Source: an uncultured Gemmatimonadaceae bacterium (GTDB lineage Bacteria; Gemmatimonadota; Gemmatimonadetes; Gemmatimonadales; Gemmatimonadaceae). Taken from it: a stretch of DNA of 64,000 bases. Position numbers and translations under genes: made by a program. Under the pieces are notes generated by a model that was given only the letters and a program-made list of their open reading frames with translations, searched no databases and had not been told where the DNA came from. Of the stretch, positions 1-64,000 are shown piece by piece. How positions within the stretch are numbered: position 1 is the stretch's first letter; every line of letters begins with the position of its first letter. The stretch covers positions 416,001 through 480,000 of the forward strand of contig CAWAGQ010000013.1 in assembly GCA_963781585.1 (NCBI GenBank), given 5' to 3'.

Positions 1-552
1 GAGGTAGCTTCCCGGCTTCACTCGGGGCATGTCGTACTTGCCCGCGGAGTCGGTGGTGGCCTGCGCGGCGCCGATCACCTGGACCCGCACTCCACTCACG
101 GGCGTGAGGTCCTCGGCGTTGGCGATGATGCCGAAGACGCCGGTACGCTCGGCGCGCACCACGATCGAATCCAGCGGTTGCGGTCCCCGCGGCGTAAGCA
201 CGATGTCCAGGTTCAGATCTGCGTCGCCCACGGTGAAGTCCCGCTCCACCACGCGGTAGCCGAGCGCCTCGACCTCGAGGTTGTGGACGCCCGGCGGAAC
301 GCCGGAAAACTGGAACCTGCCGGCGGCGGTGGTACGGAAGACCCGGGCCGACTGCACCGAATCCATCAGCACCAGGGCGCCTTGAATGGGCAAGCCGGCG
401 GACGAGCGCACCGTGCCGGTCACGATGACAGATTGTGCTTGCGCGATGCCGGGGAGGACGCCTAACGTGGCGGACACCGCCACGGACAGTGAGCCCGCAA
501 TGACAGACAGCAGCAAACCACGAGCGCGCGACGGACAGCCAGAAAGGGTCAT
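1..552 (-). CDS. Secreted protein with tandem carboxypeptidase-regulatory-like domains (partial, runs off window start)
   Basis: Not in the ORF track. Manual translation from ATG 552 is open to position 1: signal peptide ending IAQAQ, then VTGTVRSSAGLPIQGALV...GRFQFSGVPPGVHNLEVEALGY and a second repeat TTDSAGKYDMPRVKPGSYL. Confidence 0.75.
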   Translation of the reverse strand, partial: MTLSGCPSRARGLLLSVIAGSLSVAVSATLGVLPGIAQAQSVIVTGTVRSSAGLPIQGALVLMDSVQSARVFRTTAAGRFQFSGVPPGVHNLEVEALGYRVVERDFTVGDADLNLDIVLTPRGPQPLDSIVVRAERTGVFGIIANAEDLTPVSGVRVQVIGAAQATTDSAGKYDMPRVKPGSYL

Positions 553-574
553 GGCAGTCGGGAGGGGGTGCCCT

Positions 575-2002
575 GTGGAACCCGCACGCAGGGGCGACGT
601 TCCCCTCGATCGCCGCTCCTTTCTCTCGGCTGCCGGCGCGGCCATCGCATTCGCTGCTTTCCCGCGCGCGGTCGCCGGTGCCAGAACCCGCTCCGCGGGT
701 CCGACCTTGGGGCTCGGGCAATCCGCCACGCGTCCCGTGCCGTCGTCGTCGCAGCTCGCCTGGCAGCGCGACGAGCTGGCGCTCTTCCTCCATTTCGGCG
801 TCAACACCTTCACCAACCGGGAGTGGGGGGATGGCACCGAGGACCCGGCGATCTTCGCGCCGGCCCAACTCGACGCCCGACAATGGACGCGGACCGCGAA
901 GGACGCGGGATTCCGCACCCTGATCCTCACCGCCAAGCATCACGACGGATTCTGCCTCTGGCCCACCGCGACCACCGACCACTCGGTGGCGAAGAGTCCG
1001 TTCCGCGGCGGGACCGGCGACGTGGTTCGCGAGTTCACCGACGCCTGTCGTGCCGACGGACTCAAGGCGGGGCTCTACCTGTCGCCGTGGGATCGAAACG
1101 CCCCGGCGTACGGTGACTCGTCGCGCTACAACGACATGTACTGCGACCAGCTTACGGAGCTGCTCACGCGATACGGTGAGGTACAGGAGGTCTGGTTCGA
1201 CGGCGCCAACGGAGAGGGTCCGAACGGCAAGCGCCAGGAATACGACTGGCCGCGTTTCTGGGCGCTGGTCCGGAAGCTGCAGCCCGGGGCTGTCATCTTC
1301 TCCGATGCGGGTCCCGACATTCGCTGGATTGGAAACGAGCGCGGTGTCGCGGCCGAGACCAACTGGTCCACGGTGGATCCGGCGGCAGTTCCGTTTCCGG
1401 GAGCGAGCGGAGACGCGGTGATGGCCATGCTCCGCCACGGCGATCCGGACGGAAGCGCGTGGAGGCCCGGTGAGACCGACGTCTCCATCCGCCCGGGATG
1501 GTTCTATCATCCGGCGGACGACGACCGCGTGAAGACCGTGGACCAGCTCGTGGACCTGTTCTTCTCGTCGGTCGGCAGGAACTCGAAACTCCTGCTGAAC
1601 GTGCCGCCCACCACGAGCGGCCTGCTGCACGATACCGACGTTGCGCGCCTCAAGGGAATGCACCAGGACCTGACCGGGCTGTTCGCCCAGGACTTCGCGG
1701 CGCGAACGCAGCGCTGGCGCCTGACGAGCGAGCGGAGTGCGGTGTCCGAGGTGGACCTCGGCCGGATCGCGCTGGTGTCGGTGTCCGATTCCCGCGAAGA
1801 CGTCGCCCGCGGACAGGTCGTGGCGCGCTATTCCCTCGAAGGTTCCGACGGTGGGCCCTGGCGTCCGCTCGCGCACGGGTCGACCATCGGCTACCGCAAG
1901 CTCGATCGATTTGCAGCGACCGAAGTGCGCCGGGTGCGCCTCCTGATCGAGGACGCGGTCGACACGCCGCGGCCGGTGACGGTGAGTCTCTACGCCGGGT
2001 GA
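575..2002 (+). CDS. Alpha-L-fucosidase (GH29), Tat-exported
   Basis: Motifs FLHFGVNTF, LTAKHHDGFCLW, YLSPWD, VWFDGA, RPGWFYH; DRRSFL twin-arginine signal. Start moved to GTG 575 (GGAGG upstream; avoids overlap with the divergent gene). Confidence 0.92.
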   Translation: MEPARRGDVPLDRRSFLSAAGAAIAFAAFPRAVAGARTRSAGPTLGLGQSATRPVPSSSQLAWQRDELALFLHFGVNTFTNREWGDGTEDPAIFAPAQLDARQWTRTAKDAGFRTLILTAKHHDGFCLWPTATTDHSVAKSPFRGGTGDVVREFTDACRADGLKAGLYLSPWDRNAPAYGDSSRYNDMYCDQLTELLTRYGEVQEVWFDGANGEGPNGKRQEYDWPRFWALVRKLQPGAVIFSDAGPDIRWIGNERGVAAETNWSTVDPAAVPFPGASGDAVMAMLRHGDPDGSAWRPGETDVSIRPGWFYHPADDDRVKTVDQLVDLFFSSVGRNSKLLLNVPPTTSGLLHDTDVARLKGMHQDLTGLFAQDFAARTQRWRLTSERSAVSEVDLGRIALVSVSDSREDVARGQVVARYSLEGSDGGPWRPLAHGSTIGYRKLDRFAATEVRRVRLLIEDAVDTPRPVTVSLYAG

Positions 2003-2016
2003 ATCCCGCCTGGGGA

Positions 2017-2091
2017 CGACCCGCACGGGGTCACGACCCGCACGGGGTCACGACCCGCACGGGGTCACGACCCGCACGGGGTCACGACCCG
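2017..2091. repeat. 17-bp tandem repeat CGACCCGCACGGGGTCA, 4 full copies plus a partial
   Basis: Copies start at 2017, 2034, 2051, 2068 and 2085 (partial). Each unit contains the inverted repeat GACCC-N5-GGGTC. Confidence 0.95.
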
Positions 2092-2212
2092 GTCGTCGCG
2101 CCGCGACCGCGCGCCGAAAGAAGCGCGAGCGACGGGTGCGCCCCGTGTCCTTCCCGCGCACACCCGCCGCCGCGTCCCTATGGCCGATGGCCCGTGACCA
2201 ATTCCCTCTGGT

Positions 2213-2782
2213 CTACCTCATGTGGTACGCCAGACCGAACGCAACACCCACGTCGTTCCGCGTACCGGCCCGGACTCCCGCCATGGGTGACCGATAGCAG
2301 AACAGATTGTCCCGTGCCTCCAGCCGGAGGGCGATGGGCGAGTACTGGAACTCGGTGCCCAGGGCGCCGTAGCCGGCCGCACAGGTCTTGTCGTTCAGTT
2401 GCTTCGATTGGAACTGGTACGTGCGCGCACCAGCGCCCAGTCCCACAAAGGGCTTCAGCTCCCAGCCGGCGCCGAGCGCGTGAACCATGTCGAACTCCAT
2501 TCCGGCGTCGTACTGGAAGATGTTCACGTTGTCCCTGGCGACGCTGTACTTGTTCTGACCGGGCACGTAGCTGAAGGATCCGAGCAGATGCATCGTGGGC
2601 TTCAGCTCGAGTGCGGCCTGCACGCCGTACATGGGGGCGTTCTTGAACAGATCACGTTGCTTGCCCGTGGGAATCGATGCCCCGACGAACGGACGGATCT
2701 CCGGCTTGGTCACGGTGTTCTGCGCCGGGAGCGCGATGGCCCCCAGACTCAGCGCACTGACAATCGCAGCAATCTTCCTCAT
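2213..2782 (-). CDS. Outer-membrane beta-barrel protein
   Basis: Signal peptide MRKIAAIVSALSLGAIALPAQ, alternating beta-strand pattern (PFVGLGAG, FGLAYH), GGGAGG RBS before ATG 2782. Confidence 0.8.
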   Translation of the reverse strand: MRKIAAIVSALSLGAIALPAQNTVTKPEIRPFVGASIPTGKQRDLFKNAPMYGVQAALELKPTMHLLGSFSYVPGQNKYSVARDNVNIFQYDAGMEFDMVHALGAGWELKPFVGLGAGARTYQFQSKQLNDKTCAAGYGALGTEFQYSPIALRLEARDNLFCYRSPMAGVRAGTRNDVGVAFGLAYHMR

Positions 2783-2986
2783 TGGTCCCTCCCGGTTTTC
2801 GTGCCGCTCGACTCGCAGCGGCGGTTCCATGCACGAGGGCAACGTGGCGACTGGGGCACCGCGCGTATGCCGGAGAAGGAGCGCATCGGTGTAGGTGATC
2901 GACCGGCTGCCAGTGTCGGGGGTTTTTCCTGTGACGACCGGATGCGCCGGCGCGCGCACCGTTGCGCGGCGGAGTTCGCGTGTACA

Positions 2987-4498
<1,512 letters not shown>

Positions 4499-4499
<1 letters not shown>

Positions 4500-6160
4500 C
4501 AGACCGTTTGCAGATACTGGTGGATCATGCTCACGGTGGCTGATCCCTCCCCGACCGCCGCCGCCACGCGCTTGCCCGACCCGTGCCGGGCGTCGCCAGC
4601 CGCAAAAACACCCGGCACACTGGTCTCGAAAAGGAATGGATCGCGCTCCAGCGTCCACGACTTGGGCCACTTGCCGTCGATCATGAGATCGCGCCCGGTG
4701 AGGATGAACCCCTGCTTGTCGCGCTCGACCAGCGCGGACACCATCGCGGTGCGCGGCGCGGTGCCGATGAAGATGAACATCGCGTTGGCCGGCACGTCCC
4801 GCATCTCGCCGGTCTCGACGTTCTTCAGGGTGATTGATTCGAGCCGTCCGTTCCCCCGCACACCGCAGACGACCGTGGAGGTCACCACGTCCACGTTGGC
4901 GGTATCCTGGATCCGGTCCACCAGATACTGCGACATCCCGGCGCTCAGCTTCGGACCCCGCAACAGCATCGTCACCTTGCGTGCATAACGCGAAAAGAAC
5001 ATCGCCCCCTGCCCGGCGGAATTGGCACCGCCCACCACGAACACATCGCAGCCGCGATAGGTGGTCGCTTCGGTCAGCGCCGCGCCGTAGTACACGCCGG
5101 ACCCCACCAGATCGTCCACCCCCGCCGCGTCCAGGCGCCGCACTTCCATTCCCGACGCGATCAGCACCGCGTAGCAACTGAGCTCGGAGCCATCCGACAG
5201 CGTCACGGTGCGGTAGGGGTCATTCCGCCGGATCTCCGTCACGTCCTGCACGGTGAGGATCTCGGCGCCAAAGCGGCGCGCCTGGGTCGTGGCCCGTCGT
5301 GCCAGATCGGCCCCGCTCACTCCGCCCGGGAATCCCAGGTAGTTCTCGATCTGCGAGCTCGTTCCCGCCTGGCCGCCGGGCGCCGTCCGCTCCACCAGGA
5401 TCGTGCGCAGTCCCTCCGACGCGCCGTACACGGCGCCCGCCAGCCCCGCCGGCCCGCCTCCAACCACGACCAGATCATAGAACGGCCGCTGGGGACGCGT
5501 CTGCATGCCGAGCCGCTCGGCGAGCGCTCTGGTGGTGGGTTGCACCAGGGTCGTTCCATCGGCGAAGAACACCACCGGAAGACGCGCCATGCCCTCCTCG
5601 AGCGATGTGACCAGCTCGCGCGCCGACGCATCCGTGTCGAGGTCGACCCACTGGTACGGCACCTGGTTCGATGAAAGAAAGTCCTTTACCACGTAGCTCG
5701 ACGCGGAAAGCGGCGTACCAGCCACTCGGATGCCGTCAAACGGCGGGCGAACTTTCGCCACCCAGTCGGCAAGGAGGTCATCGAGCACCGGGTAGAGTCG
5801 TTCGCTCGGTGGCTCCCACGGTTTCAGCAGGTAGTGGTCCAGGCCGATGCGGTTGATGGCGGTGATGGCCGTTTCGGTATCGGCGTAGGCCGTCAGCAGC
5901 ACGCGTCGTGCGTCGGGGTAGAGCTTGAGTGCCTCCACCAGAAACTGCGTCCCGGTCATTTCGGGCATGCGCTCGTCGACCAGAAAGAGCGCGATCGGGG
6001 CACTGCGCTTCTTCAGCTGACGCACCGTCTCGAGCGCCTGCGGCCCGGAGCCGACCTTGACCACGCGGTAGTCCGCGCGGAAGTGCTGACGCAGGTCGCG
6101 CTCGACGGCATTCAGGACTTCGGGGTCGTCGTCCACGGCGAGAATGACGGGCTTGTTCAT
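4499..6160 (-). CDS. Receiver domain / thioredoxin-reductase-like flavoprotein fusion
   Basis: REC (AVDDD, DERMP, LLKPW), then a glutaredoxin-like segment, then TrxB motifs GGGPAG, IENYLGFP, GGANSA, GVFAAGD. Confidence 0.9.
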
Positions 6161-6186
6161 ACGGCGATGATCCTGTGGTGGCGACG

Positions 6187-7896
6187 TCAGGGCGCGGCCG
6201 CGGGTGTGGGGTCGGTTGCGGCCCGCGCGACGTGAATCGGCAGCCGGACAATGAAGCGCGTGGAACCCGGCCGCGACTCGACGTCGATGCTGCCGCCGTG
6301 GCGCTTCACCACCACGTTCCGGCTGGTCGACAGTCCGAGCCCGGTTCCCTTGCCGGGTTCCTTGGTAGTGAAGAAGGGATCGAAGATGCACTGGCGCACG
6401 CTTTCGGGCATCCCCGGTCCGTCGTCCTCGACTTCGACGACGACGTGGTCGGAATCCCGGCGCGCCCGCACGATCAGGCGGCCCCGGCCGTTCATCGCGT
6501 CCACGGCGTTGTCGATGAGGTTCGTCCAGACCTGGTTCAACTCGCTTCCGTATGCTTCGATGTGCGGCAGGTCCGGGTCGACTTCGCGCTCCACCGTGAT
6601 GCCCGTTTTCAATTTGCTTCGCAGCATGACGAGCGTGCTGTCAATGCCCTCGACCACGTCCACGAGCCGGACCGGAGCCTGGCCGAGGAACGAGTACGTC
6701 TTGAGGGATTTGACGATCTCGGAGATGCGGCGGGTCGCCTCTTCGATCTCGCGGGCCAGGGCGAGCACGGGTTGAGCGCGGGCGATCCAGGCCACCACGA
6801 CCGCGGTCTCATCACCCCAGTATGCGGCGGCGCGCTCCAGCTCCGCGATATCGTATCCGAGGCTCACCAGGGCGGGGGCGAGCTCCCAGGCGTCGGCGAC
6901 ATTATGGACGTCGAGCCACTCCTCCACCTCGGTCTCGCGGTCGCTGCGGGTGAGGGGATCGATGTAGGACGCCTGGGCCGAGCGCTCGCGGTCATCGCGA
7001 ACGAGGGTGAGCAGCGCGGCCTGGCGCTCGGGCGAGAGGCGCACCTGGGTGAGCGGCACGAACGCATCCTGCAGCTTGGCGAACACCGCGCGCAACTGGT
7101 CGGCGGCCCGGGCCGCGGCCGCCGCCGGGTTGTTCAACTCGTGGGCTACGCCGGCCGCCAGGGTGCCTAACGTCGCCATCTTCTCCGACTGGCGCAGGGC
7201 CTCTTCGGCGGTGCGCAGCAGGGTCACGTCGGCGCCGTAGATGAACACCAGGTTGGCTTCCCTGGCCAGGCGGTGCGCGAACTGGAACGAGCGGCTTCCC
7301 ACTCTGGCCTCGACGCGCACCACGTCGGTCCCGGCCAGGATATGCTGCCAGACTGCATCGGTCAGGCCCGGGCAGAGGTCCTTCCAGCACCGTCCGATCA
7401 GGGTTTCGTCGCCGAACAGCTCGAGCGCCGCCGAGTTGGCGAGCACGATGGTGGCCCCGGCATCCGCGCGGAGCACCGGTCCCGGATTCATCTCCGGGAA
7501 TCGTGCCATCTCGGCGAGCTGCGCCGACTGACGGGCGAGCAGGCGCTCGGCGCGTTTCCGCTCGGTGACGTCGGTGCCGTAGATGAAGATCGAGTCGATC
7601 TCCGGCGGCCGCCGGTAGGTGAACGTGAACGTGCGGTCCCCCACGTCCACCTCCTGGGTGAGTCCGTCCGCTCCGCCCACGACGCGCTGCCAGACCTCCG
7701 GATCCAGGGCCGGGCAGAGCTCGGGCCAGCGCCCGTCGCGGAGGCGCTCGTCCCCGAAGACCGTTCGGGCGGCGGCGTTCACCAGCCGCACGTGCCCATC
7801 CAGGTCGGTGCGGACGACCGGTCCCGGGTTCATCTCCGGGAACGCGGGCATCTCGTTCATGATGCCCTGGTGGGCAGACGGTTCGTTAGGCGGCAT
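6187..7896 (-). CDS. Tandem-PAS sensor histidine kinase
   Basis: Two FPEMNPGPV-initiated PAS-like repeats; VAHELNNPA, NLIDNA, DDGPG, FFTTK, GTGLGL. Confidence 0.9.
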   Translation of the reverse strand: MPPNEPSAHQGIMNEMPAFPEMNPGPVVRTDLDGHVRLVNAAARTVFGDERLRDGRWPELCPALDPEVWQRVVGGADGLTQEVDVGDRTFTFTYRRPPEIDSIFIYGTDVTERKRAERLLARQSAQLAEMARFPEMNPGPVLRADAGATIVLANSAALELFGDETLIGRCWKDLCPGLTDAVWQHILAGTDVVRVEARVGSRSFQFAHRLAREANLVFIYGADVTLLRTAEEALRQSEKMATLGTLAAGVAHELNNPAAAAARAADQLRAVFAKLQDAFVPLTQVRLSPERQAALLTLVRDDRERSAQASYIDPLTRSDRETEVEEWLDVHNVADAWELAPALVSLGYDIAELERAAAYWGDETAVVVAWIARAQPVLALAREIEEATRRISEIVKSLKTYSFLGQAPVRLVDVVEGIDSTLVMLRSKLKTGITVEREVDPDLPHIEAYGSELNQVWTNLIDNAVDAMNGRGRLIVRARRDSDHVVVEVEDDGPGMPESVRQCIFDPFFTTKEPGKGTGLGLSTSRNVVVKRHGGSIDVESRPGSTRFIVRLPIHVARAATDPTPAAAP

Positions 7897-7939
7897 GGGC
7901 GGGGAAGACCACTCATATAACGTGTTCCGGCCGGTCCGG

Positions 7940-9322
7940 CTAGTGTCGCGCCGGGGCGCCGGCGGTGGCGACGTCCGGCGCCAGCGGCGCCACGTCGCGC
8001 GTGCCGCTCACCGCGACTGTTTCCGGCAGCGCCAGTGGCGTGCACACGCTGTACCGGCCCGCCTTCCCCGAGATGCGATCGGGCCGGCCGCCCAGCCGAC
8101 GCATCGCGAACAGGAACGGAATCGCCAACCCGGTGGCGAGGCCGCCAAGCACGTAGCCCGTCCCCAGGGCGGTGCGTGACGCCACCCAGCCGAGACCCGC
8201 CTGGCCCGCCATGCTGCCTCCACTGGCGACCAGCGACGCGAGGGACAACACCGTCGCCCGTTGCTCGCGGGCGACCACCAGGTGCAGGTACGCCTGACGC
8301 ACCGGCTGGAAGACGCCGGTGCTCATCATGCCGACCAGGTACAGGGGAACCGCCAGCCAGAACGATTTCGCGAGCCCGACCCCGATCGCGGTCGCGGCGA
8401 ATATGGCGGCCGCGCCTAACAAGAGCGTGGTCCGACGGCCGCAGAACCGGGTGAGGCGCTCGGCAGCCCAGTTGCCGATCATCATCGACAGGGAAATCAG
8501 CGCCGCGATGACGCCGGTCACCCAGGCCGCCGACGCGCCCAGCAACCCGAGGAAATACGGCTGCCAGGCATGATATCCCCACTCCAGGAAGACCGCGGGC
8601 ATGGCGCCGGCCAGAATCGCCACCCGCGCGTTCGGCTGGTTCCAGCCGAACGCGATGCTCTCCCGCCCCACCCGCGCCATCTCGGCCGGGACGGCGCGCA
8701 GCGGCAGCGATCGCACGGTGAACCCGACCTCGTGCATCGTGGCCAGCGCCGTGCCGAAGGCGATCATCAGGAGGGCGGCGCGCGCGAGATAGGGCAGCCT
8801 GAGGTCGAGACTCCCCAGCAGACCACCGGCGATGGTCCCAACCAGCATGGCCGCGGAAGAGATCATCGACCCCCGCGCCATGACGCGATCCACCGGGTCC
8901 GCGTTCCCGACGGCGTTGAGCGCATCCACCACCCAGGCTTCGACCGCGCCGGAATAGAACGTGTACCCCAGGCCCAGGATCACCGAGACCACGCAGAACC
9001 AGCCGAATCCGCCGCCTAACGCGGGGACGGCGGCGTAGAGGAGCGTCCCGACGAACAGAATCGCCGTGCTCAGGAGAAACGAGAGCCGTCGTCCCCTCGT
9101 GTCGGCCACGATTCCGGTCGGCACCTCGAACACCGCCATGCTGCCGGTAAAGACGGCGTTCGCCAGAAAGACCTGCAGCAGCGTGAGTCCGCCCACCCGC
9201 AGCAGGAAGAGCGTGTTGATCCCCCAGATCAGCGACGCCGACAGCGTGTAGACGCCAGCGATCACATAATACCCCCTCGCGATCTGCTGCGATGTCGGCA
9301 TGCCCTGGCGCCAGGAGGCCAT
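7940..9322 (-). CDS. MFS transporter
   Basis: About 12 hydrophobic segments; motif A EVPTGIVADTRGRR. Alternative start at 9301. Confidence 0.88.
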   Translation of the reverse strand: MASWRQGMPTSQQIARGYYVIAGVYTLSASLIWGINTLFLLRVGGLTLLQVFLANAVFTGSMAVFEVPTGIVADTRGRRLSFLLSTAILFVGTLLYAAVPALGGGFGWFCVVSVILGLGYTFYSGAVEAWVVDALNAVGNADPVDRVMARGSMISSAAMLVGTIAGGLLGSLDLRLPYLARAALLMIAFGTALATMHEVGFTVRSLPLRAVPAEMARVGRESIAFGWNQPNARVAILAGAMPAVFLEWGYHAWQPYFLGLLGASAAWVTGVIAALISLSMMIGNWAAERLTRFCGRRTTLLLGAAAIFAATAIGVGLAKSFWLAVPLYLVGMMSTGVFQPVRQAYLHLVVAREQRATVLSLASLVASGGSMAGQAGLGWVASRTALGTGYVLGGLATGLAIPFLFAMRRLGGRPDRISGKAGRYSVCTPLALPETVAVSGTRDVAPLAPDVATAGAPARH

Positions 9323-9486
9323 GGGAGAGCTCGCGGTTCATGACCACTGCAAACGGGATCGAAGCGCTCGGAAAGCTACTGTGCGGCCCGACGCGGCGAC
9401 CGTCATATTCAACGGTGAATCCGGCTCAGCGGTGAATCCGGATCGGCATCGCCGCGTTCCCGGACTGCGCGAGCGAGCAGGACACC

Positions 9487-10050
9487 ATGACCATCCAAAG
9501 CGTCGCAGCACTCGCGCTCACCGTGCTCGGTGCCACTGCGGCCGCGAGCCAGATTCCGAGGCCGTCGCGAGATGGATTTGCGCCGTCGCGGGATGGATTT
9601 ACACCGTCGCTCGCCGTCGACTCGCCGCAGCCATCCACCCCGCTCGTCATGGCGGATTCCCGAAGCCCGCAACTGGCTGGCGTGTTGAGCTTCGTCTTTC
9701 CGTTCGGAACCGGGAGCTTCTATGCCGGGCACGTGGGACACGGGGTGCGGCACCTTCTCATCACCACGGTGGCCAGCTCGGTGCTCCTGGTTTCGGCCGT
9801 CCATGACCTGACCTTGTGGGGTGCCGGCGACGGCCGGGTGAACGGATGGGAGCGGGCCGCGCTCCTCGCGCTGCTGGCGAACTGGATCTGGGGGACCGAG
9901 ACCGCCGTGAACGATGCGCTCGCCTACAACCGCAGGCACCGTCCGCCGGCCGGCCCTGACAGCACGCGCCTGCTCGCGGCCCGGTTGCGCTCGGCGACCG
10001 CATCCAGCCAGCCCGCGCTGTCGAGCGGTCCCGCCTTCGCGCCGCGGTAG
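9487..10050 (+). CDS. Hypothetical exported/membrane protein
   Basis: AGGA RBS, signal peptide, LAGVLSFVFPFGTGSFYAG plus two hydrophobic helices; internal PSRDGFx repeat. Confidence 0.6.
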   Translation: MTIQSVAALALTVLGATAAASQIPRPSRDGFAPSRDGFTPSLAVDSPQPSTPLVMADSRSPQLAGVLSFVFPFGTGSFYAGHVGHGVRHLLITTVASSVLLVSAVHDLTLWGAGDGRVNGWERAALLALLANWIWGTETAVNDALAYNRRHRPPAGPDSTRLLAARLRSATASSQPALSSGPAFAPR

Positions 10051-10065
10051 CGCGGCGCGACCGCG

Positions 10066-10386
10066 CTATGCCCGGCGCGTCGGCCGGCGATCGTCGGCCG
10101 GCAGGTGTGTCACCCGCAGTCCGTCGCGCTCGAGCCGGCGGTCCTTCCACGCCCACCAGTTGAGCAGCGCCGGGTCGGGTCGCGCGCTGCGGGCGGCGTA
10201 CACCGCGCAGCGGAACGTATAGAGCACGCAGGGATCCTGTCGCTGGCGCCGCAGATCGCACAGGGCGCGATACAGGCGTTCCGGATCGCGTCGCGCCAGG
10301 TCACGAATCGAACGCACGCCAAGCGTGCGGAGGTCGGCGGCGATGCTCGGACCGACGCCGGGCAGCCGTTGCAGTTCGTCACGCAT
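10066..10386 (-). CDS. Helix-hairpin-helix protein (Cdd1 / mitomycin-resistance-like family)
   Basis: LPGVGPSIAADL HhH motif, DPCVLYTFRCAV, LNWWAWKD. Confidence 0.8.
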   Translation of the reverse strand: MRDELQRLPGVGPSIAADLRTLGVRSIRDLARRDPERLYRALCDLRRQRQDPCVLYTFRCAVYAARSARPDPALLNWWAWKDRRLERDGLRVTHLPADDRRPTRRA

Positions 10387-10746
10387 GGTTCCCATCCCTG
10401 TGGAAGCGAACGCGCGTGGCCGCGTGGGACCCATCCCGCGGAACCCGTTTGACTGGTGCGGCGTCCCGATGGCGGCTCTCCCGTCCGGGTGCACGCCTGA
10501 CATCAGCTCCAGCCCGGATGGGACAGGTACCACAATACGGCCATTGGCCCGCTTCGACCAGATTATCATGCGCTCGTAACGAAGGGCTAATCCTGCCGTA
10601 ACCGAATCGCCGCGCCGCCGGGGTACTGCCCGGAATGCACCCGGCGCGCGCGTGGATGACGCAACCCAAATTCCGGTCCTGAATACAGGAGAGGAACCCT
10701 GGCCCTTCCGCCTGCCGCTTCGATACGTCGTCCAGGTCTCGCCACG

Positions 10747-12192
10747 ATGTGCCGTCCGTCACCTTCGGTGTCGTGGCTGGCGCTGCTGGCGCTGGCGTGC
10801 TCCGCAGCGCGGATGCGACCCGCGGCGGACTTGGCGACGCCCGCCTGCGAGACCCGGGCCGGGGCCGGCCGGTTGGTCGATTCGCTCGTGGTGGCGGTGA
10901 CCGGAGACATCGCGCCGACGCGAATGATGCGAATGCCTAACGCCGGCGAGCGATTCGTGTTCGCGCAGGCCTACGAAACGCCGGTGCGGCGGGATTGCAC
11001 GGGGCGCCTCGTCCCCGGCCTGGCGGCCTCGTGGCGGTACGACAGCGTCTCGACGGCGTGGACGATCGTCCTCCGCGACAGCGCGCGCTTCTGGAACGGC
11101 GACCCGGTAACGGCGCCCGCGGTCCTCGAGGCCTGGCAGAGCGATCCGTTCGGCGCCGGCGACCCGCTGGCGCCGCGCCTGCTCGACTCCGCTATGGCGA
11201 TCGACAGCCGGACGATCGTCGTCAGGCTGAATGCCGCGGGAGCATCCGTGCTGGCGGACCCCAGGCTGGCCGTGGCGCGCGCGCGTGCCGCCTCCCGATG
11301 GCCCGAAGGCACGGGCGCCTACGCGGTTCGCCCGTCGGCCGGCGCAACCGTGGAGCTCGCGCGCACCACGCCCGGCGCCACACCGCGCGTAGTCGTGCGC
11401 GCCGTATCGGAGGCACAGGCGCGCGACTTCGTCGATGCGGGGGTGGACCTCCTCCTCACCGACAACCGGCGCGTCGCCGCCTACGCTGCCACCCGGGACG
11501 ATCTGTCCTCGGTGACCCTGCCGGTCGACCGCACCTATGTGCTGGTGAGCCCGTACGCGGGCGTGAATGACGCCGGCGCGAGATCTGTTGTTGAGAGTGG
11601 CGCCGGTGTATCGCGCCTTGGCGAGGCGCTCGCGCGCGACGCTGTCGGATTCGAGGCGCGCCCGCCCGCGACCCCCACCTGGTGGACGCAGGCCGTCGGG
11701 TGCGGACTGCCCGCGCCGACCGTTCCTGCCAGATCCGTGGATCAACCGGTTCCGCGCGTGGTCTTTCGTCGCGGTGATGACTTTGCCCGCGGTCTCGCCA
11801 ATCGTCTGGCCGCCCTCGCCGCGATCGGCGGCGCCGCTGATTCGGCGTCGCTCGGCGCGGTTGCGCCCGGCCTCCTCACCGCCGGAAACGCGCTCCGCGC
11901 AACGGGCCTCGCGGCAGGCGATTTCGCCAGCGCGCTGGCGAGCGGAGACGCCCTCGGGTTCATCGTGGATCTTCCCCGACAACCCCTCGCGCCCTGCGTC
12001 GATCTGGCCGCTCTTGCCCGAACCATGCCGTGGCTGGCGTGGCGCGAAACCGGCGTGCCGGCAATCACGCCGCTGGTGGATGCGTACTGGCGCGCCTTCT
12101 TCAGGCGGGATGGCGCGGGATTTCTGCTCGACGGTGATGGCGGCATGCGGCTGACCAACGCGCCGACGCCGCGCGGCGGGATGGTGCCGTGA
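10747..12192 (+). CDS. Family-5-like substrate-binding lipoprotein
   Basis: Lipobox LALAC; LVPGLAASW...LRDSARFWNGDPVTA motif; translationally coupled to the downstream kinase. Confidence 0.7.
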   Translation: MCRPSPSVSWLALLALACSAARMRPAADLATPACETRAGAGRLVDSLVVAVTGDIAPTRMMRMPNAGERFVFAQAYETPVRRDCTGRLVPGLAASWRYDSVSTAWTIVLRDSARFWNGDPVTAPAVLEAWQSDPFGAGDPLAPRLLDSAMAIDSRTIVVRLNAAGASVLADPRLAVARARAASRWPEGTGAYAVRPSAGATVELARTTPGATPRVVVRAVSEAQARDFVDAGVDLLLTDNRRVAAYAATRDDLSSVTLPVDRTYVLVSPYAGVNDAGARSVVESGAGVSRLGEALARDAVGFEARPPATPTWWTQAVGCGLPAPTVPARSVDQPVPRVVFRRGDDFARGLANRLAALAAIGGAADSASLGAVAPGLLTAGNALRATGLAAGDFASALASGDALGFIVDLPRQPLAPCVDLAALARTMPWLAWRETGVPAITPLVDAYWRAFFRRDGAGFLLDGDGGMRLTNAPTPRGGMVP

Positions 12193-13868
12193 CCTTCCGC
12201 GCACGGCTCCTCGCCGCATTTACAGCAGCTACCGCGATTCCACTCGTACTGCTGGGGGTCGGGGTGCGTCACCAGCTGCGCTCGCGCCTCGAACTGCAGT
12301 ACCGCCGCCGTGTCGACGCCCAGGTGGCGGTGGCGAGCGAGGATCTGGGACGCCAGTCGGCGGCCATTGCCGATCGTCTCGCCGCGCTCGCCCACGGGGT
12401 GCCCGACGACGACCGCTTCCGCCTGGCTGCGGTGCGTGGCGTGCAGGACGAGCGCCCGTACCTGCTCGACTATGCCGGTCGCGCCATGCGGCTCGCCGGC
12501 CTCTCCATGTTGCAGGTGGAAGACGAACGCGGCCGCATTCTCAGCTCCGGGCACTTTCGCAACGAATTCGACCGGCTGGAACCCGATCTCCCCGCGCTGA
12601 TGTCGCGCGCAAATGGCCAGCCCACACTGGTGCGGGCGCGGGCACCGGATGGACCGCTGCTGGTTCTCGCCCGGGTCGACTCCACGCGGGTAGCCGGGCG
12701 CCGATTCACGCTGGTGGGCGGCGTCGCCGTGGATAGCGTGTTTCTGCGCCGGCTGGCCCGCGACCCGGCGGTCGGCATCGCGCTCGTGGTATCGGGTGAC
12801 AGCGCCACGATATCCGCGCCGCACGCCGTCGTCGCGGAGATCCCACTCGCGTTCATCGATGCGGCGAGTCGGGACGCACCGACGCTCGGCGCGGCCCGCC
12901 TGACGATTACGCAGCCGCTGGGCGATCTCGACGCGCTGCTTGGCAGTGTGAATCGCTGGTTTCTCGCGGCGCTGGCGGGCGCCATCGGCCTGAGTGCGGC
13001 GCTGGCCGCCTGGTTCTCGGCGCGGCTGAGCCGTCCGCTCACGGTTCTCGCCGCTGCCACCGGGCGGATCGAGCTCGACGGCCCCGAGGTGGCCCTCGGG
13101 TTCGATCGCGACGATGAGATCGGGACGCTGGCCAGACGATTGAGCGCGATGGCGACCCGGTTGCGATCGAGCGCCGGACGACTGCGTGCCGCCGAGCGGC
13201 GCGCGACGATCGGCGAAATGGCGCGCCAGGTGAACCACGACATCAAGAACGGGCTGGTTCCGATTCGCAACGTGCTGCGGCATCTGGCGCAGGTGCAGGA
13301 GGAACGGCCCGTCGAGCTGCCGGCCCTGTTCGCCGAACGGCGCAGCACGCTGGAGTCGAGCGTGGCCTACCTTGACACGCTGGCGCGCAACTACGCGCGC
13401 CTGTCTCCCGTTGTGCAACGCACGTGGATGGACGTCAATGCTATCGTCGCCGAGGTGGGGCGCGCCGCCGCGGGCTCCGACGGTGCGCTCGTCGTGTCGG
13501 ATCCGGCTCCCGCTCTTCCCCGGATCTCTGGCGACCCGGTCCTGCTCCGGCGCATTCTCGAGAATCTCGTTCGCAACGGGATCGAGAGTCTGGAGGGCCG
13601 TGCCGGCACGGTCACGCTGCGGACCGCCGGCTCCCCGGACCGGGGCGTGCGGGTCACCGTTGCGGATACCGGTCACGGTATGACGCGCGAGGAGATCGAG
13701 CGCGCGTTCGACGACTTTCACACCACCAGGAAGGGGGGCACCGGACTCGGGCTGTCGGTGGTGCGACGACTCACGGCCGATCTGCAGGGCACGCTTCGAA
13801 TCGAGAGCGAGCCGGGGCGCGGAACGACCGTGGTCCTCGACTTCCCGGGGGCGAGTATGCCCGTGTGA
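12189..13868 (+). CDS. HAMP-domain sensor histidine kinase
   Basis: Two transmembrane segments, HAMP (DDEIGTL), H-box QVNHDIKN, ENLVRNG, DTGHG, GTGLGL. Confidence 0.88.
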   Translation: MTFRARLLAAFTAATAIPLVLLGVGVRHQLRSRLELQYRRRVDAQVAVASEDLGRQSAAIADRLAALAHGVPDDDRFRLAAVRGVQDERPYLLDYAGRAMRLAGLSMLQVEDERGRILSSGHFRNEFDRLEPDLPALMSRANGQPTLVRARAPDGPLLVLARVDSTRVAGRRFTLVGGVAVDSVFLRRLARDPAVGIALVVSGDSATISAPHAVVAEIPLAFIDAASRDAPTLGAARLTITQPLGDLDALLGSVNRWFLAALAGAIGLSAALAAWFSARLSRPLTVLAAATGRIELDGPEVALGFDRDDEIGTLARRLSAMATRLRSSAGRLRAAERRATIGEMARQVNHDIKNGLVPIRNVLRHLAQVQEERPVELPALFAERRSTLESSVAYLDTLARNYARLSPVVQRTWMDVNAIVAEVGRAAAGSDGALVVSDPAPALPRISGDPVLLRRILENLVRNGIESLEGRAGTVTLRTAGSPDRGVRVTVADTGHGMTREEIERAFDDFHTTRKGGTGLGLSVVRRLTADLQGTLRIESEPGRGTTVVLDFPGASMPV

Positions 13869-13959
13869 TCTCGTCAGGCAGGCTACCGTGTTCACGGCTC
13901 GTTTGCGCCAGTCCCGCGTCCCCGCACGCCGGTTCGCCCGTCCCCATCTTCCCTTGACC

Positions 13960-15324
13960 ATGCTCTCGGTTCTGATTGTCGACGACGTCACCCCACTGGC
14001 CGAGCAGTACGCCTACGACCTGCGCCGACTCGGCGGATTCGAGACGGTCACCGCGTCGAGCGGCGAGGCGGCGCTCGAAGTGCTGGGTCGCGAAGCGGTG
14101 GATTGCGTGATCCTCGACCTCGAGATGCCCGGGCTGGACGGGTTCGGCGTGCTTCGCGCCATGCGCGAACGCAGGATGGATACCCCGGTGATCGTCTACA
14201 CCGGCACCGGGAACTTCGAGCGGTGTGTGCAGGCGATGCGGCTGGGGGCGTTCACGTTCATCGACAAGGCCGAGCCGCTGGAGCGCGTGGTGCGCGAGGT
14301 CGAAACCGCCGCCGAGCGACGACAGTTGCTGGCGGATGTGGCCTCCCTGCGCCGTTATGCGGCCGAGGATTCGGCTCTGCTGGGTGACAGCCCGGCGATG
14401 CGGCGTCTCAAGGCGACGATCGCCCGGGTGGCACCGATTCCGAGTCCGGTGCTCGTCATCGGAGAGAGCGGGTCCGGGAAGGAGCTTGTGGCGCGAGACA
14501 TTCACCGGCTGAGCGGCCGCGCGCGCGAGCCGTTCGTGGCGGTGAACTGTGCGGCGCTCCCCGAGAACCTGGTGGAGAGCGAGCTGTTCGGGCACGAACG
14601 CGGCGCGTTCACCGGCGCGGTGGCGACGCGCCGGGGCGCCTTCGAGGCAGCGGGGAAGGGGACGCTCTTTCTCGACGAGATCGGTGAGCTGCCCCTTCCG
14701 GCGCAGGCCAAGCTGCTCCGCGTGCTTGAGGAGCGTGCGGTCGTCCGGCTGGGAACGTCCAGGAACGTCACAGTGCCGGCGCGGGTGGTGGTGGCCACGC
14801 ATCGCAATCTGGACGAGGATGTTTCCTCGGGCCGCTTTCGCCAGGATCTTCTCTTCCGGCTCAACGCCCACATCCTGGTGGTGCCGCCGTTGCGCGACCG
14901 GCTCTCCGACCTGCCGGAGCTGGCCGCTCATCTGGTGGCCTCGATCTGCGAACGGTTCGGGATGCGACCGAAGCGGCTGGCACCGCCGGCGGTCGACGCG
15001 CTGTCCCGCCACGACTGGCGGCGCAACAACGTGCGCGAGCTCAGGAACGTGATCGAGCGGATGGTGATCGAATCCGACGGCGACGTGATCGGGGCCGAGC
15101 ACGTTCCCGGCGAGCTCCTGACGGCGGTGCCCGCGACATCGCCCACGCCGGGTGGCGCCGTTCGCACGTTCCTCGAGCTCAAGGCCGAGGCGGAACGGCA
15201 GATCATCGTGGCGGCGCTCGAGCGCAACGAGTGGCACATCACGCGTACGGCGCAGGAGCTGGGGTTGGCCGATCACGCCAGCCTGCTGAAGATCATGCGC
15301 CGACACGGCGTGGTGAAGCGTTAG
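13960..15324 (+). CDS. Sigma54-dependent response regulator (NtrC family)
   Basis: REC domain, GESGSGKE, ESELFGHERGAFTGA, FLDEIGE, NVRELRN, Fis-type HTH. Confidence 0.93.
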   Translation: MLSVLIVDDVTPLAEQYAYDLRRLGGFETVTASSGEAALEVLGREAVDCVILDLEMPGLDGFGVLRAMRERRMDTPVIVYTGTGNFERCVQAMRLGAFTFIDKAEPLERVVREVETAAERRQLLADVASLRRYAAEDSALLGDSPAMRRLKATIARVAPIPSPVLVIGESGSGKELVARDIHRLSGRAREPFVAVNCAALPENLVESELFGHERGAFTGAVATRRGAFEAAGKGTLFLDEIGELPLPAQAKLLRVLEERAVVRLGTSRNVTVPARVVVATHRNLDEDVSSGRFRQDLLFRLNAHILVVPPLRDRLSDLPELAAHLVASICERFGMRPKRLAPPAVDALSRHDWRRNNVRELRNVIERMVIESDGDVIGAEHVPGELLTAVPATSPTPGGAVRTFLELKAEAERQIIVAALERNEWHITRTAQELGLADHASLLKIMRRHGVVKR

Positions 15325-15413
15325 GCAGTCGGCCGGGAGAGAGCGACACTCCCGGCCACCCGCGGAATCACGCTGGCGCAGACACGGCGCCGCGGGGGGA
15401 ACCGCCGGGCGAC

Positions 15414-15563
15414 GTGTCCGCCGGGACACATCAGACCCGGTAGCGCCGTGTTCGCCCGGACACACGCGAGTCGCCGGGGCGACTCCTGTCCGGGCGCAAG
15501 GTCCGCTGTGCCATCCGGTTGCGGCACCGGCCGGTCGCCCGGCGCGGACGGGCCGCCGTTTGC
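15414..15563 (+). promoter_or_regulatory. Putative sigma54 promoter with two upstream activator palindromes
   Basis: GTGTCC-N4-GGACAC (15414-15429) and GTGTTC-N4-GGACAC (15448-15463); GG-N10-GC with TTGC at 15550-15563. Confidence 0.5.
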
Positions 15564-15625
15564 CTTCTCACGTGGGAGTCACCCACAACCCCGGCGCCTC
15601 AGGCGCCTGACGATAGGAGGAGAAG

Positions 15626-16610
15626 ATGATTCGCACATCCCGACTGGATTCCATCGACCGGTGGCGCATCGCCGCCGTCGCCCTCGCCTCGAGCGCACTC
15701 CTGGCGCTCGTGGCCTGCGGCGGGTCCGAGCAGAGCGGCGGCGAGGCGGCCGTTCCCCCGCCCGTTACCACCACCACTCCCAGCGACACGACCGCCTCGT
15801 CAGGCAGCGTCGGAGCCACGGTGAGTGGGTCCGCGGTCACGGCCTCGTTCGCCGATGGCGAGTCGGCGTACCGGGACAAGCGCTACCGCGACGCCGAGCA
15901 GATGTTCGAGGGATACACGGAGCGCAAGCCGGACAACGCCTGGGGGTTCTACATGCTTGGCCTCTCGGCGTGGAAGGCGGGTGATCTGGAGCCCGCGCGC
16001 ACGGCGCTCGAGCGGTCACGTGAGCTGGATCCGAAGAACGTCAAGACGCTGCTGAACCTGAGTCGGGTACTGCTCGATCAGGACAACGCGAAAGACGCCA
16101 GAATGCGCGTGACCGAGGCCCTGAAGCTCGATTCCACGTCCGGAGAGGTCTACCGCCTGCTGGGCCGCACGCGCGCGGTCCTCAAAGCAGAACGACGAGG
16201 CCATCGATGCCTATCGCACCGCACTGGTCCTCGATCCCACGGATGTCTGGTCGATGAACAACATGGCGCTGCTGATGATCCTGCAGGGGCGCTACGATGA
16301 CGCGCTGGGGCCGCTCGCCCGCGCGGTGCAGATCGACCCCACCGTGCCGGTATTCCAGAACAACCTCGGTATCGCGCTCGAGCGCACCGGACATAACGAG
16401 CTCGCAGCCGGAGCCTATCGGGCCGCCCTCTCGGCGGACAGTACCTATGAAAAGGCGAGCGTGAGCCTGACCCGGCTGGCGAATCGTCCGGACGACCCGG
16501 GCGTGCTGCCGGTGGACCTGGGCGTGCTGGCGGAGTCGTTCGACCGGGCGGTTCGTGAAACGCCGGTCGGCACCGTCACACGCAAGCCGGCGCCGCCGTT
16601 TGATCGCTGA
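15626..16610 (+). CDS. TPR-repeat lipoprotein, split by a 1-nt frameshift near 16184-16186
   Basis: AGGAGG RBS, lipobox LVAC, TPR helices. Removing one A from CTCAAAGCAG gives LKQNDEAIDAYRTALVLDP and joins ORF 15626-16300 to ORF 16254-16610. Confidence 0.75.
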
Positions 16611-16618
16611 TGGCGGAG

Positions 16619-16702
16619 CGGAGGCACCCACGCACCGGATGTGGTGCCTCCGGCAGTCGCGACCCCGAACGCCTCCACCGATGTGTGTGGAGGCGTTCGG
16701 GG
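16619..16702. terminator. Two tandem GC-rich hairpins between convergent genes
   Basis: CGGAGGCACC/GGTGCCTCCG (16619-16652) and a perfect 16-bp stem CCCCGAACGCCTCCAC/GTGGAGGCGTTCGGGG (16663-16702); no U-tract. Confidence 0.6.
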
Positions 16703-16708
16703 CGCGGG

Positions 16709-17371
16709 TTACCGTCGCACGTTCGGCGCCAGCTCGCGCGCGTGCAGCGCGATTGGCTCGGCCGCGCCGGCCCCCAGCGCTCGCGCTCCGGATTCACCGG
16801 TGATCACGTTGGTCACGTAGCGCTGACTCTCGCCCACCCGCTCCACTTCGATCGCGATGGCATCCACCGCCTGCTCGATTCGCGTCAGGCGCTGACTGAG
16901 CTCGGCGGGCAGCGAGGTGATGACCGCCGCGCCGCGGCGCCACAGGCGCCTGGCGTAACCGATCGCCACGGGGAAGAGGACAAAGACCACCATCGCGACC
17001 GAGAGCGCCCAGAATCCATCCGGCGGTCCGCGGCGGACCGGCGGGGGCATGGGTGGCGGCGACGATCCGGGGACCGCCGCGGCCCGGGCGACCTCGGCGT
17101 TGGCGGAGGCAATCTGCCGGTCGAGCGCCGTGATCTGCTGGTCGATGTCCGTGATGCGCTGCTCGACCCCCTTCCGGTCCACGTCGGTCGCCCCCGACTG
17201 CTGCAGCTGGCGTTGCAGCGAGCGCCGCTTCCCTTCGAGGTTCGACAGCTGATCTCCCAGCTCGCGCCGTTGATTCCGGAACGCCCGCAGCACATCCGCC
17301 GGGTCGGCGTTCGGGTTGCCGACCACTACGGGGATGGCAGGCGGGGCTGGCGCGGGAGTCTGCTGGGGCAT
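16709..17371 (-). CDS. Hypothetical coiled-coil membrane protein
   Basis: AGGAGG RBS, coiled coil, one transmembrane helix, C-terminal RIEQAVDAIAIEVERVGESQRY. Confidence 0.7.
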   Translation of the reverse strand: MPQQTPAPAPPAIPVVVGNPNADPADVLRAFRNQRRELGDQLSNLEGKRRSLQRQLQQSGATDVDRKGVEQRITDIDQQITALDRQIASANAEVARAAAVPGSSPPPMPPPVRRGPPDGFWALSVAMVVFVLFPVAIGYARRLWRRGAAVITSLPAELSQRLTRIEQAVDAIAIEVERVGESQRYVTNVITGESGARALGAGAAEPIALHARELAPNVRR

Positions 17372-17515
17372 CGGCTTCTCCTCCTATGGAACGCGCGCGA
17401 GAGCGCACGCGCCCTCCAAATCTGGGGCAGCACCGGCCCTACGCCAATTGCCAGGAGCGCGTTTCATCCAATGCGAAATCGATGCCGGAAGCGGGCCTCC
17501 GATCGCGTTTTCGCC

Positions 17516-20500
17516 TTACGGAATCTCGCTCACGCCCGCGGCGCGAAGTCGCGCGTTCAGCGCGGGCAGGTCAGTGCCCCGGATCTGGCGCCAATCCGCC
17601 AGGCGCGCATTCGCACTCGTCAGGCGTTCGTTGGCTGCGGCAACCAACTGGGCGGTGGGTGGGCGATCCGCATCCTGCAGGACGCCGTAGATGCTGGTCA
17701 GGTCGCCACGCAGGGCAACCAGATTCGCGGTGTTCGCCGCCACTCCGCGTCCGGCCCGGCCACCGCCACCGGTGGCACCGCCGCGCCCCGCGCGCCCGCG
17801 ACCGCTGCCGCCCCCGTCGATCGCGTCGATCCTGGCCCGCACGCCGGCGGTGGCGTCGGCCAGCTGGGGTGCCTTTGCCTCGCGGTCGGCGAGCTGCGCC
17901 CGCAGCGCCCGGGCCGCGGCCAGCGCGTCGGCGCTCCCATTGATGGCGTCGTACACTCGCATCAGCAGTATTTGCGCGGTCTGCAGCGCGAGCGCCGGCG
18001 TCTTCACCCGCGGGTCCATGCGCACGGTCAGAGGCTGGGTATGGGAATGTCCGTCGACGGTGAGGCGCACGGTGTACCGCCCGGGCGCCACCAACGGGCC
18101 TAACGGTTCGGGCACGGTCCGTCCCGGAATGGCGCTGATCGGGAAGGAGAAGGTCTCCACCCGGGGCCGCGGGTATCGCAGATCCCACACGAACCGGTGC
18201 AGCCCCGGTTCGGTCCGGAGGTCGGGCCAGGGCCGGATCCACCAGTCCGGCCAGTTGCCTTCCGAGCGCGGGTCCGGGACCGGATTCACGCCCTTGTCGT
18301 ATCGGCGCACGAGGTTCCCGGATGGGTCCAGCAGCTCCAGGGTGAGCTGGGTGGCGGGATTCTTCAGGTAGTAGTCGATCGGGACCCCGTCGGGTGGATT
18401 CGGCGCGCGTGGCTCGTCAGGCGGAAGGGGCGTGTCGGTGTACATGCTGAACCGCACACGGGTGGCCAGTTCCGGGCGGAACAGGGCTGCGTCCCGCGCC
18501 GTCACCTCGGCCGAGAGCTGGCGGAGCGGGGTGGCGTCGTCGAGGATCCAGAAGCCGCGCCCGTGGGTGCCGACGACGATGTCGTCGTCCTTGATGACGA
18601 GATCGCGGATGGACGTGGCCGGCATGTTGGTGCGGAGCGACTGCCAATGGTCGCCGTCGTCGAACGACACCCAGACCTCGGTCTCGCTTCCGGCGTAGAG
18701 CAGGCCGCGCCGAGCGGGGTCCTCGCGTACCACGTTGATGGTCGCCCCGCTGTCGATGCCGGCCACGATCTCGGTCCAGGTCTTCCCGCCGTCGTGCGTG
18801 CGGTAGATGTGCGGCCGGAAATCGTCGAGCCGGATGGTATTTACCGCCGCATAGGCGCCCAGCGTGTCGAAGTGCGAAGCGTCCATGATCGAGACTTTCG
18901 CCCACGGGACGAGTTGCCGCGGGGTGACGTTCTTCCAGGTCGCTCCGCCGTTGAAGGTGACCTGGATCAGGCCGTCGTCGGTGCCGGCCCAGAGAATGCG
19001 TTCCTTCAGGTACGAGGGCGCGATCGTGTACACCACGCCCGGATGCCGCGCCATGGCCGACGCGGTGGTGGCGTACTTCCCCACGTTAGGCGGAACCACC
19101 GAGTCGGTCCGCGTGAGGTCGGGGCTGATCTGACGCCAGCTCTGTCCGCCGTTGACCGTCTCCCATACGCTGTTCATCCCGAGGTAGAGCTTGCGCGGGT
19201 TCACCGGCGAGAAGAGCAGCGGGGCGGTGCGGAGCGCGCGGTAGTTCGCATCCCGGAACGGTTTCGGTGACACGTCCTGGGTCTGCCCGGTGCGATAGTC
19301 GAAGCGCGTGACCTTGCCCCCGTAGACGATATCCGGGTCGAGGGGATCCGGGGCCACGTACCCGTACTCCTCCGTGCCCACCGGACGCCACTCCCGGAAG
19401 GTGAGCTGCCCGTCGTTCCCGCGGCTGGCGACGCACGCCGAACCCGATTCCTGCTGTCCGCTGCACACGCGGTACGGCCAGGAGTTGTCGGTGGCCACGT
19501 GGTACATCTGCGCGGTGGGCTGGTTGTACCACGAACTCCAGCTCTCGCCGCCATTGACCGAGATGATCGCCCCCTGGTCGCTCGCGATCAGCAGAATCTG
19601 CGGATTGTCGGGATTGATCCAGAGCCGATGGTAGTCGTCGCCACCGGGCGCGCCCCGCACCATCGACCAGGTGGCGCCACCGTCGGTGGACCGCCACACG
19701 ACGATGCTCAGGCACCAGACGATGTCGGGGTTGCGGGGGTCGACCTTGACCTCGGCGAAGTCGCTCTCACGCGTCGTCACGCGCGCGTCGGTCCCGACCT
19801 TGCGCCAGTTGGCACCCGCGTCGTCGGAGCGGTACACGCCGGTGCGCGCTCCGGCGTCCACGGTGAGGTAGAGCCGGTTGCGGTCGCTCGGCGAGACACC
19901 GATCCCGATGCGCCCGAGGCCATCGGCGGGAGTGGGCAGGCCGTTCATGACGGGTTTCCAGGTGCTGCCACCGTCGGTGGACTTGAACAACCCGGTCCCC
20001 TCGCCCTGCCAGACGCCGTTCTCCCACGGCGCCTGCCGTGATTCCCAGAGGGCGGCATAGAGCGTGTTGGGGTCGTCAGGCGCGAAGGCGACGTCGATCG
20101 CCCCGGTGTTCTCGTCCCGGTACAGCACCTTCTGGAACGACCGGCCGCCGTCGGTGGACCGGAACAGCCCGCGCTCCGCGTTAGGCCCGTAGGGATGTCC
20201 CAGCACCGCGACGAACAGGCGGTTGGGATCGCGCGGGTCGACGAGGATCTGGGGAATCTGCTGGCCGTCGCGGAGTCCGAGATGGGTCCATGTCCGTCCG
20301 GCATCGGTCGACTTGTAGATGCCGTCGCCGGTCGAGAGGTCGGGGCGTTGCAGTCCTTCGCCGCTGCCCACGTACATGATGTTGGGGTCGCTCGGCGCCA
20401 CCGCCAGCGCGCCCACCGAGCCCGTGGGTGCCTGATCGAAGATGGGACTCCACGTGCGGCCGTAGTCGGTGGTCTGCCACACCCCGCCGTCGGTGGCCGC

Positions 20501-20719
20501 GACGTAGAACACGTTAGGCTTCTGGCGCACGCCAGTCGCCGCCTTGGTGCGCCCGCCGCGATCGGGGCCGATGTTCCGCCACGGCAGCTCGCGGAACAGG
20601 GTCGAATCGAACTGCTGCGCGGTGGCCCGGATCGGCGGCCACCCCGCCAGCAGGGCTATCAGCATCAGGCAGCGGCGGAACGACGCTGCTGCACGCGGAT
20701 CAACGCCGGGGGTGTGCAT
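17516..20719 (-). CDS. VPS10/BNR (Asp-box) repeat glycosyl-hydrolase-like secreted protein
   Basis: WRNIGPDRGGR, many S/T-x-D-x-G-x-T/S-W Asp boxes, VGTHGRGFWILDD. The true start may be nearer 20665. Confidence 0.88.
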   Translation of the reverse strand: MHTPGVDPRAAASFRRCLMLIALLAGWPPIRATAQQFDSTLFRELPWRNIGPDRGGRTKAATGVRQKPNVFYVAATDGGVWQTTDYGRTWSPIFDQAPTGSVGALAVAPSDPNIMYVGSGEGLQRPDLSTGDGIYKSTDAGRTWTHLGLRDGQQIPQILVDPRDPNRLFVAVLGHPYGPNAERGLFRSTDGGRSFQKVLYRDENTGAIDVAFAPDDPNTLYAALWESRQAPWENGVWQGEGTGLFKSTDGGSTWKPVMNGLPTPADGLGRIGIGVSPSDRNRLYLTVDAGARTGVYRSDDAGANWRKVGTDARVTTRESDFAEVKVDPRNPDIVWCLSIVVWRSTDGGATWSMVRGAPGGDDYHRLWINPDNPQILLIASDQGAIISVNGGESWSSWYNQPTAQMYHVATDNSWPYRVCSGQQESGSACVASRGNDGQLTFREWRPVGTEEYGYVAPDPLDPDIVYGGKVTRFDYRTGQTQDVSPKPFRDANYRALRTAPLLFSPVNPRKLYLGMNSVWETVNGGQSWRQISPDLTRTDSVVPPNVGKYATTASAMARHPGVVYTIAPSYLKERILWAGTDDGLIQVTFNGGATWKNVTPRQLVPWAKVSIMDASHFDTLGAYAAVNTIRLDDFRPHIYRTHDGGKTWTEIVAGIDSGATINVVREDPARRGLLYAGSETEVWVSFDDGDHWQSLRTNMPATSIRDLVIKDDDIVVGTHGRGFWILDDATPLRQLSAEVTARDAALFRPELATRVRFSMYTDTPLPPDEPRAPNPPDGVPIDYYLKNPATQLTLELLDPSGNLVRRYDKGVNPVPDPRSEGNWPDWWIRPWPDLRTEPGLHRFVWDLRYPRPRVETFSFPISAIPGRTVPEPLGPLVAPGRYTVRLTVDGHSHTQPLTVRMDPRVKTPALALQTAQILLMRVYDAINGSADALAAARALRAQLADREAKAPQLADATAGVRARIDAIDGGGSGRGRAGRGGATGGGGRAGRGVAANTANLVALRGDLTSIYGVLQDADRPPTAQLVAAANERLTSANARLADWRQIRGTDLPALNARLRAAGVSEIP

Positions 20720-20981
20720 TGCGAGGCCGAGTACGCGAGAGAGAGGGACGAGCGCCGGGACGACGGAAACAAATCACTATTCGAGGAGAACGCGATAGGA
20801 CTCGGAGGAAACTGGCGCGCTCCCGCATCCACCGGTATTTCCGACCGCCATCGCCGTCTCCGTGAACTGGCTTGCCGATCTGAACCGCAGAAGTGCCACG
20901 TTAGGCTCGATCCTGCCGAGGCTCGATGCCGCGGTGAACCCGCGGCCCCCGATGCCGCGCCATGATGACCCGCAGGCCGGG

Positions 20982-21512
20982 CTACGGGGCGTCGATCTCC
21001 AACGGCACCACCATCGTCCCCCACTGGAGCACCAACTCGGCGTGGTGCCCATCCACCACCGGAAAGTAGAAGGCCAGCGTCTCCACGTACTCACCGGTGC
21101 GCGGCGTGGCGCGCACCCGCAGCACATCCTCGCCGTACGGGTAGCGCATATGGAACACCGGCTGCCGCTTGTTGAAGATGACGGTCCACGAGTCCGGCTT
21201 CGGCTCGGTCCAGATGCTGTACTTTCCCGCCGGAAGCGTCTCGCCGTTGATCTTCACATCCGTCGACACGCTGATCGTGGTCGCGGAGTCGGCCCCCGGA
21301 GTCCAGATGCGCCCCCACCGCACCACGCCGGGGAAGAGGTCTCGCCCACGCGCCACCGGTCGAAAGTACTCGACTTCGATGCGGGTCCCGGCCACCTGCT
21401 GCGTGACCGATCCACGCTGGCTCAGTCGCGGTTCGCCGCCCTGGGCGCAGGCAACGGTCGACGCGAACGCCGCGTGCGCGACCACCAGGGCCGACAGCGC
21501 GATGCGCGTCAC
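20982..21512 (-). CDS. DUF2911-family secreted protein
   Basis: SQRGSVTQQV, YFRPVARGR, WTPGADSAT, LPAGKYSIW. GTG 21512 overlaps the upstream TGA. Confidence 0.8.
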   Translation of the reverse strand: MTRIALSALVVAHAAFASTVACAQGGEPRLSQRGSVTQQVAGTRIEVEYFRPVARGRDLFPGVVRWGRIWTPGADSATTISVSTDVKINGETLPAGKYSIWTEPKPDSWTVIFNKRQPVFHMRYPYGEDVLRVRATPRTGEYVETLAFYFPVVDGHHAELVLQWGTMVVPLEIDAP

Positions 21513-21964
21513 GGCGATCGCCCCTGACACGTCACCTGCCACGCGCGCGTCCGGGCGCGTGACGGCTTCCGGTATCCATCGGCCACCATCGCCACTGCCG
21601 TGCCGAGCCTCTCGCGGCCACCGGCAAGGGTGCTGTCGAAGGTGAGTTTCACGCCGGCCGGCCACCACGGGGGATAGAGCACCACCATCATCCCCTTCCT
21701 CGTGGACTCGATCGTCATCGCGTTGCTCCGCGCCCCAACGGGATCCCCGTCGAAGATCGAGTCCCGCATGCGCTGCACTCTCCGCGCGGCCGAGGTCGCG
21801 TCACCGGCGTGTCCGGCCCCGGACCAGTCGAGGGGCGGATCCCATTCCCCGAAGGAGAATCGCCAGCACGCACTCGGCGTAGCCGCGGAGTCCAGTCGCG
21901 GGCGCTGCGCCATCAGCAGTGCAGGGATGAGGAGGGGCAGGAGCCACGCCCGGACACGTTGCAT
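21509..21964 (-). CDS. Hypothetical secreted protein
   Basis: Signal-like N-terminus MQRVRAWLLPLLIPALLMA; coupled to the downstream gene. Confidence 0.6.
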   Translation of the reverse strand: MQRVRAWLLPLLIPALLMAQRPRLDSAATPSACWRFSFGEWDPPLDWSGAGHAGDATSAARRVQRMRDSIFDGDPVGARSNAMTIESTRKGMMVVLYPPWWPAGVKLTFDSTLAGGRERLGTAVAMVADGYRKPSRARTRAWQVTCQGRSP

Positions 21965-22023
21965 GCCATCACGTTGAGGGGCGCCTTCTGTCCGCGCAAC
22001 GCCCTGTCGGTTGAGTGTGCGCC

Positions 22024-22584
22024 TCAGGCGTCCTTGCGCCGCACCGAGCTCCCGAGGAGTTCGAGCGTTCCGCTGACCCCGGCGCAGACGGCGGCCGCGG
22101 CGACGAGCGTGAAGCCGACCTCTCCGAAGCGCAGCCGGGCACCGGCCAGCACCGCCAGGGCGCGAGGGGCATTGGTGGCCAGCAGCAGGATCGCCGCGGT
22201 GGCCAGAATGCCGACCACCCACGTGATCGCGGCTCGTGTCATCGGTGATCGTGGAAGTCGCAGGACCTGGAGGAACAGGGCGGTCACGGCGACCCACAGG
22301 GCCACCGTCAGGGCGGGGTAGGCCAGGCGGAGGCGGGTCGCCGCATCTTCTCCGCCCGCGGCAACCGTGCAGAGCGCCTCGTCTCCCCCCTTCGGCCACC
22401 ACCGGCACGACACGGTGGCGTTCACGGGATCCACCGCCGCGATGCGCTCCATGCCGATCGGCGAAAGGCGAAACATCGCTGCGTCGGGAGTCACCGCCGT
22501 CCCCCAGCCTAACGTAGCTCCCCGCTGCAGGAAGAACGCCGCGAGGGCGATCAGCAGGGCGGCGATTGGACGCGCGAGCTTCAT
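22024..22584 (-). CDS. Hypothetical membrane protein
   Basis: Four hydrophobic segments; same strand as both neighbours. Confidence 0.6.
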   Translation of the reverse strand: MKLARPIAALLIALAAFFLQRGATLGWGTAVTPDAAMFRLSPIGMERIAAVDPVNATVSCRWWPKGGDEALCTVAAGGEDAATRLRLAYPALTVALWVAVTALFLQVLRLPRSPMTRAAITWVVGILATAAILLLATNAPRALAVLAGARLRFGEVGFTLVAAAAVCAGVSGTLELLGSSVRRKDA

Positions 22585-22690
22585 GGCGACGTGATGGTGT
22601 GGGGGGTTCGGTCAGGAGTCGGCGAAACCTCGCCGACGGCGCGCCTTCACGGCAAGGCGAGCGCGCCCCGCCGGCCGCTCGCGGCCACCG

Positions 22691-24781
22691 TCAGGTCCCG
22701 GAAGCGGGGGCGTCGTCGAGGACGGTCCGCACGACGCGCGCCAGATCCTCCAGGGACCATGGTTTCTGCAGGACGGGCGCCGATCGCCCCTCGACGGCGC
22801 GCAGGTCGCGCTCCGAGTATCCGCTGGTCAACACAAACGGGACCATCACGCCCCGCGACCGCAGGGTCTCGAGCAACTCCACACCGCCCATCTTCGGCAT
22901 CACCGCGTCGGAGAAGACGAGTGCGATGCGCGCCGCATGCTCCAGGAACACGCGCAGTCCGTCCTCGCCATCCACCGCCGTGAGCACGGTGTATCCGAGA
23001 CGCCGCAGCGATCGCTCGGCCACGCTCCGGAGGAACGGTTCGTCTTCCACCACCAGGACGGTTTCGGTCCCTCCTCGTGGGGCCTGGCGGGGCGTCTGGG
23101 CTGCATGCGTCACCGCCCGGATCGGAAAGAACAGGCGGACGGTGGTCCCGTGTCCCGGCTGACTCGACAGGCTCAGGAAGCCTCTATGCTGCTGCATCAG
23201 ACCGAACACCATTGACAGACCGAGCCCGGTCCCCTCCCCGGCGGGCTTGGTGGTGAAGAACGGCTCCATCGCTCGCGCCAGCGTCCCCTCGTCCATGCCG
23301 GTACCGGTATCGATCACCGAGAGCGTCACGTATTCGCCAGGTGCACCGAGCGACGACTCGGGGTCGCCGGGCGAGACCCGGACCTGGTCGACGACGATGG
23401 TCACGGTTCCCCCGTCCGGCATGGCATCGCGCGCGTTGGTTGCGAGGTTGAACAGCATCTGCTCCACCGCGTCCGCGTCGGCCATGATCTGCGGCGTCTC
23501 GCGTCTCGACTCGGTCCGGATCTCGATGCTGGCGGGAATGAGCCGGCGCAGCGTGTCGGCCGCCTCGCTCACGATCTTGTCGATCCGCTCCGGCTGCGGA
23601 TTCACCTTCTCGTGCCTCGTGAAGGCGAGCAGCCGGCGGATCATCGCGCTGCCCCGGCGCACCGCCATCTCCATCTCGGTCAGATAGGTGCGCGACTCGT
23701 CGTTCCGGGTGCCGAGTTCGCTCTCCAGCAGTGAGGCGTTCGTCAACACGACGGTCAGCACGTTGTTCAGCTCGTGTGCGATCCCGCCGGCCAGGGTTCC
23801 CACCGCCTCGAGTTTCTGGGCCTGCTGCATCGCGCTCTGGGCCGCCCGGCGGACCGTGATGTCGCCGATGGAACCGAACATCCGCACCGCTTGGCCCGAC
23901 TCGTCAGGCAGGAACACGCCCTGGTCCTCGACCGTGACGTAGCTGCCGTCCTTCCGGGAAAAGCGGTATTCGGCGGCGAAGCTTCCGCACCGACGACGCG
24001 CATCCTCGAGCAGGGCGAGCGTCGTGGAGCGGTCCTCTTCGTGCACCATGGCGGTCCAGCGTGCCATGTCGAACGCCTGGAATTCCCCGGCGGGAAACCC
24101 GGTCACCCGCTCGATGGCGCCGAACCACTCGATGCGCCCGTTGGACACATCGTAGTCGTAAATGACCTTGCCCGTCTGCTCACTGGTGACCCGATATCGC
24201 GCCTCGCTTTCCCGCAGCGCCGCCTCCATCCGCAGGCGTTCGCCCAGCTCGCGTTCCTTGTCCGAAAGCGTGGACTGCAGTGCGCGCGACAGCATCTGCA
24301 GTTCGCCGACCTTGTCCTCGAGCTCGCGCACCAGCCGCTGGTTGTACGCCTTGAGAAAGACGCGCTCGTCGGGAACTGCGGGAGCGTCCCGATGAGTCGG
24401 CGTCTGGCGGGCGAGGCGCCGGCGCCCCAATGTCGTGATCGTGCTGAGCAGGACCTCGGGATCCACCGGTTGCTCCAGAAACCGGTCGGCTCCGAGCGCG
24501 AGGGCGCGCTCCTCGTCCGCCGGATCGGTGTGCGTCCCCGTCAACACCACGAAGGGGATGCGCTGCCACCTGGGATGCGCCTTGACCGCGCGGCAGAGCT
24601 CGAAGCCGTCCATCTGCGGCATCAGGACGTCGGAAATGACGACGTCGACCCGTTCGCGAGCCAGCATGTCGAGCGCCTCGACGCCGTTTGTTGCCCACAC
24701 CACCTCGAGCCCGCGCTCGGTGAGGAGCGTCTGGAGGTGGCGCCGGTGTTCCTGGTGGTCGTCGACGTGGAGGATTCGCAT
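22691..24781 (-). CDS. Hybrid sensor kinase REC-PAS-HisKA-HATPase-REC
   Basis: MRILHVDD...SDVLMP, PAS/PAC, IAHELNN, NARDAM, FFTTK, C-terminal VVEDE...LQKPW. Confidence 0.92.
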   Translation of the reverse strand: MRILHVDDHQEHRRHLQTLLTERGLEVVWATNGVEALDMLARERVDVVISDVLMPQMDGFELCRAVKAHPRWQRIPFVVLTGTHTDPADEERALALGADRFLEQPVDPEVLLSTITTLGRRRLARQTPTHRDAPAVPDERVFLKAYNQRLVRELEDKVGELQMLSRALQSTLSDKERELGERLRMEAALRESEARYRVTSEQTGKVIYDYDVSNGRIEWFGAIERVTGFPAGEFQAFDMARWTAMVHEEDRSTTLALLEDARRRCGSFAAEYRFSRKDGSYVTVEDQGVFLPDESGQAVRMFGSIGDITVRRAAQSAMQQAQKLEAVGTLAGGIAHELNNVLTVVLTNASLLESELGTRNDESRTYLTEMEMAVRRGSAMIRRLLAFTRHEKVNPQPERIDKIVSEAADTLRRLIPASIEIRTESRRETPQIMADADAVEQMLFNLATNARDAMPDGGTVTIVVDQVRVSPGDPESSLGAPGEYVTLSVIDTGTGMDEGTLARAMEPFFTTKPAGEGTGLGLSMVFGLMQQHRGFLSLSSQPGHGTTVRLFFPIRAVTHAAQTPRQAPRGGTETVLVVEDEPFLRSVAERSLRRLGYTVLTAVDGEDGLRVFLEHAARIALVFSDAVMPKMGGVELLETLRSRGVMVPFVLTSGYSERDLRAVEGRSAPVLQKPWSLEDLARVVRTVLDDAPASGT

Positions 24782-24879
24782 GGGCGGCGGGGACCGTTCG
24801 CGAGAGCCCGGTGGGCGCAGTCCGCTCACCAGTTATCGGCACCCGCGCCCGACAACTTGAGCCTGCCCCGGGCTGAGCG

Positions 24880-25332
24880 CTACGCGACCGTGCGCACGTT
24901 CACGCGAACGTCTTCGGTCGCGACCGCGACCGTGCCGTAGAGGGGTCAACGCCTCTTGAATCCCTCGACCAGTGCGGCCGCCTGGTCGTCGTCTGTGCCC
25001 GCAATCTCGAAATCGAGGCGGACCGAGTTGAAGAGCGTCACGTCCGTACGTGACTGCCGGGCACGGTCCAGTACGCCCTCCACGCGAACACTCGCCCGCG
25101 CCAGGGGAACGTTCGTATCGCGCGCGATCACCTGGAGCAGTTCGACCCCGCATGACGCCACCGCGGAGAGAAACACCTCCGGCGGCGTAAGCTCCTCACC
25201 CGGGCAGCCATTCTGCACCGGACCATCGACGATGAAGTGATGATCCCGCGCGCTGCACAGGACGCGGCCGAGGGTGTCGGTGGAGCTCGCGTGGACCAGA
25301 TACTCGCGAATGGTGGTCGCTGGCGCGTTCAT
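24880..25332 (-). CDS. OsmC-family protein, probable selenoprotein (UGA at 24946-24948)
   Basis: TPPEVFLSAVASC carries the first OsmC Cys. The frame continues KRR-TGA-PLYGTV to TAG 24880, with TGA at the second-Cys position and a SECIS-like hairpin downstream. Confidence 0.8.
24915..24932 (-). promoter_or_regulatory. Putative bacterial SECIS element
   Basis: Minus-strand CGGTCGC-GGTC-GCGACCG: perfect 7-bp stem with GGUC loop, starting 14 nt after the UGA. Confidence 0.7.
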
Positions 25333-25366
25333 GTGACGTGACTCCGGGTTGTGGGCAGACATTGCA

Positions 25367-25864
25367 TCAGTCGAACTCCCGTCGCGGCGCTGATTGCTCT
25401 GGTCCCACTCGCCCCACAGCGATCTCCGCGCGGAAGTAGTTCTCGCCGCGCACCGGCACACCGGCCAGGCGGCGCAGCAGCGTGATCTGTCCCACATGCG
25501 TGAGGGCATCGGCGATCGGGCCCTGGAAGAGTGCCCCCGCCGGACACGCGAGCGCCTCAGCGGAGGCGAGAAACGCGTCCAGCGCCGAGAGCCCGACGAA
25601 CAACCGATCGACGCCGTCGCTCCACGGAAGTGGGTCGGAATCCTTCCACACCTGTTGGCCGCGTCCGAGCCAGATGGCCCAGTCCAGCAAGTCGCCGATG
25701 TGGGCGAGAATCTGACCAGGTGTCCGGGTGGACGGGCCGACCTGAAACGTGGCGAACGAATCCGGTGCGCCGCGTACCGCCTTGGCACCACGATACGCCA
25801 GGGTGGCGACGGTGTGGCGGAGTAGCCGCCGTGCGGCGTCGTCGCGCGCGTGGGCGTCGCTCAT
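25367..25864 (-). CDS. DinB-like hypothetical protein
   Basis: QILAHIGDL and DALTHVGQITLLRRLAG His-helix pattern. Confidence 0.7.
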   Translation of the reverse strand: MSDAHARDDAARRLLRHTVATLAYRGAKAVRGAPDSFATFQVGPSTRTPGQILAHIGDLLDWAIWLGRGQQVWKDSDPLPWSDGVDRLFVGLSALDAFLASAEALACPAGALFQGPIADALTHVGQITLLRRLAGVPVRGENYFRAEIAVGRVGPEQSAPRREFD

Positions 25865-25922
25865 CGGTCCCGCCCATCACGAGAATGATGGTGAATCCTG
25901 AACATGTCCGCGTCGTTGTCTT

Positions 25923-26507
25923 TCAGGCGGTAAGCGCCGGCGGGTGACCGGGCGATCCGGCACCCCGGCTCTGCACCGCGATCGCCGATTGTCCCATCGA
26001 ATCGATCCTCGATACCGCGAACACCAGGTGCTCATAGCCGTGGAACATCGTGGACCGTTCGGGAGCCATCCCGATTTTACGCGCCACGCCCTGCGACGGA
26101 AGATTCTCCGGACGAATCATCGAGATCACCCGATGCTTGTCGAGCTGTGCGAAGGCGAAGCCGCGCACCGCCAGAGCAGCCTCCGCGGCGTACCCACGCC
26201 TCCAGCAGGGTCGGTGGATCAACCAGCCGATCTCGGGCTCGCGCACCCCATCCACCGTCTGCATGGCGAGGCCCACGGCCCCCACCGGCGCCTGGTCGCC
26301 GGCCAGCGCCACCAGCCAGAGCCCGTGGCCGTCCACGGCATAACGACGGAGCTGGCGGTCCAGCCACTCCTGCGACTCGGCTCTGTCGTATTTCTTCGGA
26401 TAGAAGCGCATGACCTCCTCGTCGCCGAGCAGTGTGGCGACGAAGTCGAGGTCCCGGATGGTGAATTCCCGCAATATCAGGCGCGGGGTGGCGATGATCG
26501 TCTTCAC
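25923..26507 (-). CDS. GNAT N-acetyltransferase (RimJ/RimL type)
   Basis: TPRLILREF, EIGW, WRRGYAAEAA, ENLPSQGVARKIGM. Confidence 0.88.
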   Translation of the reverse strand: MKTIIATPRLILREFTIRDLDFVATLLGDEEVMRFYPKKYDRAESQEWLDRQLRRYAVDGHGLWLVALAGDQAPVGAVGLAMQTVDGVREPEIGWLIHRPCWRRGYAAEAALAVRGFAFAQLDKHRVISMIRPENLPSQGVARKIGMAPERSTMFHGYEHLVFAVSRIDSMGQSAIAVQSRGAGSPGHPPALTA

Positions 26508-26566
26508 CTGTGCTCTCCGCTCCCTCCGACCAGCGGCACGGCCAGCATGCCCGGCAATCCGGGCCC

Positions 26567-26683
26567 CGCCATTGTACTCGCCGCGGAGCCGTCGCGGGAG
26601 GCGGGGACCACAGGACGGGGTCGCCGCCAGTGTACTGGCCGCGGAGCCGTCGCGACAGACGGGGAACCGAAGGGCGGGATCGC
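26567..26683. repeat. Imperfect tandem duplication of about 58 bp in a divergent intergenic region
   Basis: TGTACT(C/G)GCCGCGGAGCCGTCGCG at 26573 and 26631. Confidence 0.8.
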
Positions 26684-26818
26684 ACCATCGTCATGACCGG
26701 GAGGCAGTCATTCCGCTGGCGCGGCGCGTCGTCCGTGGGGAGCACCGCGGCGTCGCCTTGAAAAGCCTGCTCCCCCCGGCGAAGATGCGAGTACCTCCTT
26801 TCCCGGCAAAACGCAGGC

Positions 26819-28621
26819 GTGCGCCCAACCGACGTCAGCAATCCGAAGTATTACCACAAGGTCGTCGACTGCCAGTGGGCATGTCCGGCGCACACCAACG
26901 TCCCCGAGTACATCCGGCTCATCGCCCAGGGACGTTACACCGACGCGTACATGCTCAACCGGGAATCGAACGTCTTTCCGGGAATACTCGGGCGCACCTG
27001 TGATCGCCCGTGCGAGCCGGCCTGTCGGCGCGGGCGGGTGGACGGCAAGCCGGTGGCCATCTGTCGGCTGAAGCGGGTCGCCGCCGATCTGCGCGATGAG
27101 TTCCGGCATCTGTTGCCGCCGATCCCGCCGGACAGGAACGGGAAGCGCGTGGCCCTGGTCGGCGCGGGACCGGCGTCGCTGACGGTCGCCAACGATCTCA
27201 TGCCGTTAGGCTACGAGTGCGTCATCTTCGAAAAGCTGTCGCGCCCCGGCGGATTGATGCGCATCAACATCCCGTCGTTCCGGCTGCCGGCCGCGGTGCT
27301 GGATGAGGAGGTGGACGTCATCCTGACGATGGGCGTCGATATCCGGTATGACGCGCCGATCGCGAGCATGAGGGCGCTGCTCGACCAGGAGTTCGACGCG
27401 GTCTTTGTCGGAAGCGGGGCGCCGAAGGGGAAGGAACTCGAGGTCCCTGGCCGGCACGACACCGACCGGGTCCACATTGGTATCGAGTGGCTGGCCAGTG
27501 TCCATTTCGGACACGTCGACGCCATCGGCCAGCGGGTCCTGATCATCGGCGTGGGGAACACCGCCATGGATTGTTGCCGGACGTCGAAGCGGCTGGGGGC
27601 CACCGACGTGAAAGTCATGGCGCGGCGGACGCGCCAGTACTTCAAGGCGTCGCCGTGGGAGCTCGAGGATGCCGAGGAAGAGCAGGTGCAGATCATCGAG
27701 AACCACGCCCCGAAGCGCTTTCTGGTCGAGCAGGGCCGTCTGGTCGGGATGGAGTTCGAGCAGCTGCGCTGGACGCGCGCGGCCGACGGACGGCAGAAGA
27801 GCGAAGCGGTGGGCACGGTGACCATTCCCTGCGACGACGTCATCCTTGCCATCGGGCAGGAGAACGCCTTTCCGTGGATCGAACGCGATATCGGCGTGGA
27901 ATTCGACGAGCACGACATGCCGGTGGTGGATCGCATCACCTTCCAGAGTACGCGACCCGGTGTGTTCTTCGGCGGCGATGCGGCCTGGGGACCCGAGAAC
28001 ATCATCTGGGCGGTGGAGCATGGGCACCAGGCGGCCATCTCCATCCACAACCATTGTATGGGGATGCCGGTGGACGACCGCCCCGGGCAGGGGATGACCC
28101 TCGCGAGCGTGAAGCTCGGAATGCACGCCTGGCAGTACAGCAACGACTACAACCCGGCGCCGCGCCAGAAGATGATCCACGCCGACCTCGAGAAGCGGTT
28201 TGCGCGCCTGTCGGTGGAGGTCGAGCTGGGATTCACGCCGGAACAGGTGACGCGGGAGGTGGAGCGCTGCCTCAATTGCGACATCGAGACCGATTTCACC
28301 GCCGGGTTGTGCATCGAGTGCGACGCCTGCATCGACGTCTGCCCGGTCAACTGCCTGACGATTGCGCCGGATGGGGAGGAGGCCGATCTGCGCGCGCGTC
28401 TGTCGGCCCCGGCCGGGAATGTCGACCAGGACCTCTACGTGTCGGCGGCGCTGCCGCAGACCCGGCGGGTGATGGTGAAGGACGAGGACATCTGCCTGCA
28501 TTGCGGCCTCTGCGCCGAGCGCTGTCCGACCGCCGCGTGGGACATGAAGCAGTTCCAGCTGGTGCTGCCCTACGCAGGAAACGCCGCCGGCGGTCAGCTG
28601 ACGGTGCTTGGTCAACCCTGA
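26819..28621 (+). CDS. GltD-like FAD/NAD(P)H oxidoreductase with C-terminal 2[4Fe-4S] domain (KorC-like)
   Basis: CQWACP, GRTCDRPCEPAC, GAGPAS, GVGNTAMD, CIECDACIDVCP, CLHCGLCAERCP. Confidence 0.88.
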   Translation: MRPTDVSNPKYYHKVVDCQWACPAHTNVPEYIRLIAQGRYTDAYMLNRESNVFPGILGRTCDRPCEPACRRGRVDGKPVAICRLKRVAADLRDEFRHLLPPIPPDRNGKRVALVGAGPASLTVANDLMPLGYECVIFEKLSRPGGLMRINIPSFRLPAAVLDEEVDVILTMGVDIRYDAPIASMRALLDQEFDAVFVGSGAPKGKELEVPGRHDTDRVHIGIEWLASVHFGHVDAIGQRVLIIGVGNTAMDCCRTSKRLGATDVKVMARRTRQYFKASPWELEDAEEEQVQIIENHAPKRFLVEQGRLVGMEFEQLRWTRAADGRQKSEAVGTVTIPCDDVILAIGQENAFPWIERDIGVEFDEHDMPVVDRITFQSTRPGVFFGGDAAWGPENIIWAVEHGHQAAISIHNHCMGMPVDDRPGQGMTLASVKLGMHAWQYSNDYNPAPRQKMIHADLEKRFARLSVEVELGFTPEQVTREVERCLNCDIETDFTAGLCIECDACIDVCPVNCLTIAPDGEEADLRARLSAPAGNVDQDLYVSAALPQTRRVMVKDEDICLHCGLCAERCPTAAWDMKQFQLVLPYAGNAAGGQLTVLGQP

Positions 28622-30422
28622 CGTGATCAACGACTTCTGCTTCAAGATCGCGACCGTGAACGGCACCGGCTCCGCCAGTGCCAACGGACTCCTCATGCAG
28701 GCGATCTTCCGCATGGGAATCCCGGTGGTCGGGAAGAATGTCTTTCCGTCGAACATCCAGGGTCTGCCCACCTGGTACGAGATCCGGGTGAACAAGGACG
28801 GCTACACGGCCCGGACCGCCCCGTTCGATCTCATGGTGGCGATGAATCCGTCCACCTACGCGCGGGACGTGGCCGACATCCGTCCCAGCGGCTGGCTGCT
28901 CTACGACTCCTCGTGGCCGATGCCGAAGGAACTGCTGCGCGACGACGTCATCGTGCTGGGCGTCCCATTCGGCCAGATGTGCAACGAGACGTTCCAGGGC
29001 GATCGCGAGCGCACGCTGATGAAGAACATCGCCTGCGCGGGCGCGCTGGCGGCGCTGCTCGACATCGACATGGACGTGGTCCAGGAGATGCTGGAGGAGA
29101 AGTTCGCCCGCAAGAAGAGCCTGCTCGAGTCGAACCACAAGGCGATCCGGCTCGGCTACGACTACGCGACGGCGCACTTCGCCTGTCCACTGCCGATCCG
29201 TCTGGAGCGCATGGACGCCACCAGGGACAATATCCTGATCGACGGCAACACGGCCGCCGCGTTAGGCTGTGTCTACGCCGGCGCCACCGTCGGCGCCTGG
29301 TATCCGATCACCCCGGCCACCTCGCTGATGGAGAACTTCAAGGCCTTCTGCGAGCGTTTCCGTGTGGAACCGGAGACCGGCAAGCGCAGATTCTGTATCG
29401 TGCAGGCGGAAGACGAGCTGGCCGCGGCCGGAATCGTCATCGGCGCCGGCTGGATGGGTGCCCGTGCCTTCACGCCCACCGCCGGGCCGGGCATCTCGCT
29501 CATGAGCGAGTTCGTCGGCCTCGCGTATTACGCCGAGGTCCCGGCTGTGTTCTTCGATGTGCAGCGCACCGGCCCGTCCACCGGCATGCCGACGCGCACC
29601 CAGCAGGCCGACCTCCTCTCGATCGCGTTCCTCTCCCACGGCGACACGCGCCACATCGCCCTCTTCCCGTCGTCGCCCGAAGACTGCTTCTACATGGCGG
29701 GCCAGGCCTTCGACCTGGCCGAGCGATTCCAGACCCCGGTGTTCGTGGTCTCCGACCTGGATATCGGGATGAACGACTGGATGTGCCGGCGCCTCACCTG
29801 GGACGACAGCTATCGACCCGATCGCGGCAAGGTCCTGTCGGCCGAAGAGCTCGACCAGCTCCCGCGGTTCTACCGATACCTGTCGAACAACGGCGACGGT
29901 GTGGCGGCCCGCACACTTCCAGGCGTCCACCCCAAGGGAGCGTATTTCACGCGGGGGTCGGGGCACAACAAGTTCGGCGCGTACACCGAGGACGACGCCG
30001 AGTACCGGGAGGTCGTCGACCGGCTGGCCCGCAAGCTCGACGCGGCGGCGCGGGCCGTGCCTGAGCCGGAGATCATCCGGCAGGACGGCGCGGAAGTCGG
30101 CGTGATCACGATCGGGAGTTGCCGCGGCGCGGTGCTCGAGGGACTCGACCGGCTGCGCGAACGCGGTGTCGCACTCGACTTCATGCGCGTCCGGGCGTTC
30201 CCGTTCGGTCCGGCCGTGCTCTCGTTCGTGCACTCGCACGAGCGGTGCATCGTGATCGAGCAGAATCGTGACGGACAGCTCCGGTCACTCCTGCTGCTCG
30301 ACAGCGGGGTGGCGGGAGAACGGCTGCTCTCGGTGCGCGACTACGGTGGATTCCCGCTCGGCACCAATCGTGTCATTGAAGGCATCGTGGGCGAGCTCGA
30401 AGGAGTGGGAGTGCACGCATGA
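28608..30422 (+). CDS. korA: 2-oxoacid:acceptor oxidoreductase alpha subunit
   Basis: NGTGSASAN, YPITPATS, QAEDELAA, QRTGPSTGMPT. Confidence 0.88.
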   Translation: MVNPDVINDFCFKIATVNGTGSASANGLLMQAIFRMGIPVVGKNVFPSNIQGLPTWYEIRVNKDGYTARTAPFDLMVAMNPSTYARDVADIRPSGWLLYDSSWPMPKELLRDDVIVLGVPFGQMCNETFQGDRERTLMKNIACAGALAALLDIDMDVVQEMLEEKFARKKSLLESNHKAIRLGYDYATAHFACPLPIRLERMDATRDNILIDGNTAAALGCVYAGATVGAWYPITPATSLMENFKAFCERFRVEPETGKRRFCIVQAEDELAAAGIVIGAGWMGARAFTPTAGPGISLMSEFVGLAYYAEVPAVFFDVQRTGPSTGMPTRTQQADLLSIAFLSHGDTRHIALFPSSPEDCFYMAGQAFDLAERFQTPVFVVSDLDIGMNDWMCRRLTWDDSYRPDRGKVLSAEELDQLPRFYRYLSNNGDGVAARTLPGVHPKGAYFTRGSGHNKFGAYTEDDAEYREVVDRLARKLDAAARAVPEPEIIRQDGAEVGVITIGSCRGAVLEGLDRLRERGVALDFMRVRAFPFGPAVLSFVHSHERCIVIEQNRDGQLRSLLLLDSGVAGERLLSVRDYGGFPLGTNRVIEGIVGELEGVGVHA

Positions 30423-31474
30423 CATCGATCACCAAGCCACGGGTCCACCATCCGTCCCTCAAGCAGAACGCGCTCGGGCTCACGCGGCGCGATTACGAGG
30501 GATCGATGTCGACCCTCTGCGCCGGGTGCGGACATGACTCGATCACCGCAGCCATCGTCCAGGCGTTCTGGGAGCTGGAGATCCCGCCGCACCGGGTGGC
30601 GAAGCTCAGCGGCATCGGCTGCTCGTCGAAGACCCCGGCGTATTTCGTCTCGCAGGCGCACGGGTTCAATTCGGTGCATGGGCGCATGCCGGCGGTGGCC
30701 ACCGGCGCCAACGCCGCCCATCGCGATCTCTACTACATCGGGATCTCGGGGGACGGCGATTCGCTGTCGATCGGGCTGGGCCAGATGTGCCATGCCATTC
30801 GGCGCAACGTGCGGCTGGTGTACGTGCTGGAGAACAACGGCGTCTACGGCCTCACCAAGGGACAGTTCTCCGCCTCCGCCGACGTCGGCTCGAAATCGAA
30901 GAAGGGTGAGCCCAACGTGCAGACGCCAATCGACCCGGTTCTGCTCGGCCTCACCCTCGGCGCCACGTTCGTCGCCCGCAGCTTCTCGGGCGACAAGGCC
31001 CAGCTGGTCCCGATCCTGAAGGCCGCATTGCGTCACGGCGGGTTCGCGCTGGTGGACGTCATCTCGCCGTGCGTCACCTTCAACGATCACGAAGCGTCCA
31101 CCAAGAGCTACCTCTACACGCGACAGCACTACCACGAGGTGGCAGCGGTGGACTTCGTGCCGCTCCGGCGGGAGATCACCGCCTCATATGGAGATGGCGA
31201 TACACGCGTCGTCACGATGCACGACGGCAGCGTCGTCAAGTTCCGCAAGCTCGCCCCTGACTACGATCCGACCGATCGCGAGGCCGCATACCATTTCGTC
31301 CGGCGGGCGCACGAGAACGGCGAGGTGGTGACCGGCCTGCTCTACATCGATGAGACGGGAGCGGACATGCACGCCGTCAACAAGTCGTCCGACACGCCGC
31401 TGGTCGAGCTACCGTATGAAGCGCTCTGTCCGGGGAGTGCCGCCCTCGCGACACTGATGGAGGAGTTCCGGTGA
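30419..31474 (+). CDS. korB: 2-oxoacid:ferredoxin oxidoreductase beta subunit
   Basis: LCAGCGH, SGIGCSS, HGR, GDGD...NNGVYGLTKGQ, SPCVTFN. Confidence 0.9.
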   Translation: MTSITKPRVHHPSLKQNALGLTRRDYEGSMSTLCAGCGHDSITAAIVQAFWELEIPPHRVAKLSGIGCSSKTPAYFVSQAHGFNSVHGRMPAVATGANAAHRDLYYIGISGDGDSLSIGLGQMCHAIRRNVRLVYVLENNGVYGLTKGQFSASADVGSKSKKGEPNVQTPIDPVLLGLTLGATFVARSFSGDKAQLVPILKAALRHGGFALVDVISPCVTFNDHEASTKSYLYTRQHYHEVAAVDFVPLRREITASYGDGDTRVVTMHDGSVVKFRKLAPDYDPTDREAAYHFVRRAHENGEVVTGLLYIDETGADMHAVNKSSDTPLVELPYEALCPGSAALATLMEEFR

Positions 31475-31478
31475 GCCC

Positions 31479-31874
31479 TCAGGGCGCGCCGAGCTGGTGC
31501 AACATCACCGGCACCGCCATATAGACCCGCCCGCGCCTGATCTTGTCGTTCTGGAGGTCGTAGACGACGCAGAGGGGAACCCGCACGCTCTTCCTGGTGG
31601 GGGGAATGCCTGCGAACTCGCCGATGTGCGTCCCCACAAAGTCTCCCTCGATCGTCGCCTGCTGGTCGGCGACGATGACGTTCCGGAACTCACCGCGCGC
31701 GTCGAAGGCCACGTGGTAGATGTAGTGCAGCATTTGTCGCACCGCCTCCACGCCCCGATGCTCCTGGCCGTCGCTCATGTTGGTGAAGACCACGTCTTCG
31801 GCCATCATGCTCAGGTCGGTGTGCTGGGAGTCGATGTACTTCCGGATGGCGGCGCGTGTGCTGTCGACGGACAT
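31479..31874 (-). CDS. SnoaL-like ester cyclase / NTF2-fold protein
   Basis: GTHIGEFAGIPPTRKSV motif; GAGGAG RBS. Confidence 0.85.
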   Translation of the reverse strand: MSVDSTRAAIRKYIDSQHTDLSMMAEDVVFTNMSDGQEHRGVEAVRQMLHYIYHVAFDARGEFRNVIVADQQATIEGDFVGTHIGEFAGIPPTRKSVRVPLCVVYDLQNDKIRRGRVYMAVPVMLHQLGAP

Positions 31875-32137
31875 CGGAGGCTCCTCTCGAATCGCGGGTG
31901 AGGTGACGATCTGGCCGAACCACCAGGCCGAACGCGGCATGCCAGTCGCGGGCGGGCATAGCCTATCGCTTCGCAGCCGCTCCGGGAAGGCGCCGGGCAA
32001 TTACCAGACGGCCCCATGCCGCCGGATTCGCCACGGCGTAGATTAGCGCCACTACGACCACCGCGCGGCGATGACATGCGAAGGCGCGTCCTCGCCGTGG
32101 CCCACGCAGGCCCGTGTCGTTCCCGAGGAGCAATCTC

Positions 32138-35100
32138 ATGAATCGGCCGCGGTCACCGATGCGCATCGTGAGCCTGGCTGCCACGTTAGGCATGCTGTCG
32201 TCGGGCGCGCGTGAGGTGTCCGGGCGGGGCCTCGGCGCCAGCCGGGTGCAGTCAGGCGCCACCGTCGACGTCACCATCCACGAGGGGACGTCGATGGCGG
32301 TGGCCGCGTCGCCCGACGGACGCACCCTGGTCGTCGATCTCCAGGGGAGCCTGTACACACTGCCGGCTACCGGGGGCACGGCGACCCGCATCACCGACCT
32401 GTTCAACGATGCGCGCCAGCCAGCCTGGTCGCCCGACGGACGGTGGATCGCCTTCCAGGGATATCGTGACGGCGGCTACGACGTCTGGGTCGTTGCCCCG
32501 GACGGATCGGGACAGCACCAGTTGACGTGGGGTCCGTACGACGACCGTGAGCCCGTCTGGTCGCACGACGGCTCGCGCGTGGCCTTCTCGTCCGACCGCG
32601 GTGGCAACTACGACATCTGGGTCCTGGACACGCGGACCGGCGAGATCCGCCAGGTCACCCGCGATCCGGCCGAAGACTACATGCCCACCTGGGCGCCGCA
32701 CGACGACGAGATCGCGTTCATCTCCACCCGCGGAGGCGGTGCGGGTGTGTGGGCCGTGCGCCTGACCGACGAGTCCGAACGCCGACTCTCGGCGCCGGGT
32801 GTGCGCGCCGACGCACCGTCGTGGGGCCCCGGCGGACAGATCGTCTTTCACGCCACCACCGCCGGTGCCAGTCAGTACGAGATCGACAGTACCGCGATCA
32901 CCGGCGACGAGAACGTCTTCCCGTTCCGCGCCAGCTGGCTGTCGCCGACGGAATTCGTCTACGTCTCCGATGGAAAGATCCGGCGCCGCACGCTGGGTGT
33001 CGCCGCGGCGCAGACCATCGAGTTCTCGGCCACGCTGCAGGTCACCCGCGCCGGGTACCAGCACCGCAAGCGCGACTTCGACAGCCGCGCGCCGCGCCGG
33101 GTGGTGGGCATCAACACGCCGGCCATCTCGCCCGACGGCAGGCAGGTGGCGTTCACCGCACTCCACGATCTTTACGTGATGCCGGTAGGCGGCACGCCGG
33201 TGAACCTCACCAACGACCGCTTTCTCGACGCCGATCCGGCATGGTCGCCCGACGGCTCCCGGCTGGCGTGGTCCACCGATCGCGGCGGCCAGCTGCAGGA
33301 CCTCTGGATTCGCGACATGAAGACCGGCCGGGAGCGCCGCCTCACGAGTCTCCCGACTTCGGCACTGAAAGCGGCGTGGTCGCGCGACGGCAAACGCATT
33401 GCGTTCAGCGACGTGGACGCCATGTGGCGGCGCGCGACCGTGTCGGTGGTGGACGTGGCCTCCGGCAGGGTGACCCGGTTGCACGACGCCCTCTTCGCGC
33501 CGGGGACGGCGACCTGGTCGCCGAACGACCGGCGGGTGGCGATGACGTCGTTGATCCCGTTCTCGACCCGGTTCCGTGAGGGGACCAATCAGATCCTCAC
33601 CATGAACCCTGACAGCGCCGGCGACGAGCAGTGGTTCACGCCGGTGCCGAATCTGTCGATCGATTCGCGGGTGGGCGCCGGACCGGCGTGGTCTCCCGAC
33701 GGCACGAAGATGGCCATCGTGTACCAGGGCCTCCTCTCCGTGATCCCCGTGTCGTCCGCCGGCGAGCCGCTCGGCCCTCCCCGGCGCCTGACGAGTGAGA
33801 TGGCGTACGCGCCGACCTGGACCGGGGACTCGAAGCACATCCTGTACCAGTCGCTCGACCGGCTGCGGTTGGTGGACGTCGAGACCGGGCGGATTGCCGA
33901 CGTCCCGGTCGATCTCACCTACTCGGTGGACGTCCCCTCCGACCAATACGTGGTGCACGCCGGACGGCTGGTGGACGGCAAGAGCCCCACCGCGCGTTCC
34001 AACGTGGACATCGTCATCGCGGGGAATCGCATCCGCAGCGTCGCGCCCCATGGCGCGGCGGCTCACGCCGGCATGCGGGTCGTGGACGCGTCGAACTACA
34101 CGGTGATGCCGGGACTGGTCGAATACCACTCGCACCTGCAGCCGGACCTGGGCGAGGCCGGACTGCGCGCCTGGCTCGCGTTCGGCATCACCACCGTGCG
34201 CAGTCCGGGCGGCATGCCGTACGAGGCCGCCGAGTTTCGGGAGGCCAGTGACGCCGGCAGGCAGTGGGGACCGAGGGTCTTTTCCACGGGCTATCTGCTC
34301 GAATGGCAGCGCGTCTACTATCCCATGGCGGTGCCGGTCTCCAGTGTGGCGCAGCTCGAGATGGAGTTGCAGCGCGAGAAGGTGCTGCAGCTCGACCTCA
34401 TCAAGAGCTACGTCCGGATGCCCGATCTGCAGCAGCGACGGATCGTCGAATTCGCGCACAGCATCGGCGTTCCGACCTCGAGCCACGAGATCTACCCGGC
34501 GGCCTTCGACGGCAGTGACGGCACCGAGCACATCACGGGCACGAGCCGCCGCGGCTATTCGCCCAAGATCGCCACCTTGCAACGCAGCTACGACGACATC
34601 GCCCAGCTGTGGGGGGCAGCCCGGATGACCGTCTGTCCCACGCTCGCACTGGGCGGGGCGACGCTGCGTGCAATCGTGGCCGCCGACTCCACGCTCCGGA
34701 CCGATCCGCGGATGCGGCTCTACGCCGTCTGGAATCGCGCGTCGGTGACGGGGGAGACCGGGGGCGGGCGCGGCGAGGGCGGCTTCGGCGGCGTCGCGGG
34801 ACGAGGAGGCCGGGGACGCGGACAGGGGGGTGCGGCCGGCGCGGCGGGGCGATCAGGTGGAGGAGGAGCGCGAGGAACGGGACGTGGCAGTGCGTCCGAT
34901 TTCGACGGCCCGGGCGACCTCATCATGCGGGCGATGCGGGCCGGCACGCGCATCGTCGCCGGTACCGATACGCCCGATGCACTGAATCTGCACGCCGAGA
35001 TCGCGGCCTATGTCGCGGCGGGCATGACGCCGTTCCAGGCGCTGCAGACCGCCACGGTGAATCCCGCGGCGGCGCTGAACCTCGATGCCGGGAGCATCGA

Positions 35101-35236
35101 AGCGGGAACGCTGGCCGACCTGGTCGTGGTCGACGGCAACCCGCTGGTGGACATCAACGCCACCCGCCGGGTGAAGCAGGTAATCGTCAACGGGCGCCTG
35201 TACGACCTCGCCGAACTCCTTCGGGGGTCACGTTAG
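32138..35236 (+). CDS. PD40/TolB-like beta-propeller fused to an amidohydrolase domain
   Basis: Many PxWSPDG repeats; VMPGLVEYHSH, AGTD, GSIEAGTLADLVVVDGNP; GAGGAG RBS before ATG 32138. Confidence 0.88.
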   Translation: MNRPRSPMRIVSLAATLGMLSSGAREVSGRGLGASRVQSGATVDVTIHEGTSMAVAASPDGRTLVVDLQGSLYTLPATGGTATRITDLFNDARQPAWSPDGRWIAFQGYRDGGYDVWVVAPDGSGQHQLTWGPYDDREPVWSHDGSRVAFSSDRGGNYDIWVLDTRTGEIRQVTRDPAEDYMPTWAPHDDEIAFISTRGGGAGVWAVRLTDESERRLSAPGVRADAPSWGPGGQIVFHATTAGASQYEIDSTAITGDENVFPFRASWLSPTEFVYVSDGKIRRRTLGVAAAQTIEFSATLQVTRAGYQHRKRDFDSRAPRRVVGINTPAISPDGRQVAFTALHDLYVMPVGGTPVNLTNDRFLDADPAWSPDGSRLAWSTDRGGQLQDLWIRDMKTGRERRLTSLPTSALKAAWSRDGKRIAFSDVDAMWRRATVSVVDVASGRVTRLHDALFAPGTATWSPNDRRVAMTSLIPFSTRFREGTNQILTMNPDSAGDEQWFTPVPNLSIDSRVGAGPAWSPDGTKMAIVYQGLLSVIPVSSAGEPLGPPRRLTSEMAYAPTWTGDSKHILYQSLDRLRLVDVETGRIADVPVDLTYSVDVPSDQYVVHAGRLVDGKSPTARSNVDIVIAGNRIRSVAPHGAAAHAGMRVVDASNYTVMPGLVEYHSHLQPDLGEAGLRAWLAFGITTVRSPGGMPYEAAEFREASDAGRQWGPRVFSTGYLLEWQRVYYPMAVPVSSVAQLEMELQREKVLQLDLIKSYVRMPDLQQRRIVEFAHSIGVPTSSHEIYPAAFDGSDGTEHITGTSRRGYSPKIATLQRSYDDIAQLWGAARMTVCPTLALGGATLRAIVAADSTLRTDPRMRLYAVWNRASVTGETGGGRGEGGFGGVAGRGGRGRGQGGAAGAAGRSGGGGARGTGRGSASDFDGPGDLIMRAMRAGTRIVAGTDTPDALNLHAEIAAYVAAGMTPFQALQTATVNPAAALNLDAGSIEAGTLADLVVVDGNPLVDINATRRVKQVIVNGRLYDLAELLRGSR

Positions 35237-35401
35237 GCTGCCGGGCGGACCTCGTGTCCAATCGCGATGCGGCGGGCGGGTGCGAGGAGTTTGCGGACCA
35301 GATCGAGCGTCTCCGTCACCTGTCCAGGCTGCCGGGTTGGACGCCAGAGGCGGGAAAAGGATTGGCCGTCCGTCCGCTGGACGCGCGACCATCGCCGCGG
35401 T

Positions 35402-36469
35402 TCAGGGAACCATCACCGCTCGCCTGAGCAGCCCGCCATGGTGTGCCAGGTCGAACACCTCGTTGATCCGCTCGAGCGGATGCCGCTCGACGTACGGCTT
35501 CACCCGGATACGGCCCGCCAGAATCCACTCGAGGATCTCCGCGTAGAGCAGGGGATCGGCACCCCAGTTCCCCCGCGCCTCGGCGTCGTAGGCCATCAGG
35601 TTCGACAGGCAGATCTCGATGCGGTCCATGGTATAGCCAACGACCGCCAGCGCGGCGCCGAATCCAATGAGTCCGAACGCGGTTTCCTGCCCGGCGCGCG
35701 TGCCAGACGTCTCGAAGATCTTCCACAGGAAGGGCGGGGCATCGAGGGAGTCGGCCGCGCTTCGCACCTGCTTCCGAATGTCCCTGGGGGCGACGCCGGC
35801 CACGTCGAGCGCGACGCCGGCGCCGGCGCCGCGGGCCTGCTCCAGCTTCCGCTTGTCCACGTCCAGCGCGATGACCTTGGCCCCTGAGGCGACCGCGATC
35901 TGCACACCATGCACGCCGATTCCTCCGGCGCCGATGAACACGGCGAGGTCGCCGGCGGAAAGGCCTGAGCGCTTGACCGCCTGGAACGGTGTCGAGACCG
36001 CATCGGAGACGACCGCCAGCTCCCACAGCTCGTGGGTGGCGAGCAACTCGTCAGGCACGGGACAGAGAAAGCGCGCCGGCACCACCACATGCGACTGGTA
36101 CCCTCCGTGGCGGTCATTCCCCGGCATCACCTGACTTCGGCAGATCGTGCGTCGTCCGGCCCGGCACAGCGCGCACTCGCCGCACGGCAGCACGGCCGGC
36201 ACGATGACGGCCCGTCCGACCAGCCGCGCATCGATGCCAGGACCCACGTTGTGGACGTATCCGCTGATCTCGTGTCCCAGCACCAGCGGCAGCGTGCCCC
36301 GCGTCTTGACGCCATGATGGAGAAACGACAGGTCGGTGTGGCAGACGCCGCACCCCGACACCTGGACCACCGCCTCGCCCGGCCCGGGCGCCTGCGGTTC
36401 GAGCGCACGGCGCTCGAACGGTGCCCCGGGTGCCGTCATCAGCCATGCGTCCCACGTGGCTTCGGCCAT
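35402..36469 (-). CDS. had: 6-hydroxycyclohex-1-ene-1-carbonyl-CoA dehydrogenase
   Basis: Zn-ADH motifs CGVCHTD, GHEISG, CGECALC...C; MPGNDRHGG, KIFETSG, LSNLMAYDA...GNWG; located in the bcr cluster. Confidence 0.88.
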   Translation of the reverse strand: MAEATWDAWLMTAPGAPFERRALEPQAPGPGEAVVQVSGCGVCHTDLSFLHHGVKTRGTLPLVLGHEISGYVHNVGPGIDARLVGRAVIVPAVLPCGECALCRAGRRTICRSQVMPGNDRHGGYQSHVVVPARFLCPVPDELLATHELWELAVVSDAVSTPFQAVKRSGLSAGDLAVFIGAGGIGVHGVQIAVASGAKVIALDVDKRKLEQARGAGAGVALDVAGVAPRDIRKQVRSAADSLDAPPFLWKIFETSGTRAGQETAFGLIGFGAALAVVGYTMDRIEICLSNLMAYDAEARGNWGADPLLYAEILEWILAGRIRVKPYVERHPLERINEVFDLAHHGGLLRRAVMVP

Positions 36470-36486
36470 CGCCGTCTGGACTCCTC

Positions 36487-38388
36487 TCAGGACTCCGTGG
36501 TGTTGATGACGACCGTGTCGTCGCCGAATATGAAGCTTCCGCACTCGTGGCATCGATCGAGGGTACGATCCGCCCCCGCAAAACAGCGCCGGTCGTCAGG
36601 CGCCAGCCGCATCACCTTCCGCAGGAAGCGGCAGTCGCAGTCACCGCTGGGCTCGTAGACCGCGTCCAGGTACGACCCGGCGTCTTCCAGCACATTGCGC
36701 ACCCGGACCTTGAGCGACGGCGTGAGCTCCTGCTCGTCGATCGAGAGCTCCTTGCTGATCACCGCGAAGGCCTGGATGCGCTCGTACTTCACGGGATGCT
36801 CCCGATTGAAGGCGAGGATCGTCGCCCGCAACGAGTCCCGCACGACGCGCTCGGCGCGCGCCCGGTCGTCGCCGAACTCTTCGCCGATCCGGAAGAAGTC
36901 CGGGAAGATCAGGGCCGCGAGAAAGTCCCTTCCGCCGCCGGTCACGATGACGTGGCGGATGTACGAGTTCATCCCGGCAAGCCGGTTCTCGATGCCCGTC
37001 GGCACCACCTTCTCCGCGTTCAGCATCTTGAACACGCGATCCTTCCGCGCGACCAGCTTGAGTCCGGCGCCTGCCAGCTCGCCCAGGTCGCCGGTGTGAA
37101 ACCATCCGTCGCCGGGCAGCGCCGCGGCGGTTGCCGCCGGATTCCGGAAGTAACCGCGCATGACGTTAGGCCCCTGCACCAGGATCTCGCCGTCTTCGGC
37201 AATCCGGACCCGTACCCCCGGGATGGGATACCCGACCATGCCCGGAACCGTACGGGGCTCGCCGAGATCCGTGAGCGTGCAGCACGGCGATGTCTCCGTG
37301 AGCCCCCAGCCCTCGAGTACCGGGATGCGCCGCCCGGCGAAGAAGCCGGAGACATTTGCCGGTAGCGGCGCGGCGGCCGTGAAAACGAAACGCAACCCGG
37401 GGTGGAAGATCCGCGCCTCCTGCTCGGGGTGCGCCTGCGCGTACGCAACCAGTTGCTGGTAGACCTTCGGAACGCTGAAGTAGATCGTGGGCCGCACCTC
37501 GAGCCACTGATCCAGCAGCCGCTCGAAGTTCTTGCCGAGCGACTGGTCGATGTGCAGTGCGGCGCCGCTGTACAGCGCACCGTATTTCTCGAAGATGCCG
37601 CCGAAACTGTGGTGCCAGGGGAGGTACGACAGGAACCGGTCGTCGGGAGTGACCGACCAGATGGCGGACAGGGCACGCTGCTGCGAGAGAATGTTGTCGT
37701 GGGTGAGCAGCACGCCCTTGAGCGGACCGCTGGTGCCTGACGTGTACATCATCAGGCTCGCCGTCGCCGGGTCGACGTTGGCGGCGTCGTCGAGGAAAGC
37801 GGTCAGGCGCTGCGGATCGTGTTCCGGCACTGCGAAGTCATGAAGGACGGCTCCGAACGTGGTGGGCTCCGAGCGCCTTCCGCGGTGCCGGCCCGCACCG
37901 GTACCTGACACCACGCCGTCGAACACGACGACCGCGCGCACGTGGTCGGGCACGCCGATACGAAGGAGATGATCGGGAGTCGCGACGATGAGCACCGTTG
38001 GTTCGGCATGCTCCACTAGTGCGCGCGCCTGCTCGGCCGGATAGCCGGTAAAGATGGGGACGTAGATCGCGCCAAGGCACATCGTCGCCATCTCCGCCAC
38101 CAGCATCTCGCCTCGATTTGGCGACAGCAGCACCACCCGGTCGCCCATCCGCACCCCGGACGAGGCGAGAAACGTGCCGAACGCGGCAACGTCCCGTGCG
38201 AACTGATGCCAGGTCGTCGCGCGGAACGCACCGTCGTGTCGTTCGGCGAACGCGGTTCGCCCGTCCAGTGCTGCCACGTTGCGCGCCAGCATCGCACCGA
38301 CGGATTCCGGTTCGCCCAGCGGGGCGAGGCGCGAGAAGATCACGTCGCCCTCGCGCGCGGCGGCCCGGGAGGAGCCTCCGTCAGTCAT
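36487..38388 (-). CDS. AMP-dependent acyl-CoA synthetase (long-chain type) with Cys-rich C-terminal tail
   Basis: YTSGTSGPLKG, EGWGLTETSP, FHTGD, ELTPSLKVR. Confidence 0.85.
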   Translation of the reverse strand: MTDGGSSRAAAREGDVIFSRLAPLGEPESVGAMLARNVAALDGRTAFAERHDGAFRATTWHQFARDVAAFGTFLASSGVRMGDRVVLLSPNRGEMLVAEMATMCLGAIYVPIFTGYPAEQARALVEHAEPTVLIVATPDHLLRIGVPDHVRAVVVFDGVVSGTGAGRHRGRRSEPTTFGAVLHDFAVPEHDPQRLTAFLDDAANVDPATASLMMYTSGTSGPLKGVLLTHDNILSQQRALSAIWSVTPDDRFLSYLPWHHSFGGIFEKYGALYSGAALHIDQSLGKNFERLLDQWLEVRPTIYFSVPKVYQQLVAYAQAHPEQEARIFHPGLRFVFTAAAPLPANVSGFFAGRRIPVLEGWGLTETSPCCTLTDLGEPRTVPGMVGYPIPGVRVRIAEDGEILVQGPNVMRGYFRNPAATAAALPGDGWFHTGDLGELAGAGLKLVARKDRVFKMLNAEKVVPTGIENRLAGMNSYIRHVIVTGGGRDFLAALIFPDFFRIGEEFGDDRARAERVVRDSLRATILAFNREHPVKYERIQAFAVISKELSIDEQELTPSLKVRVRNVLEDAGSYLDAVYEPSGDCDCRFLRKVMRLAPDDRRCFAGADRTLDRCHECGSFIFGDDTVVINTTES

Positions 38389-39223
38389 CGCCATCGTCCT
38401 TGCCATGGCGCGCGAGGGCAGCCTCACGAGTCGCGCCATCCGGGCCCACCGATACCGCGCCCTCGCGCGCGGCCAGTGCCGCGCCGAACGCGCCCATCTC
38501 CTGGGGATGTGGCGGGACGACGACTTCGCAGCGAAGCTCAGACGACAGCAGCGCGACCATGGTCGGATGAAACGCCACCACGCCGCCGGTGGCGACGACC
38601 TGCCCGTGAAAGACATCCATGGCTATCACCCGCTTCACCAGCGAGCGGTAGGCGGCCATTGCCAGGTCGGCCGGCCGGTTCCCGCTGCGAATGAGCGCCA
38701 GCAACTCGGTGCCGGCGAATACGGTGCAGAAGCTCGACAGCTCGAGCGCGTTGGAGGCCTGCTTCGCGAGAGCGTCCATCTCCTCCACGCGGATTCCGAG
38801 TCGAAGCGCGATCTCGTCGAGAAAGCTTCCGGTGCCGGCGGCACACTTGCGGTTCATGCGGTGCGACACGCGTTGCCCGGCGGCGTCGAACCGGATCACC
38901 TTGGCGTCCTGTCCGCCGATATCGATGACCGTCGCCGGACCGGGGATATAGAACGCAGCGCCGCGGCCGTGGCAGTCCAGCTCGGTGCGCGAGCCGTGGG
39001 CGAATGTCACCGCCTGACGCCCGAATCCCGTCGCCCAGATCGCGCGCACCTGGCCGGCCTCACACCCCGCGTCGGCCAGCGCGTTGGCGTAGACCCGCTC
39101 GGCGGCCGCGGCCAGATCTGCACCCGAGCGCACCACCGACATCCCGAGCACCCGCGCGCCGGCGTCGATGATGACCGCCTTCGTGTTCCACGAGCCGCTG
39201 TCGATGCCGGCGTAGAGCGTCAT
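38381..39223 (-). CDS. HgdC/BcrAD-family activator ATPase
   Basis: GIDSGSWNTK, ATGFGR, IDIGGQDAK, KCAAGTGSFL, SFCTVFA. Confidence 0.9.
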   Translation of the reverse strand: MTLYAGIDSGSWNTKAVIIDAGARVLGMSVVRSGADLAAAAERVYANALADAGCEAGQVRAIWATGFGRQAVTFAHGSRTELDCHGRGAAFYIPGPATVIDIGGQDAKVIRFDAAGQRVSHRMNRKCAAGTGSFLDEIALRLGIRVEEMDALAKQASNALELSSFCTVFAGTELLALIRSGNRPADLAMAAYRSLVKRVIAMDVFHGQVVATGGVVAFHPTMVALLSSELRCEVVVPPHPQEMGAFGAALAAREGAVSVGPDGATREAALARHGKDDGDD

Positions 39224-40512
39224 CGTCCTCCCGCCTGACGACTGGCCGAGCGCGCGTCCGCCAGCTGCTCGACGAATCCTTCGATGTTGGTGCGCGCCTG
39301 CTCGTCCGAGAAGCAGCGCAGGTCGTTCACGTCGCCGTCGACCACCAGCGCCGGAATCTGCAGACGTTCGGACAGCCGGCGCGGCATGCCGTAGCGTGTG
39401 TTCGTGTTGTTGGGGCAGGTGCGGCAGTCATGGAAGACAAGTCCGTCCACGCCGTAGTCCTCGATCATCCGTTCGATGTATCGCTCCTTTGCCGCCTCGG
39501 AGCGCACGATGAACAGCTCGAGCGATGCGCGCGCCATCGAGCGAATCGGGTCGGCCGCGTCGAGGGCGGAGAAGATCCAGCTGTTGCAGTAGGTGGAGGA
39601 GACCACCGCCGCGCGAAATTCGCCGAACAACGTCGACAGCGCGCGCAGTCGGCCCCAGATGGGCATCCCGTCCCAGTACAGGCGGAACGATTCTCCGGCG
39701 ACCGCGGCGATGCCGTCGTGGGCACGCTCCTCGAGTTCGCGCCTGAGGACCCGATAGTACGCACAGGCCTCCGGTGCGCCGCGCAGCACCACCGCCGGTC
39801 CCATGTGCACGGTGCCGTCGAAAAACGTCAGCGGCGCGGGCTGGTGCGCGGCAGTCCGCAGACACGCCTCCCAGAGATCCGAGCACTCGCGTGAACAGGA
39901 GACGGCGGACGCGAGGGACGCGTCATCGAGCCGTCTTCCGGCGACGGACTCGAGCGTCGGCACGAGCTGCTCCAGCTGTCGCGCGATCGCGTCGGTGTCG
40001 CCCTCCGACACCTCGTCGATACTCCGCGGCGAGTGGACGCCGACGACCGGGACGCTCCACTCTCTTCCGTACCACCCGAACCAGTCGGACACGTCGCGGC
40101 ATTGATTCGTGCTGAAGACCAGCACGTCCGCGCGCGGCACGCGGTGCAGCCCGTAGGCCGCGAGCGGCGTCTCGCCGGCGAGATATGCCCCGATGTCGCT
40201 GGTGAGGTACGAGCAGATCTCCGGTGAATACCCCTGTGCGTGCGCCAGCGGCAGGTACCGGCCGGCGCTCCGCGCCGTGCCCAGCATGGCGGCGTGGTTC
40301 TCGGGGAAGAAGACGCGGAAGCCAAGTGCGCGCAGCAGCTCGGCGGGTCCGACACTCGTGCACCACGCTACCGGCGACAGGTTGCGCTCGCTCTCGGCGA
40401 ACGAACGGTAGTACGCGCCCATCGTGTCGCGCAGGGCGCTTGTGCTGCGGATCTCCCTCCCGTTCGGGCCTGCCGCCCCCACGCCATCACCTCGTGCCCG
40501 GGTATCGCTCAT
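39220..40512 (-). CDS. 2-hydroxyacyl-CoA dehydratase / BcrB-family [4Fe-4S] subunit
   Basis: FPENHAA, EICSY, NQCRD, HDCRTC, DGDVND. ATG overlaps the upstream TGA. Confidence 0.88.
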   Translation of the reverse strand: MSDTRARGDGVGAAGPNGREIRSTSALRDTMGAYYRSFAESERNLSPVAWCTSVGPAELLRALGFRVFFPENHAAMLGTARSAGRYLPLAHAQGYSPEICSYLTSDIGAYLAGETPLAAYGLHRVPRADVLVFSTNQCRDVSDWFGWYGREWSVPVVGVHSPRSIDEVSEGDTDAIARQLEQLVPTLESVAGRRLDDASLASAVSCSRECSDLWEACLRTAAHQPAPLTFFDGTVHMGPAVVLRGAPEACAYYRVLRRELEERAHDGIAAVAGESFRLYWDGMPIWGRLRALSTLFGEFRAAVVSSTYCNSWIFSALDAADPIRSMARASLELFIVRSEAAKERYIERMIEDYGVDGLVFHDCRTCPNNTNTRYGMPRRLSERLQIPALVVDGDVNDLRCFSDEQARTNIEGFVEQLADARSASRQAGGR

Positions 40513-41336
40513 TGTACCGTTCCCGCGGCGACAGGGTGTTCGACGGTCTGCGGCAGTGGTCGCGCGGCCATTATCGCGGCGCCCAGGGCTCCTGTGAAGA
40601 TCGGTTCCGGCACTGCCTTGACGGTCATGCCGGTGAGCGACTCCAGCGCGCGGAGCACGCCAGGGAAGTACTCGGCCACGCCGCCGCACACCACGATGGG
40701 ATCCTGGAACCCGCCGATCTCGAGGACCCGCTCCGCGATCGAGTGCATGCAGCCGAACGCCACCTCCTCGCGGGTCGCGCCGTCGCGGAGCCGCTCGAGC
40801 ACGTCGGAGGCGGAGAACACCGAACAGTAGCTGCTCACCTGGGCGGGTCGCTCAGCGGCCGCGGCCAGCTCCTGAAGCCGGAGGGCGCTCACGTCCAGGT
40901 GCCGCGCGGTGAACATGAGGAAACTCCCCACGCCAAGCGCACAGCGGCGAACGCCCCGGGCCTCCAGCTGGTGTCCATCCGCGCTCACCTGGATCACGCG
41001 CGGGTCGCGCCCTCCGATGTTCACCAGCGTCATGGGTTCGCGCAGATGGTGGAATGCTCCCAGGGCGTGGCACGCCGTCTCCGATGCGGTGAGGGTTGCG
41101 TGCGGCACGCAGTTCATGGCGAACCCGGTGGCCCCGACGCCGACGAGGTCGTCCTCGCGCCGCTGCGCGTCGTCGAGCGCGGCCATCAGCACTTCGTAGA
41201 TGCAGGCCTGGAAGTAGCCGCGCGTGGGCAGCACCGCCCGCCCGAGCACACGCCCGTCCTCACTGGCCACCAGCGCCTTCACGCATTCGGTCCCCGCGTC
41301 CACGCCCGCGGCGATCCTCGGTTCAGCCGGTTGCAT
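40509..41336 (-). CDS. Divergent HgdC/BcrAD-family activator ATPase
   Basis: GVDAGTECVK, VNIGGRD, RCALGVGSFL, SYCSVFS, CGGVA. Confidence 0.85.
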   Translation of the reverse strand: MQPAEPRIAAGVDAGTECVKALVASEDGRVLGRAVLPTRGYFQACIYEVLMAALDDAQRREDDLVGVGATGFAMNCVPHATLTASETACHALGAFHHLREPMTLVNIGGRDPRVIQVSADGHQLEARGVRRCALGVGSFLMFTARHLDVSALRLQELAAAAERPAQVSSYCSVFSASDVLERLRDGATREEVAFGCMHSIAERVLEIGGFQDPIVVCGGVAEYFPGVLRALESLTGMTVKAVPEPIFTGALGAAIMAARPLPQTVEHPVAAGTVQ

Positions 41337-43644
41337 AACCCGTATCTCCCGCCAGCGCCCGTTCCGACGCGCCGGCGTGTTGCGTGCGTTGTTCGACGAA
41401 ATCCGACAGCAGCGCCTGCACGCGTTCGAGCGAGAACAGGCGCGGGTCGTGGGAATCGGCTTCGATCACCAGCGCCGGGATCCCCGTGAGGCGTTGGGCG
41501 CGGACGGCGAGGCCGTACCGCACGTGGCTGGCTTCGGCGGTGGTGCGGCAGTCGTGATAGACTGCCGCGTCGACGCCGAAGCGTTCGAACTCTCGCGCGA
41601 GGTAGGCCGTCTTGTACTGCTCCGAGCGGTTGCCGAACACGCCGGTGTATGCCTCCGCCATGCTCGCGATCGGGTCGTGCGGACCGAGGCCCTTCAGCGC
41701 AAACACACTGCAGAATGTGGAGGCGACGACGGCGGTTCCCGTCCCGGCGAACAGTCCCGACAGGGCGCGCAGCGCACCCCAGATAGGCGGTCCGTCCCAG
41801 TAGACGCGATGAAATTCGCTGGGGACGGCCGCAACACCCTGAGCGACGCGCTGTTCGATTTCGGCCTTGAGCTCGCGGTAGTAGGCGACGGCCTCGGGCG
41901 TGCCGCGCAGCAGGAGCATCGGCGCGAGGTGGGTCACGGCGTCGAAGAAGGTCAGCGGTGCGGGGGTCGCCTGCCCCAGCTCGAGAATCTCGTTCCACAG
42001 CGCCGACGCCTGGGCGCTCCACTCCACGATCTCGGCCAGCCGGTCGGAGTCGAGCGGTCGTCCACTGACTCTGCGGAGTTGAATCGACAGGCGCGTCCAC
42101 TGGTCGATTGCGGCGTCGAGGTCGATCCGCTCGAGGTCGTGGAGCGCGGTCGGTGGATGCAGTCCGACGACCGGCACGCCATAGTGAGCGCCGTAATACT
42201 CGAACCAGCGACGCAGCTCGTGTCCGGTGTTGGTGCTGTACACCGCGACGTCGGGGCGGGGCGGTCCCTTGATGCCGTGGGCGGTCACGAGCGGGCTGCT
42301 CCCCTCCAGCAACGCGCCGACGTCGGCGCGCATGGCGGCGCTGGCGAACTGCGAGAACCCCTCGGCCGTGGCCCGGGCGATGAGCGGCGCCGCCTGACGA
42401 GTGGCACCGATCAGGGCGGCGTGGTTCTCCGGAAAGTACGGCAGCATGTCGAGGGCCCGAATGATCTCCACCGGGCCGAGCCCCGAGCAGGCCGCCACTT
42501 TCCGGTCGGGGTCATCCGACGCGGCCTCGACATCGAGATAGTACGCGTGGATCAGCTCCTTCAGGCGGCGGGTGGATTCGAGCCGCGGTCCGACGAACGG
42601 CAGACCGGCGTCGGCCCCTCTCGCTGTCGGCCGGGACGGCGCCCTCGGCCGGGCACGGTCGCCGCCATGCGCGGCGCCCGCGTCGAGCCCCAATCGTCGC
42701 GCGAGCTCCTGCTTGTTGAGAAACTTCTGGCGCTCACGGGAGTGGATGAAGTGGACGATCGCCGCGTTATGCGGCGCCGTCAGCCCCAGCCGGCGCGCCT
42801 CGGCCACGATCGCGCCGTTGAGCGCGTCCACTTCCGTGCGCGTGCCGCGGGACAGGTCCTGCCACATCGACGGCCGGTTCTTCGCCAGCGCTTTCAGCGA
42901 TCCGATGATCGGACGGAACGGATCCTCCTCGTCGACGATCGGGACGCCTCGCGCCCGCATCACGGCGATGATCTCCATGGCGAGATCGCGCATGAACGCG
43001 AGCAGCTCGTCGTCGCCGAGGATTTCGCGGCACGTCAGCCCGGTGAGCGCCGAGGTCGGGTTCACCACCGCGTTGTGCAGGAGCTTCTGCCAGACGGCGT
43101 GATCGACGTTGTCGACCACGGTCGTCTCGAGCCCGGCCCGCCGGAACATCGCGCCGATGGCCTCGATCTCGGGCGTGACGGTGCCGGCCATGGGCGCGAT
43201 CTGGACCGGCTTGATCCCGGCGCGGTAGTGCAGGCGGCTCGGACCGGCGTGCTGGATGCTGTGGTACGTGATGCCGCACAACACATGGTCCGGGGCCACG
43301 TGGCGCGCGATGGCCTCCACGTTGCCGATGCCGTTCTGCATCGAGAGGAACCAGGTGCCCGGATGAACGACCCCCATCACCGCCTGCACCGCGTCCTCGG
43401 TCTGATAGGTCTTGGTCGCGATGAAGACCAGGTCGAACGGCGCCGCACCCTCGACGGTGGTCACCGCCCGCACCGGATAGCAGCTCTCCTCCTCGCCCAC
43501 CCGGGTGATCGACAGACCGGATTCGTTCAGGAGCTGCACGCGGGCCTTGTTCACCTCGAGGAGCGTGACGTCCTCGCCATCGCGCGTCAGCAGAGCTCCC
43601 ACCAGCCCGCCCAGGGCGCCGGCACCCACGATCACGATTCGCAT
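41323..43644 (-). CDS. Fusion of ketopantoate-reductase-like (PanE/ApbA) domain and 2-hydroxyacyl-CoA dehydratase-like domain
   Basis: N-terminal GAGALG, ATKTYQT, MQNGIG, WQKLLHNAVVNP, SMWQD, RTEVDALNG; C-terminal FPENHAA, VYWDGPPIW, YHDCRT. One uninterrupted ORF. Confidence 0.88.
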   Translation of the reverse strand: MRIVIVGAGALGGLVGALLTRDGEDVTLLEVNKARVQLLNESGLSITRVGEEESCYPVRAVTTVEGAAPFDLVFIATKTYQTEDAVQAVMGVVHPGTWFLSMQNGIGNVEAIARHVAPDHVLCGITYHSIQHAGPSRLHYRAGIKPVQIAPMAGTVTPEIEAIGAMFRRAGLETTVVDNVDHAVWQKLLHNAVVNPTSALTGLTCREILGDDELLAFMRDLAMEIIAVMRARGVPIVDEEDPFRPIIGSLKALAKNRPSMWQDLSRGTRTEVDALNGAIVAEARRLGLTAPHNAAIVHFIHSRERQKFLNKQELARRLGLDAGAAHGGDRARPRAPSRPTARGADAGLPFVGPRLESTRRLKELIHAYYLDVEAASDDPDRKVAACSGLGPVEIIRALDMLPYFPENHAALIGATRQAAPLIARATAEGFSQFASAAMRADVGALLEGSSPLVTAHGIKGPPRPDVAVYSTNTGHELRRWFEYYGAHYGVPVVGLHPPTALHDLERIDLDAAIDQWTRLSIQLRRVSGRPLDSDRLAEIVEWSAQASALWNEILELGQATPAPLTFFDAVTHLAPMLLLRGTPEAVAYYRELKAEIEQRVAQGVAAVPSEFHRVYWDGPPIWGALRALSGLFAGTGTAVVASTFCSVFALKGLGPHDPIASMAEAYTGVFGNRSEQYKTAYLAREFERFGVDAAVYHDCRTTAEASHVRYGLAVRAQRLTGIPALVIEADSHDPRLFSLERVQALLSDFVEQRTQHAGASERALAGDTGYATG

Positions 43645-43687
43645 CAGCGCCTCCCGCGCCGGATGATCCGTCGCATCATCGGGGCGC

Positions 43688-44470
43688 TCACCGGTTCTTC
43701 CACGCCGGGCGGCGCTTTTCGGTGAACGACGCGATGCCCTCGCGCACGTCCTCGGTCGCCATCAGTTCATCCAGGAAAACGCGTTCGGCCTCGCGCCGCG
43801 CTACCTCGAACGGCCGACCCTGCAGCCGTCGCGCGAGCCGGACGTTCATGCGCATGACGAGCGGGCTCGCGCGCCGCAGGTCGTCAAGCAGGGCGTCGAG
43901 GACGGCGGTCAGGTCCCCGGACGGCGCGACGCGCGAGACGAGCCCCATTGCCTGCATCTCGGCTGCCGAATACGTCCGGCCCGTGCACGTGACCTCGAGT
44001 GCGCGCGCGAGGCCGATTCGGGACGCCAGCCAGGTGACGCCGACCGGCGCGAAGAACCCCAGCCGGATCTCCGGCTGACCAAACGTGGCGCGGTCGCTGG
44101 CCACCAGCACGTCGGCCATGGCGGCCAGCTCGAATCCAGCGCCTAACGCCGCACCATCCACGACCATCACGAGAGGCAGCTCGCTCGCCCCCAGGGTGCC
44201 GAAGAGCGCGCTGAACGCGGCGATCATGCCCGGCGCCTGCCCGGGAGCGTGCTCGCCCACGTCGGCGCCGGCCGAAAAGGCGCGGGCCTCCGAGCTGAGC
44301 GTGATCGCCTTGAGCGTGCGATCGGCCAGGGCGCGCTCGAGGGCGTCGGTCAGGGCCCCCATCATCGCCGCGGTGAGGATGTTGAGCGGTGGTGAGTCCA
44401 GCGTCAGGTGCGCGACGTCCTCACGGACCTCGTACCGTACCAGACTTGCGCGGTCGGTCATCGTCGTCAC
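43688..44470 (-). CDS. dch: Cyclohexa-1,5-dienecarbonyl-CoA hydratase (crotonase fold)
   Basis: PPLNIL, FSAGADVGEH, GQPEIRLGFFAP; located in the bcr cluster. Confidence 0.8.
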   Translation of the reverse strand: MTTMTDRASLVRYEVREDVAHLTLDSPPLNILTAAMMGALTDALERALADRTLKAITLSSEARAFSAGADVGEHAPGQAPGMIAAFSALFGTLGASELPLVMVVDGAALGAGFELAAMADVLVASDRATFGQPEIRLGFFAPVGVTWLASRIGLARALEVTCTGRTYSAAEMQAMGLVSRVAPSGDLTAVLDALLDDLRRASPLVMRMNVRLARRLQGRPFEVARREAERVFLDELMATEDVREGIASFTEKRRPAWKNR

Positions 44471-44477
44471 GGTCTCC

Positions 44478-45227
44478 TCACATGCACTGGCCGCCGTCCA
44501 CCCGGATCACTTCACCCGTCACGTGACGGGCGCGATCCGAGCAGAGGAAGACCACCATCTGCGCGATATCCTCGGGGTCAGCGATGCGGCCGAGTGGGGA
44601 CTCGCGGATTGCGCCGTCGAGCACGCCGCGCGGCAGCGCGGCCGCCATGTCGGTGTGGACCATGCCCGGCGCCACGCAGTTCACGTTGACGCCGAACGCT
44701 CCCAGTTCGCGGGCGAGCGAGCGGGTGAACGCCATCACTCCCCCTTTCGACGCCGCGTAGTTCGACTGCCCGAACTTTCCGCGCAGCCCGTTGATCGACG
44801 AGATGGTCACGATCTTGCCACGCTGCTGGCCACGAAAGGGCGGTACGACCGCGCGGCAGTAGGTGAAGCATCCCTTCAGGTTCACGTCGAGTACGTCGTC
44901 CCACGCTTCCTCGGTCATTTTCCAGACCACGGCATCGCGCGTGATGCCGGCGTTGCAGACGAGGATGTCGAGACGCCCCAGCTCGCGGATGGTCGCGGCC
45001 ACGCTGTTCTCCGCCGCTTCCATGCTCGTGACGTCGGCGCCGAGCGCCACCGCCCGGCGGCCCGAGTGGCGCAGCTCGCCCGCAATCGACTCGGCGCCGG
45101 CGAGAGCGCCCAGGTCCACGAGCGCCACATCGCAGCCTTCGCGCGCGAATTCGCGCGCGATCGCTGCGCCGATGCCGCGTCCGGCGCCCGTGACCAGCGC
45201 CACCTGTCCCGCCATCCCGAGATCCAT
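44478..45227 (-). CDS. Short-chain dehydrogenase/reductase (FabG/BzdZ-like)
   Basis: TGAGRGIG, NAGITRD, YAASK, NCVAPG. Confidence 0.88.
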   Translation of the reverse strand: MDLGMAGQVALVTGAGRGIGAAIAREFAREGCDVALVDLGALAGAESIAGELRHSGRRAVALGADVTSMEAAENSVAATIRELGRLDILVCNAGITRDAVVWKMTEEAWDDVLDVNLKGCFTYCRAVVPPFRGQQRGKIVTISSINGLRGKFGQSNYAASKGGVMAFTRSLARELGAFGVNVNCVAPGMVHTDMAAALPRGVLDGAIRESPLGRIADPEDIAQMVVFLCSDRARHVTGEVIRVDGGQCM

Positions 45228-45235
45228 CCGATGTC

Positions 45236-46210
45236 CTAGCCTGTCCGGCCCGCGCCATTCAGCGCCGCGCCGCAACTCCCGCAGAACGTGAAGTCGGCGG
45301 GAAGCCCCGTCGCGCCGCAGGACTCGCACGTCGTGGCGTATGGTCCCCACAGGAATTCGCTGCTGGCCCCCGACGCCGCCCGCTGGCGCAGCCCCGCGAA
45401 GTCGACCTTCCGCTTCTCGACGAACGCGCGCATCCCCTCGTACGGCTCCAGCGTGGTGAAGTGCGTGGAGAGCCAGTCACGCGCGTGCCCGATGGTGGCG
45501 TTCCAGGCGGACTCCTTCCAGTAGTTCACCTGCTGCTTGGTGTAGCGCGTGCACTCGGGGAACTTCTCCAGCGCCTGCTGCGCCAGCCCCTGCACCTCGT
45601 CATCGAGGCGGACCCGCGGCACCACGCGGTTCACCAGTCCCCACTCCAGGGCCTGACGGGCGGGGATCCGCGGGTTCAGGAAGAGCATCTCGCGCGCGCG
45701 CCGGTCGCCCACGTGAATCGACAGCCACTGCGTCGCTCCACCCGCGGCCACGCTGCCGACGCTCGATCCGACCTGCCCCAGGTACGTGTCGTCCGCCATC
45801 ACCGCCAGGTCGCACGCCAGCTGCGATTCGTTCCCGCCGCCCACCGCGATGCCGTTGAGCCGGGCGATGGTGATCTTCCCGCTGCGGAGGATGCTCTCGA
45901 TGTAGCGGCTGAACAGGCCCATGTACTTCCAGTAGTCGCGGGGGCGCTTGGTGTAGACGGCGGCGTACTCCTTCACGTCGCCGCCGGTGCAGAACGCCTT
46001 GTCGCCCGCGCCGGTGTACACGATGACCCCCACCGCGTCGTCGTTCGAGGCATCCTCGAAGGCGACGATCAGCTCCCGCAGCGTGTCGGTGGTGTACGCG
46101 TTGTACGACTCGGGGCGGTTGATGGTGATGCGCGCCACCATGTCGCGCTTTTCATAGAGAATGTCCTTGAACCCGAAGCAGGTCGCGTCCTTCGAAGGGA
46201 AATACTCCAT
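45236..46210 (-). CDS. oah: 6-oxocyclohex-1-ene-1-carbonyl-CoA hydrolase-like crotonase
   Basis: YNAYTT, GAGDKAFCTGGDVKEYA, KFPECTRYTK; C-terminal CESC...CGSC; cluster context. Confidence 0.8.
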   Translation of the reverse strand: MEYFPSKDATCFGFKDILYEKRDMVARITINRPESYNAYTTDTLRELIVAFEDASNDDAVGVIVYTGAGDKAFCTGGDVKEYAAVYTKRPRDYWKYMGLFSRYIESILRSGKITIARLNGIAVGGGNESQLACDLAVMADDTYLGQVGSSVGSVAAGGATQWLSIHVGDRRAREMLFLNPRIPARQALEWGLVNRVVPRVRLDDEVQGLAQQALEKFPECTRYTKQQVNYWKESAWNATIGHARDWLSTHFTTLEPYEGMRAFVEKRKVDFAGLRQRAASGASSEFLWGPYATTCESCGATGLPADFTFCGSCGAALNGAGRTG

Positions 46211-46285
46211 CCGTCGATACCTCAGTCGCAGTTGGTCACCGATGAGCGGTATGGTCGATCGTCTGATTGTTCGTCACGCTCCGCG

Positions 46286-47491
46286 TCATTCCACCTTCAC
46301 CACGATTGCCGCTGCGCTGTCGCCGGCCGCGCATCCGGTGAACAGTCCATAGCCGCCGCCCAGGAGCGTGAGGTCCTCGACCAATTCCATGATGGCACGG
46401 AGCCCCGTGGGTCCCTGCGGGTGTCCCCACACCAGCGAGCTGCCGTGGCGATTCATCATCTCCGGGTCGAGGCCGAGCTCCCGCGACAGGTACACATCGT
46501 TGACCGCGAACGGATTGTGCGTCGTCACACTCGTCAGGTCGCCGGCGCTGATTCCGGCACGCTCCAGCGCCTGACGCGCGGCCGGCGCCACCGCCATCGG
46601 CATGAATCCCTTCCTGACCCGTGCCTGTCCGTACGACAGCAGCCGGATCCCCACCGCGCCGTCGCGCGAGAGCGCCTGTGCGCGGTCCCGGCTCGCGGCG
46701 AGGATCATGGCCGCGCTGCCGTCGGCCGGGTGCGTCTGCGTGCCGAAGGTCACCGTGCCCCCGTCGATGACGGGGCGCAGTCCCTGCAGCCCCTGCGCCG
46801 TGGTCGGAAAGACGCCCTCATCGCCGGTGACGGTCGCCAGAACCTTCCTGCCGCGCGCGTCCTTCACCTCGACCGGCCGCACCAGGAACCGCGACAGGAA
46901 CGCGCCGTCGTCCGCGGTGGCGAGTTGGTACTGGCGGAAGCGCAGCAACGCCATTTCCTCCTGTGCCGCGCGGCTGATGCCTGCCTCACGCGCCACGTTC
47001 TCCGCCGTTTCCACCATCGAGTTCCTGGCGTATGGATCGTGGCCGAAGCTGTCGAGCACCCAGTTCTCGGCATCGCCCGTGCCGCCTGGGCCGGCGGGAT
47101 TCGGATAGTAGACGTGTGGTCCATTGCTCGTCCGATCGGCCGACGCAGCGAGGTAGACGGTGGCGCTCCCCGATTCCAGCTCCTGGGCGCCCTGCACCAG
47201 GGTCCGGACCGATGTCGCGCACGCCTGGTTGATGGTCGGCCCGGTCACGTGGCACAGTCCCGCGAGACCGGCAAACCACGGCGCCCCGTAGAACGACCCC
47301 TTGCTCGGCACGGTCGTGCCGAGACACATGCCGTCGAACGCGGAGACGTCGACGCCGCGCTCGGACAGCGCGCGTTTCGTGACATCGGCGGCGAAGGGAA
47401 TCGGCGCCAGCGGCGCGAAGCTCCCCTGCCATGCGCAGAACGGCGTCGACCAGTAGCCGCCGTACGGAATCCAGGTGTTCGTGAATTGCAT
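46286..47491 (-). CDS. Thiolase
   Basis: QACATS, THNPFA, GHPQGPTG, CAAGD. Confidence 0.88.
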   Translation of the reverse strand: MQFTNTWIPYGGYWSTPFCAWQGSFAPLAPIPFAADVTKRALSERGVDVSAFDGMCLGTTVPSKGSFYGAPWFAGLAGLCHVTGPTINQACATSVRTLVQGAQELESGSATVYLAASADRTSNGPHVYYPNPAGPGGTGDAENWVLDSFGHDPYARNSMVETAENVAREAGISRAAQEEMALLRFRQYQLATADDGAFLSRFLVRPVEVKDARGRKVLATVTGDEGVFPTTAQGLQGLRPVIDGGTVTFGTQTHPADGSAAMILAASRDRAQALSRDGAVGIRLLSYGQARVRKGFMPMAVAPAARQALERAGISAGDLTSVTTHNPFAVNDVYLSRELGLDPEMMNRHGSSLVWGHPQGPTGLRAIMELVEDLTLLGGGYGLFTGCAAGDSAAAIVVKVE

Positions 47492-47549
47492 CGTCGTCCT
47501 CACACAGGGCGGGGGAGGCCGGCGGCCGACCCCGCGTCTTGGCTCGTGC

Positions 47550-48206
47550 TCATTGCCCGCGCCCGTCGTGGCGCAGCCCGTTGAGCACGAGGTCCAGCAT
47601 TTCCTCGCCGACCTGTTCCACCGGTCCATGGCGGGCCGGATCGTACCACATGAAGATCCAGTTCAGCATACCGAAGATGAACAGCGTGGCGTGGCGGCTC
47701 TCCCGCGATGCCCCGGCAGCGTTAGGCGGACCGTCCTTCACCTCCGCGACCACGTCCGTCATCAGCCGGTAGTAGCGCCGGCGCAGCGACTGGATGGTGT
47801 GGTAGGGCTCGCCCGTCAGCGATTCCAGCTCGTACGTGCACGCCTTGAGCTCGTTGCGATGGTGCGAGAAGAACCCGAGGTGTCCGATCAGCAGCCGTCG
47901 GAACCGCTCCTCCGGCGTGCCGGGCTGCTCGGCGACTTCCTCCTGCGCCTGCAGCAGTGAGCCGAAGGTCCGGTACTGGAGCTGATAGAGCAGGTCCTCC
48001 TTGCTGGCGAAATAATGGTACAGGCCCGCCAGGCTCACCCCCACCGCCTGGCTCACGTCGCGCATCGAGGTCGCCTCGAATCCCTTCTCCGCGATCAGCG
48101 CCGCCGCCCGGGCCAGCAGGTGATCGACCTTCTGCCGGGTCGTCGCCCGTGGGCGCTGGTGGCGTGCCGTGGCGGCGGGCATGGCGGGATCACGCGGGAT
48201 CGTCAT
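47550..48206 (-). CDS. TetR-family regulator (PaaR/KstR2-like)
   Basis: KGFEATSMRDVSQAVGVSLAGLYHYFASKEDL; FGMLNWIFMWY. Confidence 0.9.
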   Translation of the reverse strand: MTIPRDPAMPAATARHQRPRATTRQKVDHLLARAAALIAEKGFEATSMRDVSQAVGVSLAGLYHYFASKEDLLYQLQYRTFGSLLQAQEEVAEQPGTPEERFRRLLIGHLGFFSHHRNELKACTYELESLTGEPYHTIQSLRRRYYRLMTDVVAEVKDGPPNAAGASRESRHATLFIFGMLNWIFMWYDPARHGPVEQVGEEMLDLVLNGLRHDGRGQ

Positions 48207-51061
48207 GATGGCACCTCGTGCGCTAGCGCCAGCGGCGGCTGCTGGGCCGGTGATGGGCGGTCCTTGAGTCCCCGCAGAATCTTCTCCGGGGTGATCGGCA
48301 ACTCGGTCACGCGCACGCCGCACGCGTCGTACACGGCGTTGGCAATCGCGCCCAGCACCGGCAACAGTGAACCCTCCCCGATCTCCTTGGCACCGAACGG
48401 ACCGTGCGGCTCGTAGCTGTCCACCGCTGCGGTGCGAATGTCCGGAGTGTCGCAGATCGTCGGGATCAGGTAGTCATGCAGATTCGGGTTGGCGATCTCC
48501 CCGTTGGCCCCCACCACCGTGTCCTCGAACAGCGTTTCGCCGAGACCCATCACGATCGCACCCTCGACCTGTCCGTGGAACGTCACCGGGTTGATGACCG
48601 TGCCCGCGTCGCTGAAGTCGGTCACGCGGTCGACGGTCACGAAGCCGGTCTCGAGATCGACGGTCACCTCCGCCACCACCGTCGAGAAGGAGTACGCCGG
48701 CGAGGTCCCGACCGCGCTGCCCTTGAAATCCCCGCCCAGGCTCTGTGGCGGGCGGTACCATCCGGTGCCGACCACCGGTCCGGCGCGGCTGAACGCAAGC
48801 CGTGCCGCCGCGGCCCACTCGATGCCCATGGCCGGGTAGTCGCGCACGAAAATCCGCCCGGCGCGTGCGTCCAGTGCCCCGGCGTCGCACCCCAGTTCAC
48901 GCGCCGCCACCGCGAGCACTTGCTGCTTCACGCTCTGTGCGGCCATCCGGACCGCGTTGCCGCCCATCAACGTGAGGCGGCTCGAGTAGGCGCCCAGGTC
49001 GAGCGTGCTCGACACCGTGTCGCACTCCACCAGCCAGATCCACTCGTAAGGCACCCCCAGTTCCTCGGCGGCGATCTGCACCATCACCGTGTCCGACCCC
49101 TGGCCGATCTCGGCCGCCGCGATGTGAAGCGAGACGCCGGTGCCGTCTTCGTGCACCCGGATCATGGCGTTGGAGTGCGGAAAATCCGAGCGATAGATCG
49201 GATAGCCGGCACCGGAGACAAATCCTCCGCATCCCACGCCGATCCCCCTGCCACGCGCGAGCCGCCCTCGCTTCGTCCGCCACTCGGTTTCCTGGCGCGC
49301 GCGCCGCAGCGTCTGGCCGAACTCGCACGACGAAATGTCGAGCGCGTTGCAGGTGCGCGTGTTCGGTTCCATCGCGTTCTTCAGCCGCATCTCGATCGGA
49401 TCGATGCCGAGATCCTCGGCGATCATGTCGAGCAGCGACTCGAACGCGAAGCGTGGCTGCGGCGCCCCGTGGCCGCGGAACGCACCCGACGCAGGGAGAT
49501 TGGTGTAGACGCGCAGGCCGTCGTAGCGATAATGCGGAATCTTGTACAGGGTCGGGACCATCGAGCCGGCGTAGTACGCGGTGATCACGCCGAACGACGT
49601 GTACGCGCCGCCGTCGAGCACCACGCGCTGCTGTACCGCGGTGATGGTGCCATCCCGTTTCACGCCGATCCGCAGGTCGATGGTCTGCTTGTGACGCCCG
49701 CGGAAGTGCCGGAACATCTCCTCGCGCGAGTATTCCATCAGTACCGGCCGACCCGTCATCCTCGCCAGAATCGCCGCGCAGAAGTCCAGCGGCGTCGCCT
49801 CCGCCTTGGCGCCGAATCCACCGCCCACCGCCGGCCGGATCACGCGGATGTTCCCCATCGGGATGCCCAGCGTGCGGGACAACGACCGGTGCAGGTAGTG
49901 GGGTGTCTGCGTCGATGCCCAGATCGTGAGGCGTCCCGACGGATCCCATTGTGCCAGCGCCGCATGCGGCTCCATCGGCGTCTGGTACGGGCGATTGCCG
50001 ATGAATCGCTGCTCGCGGATGTGCTCGGCGGCAGCGAACCCTCGCTCGATGTCGCCGAAGTGCCACTCGACGCGCGTGTTGATGTTACCGGCATACCGGG
50101 GATTCTCGGGATGGATGAGCGGAGCGCCGGGCGCCATGGCCGATTCGGCGTCGAAGACGGCTGGAAGCGGCTCGTACTCCACCTCGATCAGCCGCAGCGC
50201 CCGCTCAGCCGTCTCCTCGTCGACCGCGGCCACCGCCGCCACCTCGTCGCCCACGTAACGCACCCGCTCCCTGGCGAGAATCTGCTCGTCCTCGCGCGCG
50301 GGGCTCACACCGTACCACGTATCGGGCACGTCGGCGCCGGTAATCACCGCGAGCACACCGGGTAGCGCACGCGCCTTCGAGACATCGATCCGCTTGAGAA
50401 GTCCGTGCGGAATCGGACTGCCAAGAATCTTCCCGTGAATCATCCCTGGCAGCCGGAGGTCAGCCGTGTACTTCGCGCGGCCGGTAACCTTGTCCGGCGC
50501 GTCGTACCGCGTGACTCCGTGACCGACGATCGAGTGGTCGCGTTCCTGATCGCGCTCTCCGCGCCCGTGCGGCCGCGCATCCAGCGGAACGTCGCGATAC
50601 TCCTTCCACCCCTCCACCGCGCTGAGCACGCGCGGATACGTCGCACAGCGACAGAGGTTGCCACTGAGCGCCTCGCGAATCTCCCCAGTCGAGGGATCCG
50701 GATTGCTGTCGACGAGGGCTTTCGCCGCCATCAGCATGCCCGGTGTGCAATAGCCGCACTGCAGCGCCCCGTGCTTCACGAACGCCTTCTGCAGCGGATG
50801 CAACTCGCCGCCCCGTGCCATCCCTTCAATCGTCGTGATCGACCTTCCCGACGCCGCGGCAGCCGGTACCAGGCACGAGGTGACGGGCGCACCATCCATC
50901 AGCACGGTACAGGCACCGCAATCGCCGGTGCCGCACGCCTTCTTGGTCCCCGTGAGGTCGAGCAAGTCGCGCAACACCGCCAGCAGGGTGGTGTCCGGCT
51001 TCACGGCAAGCGCGTGCTCCTCGCCGTTCACCGTTAGGCGGACGAGCATCTCGTCGCTCAT
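48203..51061 (-). CDS. Xanthine-oxidase-family molybdoprotein, HcrA-like, with fused N-terminal 2x[2Fe-2S] (HcrC-like) domain
   Basis: CGTGDCGAC, QCGYC, NLCRC, then KVTGRAKY, GGGFG, FRGHG, IGQGS, YSSR, GAKEIGE. RGHG and GGFVSG resemble 4-hydroxybenzoyl-CoA reductase alpha. Confidence 0.8.
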   Translation of the reverse strand: MSDEMLVRLTVNGEEHALAVKPDTTLLAVLRDLLDLTGTKKACGTGDCGACTVLMDGAPVTSCLVPAAAASGRSITTIEGMARGGELHPLQKAFVKHGALQCGYCTPGMLMAAKALVDSNPDPSTGEIREALSGNLCRCATYPRVLSAVEGWKEYRDVPLDARPHGRGERDQERDHSIVGHGVTRYDAPDKVTGRAKYTADLRLPGMIHGKILGSPIPHGLLKRIDVSKARALPGVLAVITGADVPDTWYGVSPAREDEQILARERVRYVGDEVAAVAAVDEETAERALRLIEVEYEPLPAVFDAESAMAPGAPLIHPENPRYAGNINTRVEWHFGDIERGFAAAEHIREQRFIGNRPYQTPMEPHAALAQWDPSGRLTIWASTQTPHYLHRSLSRTLGIPMGNIRVIRPAVGGGFGAKAEATPLDFCAAILARMTGRPVLMEYSREEMFRHFRGRHKQTIDLRIGVKRDGTITAVQQRVVLDGGAYTSFGVITAYYAGSMVPTLYKIPHYRYDGLRVYTNLPASGAFRGHGAPQPRFAFESLLDMIAEDLGIDPIEMRLKNAMEPNTRTCNALDISSCEFGQTLRRARQETEWRTKRGRLARGRGIGVGCGGFVSGAGYPIYRSDFPHSNAMIRVHEDGTGVSLHIAAAEIGQGSDTVMVQIAAEELGVPYEWIWLVECDTVSSTLDLGAYSSRLTLMGGNAVRMAAQSVKQQVLAVAARELGCDAGALDARAGRIFVRDYPAMGIEWAAAARLAFSRAGPVVGTGWYRPPQSLGGDFKGSAVGTSPAYSFSTVVAEVTVDLETGFVTVDRVTDFSDAGTVINPVTFHGQVEGAIVMGLGETLFEDTVVGANGEIANPNLHDYLIPTICDTPDIRTAAVDSYEPHGPFGAKEIGEGSLLPVLGAIANAVYDACGVRVTELPITPEKILRGLKDRPSPAQQPPLALAHEVPS

Positions 51062-51936
51062 CGCTGCGTCTCGCGTGCCCGCGCGACCGCCTGGGCGAGC
51101 GCACGACGGGTGAGCACATTCACCAGCTCGCGACGGAAACCGGCCGATCCCCGGATATCGGTCACCGGCAACGCCTCCTCGGCGCATAGCGCGCCCGCGA
51201 GCGCAAACAGCTCGTCCGAGACGGACTCCCCCTCCAGGACCTTCATCGCGCGCACCGCCAGGAGGGGCACCGGCGCCGCCGCACCTAACGCTATCCGGGC
51301 GCCCGAGATGCTCGCGCCGTCCAGCACCACGCGCGCCGCGACCGCCGCGACCGCAAGCGCTGCGCCGCGCCGGCGGGCGAAGCGCTGGTAACTCGCCCCC
51401 GAACGCGCCGGTTGCGCGGGAACGATTACCTCCACGAGCACTTCACCAGGACCGAGCACCGTGCGACGTGGACCGATGAAGAAGTGCTCGGCGTCGATCT
51501 CGCGCCCACCATCGGGGCTCATCGTCCGGACGCGCGCCTCGCCGACGATCGCCACGGGGGGCGTGTCCGCGCACGGCACGGCCCGGCAGAAATTCCCGCC
51601 GATCGTCGCCAGGCTCCGGATCTGCGGGCTGCCGAGCACGCGCGCCGCTTCGGCCAGCGCCGGAAACCAGGAGCCAACAAGCGGCGACCTCGCCACCTCG
51701 GCGATGGACGTCAGGGCGCCGATGCGGAGCAGCCCGTCCGCCGCGCGAATGCCGCGCAACTCGGCGACGCCGTCGAGCGCGATCAGGTGCCGGGCCGACT
51801 CCCGCTCTCTATGGTAGTCCGGCAACAGTTCGGTCCCGCCGGCCAGGAATGCGCCATCGGGTCCCAAACGCCGACCGAGCGCGCAGGCTTCGGCCAGGCT
51901 GTTGGGGCGATAATAGGCGAGCGCCCCGTTGCTCAT
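51058..51936 (-). CDS. FAD-binding medium subunit of a xanthine-oxidase-family enzyme (CoxM/HcrB-like)
   Basis: LAGGTEL, GSPQIRSLATIGGN, DIRGSAGFRR. Confidence 0.88.
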   Translation of the reverse strand: MSNGALAYYRPNSLAEACALGRRLGPDGAFLAGGTELLPDYHRERESARHLIALDGVAELRGIRAADGLLRIGALTSIAEVARSPLVGSWFPALAEAARVLGSPQIRSLATIGGNFCRAVPCADTPPVAIVGEARVRTMSPDGGREIDAEHFFIGPRRTVLGPGEVLVEVIVPAQPARSGASYQRFARRRGAALAVAAVAARVVLDGASISGARIALGAAAPVPLLAVRAMKVLEGESVSDELFALAGALCAEEALPVTDIRGSAGFRRELVNVLTRRALAQAVARARETQR

Positions 51937-52418
51937 TCCGTCGCCCTCCACTGGGTCCGCACCGGCATTTCGAGCACCAGCCGCGGAACCGGCGCGAAGC
52001 CGGACCGGGCGAAGAACCCCATCAGCTCGAGCTCGTCCCAGGCCACCTCCGTGCGCAGTCGCTCAATGCGCAGCGCGACGAGGTTGAGCATGAGCTGCTC
52101 GAGCAATGCCGCGCCGATGCCACGCCGCACGAACGAGCGATCGACCAGCACCGTGTCGAGGATCGCCACCGGTTCCGGCTGGCCGAACTCGCCGTAGTGC
52201 ACCGATGCGAGCAGCGCGCCAACGAGCGTGCCGTCCACCTCGGCGCCCAGCGATATGTTCACGTCGGTATCATCGAGGGCCCGCCGGACCTTCCCCTGGT
52301 ACCAGGTCTGACGGCTCCGGCCGCTGATCTCGAGGTCCATCTTCACGAGACGCGGGCAGTCCTCGAGCCGGAGCGTCCGGATCGAGGGTTCGGCGCCTAG
52401 TTCGACGATGCGGTCCAT
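51933..52418 (-). CDS. GNAT acetyltransferase (BadL-like position)
   Basis: VLVDRSFVRRGIGAALL acetyl-CoA binding motif, FFARSGF. Confidence 0.8.
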   Translation of the reverse strand: MDRIVELGAEPSIRTLRLEDCPRLVKMDLEISGRSRQTWYQGKVRRALDDTDVNISLGAEVDGTLVGALLASVHYGEFGQPEPVAILDTVLVDRSFVRRGIGAALLEQLMLNLVALRIERLRTEVAWDELELMGFFARSGFAPVPRLVLEMPVRTQWRATE

Positions 52419-53248
52419 GCCACGCTTCCCTGTCCGAGCTTTCGATAGCGGAACCCGCCCCACAACGCCGCGCCCAATGCGCCGGCGAAGATCGCCATTT
52501 CGTGCGTGACAACCTCGCGGGTCGCGGTCGGTCCCGGCTTCTTCTCCAGTGCATCGCGCAGCGCCTGGATCATCCCGATATCCGACGCCAGCCCGCCGCT
52601 CACGAACACCGCACCGTCGCCCGGCAGCGATCGCAGCAGGCGCGCGAACCGGTCGGCCATGCTCTCGTGCACGCCGCGCAGGATGTCGGCGGTCGTGATG
52701 CCGCGCGACACCATGTTGATCACGTCCGTCTCGGCCAGCACGGCGCAGATCGAGCTGACCTTCTCCGGACGCTGCGCCTGCAGCGACAGTTCCCCGATCT
52801 CGTCGTGCGAGACGCCGAGGTAGCGGGCGATGTTCTCGAGGAACTGTCCCGATCCTGACGCGCACTGGCTGGTCATCTTGTAGTCCAGCACGCGGCCGCG
52901 GTCGTCCATCGCGACCGCCCGCGTGTGCAGCGCGCCCACATCGAGGACCGCGCGGGCCCGGACGTCGAGATAGAGGGCGCCGCGGGCGTGCGTCGTCATG
53001 CCGTAGAAGTGACCCGTGGCGTACGGGAAGTCGCCCCCCTCGCCGGTAGTGGCGATGTAGTGGATTTCGTCGACGCCGGATCCTTCCACGACCTCCCGGA
53101 ACACTTCGTCGACCACCTTCGCCACCTCGCGACGGCGGAGCCGCGCCGCGCCGTGCGCCAGCAGCGTCTCTTCGCCGGCACCGTCAGTGCGCATCAGGGC
53201 AGCCTTCACCGCGCCGCTGCCGACGTCGAGTCCGGCCGTGATGTGCAT
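52397..53248 (-). CDS. bcrD: Benzoyl-CoA reductase subunit D
   Basis: ATTGEG, FYGMTTHARGA, KMTSQCASGSGQFLENIARYLG, SICAVLAETDVINMVSRG. Confidence 0.93.
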   Translation of the reverse strand: MHITAGLDVGSGAVKAALMRTDGAGEETLLAHGAARLRRREVAKVVDEVFREVVEGSGVDEIHYIATTGEGGDFPYATGHFYGMTTHARGALYLDVRARAVLDVGALHTRAVAMDDRGRVLDYKMTSQCASGSGQFLENIARYLGVSHDEIGELSLQAQRPEKVSSICAVLAETDVINMVSRGITTADILRGVHESMADRFARLLRSLPGDGAVFVSGGLASDIGMIQALRDALEKKPGPTATREVVTHEMAIFAGALGAALWGGFRYRKLGQGSVAWTASSN

Positions 53249-54516
53249 CAGCTCACCATCCGGCTCGCGAACAGCGCCGCGCCCAGCGCACCGGTATAGA
53301 TGCTGTCGGGCGAGATGTTGAGCGTCCGTTCGCCATAGTTTTCCCGCACCAGATCGTGGATCGCGCGCACCGCGGCGGGATTCTTCGCCACGCCGCCGGT
53401 GAACGTGAATTCGTCGAACACGCCGCCCGAGCGCGCCAGCAGGCTCATGGCCCGGATCACGATCGCCCGGTGCAGGCCGGCCAGGATGTCCTCGCGGCGC
53501 TCACCTAACGACAGTCGCTCGCGCAGCTCGGCGCCGGCGAACACCGTGCAGGTGGAGTTGATCTTGACCCGCCGCTTCGCCTGCTCGGCCAGCGGACCCA
53601 GCTCGTGCAGGCCGAGGTTCATCTCGTCGGCGATGTACCCCAGATAGCGGCCGCACCCCGCGGCGCAGCGGTCGTTCATCTGGAAGCTGGTAACGATGCC
53701 CTGGCCGTCCACCTGGATCGCCTTGGTGTCCTGCCCGCCGATGTCCAGCACGGTCCGCGTGGCCGGGAACATCGCGTGCGCGCCCAGTCCATGGCACAGG
53801 ATCTCGGAGCGGATCTGCTCCTTGGGGAAGGGCAGCCGCGCGCGGCCGTATCCGGTTCCCACCGTCGCCGCCGGCGTGAGGTCCATGGTCGCCGCGAATT
53901 CCACCGCCTCCGCCAGCGCCGGCCGATCGACCCGCTTGAGGGCCGATCCGATATGGTCGCGGAAGTCCAGCTCGAGCGGTTCATTCTCCACGCGGATGAT
54001 GCACTTGTCGTAGGCGCCGACCAGCCGCTCGTGGCTGGCCCCACCCGGGTCCGCCAGCTGCTCGGCGAAACGCATGAACGCCGAGCCCGCGGCGTCGCGG
54101 AAGAAGTCCGAGCGCAGCATCGGTGGCTGCCTGAAACGCGCCTCCTCCTCGCTCGCGATCCGCCGGCAGATCTCGGAGAGCGTCGCCGACAGGGGCGCCT
54201 TCAACGCCGCCGGTGCGGACTTCTCGACCTCGTCCAGCATCAGCTGATCGAGCCGGCGAAGCTGATGGAGCATCTGCTCCAGTACGAACGCCCGCCGCAG
54301 CCGACTGACCGCCGCCGCCGCGCGGTCGTCGCCCGCGCGTTGCTCCACCAGCGCGAACCGGGCGTTGATGAACGCCTCGGTCTTGGCGACTGCGGCCGCG
54401 AGGTCGTAGTTCGATCGTGAGTTGGTGATGCCACGCCCCAGCACCTGGCGGTGCTCGTCGAGAATGAGCGCCTTGGTGGTGGTGGAGCCGAGGTCGATTC
54501 CGACGACGCAGCTCAT
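53248..54516 (-). CDS. bcrA: Benzoyl-CoA reductase subunit A
   Basis: GIDLGSTTTK, GRGITNSRSNY, RSEILCHGLGAH, MNDRCAAGCGRYLG, NSTCTVFAG. Confidence 0.93.
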   Translation of the reverse strand: MSCVVGIDLGSTTTKALILDEHRQVLGRGITNSRSNYDLAAAVAKTEAFINARFALVEQRAGDDRAAAAVSRLRRAFVLEQMLHQLRRLDQLMLDEVEKSAPAALKAPLSATLSEICRRIASEEEARFRQPPMLRSDFFRDAAGSAFMRFAEQLADPGGASHERLVGAYDKCIIRVENEPLELDFRDHIGSALKRVDRPALAEAVEFAATMDLTPAATVGTGYGRARLPFPKEQIRSEILCHGLGAHAMFPATRTVLDIGGQDTKAIQVDGQGIVTSFQMNDRCAAGCGRYLGYIADEMNLGLHELGPLAEQAKRRVKINSTCTVFAGAELRERLSLGERREDILAGLHRAIVIRAMSLLARSGGVFDEFTFTGGVAKNPAAVRAIHDLVRENYGERTLNISPDSIYTGALGAALFASRMVS

Positions 54517-55787
54517 GCGGTCTTCCCCAGACGACGCGCGTCGATCATCTGGAAGTAGCTCTCGAGACGGTTCTTGATGTTCGCCGCCGAGAAGTAGCGC
54601 GGATCCACCAGGTCCGACTCGATGAACGCCCCCGGTATTCCGGTCCGCTTCTCGACTTCCCGCAGGATCACGAGCTGCCCCGCGGAGAACGAATTGCACG
54701 ACTTCACCGAATTGATCAGGAATCCGTCAGCGTCGTACTCGCGCACGTAGTTCGAGAGCATGTCGATTCGCGACGGCAGGTTGAGGTTCGTGTAGCAGCC
54801 GCTGCAGTAGTCAGCCAGCGTGCCGAGCGGATCGGCGGCATTGTGGCGGAATCCGAAATCGTAGGTCCCGCCCACCTTCGTATAGGTGGAGGCGACCACC
54901 ACCGCAGCTTCGTCGGTGAACATCTTCCAGAAGTCGCGGAAGTGGGTCCAGTTGGGCGGTCCCTCGACCACCAGCCGATACCGCTGGTCGTTGAGCGGCC
55001 CGTCGGGAGTGACCGGTCCCAGTCCCGATGCCACACGCGCGTCGATCTCCTCTCGCAGCGCGCGATAGTACTCGACGCCTTCCGGCGTTCCGCGAAAGGC
55101 ACTGAAGATCGGCCCGACGTAGTACACGGTGCCGAAGTACCCATCGATCGGACTCGGCTTGTGCTTCGCCGACTGCAGCACCGCAACGAGGTCGTCCTCC
55201 GCCTGTGCGGCGAGCGACAGTCCCGCCCGGAGCTTGTCCTCATCGTACCTGCGGCCGGTGGCGCGCTCGAGTGCGGGGATCACCTGCTCGCGAAGCTGCC
55301 GCAGCATGTACTCGCGGTGCTCGGGCTCGAGCTTGCCGTCGCCCTGATAGGGCACGTGGAAGAACACCGCCGGACAGTCGTACTCCTGGCGCAACAGCTC
55401 GAACCACTTCATGAACGTGTAGCAGCCGGTGTACGACAGCAGAAGCAGATCGGGCTTGGGCAGCCTCGTGCCCGCCGGACTGATGTTGCCCGATTTCAGC
55501 ATGCCGATGTCGCACTTCACATAGGTGCACACGTCCTCCGAGTGCCCGGCGCGCTCGGCCTCGGCGATGTAGTCGCCCGAGAGCTTCCGCATCCCCGACT
55601 GCAGCGCGTTGATCTCGGGCAGCACGGGGAGTGCGCCGAACGAGCGAATCAGCTCGGTGAGATTGCCCGGTACGAACGTGTAGACCACCGGCTGGCCCGT
55701 CTCCGGCGCCTGTTCCAGCTCGGCGAAGTGGCGGGCGATCATCTCCTTCTGGAGCACCATCGAGCGGTCCTTCTGGGCCACGGTCAT
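54513..55787 (-). CDS. bcrB: Benzoyl-CoA reductase subunit B
   Basis: TFVPGNL, EDVCTYVK, SYTGCYTFMKWFE, EGPPNWT, KSCNSFSAGQ, ESDLVDPRYF. Confidence 0.93.
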   Translation of the reverse strand: MTVAQKDRSMVLQKEMIARHFAELEQAPETGQPVVYTFVPGNLTELIRSFGALPVLPEINALQSGMRKLSGDYIAEAERAGHSEDVCTYVKCDIGMLKSGNISPAGTRLPKPDLLLLSYTGCYTFMKWFELLRQEYDCPAVFFHVPYQGDGKLEPEHREYMLRQLREQVIPALERATGRRYDEDKLRAGLSLAAQAEDDLVAVLQSAKHKPSPIDGYFGTVYYVGPIFSAFRGTPEGVEYYRALREEIDARVASGLGPVTPDGPLNDQRYRLVVEGPPNWTHFRDFWKMFTDEAAVVVASTYTKVGGTYDFGFRHNAADPLGTLADYCSGCYTNLNLPSRIDMLSNYVREYDADGFLINSVKSCNSFSAGQLVILREVEKRTGIPGAFIESDLVDPRYFSAANIKNRLESYFQMIDARRLGKTA

Positions 55788-56954
55788 CAGGCGGTCCCCC
55801 AGAGTTTTATGGAATCGGAGAAGGTCCCCGCCTGTTCGCGGAATTGCTGGAATTGCCCGGTGTTCTCCGCGTACTTGAAGGCGATGCACGGGATGCCGGA
55901 CTGCTCCGCGCCGGCGCGCAGCATCGGCTGGTCGAGCAACGACGGATCGCAGAAGCTCGGCGCCGCGAAGATGATGCCGTCGGCCCGGGCCGCATCGACC
56001 CGTTCTTTCATCAGGCGTTTCTTGCCGCCTGCGTCGCCTTCATACAGGATCGAGGTCCGCAGCTCCGTATGTACGAACGACTCGGCCAGCGCGCGCACCG
56101 GGTCGTCGTCCAGGGCCACCGGGCGGGTGAGAAACCGATTCCCCAGCATGAAGTCGTCGTCGACGATGTAGCACCCGGCGCGTTCGATCGACATGATGAG
56201 ACCGAGCGGAGGCTGCTCGCAGAACGCCCCCGCAATCACTACCCGGCTGTTGTCGCGCGGGCGGCGCGGATCCGCTTCCACCGCGGTCAGAAAGCGACGC
56301 GCCATCGCCAGGAACTCGTCAGGCGGCACGACCTCGCCGGCCCGAAGCAACAGGTACAATTCCTCGGTCGACACATCCCAGGGACGATCCCGCCGCACGC
56401 GGTACAACGCGCGTATCATCTCCCGCATCTCGTTGTAGACCGCGATCGAACGGCGGAGGTCGTCGTCCGACGCGGGCTGACCGGCCACCCGCTCGAAGAT
56501 CCTGCCGCAGCCGCCGCAGCTCGCTCTCCCAGAAGTCGGCTGCCGCCGCGGGATCGGGCACCTGTGGTACGTCGAGGTAGCGCACGTACAGATCGGGGTA
56601 GAGCAACTTCCAGATCCCCGACAGATTGCGGATGACGTCGCAGGTGGAAGGGAAGAGGACCGCCGAGAGCATGTCGAGTCGACCCGACTGCGCCAGCTCG
56701 ATCACCGACCGCGGCAGGTGACAGATATACGATTGATAGAAGGCGTCCCCGCGGATGATCTCGAGGCGGTCGCCGCCGCCGTGAATCCCCACCGGGAGAA
56801 ACCCGCAGGCGTGCAGGATCTCGCGCGGCGCGTAGACGGGGAGGTAGCCACCCGCCTTGCGACCGGGATGCTCGCCCAGCCACCGCCTGACCGCGGTGAA
56901 ATCCAGGTCCTCGTACAGATCCCGCGCCCAATCGACGATCTCAGCGCGCGTCAC
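55787..56954 (-). CDS. bcrC: Benzoyl-CoA reductase subunit C, split by a 1-nt frameshift near 56496
   Basis: GDAFYQSYICHLPRS, STCDVIRNLSG in the first frame; FCEQPPL, SFCDPSL, FKYAENTGQ in the second. Deleting one T from GATCTTCGAG restores DLERVAG. GTG 56954 has a GGAGG RBS. Confidence 0.88.
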
Positions 56955-57069
56955 CGTCGCCTCCAGGCTGGCTGGGGCCGGCCGGCGTCCCGATGCGTCA
57001 GGAGCCAGCCAGAAGAACTCGAGATGGTGCGATCTTCGGTATTTGTACGGCTTCCCGTGAGTCAAAACC

Positions 57070-57189
57070 GAACGAACGTTCCATAGGCGCTAGCATAGAA
57101 CTGCATCCTCCTGCGTCAAGAGGGAGGAAGCTGACACGTGGAATTCCGCCGACTGCGGACGCGAATTTTGCGATCGAACGTTCGGCAAA
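57070..57189. promoter_or_regulatory. Divergent promoter region with two GAWCG-AA-CGTTC inverted repeats
   Basis: GAACGAACGTTC 57070-57081 and GATCGAACGTTC 57172-57183, the second flanked by TTTGC/GCAAA; locally AT-richer. Confidence 0.6.
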
Positions 57190-57208
57190 TTCCTGAAGGG
57201 GCCAAACC

Positions 57209-59230
57209 GTGGGTTTTCGCTTCAAGGGTCTCGCCTTCGAGCGCGTCGGGGTCGTCGGGTCCGGTCAAATCGGTCCCGACATCGCGCTCTATTTCGCCAA
57301 GGCATTGCACGAATACGGCGTGTCAGTGGTGGTGGTCGACGTCTCTGGCGACGCGTTGGCGCGGGGGCGATCGAAGCTCGAGCAGAAGGTCACGAAGGGG
57401 AGGGAATCGGGCGCCTTCTCGCCAGCCGCCGCCGAGGCGATCCTGAGCAGCGTCACCTTTACCACCGACGACGAATCGATTCGCGGTGCGGGTCTGATCG
57501 TGGAGGCCGCGACCGAGAACCTCGACGTCAAGCGCCGGATTTTCGCCCGACTCGAGGACCTCACGGACCCAGCGGCGATCCTCGCCTCGAACTCATCGCA
57601 CATCGAGCCGGACGAGATCTTCACCGGGCTCCGCCACCAGGACCGGGCGCTGGTCATCCACTACTTCTTCCCGGCCGAGCGGAACCCACTCGTTGAAATC
57701 GTCCCTTCCCGGCACGTGGGCGATGCGCTCGTCCGCCAGGTGATGGCGCTGTACGAGGCGATCGGGAAGGTCCCCGTTCGCGTGGCGAGTCGGTACGGCT
57801 ACGCCGTGAATCCGGTGTTCGAAGGACTCTTTCTCGCCGCCGCGCTCGCGGTCGAAGCGGGACTGGGAACGACGAAGGAGGTCGACATCGCCGCGCGCGG
57901 TGCGCTGGGCCTCGGTGTGGGGCCGTTCACGGCGATGAATCTCACCGGCGGCAACCCGATCACTGATCACGCGCTCGACGAGATGCACCTGCGCTTCGGC
58001 GCCTGGTGGCGCTCGCCCGCCCTCATGAAGGAGGCAATGTCGTCGGGGCGGCCGTGGGACGTCGCGAAACGGGACGAGCGCGTCTCGATCCCGGAAGAGC
58101 GCGAACGCAGAATCGTCGGCGTCATGCAGGGAGCGTACCTCGGTCTTGTCGGACAGATCCTCGACACCGGCATCATCACCCCTGGTGACATGGAGTTGGC
58201 GGTGGAGGTCGGCCTCGTAATGCGTCCGCCGCTCGCGTTCATGAACGAACTTGGCGTGGACCGTGCGCTGTTGCTGGTCGAGGCGTATGCCGCGGACCAT
58301 CCCGGGTTCCCGGTGCCGCGATTCCTCGTCGACCAGGCACGCACCGCCCGGCCATTCCCCGTCGAGCACGTCGTGAGGCGCGACGACCGCGACGTGGCCG
58401 TGCTCACGATACGCCGGCCGCAGGTTCTGAACGCGCTCAGCGACGACGTGTACGCCGAGCTGTACGATCGGTTTGCTGCGCTGCGCGATGACCCGGCGAT
58501 TGCGGCGGTTGTGCTCACCGGCTTCGGTACCAAGGCCTTCGTTTCCGGCGCTGACGTCAAATTCCTGTCGAGCATCGATTCGCCACAGGTCGGGTTGGAG
58601 ACGTCGGAGCGCTCGAAGCGAACTGGCGATCTCATCGAGCATCTCGGCAAGCCGGTGATCTGCGCGCTCAACGGCTTTGCGATGGGCGGCGGCAACGAGC
58701 TGGCGATGTGCTGCTCGGCGCGGCTGGTGAAGAAGGGGCTGAAGCTCGCCGTCTCGCAACCCGAGGCGAATCTGGGCATCATCCCGGGCGCCGGGGCAAC
58801 GCAGCGCCTCCCGAGACTGGTGGGCGTCGAACGGGCGGCCGGGCTGCTCCGGACCGGTCGTGGATTGTCGTCGCGTGAGGCAGTGGAGTGCGGTCTCGCG
58901 CGTGAAGAGGTCGAGGGGGACGTGGTGGAAGCGGCGGTATCGCTGGCGCGCGCTGCGGCGCGTGGCGACATCTGCCTGACGACGATCGATCCGGCGCCGC
59001 TCGACACGCCGGCGTCAGTCCCGCCGGTCGACATCGGTCACCTGAGTCGCGCGATCGATGCGCTCCTGTGCCGCGCCGTCATCGAAGGGTGCCGGAAGCC
59101 GCTGGCCCAGGGGCTGCGCTTCGAGTCGGAGCTGTTCGGTGCGTGCTGCGCGACTGAGGATATGCGGATCGGCGTGCGCAATTTCCTCGAGAACGGACCC
59201 CTGGTGAAAGCCGTGTTCGTGCATCGGTGA
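57209..59230 (+). CDS. 3-hydroxyacyl-CoA dehydrogenase / enoyl-CoA hydratase fusion
   Basis: GSGQIG, VEAATE, ASNSS, HYFFP; C-terminal crotonase AFVSGAD, GGGNELA, QPEANLGIIPGAGATQRL. Confidence 0.9.
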   Translation: MGFRFKGLAFERVGVVGSGQIGPDIALYFAKALHEYGVSVVVVDVSGDALARGRSKLEQKVTKGRESGAFSPAAAEAILSSVTFTTDDESIRGAGLIVEAATENLDVKRRIFARLEDLTDPAAILASNSSHIEPDEIFTGLRHQDRALVIHYFFPAERNPLVEIVPSRHVGDALVRQVMALYEAIGKVPVRVASRYGYAVNPVFEGLFLAAALAVEAGLGTTKEVDIAARGALGLGVGPFTAMNLTGGNPITDHALDEMHLRFGAWWRSPALMKEAMSSGRPWDVAKRDERVSIPEERERRIVGVMQGAYLGLVGQILDTGIITPGDMELAVEVGLVMRPPLAFMNELGVDRALLLVEAYAADHPGFPVPRFLVDQARTARPFPVEHVVRRDDRDVAVLTIRRPQVLNALSDDVYAELYDRFAALRDDPAIAAVVLTGFGTKAFVSGADVKFLSSIDSPQVGLETSERSKRTGDLIEHLGKPVICALNGFAMGGGNELAMCCSARLVKKGLKLAVSQPEANLGIIPGAGATQRLPRLVGVERAAGLLRTGRGLSSREAVECGLAREEVEGDVVEAAVSLARAAARGDICLTTIDPAPLDTPASVPPVDIGHLSRAIDALLCRAVIEGCRKPLAQGLRFESELFGACCATEDMRIGVRNFLENGPLVKAVFVHR

Positions 59231-59236
59231 GCCGGT

Positions 59237-61864
59237 TCAGTCCGACCGCAATGCCGTCAGCGGGTCGGTCCGCACGGCGCGTCGCGCCGGCATCCAGATG
59301 GCACCGACTGCCACGCCGAACAGCAACGCCGGCGCCGCCACCAGAGTCAGGCCGTCCAGCGCCGTCACCCCGTAGAGCAGCCCGGCGAACACGCGCGCAA
59401 CCGCGAACGTCGCGGTGAGGCCGATGCCGATCCCGGCGCCCGCCAGGACAGCGCCCCGCGTCAGCACCTCACGAAACACCTGGCGCGGTGAGGCGCCGAG
59501 GGCCATGCGCACGCCGAGCTCGCGAGTTCGCTGCGCAACCGTGAACGAGACCACGCCATAGATTCCGACCGCGCCCAGGCCTAACGCCAGCAGGGCGAAG
59601 CCGGTCAGCAGCAGGGCCGTGAACCGCGCCCGCGCGACCGAGGACGATACGATCTCGCCCATGGTCCGCACGTCGGTGACCGGAGCGGTCGGGTCGAGTG
59701 CCGCCACCGCCGCGCGCAGCGTCGACGCGAATGCGGTCGCCTCACCCGCCGTGCGGGCGACGATGGTGAGATCGGTCTCCGGAAGCTGGGCCAGCGGCCG
59801 GTAGATCGTCATCTCGTTGGTGCCGTTGACGCTGTCCTGCTTGACCTCCCGCGCAACGCCCACGATGGTGATCCACGTGCTGGTGTCGGCGGGTGGGCTG
59901 ATGCGTTTGCCGACCGCGTCCTCGTCAGGCCAGAAGTGACGAGCCACCGATTCGCTGACGATGGCCACCGGAGGTGCATGGGCACGATCGGCGCTGGTGA
60001 ATGGGCGCCCGCGCGCGATCGGGATGGACATGGTCTCGAAGTATCGCGGCGTGATGTGCTGCTCGTGTTCGATCATCGGCAGCTCATGCCGCGCATCCTC
60101 ATACTGTCCCTCGACCCGCACGGCCATCCCGTACACGGGTCCGCGGAGCGGCGGCCGGTCGATCGCCGCCACCGCCGTGATCCCCGCGGCCGACTCGAGG
60201 CGCGCAAGAAGGGCGTCGAGGAACGCGGCCCGCCGCGCCGGTTCGCGATAGCTGCCGATCGACAGCGTGACCCGGCCGGCGATCACCCGGTCGCCGCGGA
60301 ATCCCGGATCGACCCGCCGCAGGGCGTCGAAGCTGCGCAGCAGCAACCCCGATGCCGCGACCAATACCACCGCCAGCGCCAGCTGCAGCGCGGTCAGCCC
60401 GCCCGCCAGACGGCGATGCTCGACGTTGGCGGACCCGCCCCGCGCAGCGAGCGCGGCCCCCGGATCGTGGCGCGCCGCCCGCTGGGCCGGGAGGAGTCCG
60501 AACGCGATCCCGCATGAGGCGGTGAGTGCCGCGGTGAACAGGAGCACCCGTCGGTCCACAGCGACTGGCGCCGTGCCGCCGATTTGCGCGGGAAGCCCGG
60601 TGACCAGGGCGTGCACGCCGGCCCAGGCGAGCACAATGCCCACCGCGCCCCCGATGCCCGCCAGCACCAGATTCTCGGTAAGGAGCTGCCGGGTCAATCG
60701 CGCCCCGCTGCACCCCAGCGCCGTGCGGACCGCGAACTCACGGGCGCGGCCGATCGACCGGACCAGCACCAGATTCGCCACGTTGGCGCATGCGATGAGC
60801 AGCAGCGCGAGAACGACGCCAAGCAGGACCAGGAGAGTGGTGCGCGCTGGCCCGGCGATTTCGGACTGAAGCGGCACGACGGTAGCGTCGTCACCGAAGG
60901 TCGGACCGGCGTCCCATAGCGGATTCTCGCGCCGCATGAGGTGTGCGGCGGCCTTCGCGTCACGCTCGGCCTGGGCGAGCGATGCGCCGGCGCGGAGCCG
61001 CGCGAGCGCGTGGTATTTGTACCATCCCCAATAGTTGCCCGCGTTGGTGGGATCGAACGTCGACTGGATCCAGAGTTGTGTCGCGACGGTCGGGAAGTAG
61101 AACGACGGCGGCATAATGCCCACGATGGTGAACCGCACCCCTTCCACCAGAATCGTGCGCCCCACAAGGCCCGTGTCGCCGCCGAATTGCGCGCGCCAGA
61201 AGGCATCGCTCAGGATCGCTTCGCGCGGTGACCCGGGCTTGTTGGCGCCGGGCGAGAAATCGCGGCCCCGCGCCGGCGATACGCCCAGGGTGGTGAAGAG
61301 GTTCTCCGAGACGTCCATGCCCTCGGCGCGCACCGCGGTTGCATCGTCGCCCACGTTCATCTGCCACCCCGAGTAGGTGGCGAACTGCGAGAACGATCGG
61401 GCATGATCGCGGATGCCGAACAGCACACCGGCGGACATGTTGCTCCACACGCTGACCAGCCGGGCGGGCCGTCGGTACGGGGGTGGACGAAACAGCAGCG
61501 CATCGGCGACGCTGAAGATGGCTGTGTTGGCCCCGATGCCCAGCGCCAGCGTGACCACGACCGACGCGGCGTAGCCGGGTCGGGTGACGAGGGCCCGAAG
61601 CGCGAATCGCACGTCCCGCTGCAGATCGCCCATCCATTCCCGGGCCGCGCGACGCTCACGCGCCGACTCATCGAGGTGCTGGAGCTCCGACCGCACCGTG
61701 GTGCCGTCGCCAAACCGGCGCACGGCTTCCCGTTCGGCGTCTTCGCGCGTCATCCCGCGTGCCACGAAGTCGTCGATGCGCCCCTCGACGTGAAAGGCCA
61801 GCTCGTCGTCGATGTCGCGGCGGACGCCGCGGCGTGTGAGGGGAAGACGAAACAAGCGCTTCAC
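59237..61864 (-). CDS. ADOP-family duplicated ABC permease (MacB/FtsX-like)
   Basis: DDELAFH, TLALGIGANTAIFS, LLIACANVANL, RTRELGVRMALGA, DPLTALR. GTG 61864 is coupled to padR. Confidence 0.92.
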   Translation of the reverse strand: MKRLFRLPLTRRGVRRDIDDELAFHVEGRIDDFVARGMTREDAEREAVRRFGDGTTVRSELQHLDESARERRAAREWMGDLQRDVRFALRALVTRPGYAASVVVTLALGIGANTAIFSVADALLFRPPPYRRPARLVSVWSNMSAGVLFGIRDHARSFSQFATYSGWQMNVGDDATAVRAEGMDVSENLFTTLGVSPARGRDFSPGANKPGSPREAILSDAFWRAQFGGDTGLVGRTILVEGVRFTIVGIMPPSFYFPTVATQLWIQSTFDPTNAGNYWGWYKYHALARLRAGASLAQAERDAKAAAHLMRRENPLWDAGPTFGDDATVVPLQSEIAGPARTTLLVLLGVVLALLLIACANVANLVLVRSIGRAREFAVRTALGCSGARLTRQLLTENLVLAGIGGAVGIVLAWAGVHALVTGLPAQIGGTAPVAVDRRVLLFTAALTASCGIAFGLLPAQRAARHDPGAALAARGGSANVEHRRLAGGLTALQLALAVVLVAASGLLLRSFDALRRVDPGFRGDRVIAGRVTLSIGSYREPARRAAFLDALLARLESAAGITAVAAIDRPPLRGPVYGMAVRVEGQYEDARHELPMIEHEQHITPRYFETMSIPIARGRPFTSADRAHAPPVAIVSESVARHFWPDEDAVGKRISPPADTSTWITIVGVAREVKQDSVNGTNEMTIYRPLAQLPETDLTIVARTAGEATAFASTLRAAVAALDPTAPVTDVRTMGEIVSSSVARARFTALLLTGFALLALGLGAVGIYGVVSFTVAQRTRELGVRMALGASPRQVFREVLTRGAVLAGAGIGIGLTATFAVARVFAGLLYGVTALDGLTLVAAPALLFGVAVGAIWMPARRAVRTDPLTALRSD

Positions 61865-62202
61865 GCGCCGGCTCCCCGCGCCGACAGAATGAGGGTGGCA
61901 GCGCGCACGTAACGCTGCCAGAGCGACGTCTGGCCCACGAGCTGCGCGCGCCCGCGGCGCGTCAGGCGATAGAACTTCGCCCGGCGTCCCTGGTCGGTGA
62001 GCCCCCATTCCGACTCGAGCCAGCCCTTCTGCTCCATACGGTGCAGGGCGGGGTAGAGCGCGCCTTCCTCCACCTCGAGGTTTGCTTCGCTGGTGCGTTC
62101 GATCCAGCGCACGACGGCAAGTCCGTGCATGGCACCCCAGCTCAGCGCCTTGAGGATGAACAGGTCGAGCGTTCCGCGAACCAGATCGAGGGTCTGCGCC
62201 AC
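61861..62202 (-). CDS. PadR-family transcriptional regulator
   Basis: GTLDLFILKAL, EEGALYPALHRME, RRAKFYRLT. Confidence 0.92.
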   Translation of the reverse strand: MAQTLDLVRGTLDLFILKALSWGAMHGLAVVRWIERTSEANLEVEEGALYPALHRMEQKGWLESEWGLTDQGRRAKFYRLTRRGRAQLVGQTSLWQRYVRAATLILSARGAGA

Positions 62203-62215
62203 CGGCGGCTCCTAT

Positions 62216-62230
62216 CCTAAGGTTCTTAGG
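62216..62230. promoter_or_regulatory. Putative PadR operator CCTAAG-N3-CTTAGG
   Basis: Perfect inverted repeat 14 nt upstream of the padR start. Confidence 0.6.
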
Positions 62231-62439
62231 TTAGACGCGCGGCGCTGGAAAAAGGTTGGCGGGGGTACCGGGCGTGGTGCGGCGTGGCGTACCGGGCGGG
62301 GAACGAGGAGACGCCGGACGGAAGATCCCGGCGTTCACCCGCCCTGGCGAGGATTGGCGTCGCAGATGCCGGCCATCATATTGGCCGTAGTGACGCGACC
62401 TGCCCGCGAAGCCCCGGCGCGACTTCGGACCCCCGTCGA

Positions 62440-62952
62440 ATGACAACCGACTGGCCCGGCAGCGTCCATCGCGTGCTTCGCACCGCACACGTGCACCAGG
62501 TCGGCGTCGTACCCGACGCAGGTCACGCGCGGTTGATCGCGCTCTGCGAGGCGGACCGTGCCATACGGGTCGTCAGGCTCACCAGCGAGGAACAGGGCGT
62601 CGCGTTGCTGGCCGGAGCCTGGCTCGGCGGCGGGAAAGGCGTGCTGCTCATGCAGAGCAGCGGCACCGGCAACTGCATCAACATGCTCTCGCTCGCGCAG
62701 GCATGCCGGTTTCCGATCGTGATGCTCGTGACCATGCGCGGCGAGCCCGGAGAGACAAACCCGGCGCAGCTCCCGATGGGAGGCGCGACGCAGCGCGTGC
62801 TGGAGGCGATGGGCGTCGCGGTGTCCCGCGTGGACCAAGCCGATGATGTCGCGCCTACGGTCGCGGCAGTGCTCGAACGCGCGTATTTACTCGAGCGCGC
62901 GCACGCGGTACTCATCGCGCAGCAGGTGCTTGGCTTCAAGGAGTTCAAATGA
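62440..62952 (+). CDS. Sulfopyruvate/phosphonopyruvate decarboxylase-like alpha subunit (ComD-like)
   Basis: VPDAGH, EEQGV, LMQSSGTGN, TMRG. Confidence 0.8.
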   Translation: MTTDWPGSVHRVLRTAHVHQVGVVPDAGHARLIALCEADRAIRVVRLTSEEQGVALLAGAWLGGGKGVLLMQSSGTGNCINMLSLAQACRFPIVMLVTMRGEPGETNPAQLPMGGATQRVLEAMGVAVSRVDQADDVAPTVAAVLERAYLLERAHAVLIAQQVLGFKEFK

Positions 62953-63638
62953 GCGCGGGTATGTCCGCACGGGGAACACCGCCGAAGCGCGACGCGGCCG
63001 GGAAGGGCGAGCGGGGAGCCGCGCTGCACCGTCGCGACGTGGTGCAACGCCTCCTCACCGAACGCGGCGACCTGCTCGTGATCGCGGGGCTGGGAGCGCC
63101 GGCGTGGGACGTCGCCGCCGCGGGCGACCGCGCGCTCGATTTCCCGATGTGGGGCGCGATGGGCGGCGCATCCATGGTGGGGCTCGGCCTCGCCCTCGCG
63201 CAGCCGAAACGCGGAGTGCTGGTGATCACCGGGGACGGCGAGATGCTCATGGGGCTCGGTGCGCTGGCGACGATTGCCGTGCAGCGGCCGCGGAATCTCG
63301 CTATCGTCGTCCTGGACAACCAGCGGTACGGCGAGACGGGCATGCAGCGGACCCACACCGCGTACGGCGTCGATCTCGCGGGGATGGCGAAGGCGGCAGG
63401 ATTCCGGCAGGTGCGGCGCGTGCGCACGCGTTCGGGGGTGGCGCGATTGGCCAGACTCGTGCTTCGCGGTGCCGGACCGGTATTCGGCGTGGTCACGGTG
63501 AGGGCGGAGAGGCCGCCGCTCGTTCTTCCGTCGAAGGATGGAGTGTGGCTCAAGCAGCGATTCCGCGCGGCGCTGGGCGCGAGCGTTGTGCCTACGCGCG
63601 GAGCCAGTCGGCCCGCCAGGTCTGAATCGCCTCCTTGA
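62949..63638 (+). CDS. TPP-binding decarboxylase beta subunit (ComE-like)
   Basis: GAMGGA, TGDGEMLM...LDNQRYGETG TPP motif; ATGA coupling. Confidence 0.82.
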   Translation: MSAGMSARGTPPKRDAAGKGERGAALHRRDVVQRLLTERGDLLVIAGLGAPAWDVAAAGDRALDFPMWGAMGGASMVGLGLALAQPKRGVLVITGDGEMLMGLGALATIAVQRPRNLAIVVLDNQRYGETGMQRTHTAYGVDLAGMAKAAGFRQVRRVRTRSGVARLARLVLRGAGPVFGVVTVRAERPPLVLPSKDGVWLKQRFRAALGASVVPTRGASRPARSESPP

Positions 63639-64000
63639 TCGACTTCTGATCGGCTAGTTCCCCCCCCGCCGCGCGCCTGACGAGACCGGGGAGCTCGGCA
63701 TCCGAGGCAAACCGCAGCGCCACGATCTGCCCCCGCGAGAGCTTCGCGATGTCGCCGACCATATCGGCAGGCAGCAGACGTTGCATGCGCAGCGTCTCCT
63801 CGAGTCGGATGACCCGGTCCTGTACACTCACGGCCATCGTCCGGGACGCCACCACCGCGGCAACGATCGCCAGGGCCCACAGCGCGGAGCTGACGGTGGC
63901 CACGCTCGGCTCCTGGAAGGCGGTGGAGATGGCCAGCGCCGCGTACCCCGATGTCACGGGAAGCGCGAAGAAGTGGTACAGAGGGAAGTACCGCGCGTGA
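63592..64000 (-). CDS. DUF6526-like membrane protein (partial, 5' end outside window)
   Basis: Frame open to the window end: PLYHFFALP, VQDRVIRLEE, VALRFASDAEL, IKEAIQTWRADWLR. Confidence 0.75.
   Translation of the reverse strand, partial: HARYFPLYHFFALPVTSGYAALAISTAFQEPSVATVSSALWALAIVAAVVASRTMAVSVQDRVIRLEETLRMQRLLPADMVGDIAKLSRGQIVALRFASDAELPGLVRRAAGGELADQKSIKEAIQTWRADWLRA

Follow-up and report, generated by a model that had tools for sequence, protein, structure and literature searches.

The octamer CGTTAGGC/GCCTAACG (hereafter M1) is over-represented in the 64-kb window, which is the whole stretch of DNA analysed, and arises there by synonymous change as an enrichment at the DNA level. Counting revealed 21 exact copies, 13 on the (+) and 8 on the (-) strand, giving a density of 0.33 per kb. 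Dinucleotide-preserving shuffles (n=100) yielded an expectation of 0.78, and none of the 100 attained 21; order-2 and order-3 Markov models yielded 0.4-0.6, and shuffling of synonymous codons within genes (n=500) yielded 2.85-3.1 with a highest value of 7. The enrichment raised by the initial annotation therefore holds against codon-shuffled and Markov nulls alike. That annotation had listed 24 GTTAGG/CCTAAC cores with 21 exact octamers among them; every core was found where it had been placed (13 (+) and 11 (-)), and the recount of octamers agreed. Its expectation of 2-3 for the hexamer core was too low, the computed value being 5.66. Other TTAG/CTAA words are scarce, as it had remarked, since 24 of the 30 such tetramers lie within the octamer (21) or its one-letter variants (3). 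These variants are one TGTTAGGC at 8414..8421 (-), read TTG-TTA-GGC in an MFS gene, and two CGTTAGGT at 51283..51290 (-) and 53503..53510 (-), read GCG-TTA-GGT and TCG-TTA-GGT, respectively; one-letter variants of M1 are barely enriched in the window. No earlier description of CGTTAGGC as an abundant genome word was found in the literature.

The copies of M1 occupy both strands and five reading contexts. Nine are read in sense as xCG-TTA-GGC: ACG-TTA-GGC in a PAS histidine kinase gene (7165..7172, -), in ORF 22024-22611 (22507..22514, -) and in a PD40/amidohydrolase gene (32184..32191, +); GCG-TTA-GGC in the MFS transporter (9014..9021, -), KorA-like (29260..29267, +), enoyl-CoA hydratase (44141..44148, -) and MacB/FtsX permease (59579..59586, -) genes; and CCG-TTA-GGC in the Sortilin/BNR (18098..18105, -) and Pyr_redox/Fer4 (27204..27211, +) genes. 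Eight are antisense and read G-CCT-AAC-G: ACG-CCT-AAC-GTG in a fucosidase gene (460..467, -), CCG-CCT-AAC-GAA in the same PAS histidine kinase gene as the 7165 copy (7884..7891, +), ATG-CCT-AAC-GCC in an SBP_bac_5 gene (10935..10942, -), CCG-CCT-AAC-GTG, GGG-CCT-AAC-GCG and AAG-CCT-AAC-GTG in the Sortilin/BNR gene (19084..19091, 20179..20186 and 20512..20519, all +), GGG-CCT-AAC-GTC in an AMP-binding ligase gene (37164..37171, +) and CCG-CCT-AAC-GCT in the TetR gene 47550-48323(-) (47720..47727, +). One copy is read CGC-CTA-ACG, antisense in a xanthine-dehydrogenase-like gene (51032..51039, +). Two supply the TAG stop in CGT-TAG, that of the sigma-54 activator gene (15319..15326, +; stop 15322-15324) and that of the PD40/amidohydrolase gene (35231..35238, +; stop 35234-35236), and the sole intergenic copy lies between the Sortilin/BNR and DUF2911 genes (20899..20906, +). 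The initial annotation had given the same kinds of reading, to which the exact tally is now added. Conservation of the flanks was looked for among the M1 copies and none was found. A REP/MITE-type dispersed repeat was rejected on these unconserved flanks and on the position of 20 of the 21 window copies in genes or on stop codons.

M1 is written mostly through the rare codons TTA and CCT, and about 11 of the 14 TTA codons in the window sit in G-TTA-GG[CT]. Typically, a Leu codon CTN has silently become TTA ahead of GGC, or a Pro codon CCG has become CCT ahead of AAC. In the conserved peptides AALGC and MPLGY, motif-bearing genomes use TTA and the others CTG or CTC. The copy at 27204..27211 recurs at the same codon place in loci L001, L006, L011 and L012, with CTC/CTG in other loci, and that at 29260..29267 recurs in L005, L006, L010, L011 and L058, with CTG/CTC in other loci. 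Because relatives lacking the word encode the same peptides by common codons, the constraint acts on DNA and not on protein, as had been supposed.

A far larger sample came from the cultured Gemmatirosa kalamazoonensis (KBS708), whose 1.04-Mb plasmid 2 carries 701 copies of M1 against 2.4-4.6 expected, a 150-300-fold enrichment. The density is similar across replicons, with 29 per 50 kb on plasmid 1 and 0.67 per kb on plasmid 2. The preceding codon strongly affects occupancy on plasmid 2: xCG-L-G sites are occupied in 257/890 cases, xTG in 38/398, xGG in 5/229 and xAG in 3/192, and L-G sites whose preceding codon ends in a letter other than G in 0/736. The G-P-N-G class gave, in the same order, 124/226, 11/46, 3/40 and 1/17. 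The specificity at position 1 is thus graded, C>T>>G,A (1 : 0.33-0.44 : 0.08-0.14 : 0.06-0.11), and with up to 55% of peptide-compatible sites occupied, cheap sites are near-saturated. Gaps of 50-400 bp between copies number 43, compared with 75 +/- 6.9 when compatible sites are occupied at random (2000 simulations, 0/2000 as low as 43); copies avoid one another at <400 bp and are fairly evenly spaced. Among one-letter variants in Gemmatirosa, enrichment is limited to transitions at positions 1, 3, 4 and 5. The variant TGTTAGGC, 83-fold enriched, lies mainly in CTG-TTA-GGC (50/85) and GTG-TTA-GGC (21/85), which suggests that it was gained independently at L-L-G and V-L-G peptides rather than derived from xCG sites by deamination.

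The window contains a second word, TCGTCAGGC (M2), with 21 copies and an abundance equal to that of M1; it had been overlooked in the initial annotation. Antisense copies read CGC-CTG-ACG-AGC (1719..1727, -), CGC-CTG-ACG-ATT (12898..12906, -), TGC-CTG-ACG-ATT (28353..28361, -), CGC-CTG-ACG-AGT (33786..33794, -), GCG-CCT-GAC-GAC (36593..36601, +), CCG-CCT-GAC-GAG (56316..56324, +) and TGC-CTG-ACG-ACG (58974..58982, -). Further antisense copies, all (+), lie in the Sortilin/BNR gene (CGC-CTG-ACG-AGT at 17617..17625, CCG-CCT-GAC-GAG at 18414..18422 and GCG-CCT-GAC-GAC at 20073..20081), a hybrid kinase gene (CTG-CCT-GAC-GAG, 23901..23909), an ADH gene (GTG-CCT-GAC-GAG, 36048..36056) and the MacB gene (TGG-CCT-GAC-GAG, 59922..59930). 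Sense copies read GTC-GTC-AGG-CTG (11219..11227, +), CTC-GTC-AGG-CAG (13871..13879, +), TCG-TCA-GGC (15797..15805, +), ACT-CGT-CAG-GCG (42392..42400, -), GTC-GTC-AGG-CTC (62570..62578, +) and TCT-CGT-CAG-GCG (63675..63683, -); the copy at 39233..39241 (-) falls where two stop-to-stop ORFs overlap and is read in sense as TCG-TCA-GGC or CGT-CAG-GCG. The copy at 15605..15613 (-) is intergenic, between the sigma-54 activator and TPR genes.

Codon usage, peptide repeats, mobile elements or assembly errors could each leave an over-represented word as a by-product, and one M2 copy fits such an origin. At 28353..28361 the same nine letters stand in 20 genomes, the window and 19 fetched loci, some of them outside the phylum; since M2 recurs there wherever a C-L-T-I peptide is conserved, codon choice may account for this copy. 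At that place L011 carries M1 (CTA-ACG). For M1 itself a by-product is refuted by the codon-preserving null (about 3 against 21 observed), the codons of the conserved peptides and the Gemmatirosa counts. M1 is moreover composed of the rarest codons, its flanks are not conserved, and assemblies made independently in several studies contain it, as does a finished PacBio genome, so that we give this explanation next to no credence.

The initial annotation had taken the presence of M1 inside the bcr cluster as a sign of long residence. Of all 42 copies of M1 and M2, 6 fall in the 38.4-56.7 kb block (binomial p=0.025 for so few), but the deficit disappears per peptide-compatible site, with 2/34 in the block versus 15/119 in the rest (p=0.36) and 3/10 versus 17/51 (p=1). 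Long residence is thus unsupported, and the presence of the motif decides the matter neither way.

M1 is a lineage-specific word with dialects in related Gemmatimonadaceae. Together M1 and M2 are restricted to a patchy subset of the family, with one, the other or both per genome: M1 only in L011, L006 and Gemmatirosa, M2 only in L012 and L014, the M2 core without its 5' T in L013 and L010, and both words in the window and L009. Outside the KorA clade of the window, M1 occurs twice in 773,858 bases (47 fetched loci). It reaches 12 per 21.8 kb in relatives and about 1 per 1-3 kb in some soil Gemmatimonadaceae genes, and its orientation per relative locus is inconsistent. Alignment of the window with L001 (79% nucleotide identity) revealed that 2 of 4 aligned M1 copies are shared, among them 20512..20519; the place of 20179..20186 reads CGTTCGGG in L001. 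L006 and L004 have 1 in common among 5 aligned copies, indicating high turnover, and some close relatives lack M1 entirely.

The reading of these observations that we favour is that M1, with the related M2, may be a self-recognition tag for homologous DNA exchange among relatives, by analogy with the DNA uptake sequences of Neisseriaceae (DUS) and Pasteurellaceae (USS) and with cyanobacterial HIP1, although we put this at less than an even chance. A DNA-binding reader protein of graded specificity would recognise M1, and fragments bearing it would be taken up, or would survive and recombine, more often; alleles with M1 would therefore be transmitted preferentially. The word would spread by molecular drive to about one copy per kb, with the cost of rare codons restraining it. 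That the word serves uptake or recombination, spreads by drive and has a reader is inferred from this pattern. Stated for the family, Gemmatimonadaceae might own a DNA self-recognition system in which CGTTAGGC and TCGTCAGGC are two or more interconvertible dialects served by a putative reader, biasing uptake or recombination towards kin DNA; we advance this tentatively and with some doubt. If true, uptake-sequence-like systems would for the first time extend beyond Proteobacteria and cyanobacteria, and natural transformation would be frequent in soil Gemmatimonadota. Gemmatimonadaceae are a major, little-studied soil lineage. The equal density of M1 and M2 in one genome, which is unusual for DUS or USS, speaks against a tag, as do the few inverted M1 pairs, the weak enrichment of one-letter variants in the window and its limitation to certain transitions in Gemmatirosa. 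Within the window, no gene for a receptor, for competence or for recombination was seen to be linked to M1 or M2, and no competence or uptake is reported in Gemmatimonadota, nor was it mentioned in a paper on the genomics of the phylum.

Each copy might instead be a binding site of a chromosome-structuring or housekeeping protein, under direct selection and without drive. The occurrence in both orientations, the fairly even spacing, the similar density on plasmids 1 and 2 and the retention of some copies between relatives at 79% identity would suit such a site. The sites of known nucleoid proteins, however, are degenerate or AT-rich, or else long palindromes numbering a few tens, rather than exact octamers in their thousands, and at as many as 55% of compatible sites selection would need to be strong enough to overcome the use of the rarest codons. 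As close relatives dispense with M1 altogether and L006 and L004 have so few aligned copies in common, we consider this very unlikely.

A methylation-linked repair ratchet, Elhai's model for HIP, would have a cytosine-5 methyltransferase mark the word or part of it, and methyl-directed nicking or mismatch repair fix word-creating mutations up to about one per repair range. The model needs no function for the word and caps its density near one copy per kb, as laid out in part of PMC4390886; both this cap and the avoidance at short range are observed, and suit it as well as they suit a tag. The patchy distribution and the one-letter change between M1 and M2 are expected from mobile methyltransferases with altered target recognition, and M1 starts with CG and finishes with GC. 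Its position 1 specificity is graded rather than all-or-none, however, and the apparent independent gain of TGTTAGGC also argues against deamination. A weak search, using a crude motif, found no cytosine-5 methyltransferase-like ORF in the sequences examined. The SMRT methylome of KBS708 (about 100-fold coverage) contains only RGATCY, ATGCAC and CCAGN7TCA, and none of these m6A/m4C motifs matches M1 (PMC3974934). Marking of M1 by m6A or m4C is therefore unlikely, which counts against the ratchet too. The SMRT sequencing of 2014 was poor at detecting m5C, so m5C at M1 is compatible with that methylome. The modification- or repair-driven motif suggested earlier is thus narrowed to m5C, its m6A/m4C part being unlikely, and we regard the ratchet as unlikely. 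Restriction-modification targets carry methylation at almost every copy and tend to be avoided rather than enriched; M1 was rejected as one, being 150-300-fold enriched and absent from the three methylated motifs.

The initial annotation had argued from the lack of strand bias against Chi and KOPS. KOPS and AIMS are, like M1, over-represented octamers, but they strongly favour the leading strand, with a polarity that switches at the terminus, whereas M1 on plasmid 2 is divided 335 (+) to 366 (-) and, in the halves defined by cumulative GC skew, 191:240 and 144:126 (45:55 overall). This lack of polarity on a whole 1.04-Mb replicon excludes a KOPS-type signal and a replication-oriented Chi. The argument does not reach a Chi-like signal without replication polarity, which RecBCD/AddAB-type enzymes would read on linear DNA, either incoming or at two-ended breaks, e.g. 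after desiccation. Like Chi of E. coli, M1 is a non-palindromic octamer; Chi sequences, of 5-8 letters, are lineage-specific and have partly active variants, in keeping with the graded one-letter variants of M1. Protection and recombination of marked linear DNA could also act as drive, and HIP1 has been suggested to be partly Chi-like in action (in part of bioRxiv 10.1101/2024.09.10.611283). The enrichment of M1, however, exceeds the values known for Chi, its orientation per locus is inconsistent, and its neighbouring copies on plasmid 2 do not alternate (399 tandem versus 301 opposite, n=700); a Chi-like role is distinctly unlikely.

The self-recognition tag finds its closest parallels in HIP1 and in DUS and USS, and the earlier reading of M1, partly supported overall, was apt in calling it a HIP1-like or uptake-like signal. 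HIP1 (GCGATCGC) is an octamer enriched 15- to 300-fold, according to part of PMC5861425. M1 is likewise imposed on coding DNA, kept between relatives and quasi-regularly spaced. HIP1 is missing from some cyanobacteria, with other words substituting in some (part of PMC4390886), and M1 is absent from some relatives and replaced by M2 in some. In contrast to HIP1, M1 is not palindromic (CGTTAGGC ≠ GCCTAACG). HIP1 is methylated by two enzymes (part of PMC13756078), whereas the m6A/m4C methylome of KBS708 holds no motif matching M1. Methylated HIP1 increases transformation and has been proposed as an uptake sequence, as described in parts of bioRxiv 10.1101/2024.09.10.611283 and PMC13756078.

The properties of DUS and USS are in part those given in portions of PMC3630211, PMC3458573 and PMC2397512. 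M1 and M2 differ from them in having 8-9 letters rather than 9-12, in being carried by another phylum without known competence, and in occurring as two words at equal density in the window genome. The DUS receptor in the competence machinery of Neisseria is ComP, and inverted pairs of uptake words act as terminators in Neisseria and Haemophilus. Such inverted M1 pairs are few at gene ends: no inverted pair under 100 bp was found in the window, and plasmid 2 has 14 opposite-oriented versus 28 tandem neighbours at <100 bp (arrays included). Similar to DUS and USS, M1 is a short, non-palindromic word that occurs roughly once per kb and in either orientation (13:8 in the window, 335:366 on plasmid 2), lies inside genes in the cheapest frames, has positions of unequal strictness and a spacing more even than random, and forms with M2 dialects of related lineages, one or two letters apart.

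Each of the 24 GTTAGG/CCTAAC cores that the initial annotation had counted by eye was found in place, 13 on the (+) strand and 11 on the (-) strand. The exact octamer CGTTAGGC/GCCTAACG, hereafter M1, accounts for 21 of them (13 (+), 8 (-)), and the others are variants with one letter changed: TGTTAGGC (8414-8421) and, twice, CGTTAGGT (51283-51290, 53503-53510). Very few other TTAG/CTAA words had been noticed; the window holds 30 such tetramers, 21 within the octamer and 3 within the variants. The window has a G+C content of 68% without compositional break. Dinucleotide-preserving shuffles of it predict 0.78 copies of M1, with 21 reached in none of 100, and Markov models of order 1 to 3 predict 0.4-0.9. 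The maximal-order Markov expectation masks the excess, which is carried by the sub-words of M1; the order 1-3 models and codon shuffles were used instead. When synonymous codons were permuted inside each gene, using a gene map built from GC3 and Pfam, a mean of 2.85-3.1 copies was obtained against the 21 observed, the highest of 500 shuffles giving 7. This null is conservative, because the rare codons of the motif itself stay in the pool and the stop-codon and intergenic copies are left unmoved. Under it, no other 7-, 8- or 9-mer of the window deviates as strongly as the families of M1 and of a second word, M2. Other one-letter variants are not enriched in the window, except CGTTATGC (4 versus 0.3).

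M1 is written into genes in several frames, as first described. Nine of the 21 copies are read in sense as xCG-TTA-GGC (Leu-Gly), eight in antisense as G-CCT-AAC-G (Pro-Asn), one of the latter inside a TetR gene (47550-48323), and one as CGC-CTA-ACG. Two supply genuine TAG stops, in the sigma-54 activator and PD40/amidohydrolase genes, and one is intergenic, at 20899. TTA makes up 14 of about 20,100 codons in the window, about 11 of them within G-TTA-GG[CT]. Among synonymous-compatible peptide sites, M1 is encoded at 7 of 13 x-P-N-[VADEG] and 9 of 61 [SPTA]-L-G sites, on a map without the TetR gene. The coefficient of variation (CV) of gaps in the window is 0.76-1.04, a non-significant evenness; among the fetched loci, L009 alone is nominally significant.

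M2 (TCGTCAGGC/GCCTGACGA, with the 8-letter core CGTCAGGC) emerged from k-mer scans with 21 copies in the window (12 (+), 9 (-)), versus 1.1-1.4 expected from Markov models and 2.5-2.9 from synonymous shuffles. It is read in five ways, plus one intergenic copy, and differs from M1 in having C in place of T at position 4 and in requiring a 5' T. Formation of M1 from M2 by deamination was rejected, as the T precedes 21 of 28 CGTCAGGC copies but only 1 of 21 M1 copies; moreover, M1 originates mostly from CTN-GGC, which requires two changes. Some M2 copies are by-products of coding, because at residue 531 of the Pyr_redox/Fer4 protein, where the peptide C-L-T-I is conserved, M2 is found in 20 genomes, the window included, some of them from other phyla.

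A protein search of a plasmid collection revealed M1 carriers in culture, two megaplasmids of Gemmatirosa kalamazoonensis KBS708; in two 50-kb samples of them, M1 is found 29 and 45 times and M2 not at all. Plasmid 2 (1,040,503 bases, 72.8% G+C) was analysed whole. It contains 701 copies, or 0.67 per kb, versus 2.4-4.6 expected from Markov models on the motif-masked sequence, and 701 of its 891 TTAG tetramers lie within M1. Once M1 is masked, TGTTAGGC is the sole other dispersed enriched word. Polarity of M1 relative to GC skew and coding strand gave no consistent signal in the individual loci, and was resolved on the whole of plasmid 2. The strands are balanced (335 (+), 366 (-)), and when the replicon is divided in two by its cumulative GC skew, the counts are 191:240 and 144:126, or 45:55 overall. 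Replication-oriented signals such as KOPS and classical Chi, against which the lack of strand bias had already been held, are thus excluded by the missing polarity. Short tandem arrays with M1 in each unit occur on the sequence NZ_CP007130.1, with 15-bp units at ~697547-697600 (L096) and 12-bp units at ~108118-108175 (L085).

The specificity of the word can be read from plasmid 2. Four one-letter variants, all transitions, are enriched: TGTTAGGC (85 versus 1.0 expected), CGCTAGGC (13 versus 1.7), CGTCAGGC (157 versus 50) and CGTTGGGC (150 versus 29). Variants at positions 2, 6, 7 and 8 show no enrichment on this plasmid. Genes were called crudely from GC3, which gave 458 calls over 73% of the replicon; in these, TTA-GGC occupies 257 of 890 Leu-Gly sites when the preceding codon ends in CG, 38 of 398 for TG, 5 of 229 for GG, 3 of 192 for AG and 0 of 736 without a final G. 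The Pro-Asn class independently repeats this order (124/226, 11/46, 3/40 and 1/17), with 1 of 141 sites occupied after a base other than G. Therefore, M1 is graded at position 1 (C>T>>G,A) and strict at positions 2 and 8. The variant TGTTAGGC is read as CTG-TTA-GGC in 50 and as GTG-TTA-GGC in 21 of its 85 copies. The peptides encoded are L-L-G and V-L-G, and the protein would be altered by a C at position 1; the variant is thus probably the best silent approximation to M1 and not a decay product. A purine follows M1 directly in 84% of cases, which is partly a first-codon-position effect.

The methylome of KBS708, determined by SMRT sequencing at ~100-fold coverage, is reported to comprise three m6A motifs, RGATCY, ATGCAC and CCAGN7TCA (PMC3974934). 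M1 matches none of them, and the paper neither mentions M1 nor says that other motifs were sought (PMC3974934). An m6A or m4C mark on M1 would very likely have been called, as the KBS708 genome contains thousands of copies. The initial proposal of a modification-driven motif is therefore disfavoured as far as these two marks are concerned. SMRT sequencing then had little sensitivity to m5C. A short approximate motif for cytosine-5 methyltransferases gave 0 matches in the DNA analysed, which is weak evidence.

A search with the KorA-like protein of the window yielded 80 loci (1.25 Mb), the genome of the window itself not among them; the best matches, 80% identical, come from Gemmatimonadaceae assemblies. 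The window's KorA clade comprises 33 of the loci (480,916 bases) and has 52 copies of M1, and the other 47 loci (773,858 bases) have two. All eight loci with at least 3 copies belong to this clade: L006 (11 per 16.9 kb), L009 (12 per 21.8 kb), L011 (6 per 4.7 kb), L018 (8 per 14.3 kb), L058 (4 copies) and L001, L004 and L005 (3 each). The distribution is patchy relative to a single-protein (KorA) gene tree made by a quick method, 23 of the 33 loci, sisters of carriers included, having no M1. M2 is distributed partly independently, with 9, 6 and 12 copies in L014, L012 and L009; L013 and L010 carry 8 and 10 copies of the 8-letter core with little or no 5' T preference, and L011 has M1 without M2. 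L033, L044 and L055, on contigs labelled Gammaproteobacteria, Thermoanaerobaculia and Polarisedimenticolia, nest inside the Gemmatimonadaceae KorA clade; either they are mis-binned or the kor operon was transferred.

The idea that each lineage has its own dispersed word was dropped after the contexts of ten octamers enriched in motif-free relatives were checked, as eight proved to be tandem arrays (chiefly of heptamers) or composite repeats in clusters, another encoded CxxCH and the last was the M2 core. The CxxCH case, AGCTGTCA in L004 (15906-18846), encodes the haem-binding motif (TGC-xxx-AGC-TGT-CAC) of multihaem cytochrome genes and is a protein-level word mimicking a DNA motif. Heptamer arrays were seen in L060 (AGCCGGA), L036 (ACCGGCT and CCGACTA) and L010 (AACGAGG), a 16-mer array in L002, and clustered composite repeats of ATGGACTG, ATAGCTAT and GATAACT units in the Gemmatimonas sp. 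contig L018 (5420-5680 and 10959-11060). The window itself has a perfect-looking heptamer array, GGTCAGC x 13.1 with 97% matches, at 2987-3078, with an outer-membrane-barrel-like ORF on one side and a histidine kinase gene on the other, and 4.5 identical copies (100%) of the 17-bp unit ACGACCCGCACGGGGTC at 2016-2091, directly 3' of the fucosidase stop codon.

Comparison of orthologous places revealed high turnover of M1 between relatives. L006 has five M1 copies in its alignment with L004 (82% nucleotide identity), and one of them is shared; L001 shares 2 of 4 aligned copies of the window at 79% identity, and both of its own aligned copies are common to the window. KorA residue 220 (AALGC) is encoded as GCG-TTA-GGC in the window, L005, L006, L010, L011 and L058 and by CTG or CTC in most others; the TTA-GGG of L012 and L014, M2-only genomes, looks like a relic. 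At Pyr_redox/Fer4 residue 148 (MPLGY), CCG-TTA-GGC is found in the window, L001, L006, L011 and L012. At residue 531 of the same protein L011 has CTA-ACG, which gives M1, as also at KorB residue 33.

The bcr block (38.4-56.7 kb), which includes two BcrAD/HGD-D clusters and a xanthine-dehydrogenase-like set, contains three M1 and three M2 copies, 0.33 per kb versus 0.62-0.87 elsewhere (binomial p = 0.025 for so few). Occupancy per compatible peptide site does not differ between the block and the rest (2/34 versus 15/119 and 3/10 versus 17/51), and a motif-poor foreign origin is not significant after this control. Neither the long residence initially read from M1 inside the cluster nor a recent arrival can be inferred. 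The BcrAD/BadFG ATPase and HGD-D genes (benzoyl-CoA-reductase-like) form two separate sets at 38381-43761 and 52397-56701. Beside them lie the three-domain xanthine-dehydrogenase-like set (48203-51951), a KorAB-like oxidoreductase with its Pyr_redox/Fer4 partner (26762-31474), an AMP-binding ligase and beta-oxidation-like genes, and the neighbourhood looks like a region of anaerobic aromatic degradation. Elsewhere in the window, the gene at 10066-10569 (-) encodes a small protein with a DNA-binding fold, made up of Cdd1 and helix-hairpin-helix domains (PF11731, PF14520), and two TPR ORFs overlap in different frames, at 15626-16300 and 16125-16610 (+), which could be short genes or the result of a frameshift.

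The spacing of M1 on plasmid 2 bears on the force that maintains it. The CV of gaps is 0.908, versus 0.997 ± 0.038 for random placement, and gaps of 50-400 bp number 86 versus 142 expected. Random placement among peptide-compatible sites of called genes, with class counts kept, predicts 75 ± 6.9 such gaps against 43 observed, a number as small being reached in 0 of 2000 simulations. No motif desert is significant (largest gap 10.2 kb; 7 gaps of at least 6.4 kb versus 9.4 expected). Therefore, a second copy near a first is disfavoured, and the force acts on DNA stretches, not on single sites alone. Mutation or repair that acts only locally, on one near-cognate site at a time, fails to explain this avoidance. 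The data point to a force that reads the exact double-stranded word in either orientation with one position graded, overrides strong codon preference, plateaus near one copy per kb and disfavours near neighbours. They also point to a specificity that shifts by one letter between relatives and to a force that is missing from many of them. A site for a structural protein comes fourth in the ranking of the readings, and per-site selection for such a housekeeping function fits poorly with the existence of relatives wholly without M1. The three leading models, uptake, a Chi-like signal and a repair ratchet, all act on DNA segments. A methyl-directed repair ratchet would have a range of ~1 kb in the model outlined in PMC4390886, and ranks second as the source of M1, with a low probability. 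Slightly less likely is a non-polar Chi-like signal, by which tagged incoming DNA would survive or recombine better, as a preprint suggests for HIP1 (bioRxiv 10.1101/2024.09.10.611283).

Uptake-type self-recognition, in which M1-tagged fragments would be taken up preferentially like those carrying DUS or USS, is the reading that we tentatively rank first, because the word is not a palindrome, occurs in dialects and is graded in its specificity. Full-text literature searches, in which subscription journals are largely uncovered, returned no report of the octamer in either orientation, and no paper joining Gemmatimonadetes with DNA uptake sequences or Gemmatimonas with an overrepresented octamer. 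In a phylum almost without genetics, the presence of M1 at 0.67 per kb in the cultured, fully sequenced KBS708 opens uptake, binding and methylation to experiment, for which the specificity profile (C>T>>G,A at position 1 and an absolute requirement at positions 2 and 8) is a quantitative prediction. The coexisting M1 and M2 dialects offer a natural experiment on specificity change, and M1 could mark contigs for binning and DNA residence time in these genomes. To our knowledge, hyper-abundant genome words are known from very few bacterial groups, and the earlier cases each raised questions on gene exchange, self-recognition and molecular drive. HIP1 is reported to raise transformation in cyanobacteria (bioRxiv 10.1101/2024.09.10.611283), and if M1 did the same, it might be a practical aid to tractability.

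Follow-up and report, generated by a model that had tools for sequence, protein, structure and literature searches.

Results

An OsmC-fold gene whose reading frame continues past an in-frame TGA

The window analysed in this work, a 64,000-nucleotide stretch of a contig from an uncultured Gemmatimonadaceae bacterium, encodes on its minus strand a small protein of the OsmC/Ohr fold with a TGA codon inside its reading frame (Table 1). The frame opens with the ATG at 25332-25330 and, under translation table 11, ends at the TGA at 24948-24946, directly after the residues FKRR; if this TGA stands for selenocysteine (Sec129), the frame spans 25332-24880 and encodes 150 amino acids, reading on the minus strand ...GFKRR-TGA(24948-24946)-PLYGTVAVATEDVRVNVRTVA-TAG(24882-24880). 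The initial annotation of this DNA had claimed that the frame runs on past FKRR-TGA to a TAG and that the gene would be annotated as truncated, and both claims hold: the public database protein for this gene consists of exactly residues 1-128. With read-through, the Pfam OsmC profile (PF02566, cut-off 27.5) scores 46.3 bits, compared with 32.4 for the frame ending at the TGA. Among relatives, the tail beyond the Sec/Cys column measures 20-30 amino acids in 41 loci with TGA and 18-21 in five loci with a Cys codon. Judging from the sequence, the 128-aa public gene call likely cuts the protein short, just before an active-site residue.

The surroundings of the gene comprise a hybrid histidine kinase just downstream (22691-24829, minus), a 165-aa ORF 34 nt upstream (25367-25864, minus), a GNAT acetyltransferase also upstream (25923-26507, minus) and, at 26819-31474 on the plus strand, an Fe-S flavoprotein followed by the alpha and beta subunits of a 2-oxoacid:ferredoxin oxidoreductase. 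The 165-aa ORF has no Pfam or NCBIfam match and presumably resembles DinB-like helical proteins; the bleomycin acetyltransferase matches of the GNAT protein lie far under the cut-off (55.6 vs 625). Clustering of the neighbourhoods of 46 loci revealed no common partner gene, with the 165-aa ORF beside the OsmC-fold gene in five loci and a GNAT gene in three, and because the neighbourhood is unconserved across these loci it gives no functional hint. A promoter and terminator scan at the locus returned nothing informative.

Table 1. Coordinates of the OsmC-fold gene, its predicted active-site codons and its downstream hairpin in the window, and of the first-cysteine TGA loci in other genomes
Feature	Position	Strand	Basis
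CDS, 150-aa OsmC/Ohr-fold protein with predicted Sec129	24880..25332	-	Reading frame, Pfam OsmC, structural model, Foldseek
In-frame TGA, predicted Sec129, second (resolving) OsmC/Ohr cysteine column	24946..24948	-	Alignment
TAG, predicted true stop, 21 codons past the TGA	24880..24882	-	Reading frame
SECIS-like hairpin, 7-bp stem, +14 to +31 after the UGA, -12.0 kcal/mol	24915..24932	-	Folding; conserved
Apical loop GGUC	24922..24925	-	GGUC in 39 and AGUU in 2 of 41 TGA loci
Cys61, first OsmC/Ohr cysteine (peroxidatic column)	25150..25152	-	Invariant, 76/76; aligned to the Ohr central-helix Cys
Cys43, extra cysteine, N-x-C-P-G loop ahead of the central helix	25204..25206	-	76/76 in alignment
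Cys26, second extra cysteine	25255..25257	-	72/76
Arg23 (Gly-Arg motif), possible equivalent of the catalytic Arg in Ohr	25264..25266	-	76/76
GGAG, Shine-Dalgarno-like, 9 nt ahead of the ATG	25342..25345	-	Read from sequence
First-cysteine TGA loci (other genomes)	L045 G041:C356:10534-10869; L048 G039:C87:461625-461969; L114:287-730 G059:C205		

Cys and TGA share one column among homologues

Among the 120 homologues listed of 5817, 75 have Cys in the column of residue 129, 44 end just before this column and one has Trp. At the nucleotide level, 57 loci were examined, from which one not reaching the column, one that was too short and nine duplicates were dropped; the remaining 46 distinct loci comprise 41 with TGA and five with TGC or TGT at the column. 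The OsmC-fold gene was found in 71 of 301 genomes of the family, with one TGA in 64 of them, no stop in six and a cut by the contig end in one. The TGA was confirmed at the column in all 35 of the 64 one-TGA genomes whose loci were fetched, and a genome of the same genus likewise has TGA there. A phylum-level search matched seven of 301 genomes, every one of them in the host's family. In a set of 150 distant representatives (653 at E 0.001), 32 proteins stop at the column, and Cys occupies it in each of the 67 stretches that cover it.

The residues around Sec129, U-P-L-Y-G-T, fit the C-P-x-x-x-T/S pattern and align to the second OsmC/Ohr cysteine, in agreement with the initial reading of the UGA as a replacement of the second catalytic Cys; the Cys/Sec pairing that was to be sought by aligning homologues is evident both in the listed proteins and in the codons of the 46 loci. 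A tree of Sec and Cys forms (171 rows and 122 columns, built by a quick method; 71 of its 165 forks are open, and truncated proteins were entered as Sec by assumption) shows eight to nine Sec/Cys changes, but its starred branches force only one, and it thus fixes neither the direction nor the number of Sec origins.

A conserved hairpin follows the TGA

A perfect 7-bp stem had been reported to begin 14 nt downstream of the UGA, and the stem with its GGUC loop indeed begins with the 14th base past the TGA and occupies 24932-24915. The constraints of the bacterial SECIS model are a loop of 3-9 nt, a stem of 4-16 bp, G in the first two loop positions, a UGA-to-loop distance of 16-37 nt and a minimum free energy of at most -7.5 (PMC13188914); the hairpin satisfies all of them, with a loop of 4 nt starting with GG, a stem of 7 bp, a distance of 20 nt and -12.0 kcal/mol. 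The proposed likeness to the SECIS of E. coli fdhF stands in part. Both elements have a GGUC loop and a GC-rich upper stem soon after the UGA at a similar spacing, but the spacing is not identical, the loop beginning at +21 here and at +19 in fdhF, and the fdhF stem is bulged whereas the present one is unbulged. An Rfam scan of 24600-25500 returned one chance match and no SECIS family.

In single-sequence folding the hairpin is unexceptional (z of -0.14, -0.63 and -1.28 at three lengths), and when its 15 codons are recoded synonymously at random, all seven pairs arise in 19% of cases and the inner six pairs with an RGUY loop in 5%. The conservation of the hairpin across relatives goes well beyond chance. 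The inner six pairs are kept in all 41 TGA loci, one inner pair varying among G-C (26 loci), A-U (9) and G-U (6), a two-sided change being confined to this one of the seven stem pairs; 97.9% of the stem cells pair in these loci, compared with 16-60% in slid controls. Six four-fold-degenerate sites within the hairpin are 95-100% fixed, compared with 33-75% for nine such sites upstream. The peptide encoded under the hairpin matches one pattern in 41/41 TGA loci but in only 4/75 Cys proteins, and none of the five Cys loci keeps all seven pairs or the GGUC/AGUU loop.

The host encodes selenocysteine machinery, and most TGA genomes have selA

The initial annotation implied selenocysteine use in this host, and the genes on which such use depends are present, each scoring over its cut-off: tRNA-Sec (68.7 bits vs 47), SelA (564 vs 268), SelB (330.8 vs 242) and SelD (364 vs 125), with selD itself holding an in-frame TGA. 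This selD lies at C4:506107-507221 and is followed within about 100 bases by the tRNA-Sec gene; selA and selB are on the same contig, C4. The window belongs to contig C13, whose tetranucleotide correlation with C4 (r 0.9987) is the highest among the 16 other contigs. The host assembly amounts to 5.7 Mb and is 93.5% complete and 7.2% contaminated; the contig pairs C5/C8 and C2/C6 share their tRNA sets and have near-identical sequence contexts, which suggests a partly duplicated or two-strain assembly. ARAGORN also called a tRNA with a stop anticodon (tta) at C14:156433-156507, minus strand, which has a non-canonical look and is probably a false call.

Across the family, 57 of the 64 TGA genomes yielded selA (10/10, 2/2 and 45/52; in two only as pieces under the cut-off), among them all 37 TGA genomes with a completeness of 90% or more and a contamination of 5% or less. 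The seven TGA genomes in which selA was not found are 71-88% complete, except for one that is 97% complete and has tRNA-Sec. As a background, selA occurs in 15 of the 23 genomes of the family that do not carry the OsmC-fold gene, a count that takes in an unpublished genome (G008), and in three of six genomes with the Cys form; in two Cys genomes neither selA nor tRNA-Sec was found. No test statistic is attached to this co-occurrence because related genomes are not independent.

Genome-wide scans for further Sec codons in the host were crude, the strict version keeping 10 of 84 candidates and missing SelD and the loose one giving 251 candidates, mostly false. Two other TGA genes were observed, each with a hairpin after the TGA. 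One, on C2 (TGA at 124790, plus), encodes a SelT/SelW/SelH (SelW/Rdx-type) protein of 78 aa with a CxxU motif (NF041051, 89.8 vs 88). The other, on C12 (TGA at 5682, minus), encodes a BCP/PrxQ peroxiredoxin (161 vs 140 when read through) in which the TGA takes the peroxidatic position (TPG-U); the stretch read has no further Cys three residues on, and the gene probably encodes a selenoprotein.

Fold and candidate active-site residues

The AlphaFold monomer model, computed from the 76-row alignment with U entered as C, has a pLDDT of 88.9 and a pTM of 0.79 and positions one helix and the final strand beyond residue 129. The best Foldseek match is 1lql (E 1.4e-9, TM 0.80), and several Ohr chains follow at TM 0.6-0.7; the Pfam score, the fold and the two cysteine columns all place the protein in the PF02566 superfamily. 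In Xylella Ohr, Cys61 is peroxidatic and Cys125 resolving, acting with Arg19 and Glu51 (PMC5962072), and Cys61 and Sec129 of the present protein align to these two cysteine columns. Arg23 is matched to the Ohr GGR motif by a weak global alignment only, at a probability of 23%. The column of the Ohr catalytic Glu (position 51) holds Ala in 69, Ser in four and Pro in three of 76 sequences, and one residue later there is an invariant Glu52. Of the extra cysteines, Cys43 is replaced by Phe in one of 41 TGA loci and is missing from many distant relatives. Five distant relatives (P0122, P0146, P0155, P0165 and P0166) contain two to four tandem OsmC domains, and several such proteins have signal-peptide-like N-termini and fusions to YdhR or cupin domains.

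Relation to known selenoproteins and to other members of the fold

The statement of the initial annotation that OsmC-like selenoproteins are known is correct since 2005, but those catalogued represent a different form, with Sec at the first cysteine. A selenoprotein family named "OsmC-like protein", with the motif UxxT, was described by Zhang, Fomenko and Gladyshev in 2005 (PMC1088965), and its entry is unaltered in the lists of 2008, 2022 and 2026 (PMC2398784, PMC9312934, PMC13188914). AACY01145085, from the 2005 supplement (PMC1088965), has U at residue 40 and retains the second Cys at 111; MCS5647933.1, a representative in the deep-Sep supplement, likewise has Sec at the first cysteine with the second retained. 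The UxxT proteins and the one described here have in common the PF02566 fold, a single Sec from an in-frame UGA, a downstream SECIS-like hairpin and Cys-containing homologues. They differ in that the two published UxxT sequences have Sec at the first (peroxidatic) Cys, whereas here Cys61 is kept and the predicted Sec takes the second (resolving) position, within a UPLY motif. Selenocysteine at the second cysteine is a form absent from the catalogues consulted, and no description of a second-cysteine OsmC selenoprotein was found in the literature searched, which took in few subscription journals and PMC13188914 apart from its supplements.

The Sec129 OsmC-fold protein does not represent a new type of system. 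The NCBIfam model NF041052 (OsmC-related (seleno)protein), which we take to be the model of the UxxT family, misses it, with 35.6 bits vs a cut-off of 95, and has no member over the cut-off in 61 relatives, in 401 genomes of the phylum (0/401) or in E. coli. A different, YhfA-type OsmC-like protein, encoded in three neighbouring-family genomes, carries its TGA in place of the first cysteine (U-M/T-S-M-T; Table 1). A hairpin follows the TGA in both of the two loci that were folded, selA is present in all three genomes, and the protein of locus L114 scores 57.2 vs 95 against NF041052.

With Ohr (TIGR03561) the Sec129 protein shares the fold and both cysteine columns, and it may share the Gly-Arg motif; unlike Ohr, it scores only 23.8 vs a cut-off of 88.85, has Ala, Ser or Pro in the Glu column and two extra cysteines, and places Sec at the resolving position. 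The best sequence and fold matches are the YhfA/COG1765-type proteins (PMC8945050; PDB 2pn2 and 1lql), which have the same two-cysteine OsmC fold and P-x-E ahead of the central helix and, according to PMC8945050, have neither the Arg nor the Glu of Ohr and are still uncharacterised. Identity to them amounts to 11-25%, and the Sec129 family differs in its invariant Gly-Arg and in having Sec.

Discussion

Taken together, the sequence data make it well supported that the predicted selenoprotein is real and mis-annotated as truncated. The internal UGA is very likely decoded as selenocysteine, and we are equally confident that SelB carrying Sec-tRNA-Sec would bind the GGUC hairpin and insert Sec at this codon; when insertion fails, RF2 would stop translation and give the 128-aa product. 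With the UGA read as Sec with the help of the hairpin, the Cys61-Sec129 pair would likely serve the reduction of peroxides in an OsmC/Ohr-fold protein, and by analogy the protein is probably an Ohr-like homodimeric peroxidase, its homodimeric state, substrate and reductant being those expected from the family. The catalytic steps are the least certain part of this scheme and are put forward tentatively, with a little less than even confidence: Cys61, beside Arg23, would attack the peroxide as in Ohr, Sec129 would resolve the oxidised Cys61 to form a selenenyl-sulfide whose re-reduction is fast, and electrons would be relayed by Cys43 in the loop, perhaps by Cys26.

It is conceivable, though unlikely, that the roles are swapped, with Sec129 attacking the peroxide and Cys61 (or Cys43) acting as the resolving residue. 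Most selenoenzymes use Sec for the attack, the host BCP has it at the peroxidatic position, and the Glu by which Ohr activates its first cysteine is displaced here; MsrA offers a described case of Sec as the attacking residue (PMC13188914). However, Cys61 and Arg23 are invariant in 76/76 sequences and 75 close homologues among the 120 listed have plain Cys at position 129, which suggests no need for changed chemistry.

We likewise consider it improbable that Sec is inserted into a protein that is not a peroxidase and instead uses its four Cys/Sec residues for thiol-disulfide exchange, as a sulfur or selenium carrier or for metal binding. The conservation of these four residues, the P-x-E in place of the Ohr P-E-Q, the uncharacterised OsmC-like proteins among the closest solved relatives, the uncharacterised status of YhfA-type proteins (PMC8945050) and the distant relatives in which tandem OsmC domains are joined to YdhR or cupin domains would all agree with such a role. 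Yet the Ohr and OsmC branches are described as peroxidases in PMC8945050 and PMC5962072, and Ohr matches are absent from the host at E 1e-25 and present in only 2 of 101 genomes; the missing Ohr match in the host leaves the peroxidase role open to the Sec129 protein.

A bolder proposal, which we regard as rather doubtful, is that these proteins are widespread uncatalogued OsmC-fold selenoenzymes in which Sec at the Ohr resolving position attacks and a loop cysteine, not lipoyl proteins, recycles it. If true, then together with the first-cysteine TGA form of neighbouring Gemmatimonadota families it would mean that selenium was recruited independently to each end of one redox pair, and nature would have set up a test of the reason for which Cys gives way to Sec.

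That the TGA is a true stop, reflecting a truncated protein, a pseudogene or an assembly error, is very improbable: TGA does end 1025 of 1682 long gene-like ORFs in the host, where it is the commonest stop, and RF2 is present, but the same TGA recurs in 64 genomes of the family, a genome of the same genus also has it, and the 20-30 codons past it are conserved and, in the model, specify the final helix and strand. Since the abundance of TGA stops and the presence of RF2 indicate that UGA is not generally recoded in the host, the only UCA-anticodon tRNA listed there is of the Sec type, and the 67 distant stretches covering the column have only Cys, a reading as Trp or Cys by a changed code or suppressor tRNA has a negligible probability, and the Trp of the single database protein P0004 probably reflects the gene caller's choice of code.

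For the preferred reading, Sec129 at the second cysteine column of a likely peroxidase, the immediate consequence is a systematic annotation error, as 44 of the 120 listed database proteins (of 5817), the entry for this gene included, are cut just before the active-site residue. The protein also adds a selenoprotein form beyond those in the catalogues consulted, and Gemmatimonadota were not found in the main texts of these catalogues where searched. Close Sec and Cys versions of the protein coexist, and a different OsmC-like protein in other Gemmatimonadota has a TGA in place of its first cysteine; this set makes possible a direct test of what selenium contributes at the resolving versus the attacking position.

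Follow-up and report, generated by a model that had tools for sequence, protein, structure and literature searches.

The window, as we call the whole 64,000-nucleotide stretch of DNA from an uncultured Gemmatimonadaceae bacterium that was analysed, carries a run of five genes on its minus strand (43644-36487), coupled in translation and located between a dch-like hydratase gene and had. Their order is a PanE+HGD-D fusion, ATPase1, HGDD2, ATPase2 and an AMP-forming CoA ligase, as identified from Pfam and NCBIfam profile scores and NCBIfam equivalog cut-offs. A GGGAGG-type ribosome-binding site lies 5' of the fusion start, and the genes overlap by 14 nt (fusion/ATPase1), 4 nt (ATGA, at both ATPase1/HGDD2 and HGDD2/ATPase2) and 8 or 14 nt (ATPase2/ligase). 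This anatomy agrees with an earlier note on the same DNA, which had described five coupled genes between dch and had. The had gene (35402-36469, minus strand), by model a Zn-ADH-type 6-hydroxycyclohex-1-ene-1-carbonyl-CoA dehydrogenase, does pass TIGR03201 (427 bits, cut-off 339), but the "dch" of that note (43688-44470, minus strand; ECH_1 168 bits) is only dch-like, with 146 bits against the TIGR03189 cut-off of 292; by model score it is a generic enoyl-CoA hydratase only, a point that the note had missed. Further upstream, a conserved context (44478..51951, minus strand) contains an SDR, a BadI/Oah-like crotonase, a thiolase, TetR, a fused HcrC+HcrA and an HcrB-like gene. As the earlier note also held, the module is additional to bcrCBAD, which matches equivalog models at 52397 to ~57065 of the same window.

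Of 141 pattern matches in the genome collection, 125 encode a relative. We retained 80 loci, all of which match both domains, and these fusion-bearing loci represent seven phyla or more. ATPase1 is directly downstream of the fusion in 69/69 loci, the dch-like hydratase directly upstream in 63/67, and had is found at most 9 kb downstream in 49/50, the four had orthologues scanned all passing the Had equivalog cut-off (439-461 bits). Also upstream of the fusion are hcrCA (43/48 loci), TetR (44/48) and SDR (43/48). ATPase2 travels with HGDD2 across loci, and the HGDD2-ATPase2 pair is separate from fusion-ATPase1 in L017, L029, L046, L050, L058 and L065.

The fusion (41323-43644, minus strand, 773 aa) matches ApbA (124 bits), ApbA_C (114 bits) and HGD-D (157 bits) in Pfam, as well as TIGR00745 apbA_panE in NCBIfam (254.7 bits, cut-off 141). 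Residues 1-308 (42721..43644, minus strand) are a PanE/ApbA-type NAD(P)H 2-oxoacid reductase domain, whose catalytic columns N104, K187, N191, S/T259, D263 and E271 are kept in 68/68 sequences. Its fold resembles those of ketopantoate reductases (TM 0.89-0.91) and of D-mandelate dehydrogenases in the PDB (TM 0.79-0.86). At the end of beta2, 64/68 sequences have an acidic residue (position 30), which suggests NADH as cofactor; the PanE family, as described in a preprint (bioRxiv 10.1101/2024.01.05.573888), takes in NADH-dependent D-2-hydroxyacid and D-mandelate dehydrogenases. A poorly conserved linker follows (about residues 309-356; 42577..42720, minus strand; pLDDT <50 for residues 313-335), which holds a conserved GGMPxGRVPL motif (consensus in A1/A3), and then the HGD-D domain (41323..42576, minus strand), a putative cluster-less partner subunit of alpha-type fold. 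This domain is 43% identical to HGDD2 and carries S, G and T at the three [4Fe-4S] ligand columns. Cys is absent from these columns in all 68 fusion orthologues, which, read from the alignment, means that all three predicted ligands are lost in every orthologue; the earlier note had overlooked this. The fold is closer to HadB (TM 0.90) than to MbdO/BzdO (TM 0.80-0.82).

Could the fusion have arisen through an error of assembly or annotation, a stop codon having been lost between panE and a dehydratase gene, or is the gene a pseudogene in decay? The frameshift in bcrC shows that the assembly of the window is not error-free, and a few unfused cluster-less homologues (P0400, P0408, P0414) begin at the linker Met of GGMPxGRVPL. 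We nonetheless consider an artefact hardly conceivable, as the ApbA+ApbA_C+HGD-D architecture occurs in 120/120 homologue clusters among those listed (61-74% identity), the same full-length fusion (52-74% identity) recurs across these clusters and the 80 loci of several phyla, the catalytic PanE residues are invariant, and both domains fold with confidence in the predicted structure (mean pLDDT 82). The domain-architecture search therefore rejects the lost stop that the earlier note had named as its own possible refutation, and the fusion is real. A second fusion type, P0242, joins PanE to a Cys-bearing HGDD2-like domain, that is, to the cluster-bearing subunit; PanE is thus tied to this HGD-D clade by two fusion configurations. 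The literature searched contained no PanE-type dehydrogenase fused to a radical-enzyme subunit, in line with the earlier note's statement that it knew of no characterised system of this kind, and no description of the five-gene set.

HGDD2 (39220-40512, minus strand, 430 aa; HGD-D 194 bits in Pfam) is the cluster-bearing, presumed catalytic subunit. Its C100, C138 and C366 align with the cluster ligands of HadB and BzdO (Cys95, Cys128 and Cys380 in BzdO) and, together with C51 and C309, are found in 43/43 sequences. Searched against the PDB, the HGDD2 profile gave 227 bits for HadB, 149 for MbdO, 114 for BzdO and 41 for DCCP. With the NCBIfam models, HGDD2 reached 182 bits for HadB (cut-off 750), 124 for BcrB (cut-off 487) and 74 for BzdO (cut-off 449); among the 94 nearest full-length representatives scanned, 66 matched the HadB model only, 1 matched BcrB and 27 had no match, at a model threshold of E <= 1e-60. 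At the signature columns HGDD2 has E-N-H and V, like HadB, where BcrB and MbdO have E-I-N and F/Y; this signature is our own reading of the alignments and not an established criterion. Taken with the fold of the fused domain, the PDB profile, model matches and signature columns lean towards placing HGDD2 nearer to the dehydratases.

Both ATPases belong to the BcrAD/BadFG family (archerase family in the case of ATPase1): ATPase1 (40509-41336, minus strand, 275 aa) matches BcrAD_BadFG with 119.5 bits and ATPase2 (38381-39223, minus strand, 280 aa) with 151 bits in Pfam, and with 204 bits for TIGR00241. The earlier note had called ATPase1 a divergent activator; it is indeed only 33% identical to ATPase2, but both bridging-cluster Cys are conserved, and the D-to-N change in its DIGGxD motif is seen in the window only, the orthologue consensus being D. 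In the tree, the ATPase1 clade (support 100) joins that of ATPase2, separately from the BCR ATPases (99). Likewise, the HGD-D proteins of the module form their own clade (SH-aLRT 99), outside the BcrB (100) and HadB (100) clades, so that the module does not fall within the characterised MBR/HAD clades, the second possible refutation that the earlier note had named. Within this lineage, the two HGD-D proteins and likewise the two ATPases are, by their sequences, paralogues of each other, a feature absent from that note; the 2+2 layout is therefore convergent with class I BCR, and we infer an ancestral two-gene state with a single HGD-D protein and a single ATPase. An affinity to HadB and one to BcrB (p 0.79 for the latter) both survive the AU tests, and the deep phylogeny does not separate a dehydratase from a reductase.

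The last gene (36487 to ~38394, minus strand, ~630 aa) encodes a FadD11-like AMP-forming acyl-CoA ligase with a Cys-rich C-terminal tail (AMP-binding 242 bits and AMP-binding_C_3 in Pfam). FadD11 is its top NCBIfam model (211 bits), and no benzoate-CoA ligase model is among the best 25 of 91 NCBIfam matches. PRK06187-like ligases take its place behind HGDD2-ATPase2 in L078, L069 and L059, also with no benzoate-CoA ligase model among matches at E <= 1e-90, and an ADP-forming synthetase does so in 11 loci, 8 of which have a Na+/solute symporter. As three unrelated CoA-ligase types alternate at this position, along with the symporter, acid activation appears integral to the module.

The wider neighbourhood varies between loci. 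In 23 loci we found an SCPx-type thiolase with DUF35, next to SDR where mapped, by analogy a Bbs-like set that would suit a substrate with a beta-aryl group. The two Anaeromyxobacter loci have the module with no dch, had or oah: in L079, the operon is flanked by divergently oriented iorAB (arylpyruvate-type oxidoreductase), and in L078, which also has no hcr, boxC is nearby. True Oah (TIGR03200, 527-586 bits, cut-off 464) is present in L040, L046, L049, L055, L058 and L066; in L049 the fusion is surrounded by Hcr, Had, FadB, thiolase, acyl-CoA dehydrogenase, Oah and a better Dch, with no Bbs-like set. At many loci the module sits beside canonical BCR sets of two types, Bcr-like and Bzd-like (L020, L025, L039, L048, L055 and L064 among them); 34/36 Gemmatimonadota loci resemble the window cluster, with canonical bcr genes wherever the upstream flank is long enough. 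Such co-occurrence speaks against the module being a BCR replacement and is a point for a dehydratase.

2-Hydroxyacyl-CoA dehydratases are fed by D-(R)-2-hydroxyacids. From the observed domain content, ligand and fusion conservation, synteny and paralogy we propose, tentatively, a self-contained route from an imported 2-oxo/2-hydroxy carboxylic acid to a 2-enoyl-CoA by ketyl-radical dehydration, feeding (4-hydroxy)benzoyl-CoA; the chemistry of every step, the acid used and the way the subunits meet are part of this proposal. The substrate would most likely be phenylpyruvate/4-hydroxyphenylpyruvate or the matching aryl-lactate. The PanE domain would reduce the 2-oxoacid to the (R)-2-hydroxyacid with NADH, and the ligase would convert this to the CoA thioester, which may bind at the open iron of the three-cysteine [4Fe-4S] cluster of HGDD2, partnered by the fused HGD-D domain, which has no cluster. 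One ATP-energised electron from an ATPase1/ATPase2 heterodimer with a bridging [4Fe-4S] cluster would then allow loss of the alpha-hydroxyl to give cinnamoyl- or p-coumaroyl-CoA, which the neighbouring hydratase, dehydrogenase and thiolase could shorten to benzoyl- or 4-hydroxybenzoyl-CoA, to be handled onward by Hcr and Bcr. Such a product fits the context, considering hcrCA, the hydratase, the SCPx-thiolase/DUF35 set, iorAB (L079) and boxC (L078).

Against this reading, the gene content matches class I BCR (BcrCBAD, BzdNOPQ, MbdONQP): a pair of HGD-D proteins and two ATPases that differ, likewise in a benzoyl-CoA pathway cluster and with the three Cys ligands aligned to BzdO. Canonical dehydratases, as described in two papers (PMC8473912, PMC7317905), are served by a single homodimeric activator and carry a [4Fe-4S] cluster in each subunit, that of the accessory subunit receiving the electron first, while the accessory subunit here is predicted to have none. 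The tightest neighbours are ring-pathway genes (had, and true oah in six loci), L049 has a ring-pathway set in place of the Bbs-like one, and no aminotransferase was seen in the loci, with IOR in only 1/80. It is possible, though somewhat less likely, that the module is an independently arisen ATP-dependent acyl-CoA reductase of the class I BCR kind, in which HGDD2 reduces an aryl- or alicyclic acyl-CoA; this could be benzoyl-CoA itself where an organism lacks BcrCBAD, or else a substituted analogue or the dienoyl-CoA. The ATPase heterodimer would supply stoichiometric ATP-driven electrons, ligase and symporter the aromatic acid, and the PanE domain would process a keto tautomer or be accessory. 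A position between a hydratase and a Had above the equivalog cut-off, and the BcrB affinity left standing by the AU test, agree with this; at 13/24 loci with full flanks no canonical BCR lies within 10 kb, where the module would fit as ring reductase, and the Krumholzibacteriota-type loci would then be complete (symporter, ligase, Hcr, reductase, Dch, Had, Oah, SDR, thiolase). However, it leaves an intact 2-oxoacid reductase domain, fused in two configurations, without a natural role, and the partner subunit without an FeS cluster for electron relay, where BzdN carries an [8Fe-9S] cluster (PMC11971306). Moreover, canonical sets share clusters with the module, HGDD2 reaches neither the BcrB nor the BzdO cut-off and does not group with the BcrB clade, no benzoate-CoA ligase model is among the NCBIfam matches shown for the ligases, and L078 and L079 do without dch, had and oah. 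Of the two functions proposed in the earlier note, the 2-oxoacid to enoyl-CoA route is therefore better supported, considering the intact PanE site, the two kinds of fusion, the interchangeable ligases with acid symporter, the HadB-like signature columns and fold and the co-occurring canonical BCRs of two types; the reductase is retained as its main rival.

The same mechanistic evidence would serve a dehydratase-type enzyme acting on an aliphatic 2-oxo-dicarboxylate, e.g. 2-oxoglutarate, 2-oxoadipate or 2-oxopimelate, with glutaconyl-, 2,3-dehydroadipyl- or 2,3-didehydropimelyl-CoA entering the lower benzoyl-CoA pathway. The neighbouring ECH, SDR and thiolase could be enzymes of the 3-hydroxypimelyl-CoA branch, and 2-oxoacid:ferredoxin oxidoreductase genes are near the module in the window (28608-31474) and in L062. 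We regard an aliphatic substrate as improbable, since it explains neither the very strong Hcr link (43/48 loci), nor the SCPx-thiolase/DUF35 set, which typically goes with substrates that are branched or have a bulky beta-aryl group, nor iorAB in L079. Moreover, 2-oxo-dicarboxylates are not known as growth substrates entering this way.

The favoured aryl route shares with the (R)-2-hydroxyacyl-CoA dehydratases (HadBC/HadI, HgdAB/HgdC, FldBC/FldI) the three-Cys [4Fe-4S] HGD-D catalytic subunit, the bridging-cluster BcrAD-family ATPase and the pathway logic from 2-oxoacid over (R)-2-hydroxyacid and CoA ester to enoyl-CoA, HadB being the best sequence and fold match. In contrast to those systems, the accessory subunit is a cluster-free paralogue of alpha type, the two ATPases differ instead of forming one homodimer, the dehydrogenase is of PanE type and fused to the accessory subunit (FldH in the Fld system), a CoA ligase replaces the CoA-transferase FldA, and the hosts belong to phyla of soil and sediment that respire rather than ferment. 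Compared with class I BCR, both pairs are own-lineage duplicates, the partner has neither an [8Fe-9S] nor a [4Fe-4S] cluster, HGDD2 is under every BCR equivalog cut-off, and PanE and ligase are attached. The two-gene pairs of a double-cubane cluster protein and its reductase (DCCP/DCCP-R, YjiM/YjiL), HGD-D plus ATPase, correspond to the inferred ancestral state. The extra invariant C51 and C309 of HGDD2 recall DCCP, as C138-X170-C309 equals the CX166-170C step of its motif as given in PMC7317905; but HGDD2 has only 5 invariant Cys, the other spacings do not fit, and NF040772 gives 47.7 bits (cut-off 350), besides the 41 bits in the PDB search. The PanE domain has the fold and catalytic residues of L. 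lactis PanE and the D-mandelate dehydrogenases, although such D-2-hydroxyacid dehydrogenases are stand-alone proteins of ~310 aa.

In conclusion, the five genes are a conserved set of soil bacteria, undescribed in the literature searched, in which an ATP-driven iron-sulfur radical enzyme is joined by a 2-oxoacid reductase and a CoA ligase, and inside an anaerobic aromatic-degradation cluster this module most likely provides a new entry route for aromatic acids.

The catabolic cluster that holds the module runs on the minus strand from about 57065 to 35402, in a window of about 68% G+C whose nearest relatives are Gemmatimonadota MAGs. It opens with a frameshifted bcrC (55787-57065), followed by bcrB, bcrA and bcrD, which match equivalog models, a small GNAT gene (51933-52390) between bcrD and hcrB, an HcrB-like gene and then a fused HcrC+HcrA (48203-51951 together; TIGR03194, 916 bits for the fused protein), a TetR gene, a thiolase, a BadI/Oah-like crotonase (45236-46210), an SDR and a dch-like hydratase. 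Next on the same strand come the module's own five genes: the PanE+HGD-D fusion (43644-41323, 773 aa), ATPase1 (41336-40509), the second HGD-D protein HGDD2 (40512-39220), ATPase2 (39223-38381) and an AMP-forming ligase (~38394-36487), with had as the last gene of the cluster, ending at 35402. The earlier note had read the five genes as translationally coupled, and this was borne out, since their four junctions overlap by 14, 4, 4 and 8-14 nt. Its naming of the flanking genes as dch and had held for had, which lies above the equivalog cut-off (427 vs 339 bits), but not for dch (146 vs 292 bits). A promoter and terminator scan gave no signal exceeding the shuffled expectation and nothing interrupting the unit, and no Rfam family matched between 34000 and 58000.

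Several genes around the module have features of their own. The bcrC gene is split, with the N-terminal ~150 residues in the frame of ORF 56319-57065 and the C-terminal part (TIGR02263 positions 151-380) in ORF 55787-56701, either by an assembly error or because it is a pseudogene. HcrC and HcrA of the 4-hydroxybenzoyl-CoA reductase (Hcr) form a single 994-aa protein, whose 916 bits compare with a cut-off of 994.55. The HcrB-like FAD subunit (297 aa) has only two Cys and matches TIGR03195 weakly, in two stretches; it seems to be devoid of the [4Fe-4S] insertion that Thauera HcrB has. The GNAT acetyltransferase gene, which we take to resemble badL of R. palustris, was also found after oah in locus L055 (20043-21086), while the other Gemmatimonadaceae loci have no GNAT gene at the bcrD-hcrB place. 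The last part of the ligase is a Cys-rich tail (CDC...C...CHEC; 36487-36650) that is small-zinc-ribbon-like and lies outside the AMP-binding models. On the plus strand (26819-31474), 4 kb past had, genes for a GltD-like NAD(P)H/FeS flavoprotein and for the alpha and beta subunits of a 2-oxoacid:acceptor oxidoreductase may encode a system that reduces ferredoxin for Bcr/Hcr; in locus L062, two such oxidoreductase sets directly follow had.

The earlier note had considered that the fusion could be a lost-stop artefact. This was ruled out by the domain-architecture search, as ApbA+ApbA_C+HGD-D was found in 120/120 homologue clusters among the matches listed (61-74% identity, 705-785 aa) and in 80 genomic loci. 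These loci were retained from 125 relatives found when one genome per species was scanned, and belong to Gemmatimonadota (36), Myxococcota (8), Acidobacteriota (7), Krumholzibacteriota (5), Fibrobacterota-labelled genomes (5), Eiseniibacteriota (2) and Pseudomonadota (1), with 16 unlabelled. In the AlphaFold model of the fusion, both domains are confident (mean pLDDT 82) and the linker between them is disordered (residues 313-335), with a pTM of 0.56 that leaves the inter-domain pose unfixed; three short homologues, possibly split forms, begin at the linker Met. Foldseek matched the N-terminal domain to ketopantoate reductases (0.89-0.91) and D-mandelate dehydrogenases (0.79-0.86), and the C-terminal domain to HadB (TM 0.90) ahead of BzdO (0.82) and MbdO (0.80); a search of the ESM Atlas gave nothing beyond generic "HGD-D" clusters. 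A second fusion type, P0242 (NCBI GAB4289179.1, a 728-aa protein of a Myxococcota MAG), joins a divergent PanE to a Cys-bearing HGDD2-like domain.

The N-terminal part belongs to the PanE/ApbA 2-oxoacid reductase family, with both ApbA and ApbA_C above cut-off and the Lys/Asn/Glu catalytic residues conserved. These catalytic columns, presumably corresponding to E. coli Asn98, Lys176 and Glu256, were invariant in 68/68 sequences. The presence of an acidic residue at the end of beta2 in 64 of the 68 suggests that the domain would use NADH.

The gene order around the fusion is strongly conserved. ATPase1 lies directly downstream in 69/69 loci and an ECH gene directly upstream in 63/67, hcrCA is found upstream in 43/48, and had lies within 9 kb in all but one of 50 loci (49/50). 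The gene after ATPase1 is HGDD2 in 39/64 loci, had in 22/64 and neither in the other 3/64. In the loci with had next to ATPase1, HGDD2 and ATPase2 are found as a pair elsewhere, sharing an operon with genes for a Na+/solute symporter and an ADP-forming acyl-CoA synthetase (loci L017, L029, L046, L050, L058, L065 and L073). A third ligase type, PRK06187-like, is found instead in L078, L069 and L059. This swapping of ligases by non-orthologous replacement is an argument that the unit would include, as an integral part, the activation of a free acid that is imported. No benzoate-CoA ligase model appeared among the best 25 of 91 NCBIfam models matching the window ligase, nor among the NCBIfam matches of the three PRK06187-like ligases at E <= 1e-90.

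Outside Gemmatimonadaceae, an SCPx-type thiolase and a DUF35 protein lie 5' of ECH in 23 loci, with an SDR alongside where mapped, a set that by its gene content is Bbs-like. Six such loci (L040, L046, L049, L055, L058 and L066) carry a true Oah (527-586 bits), and in L049 a better Dch candidate (257 bits) adjoins it. The window "oah" is nearer to BadI/MenB in its architecture, covering the BadI model whole (190 bits) and the Oah model in part (198 bits), so the ring-opening enzyme of Gemmatimonadota may differ from true Oah. In Anaeromyxobacteraceae, the module is found without dch, had or hcr; iorAB adjoins it divergently in L079, and boxC lies near it in L078. A gene for a hemerythrin-domain protein (189 aa; 18087-18656 in L015) flanks had in either orientation in 22 loci, all of them Gemmatimonadota-type clusters, and is missing from the window; its product might sense oxygen or protect oxygen-labile enzymes.

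HGDD2 and the fused HGD-D domain are paralogues (43% identity), both of the alpha, substrate-binding type. Orthologues of HGDD2 are also encoded by Deferrisoma camini (59% identity) and Geothermobacter hydrogeniphilus (57%). In HGDD2, C100, C138 and C366 align with the HadB ligands and with BzdO Cys95, Cys128 and Cys380 and are kept in 43/43 sequences; judged from these residues, HGDD2 is predicted to be a substrate-binding subunit with a three-Cys [4Fe-4S] cluster and one open Fe, as in the dehydratases. In the fused domain, the ligand columns are occupied by S, G and T, and since none of its 68 orthologues has a Cys there, we consider it a cluster-less partner, unlike an accessory subunit that holds a three-Cys [4Fe-4S] cluster itself. 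C51 and C309 of HGDD2 are likewise invariant (43/43), and C217 and C400 (91% each) and C363 (77%) are frequent. The double-cubane cluster protein (DCCP) motif, given in PMC7317905 as CX19CX18-19CX29CX166-170CX32-34CX32C, has seven Cys; HGDD2 has only five invariant ones (51, 100, 138, 309 and 366), and of their spacings only 138-309 fits, corresponding to one step of the motif. This misfit, together with low scores, ruled out a double-cubane protein, while the Cys content of HGDD2 makes it conceivable that this subunit has a second cluster or an enlarged one.

A tree was built of 87 HGD-D proteins, and a single clade (SH-aLRT 99) united P0242 and some unfused relatives with the fused domains and the orthologues of HGDD2. 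The phylogeny proposed in the earlier note thus places the module in a clade of its own, outside the BcrB clade (100) and the HadB clade (100), with a reference sampling that leaves out HgdA, FldB and LcdA. AU tests did not reject a grouping of the module with HadB (p 0.85) or with BcrB (p 0.79), and the constrained trees were better than the quick free tree; therefore, the deep nodes of the HGD-D tree carry little weight. HGDD2 scored 182 bits against the HadB equivalog (cut-off 750), 124 against TIGR02260 (cut-off 487) and 74 against TIGR03191 (cut-off 449). Cut-offs and tree together ruled out membership of the BcrB, BzdO or HadB equivalogs.

ATPase1 and ATPase2 share 33% identity, and each keeps both bridging-cluster Cys. 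In trees built without reference sequences of dehydratase activators, they were sister clades (support 100 and 98), parted by a 99-supported branch from all sampled ATPases of benzoyl-CoA reductases (BCRs), namely BcrA, BcrD and Bzd-like. As the HGD-D and ATPase pairs are each lineage-internal paralogues, the 2+2 layout looks convergent with class I BCR, as if an ancestral [HGD-D + ATPase] pair had been duplicated in tandem. The window ATPase1 has N for D in the DIGGxD phosphate motif ("VNIGGRD"), where the consensus of 68 orthologues is D.

Among known systems, those nearest to the module are HadBC/HadI and FldBC/FldI with FldH, the class I BCRs, DCCP/DCCP-R and the PanE-type D-2-hydroxyacid dehydrogenases, and it departs from each multi-subunit family compared in at least one defining feature. 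Canonical 2-hydroxyacyl-CoA dehydratases have clusters in both subunits and a homodimeric activator (PMC7317905 and PMC8473912) encoded by one gene (PMC8473912), whereas the module has two ATPase genes, each with its own clade. Its two HGD-D and two ATPase subunits, all four of them different, make it resemble class I BCR, but its pairs are internal paralogues and its partner subunit is cluster-less, while the electron-relay subunit of class I BCR carries an FeS cluster, [8Fe-9S] in BzdN (PMC11971306). The catalytic subunit falls outside the BcrB/BzdO/MbdO family, with a sister relation to the BcrB clade not rejected by the AU test. Because it shares their cofactor logic, the module may work like the known families without belonging to any.

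Our tentative preference, held at somewhat short of an even chance, is an aromatic 2-hydroxyacyl-CoA dehydratase route, from 2-oxoacid over (R)-2-hydroxyacid and CoA ester to enoyl-CoA. This reading fits because dehydratases use D-(R)-2-hydroxyacids, which the PanE family supplies (bioRxiv 10.1101/2024.01.05.573888). PanE is joined to the module HGD-D clade in two ways, through the cluster-less domain and through the Cys-bearing domain of P0242, and we counted this for a dehydratase, as we did the integral ligase. The profile score of HGDD2 is higher for HadB than for MbdO or BzdO, 66 of 94 neighbouring representatives matched only the HadB model and one matched BcrB, and two active-site-adjacent columns are as in HadB, unlike BcrB or MbdO; these too count for dehydratase chemistry, and that it should act on an aliphatic substrate appears distinctly improbable.

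Against this evidence stands a new ATP-dependent acyl-CoA reductase, which we find doubtful. It draws on the BCR-like subunit count and on the differences from canonical dehydratases in activator and clusters; moreover, true ring-pathway genes are the tightest neighbours of the module, and in Krumholzibacteriota-type loci a reductase would assign every step. Among 24 full-flank loci, no BCR was visible in 13, which also counts for it; the other 11 hold canonical BCR sets in the same locus, of two types, Bcr-like and Bzd-like, and this co-occurrence, by which the module is no substitute for them, counts for the dehydratase route. Less probable than such a reductase, and in our view unlikely, is an ATP-driven radical enzyme of a new class, in which the catalytic core would have a single cluster, the BCR-like 2+2 layout would have evolved independently, and the reaction would be a net reduction and not a redox-neutral dehydration; candidate reactions are the reductive removal of the alpha-hydroxyl from a 2-hydroxyacyl-CoA made by its own PanE, or aryl-CoA dearomatisation in phyla without known BCRs. 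What probability remains goes to something not yet imagined.

Anaerobic aromatic degradation in abundant, mostly uncultured soil phyla such as Gemmatimonadota and Acidobacteriota is poorly understood, and radical dehydration of the aryl-lactate type has been tied to strictly fermentative clostridia. A literature search of sources other than subscription journals found no description of the module, and among the papers listed none combining "2-dehydropantoate 2-reductase" with a dehydratase term. PMC13416013 (2026) merely hypothesises, for a sulfate reducer and with different genes, that phenylpyruvate is converted to benzoyl-CoA over phenyllactyl-CoA and cinnamoyl-CoA.

If the dehydratase reading is true, 2-oxoacids derived from Phe/Tyr, or aryl-lactates, would be channelled to benzoyl-CoA by radical dehydration and beta-oxidation, replacing the phenylacetate/phenylglyoxylate route of known denitrifiers. 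If the module is instead a reductase, the ATP-dependent ring or acyl-CoA reductases would gain a third lineage, and if it catalyses a net reduction, an undescribed reaction type and enzyme class would be widespread in Gemmatimonadota, Acidobacteriota, Myxococcota and Krumholzibacteriota. The module is a natural experiment: in this archerase-dependent enzyme, the accessory subunit has lost its cluster and gained a dehydrogenase. Its predicted heterodimeric ATPase would have arisen independently of that of BCR, which bears on how energised electrons are delivered and stored in the superfamily.
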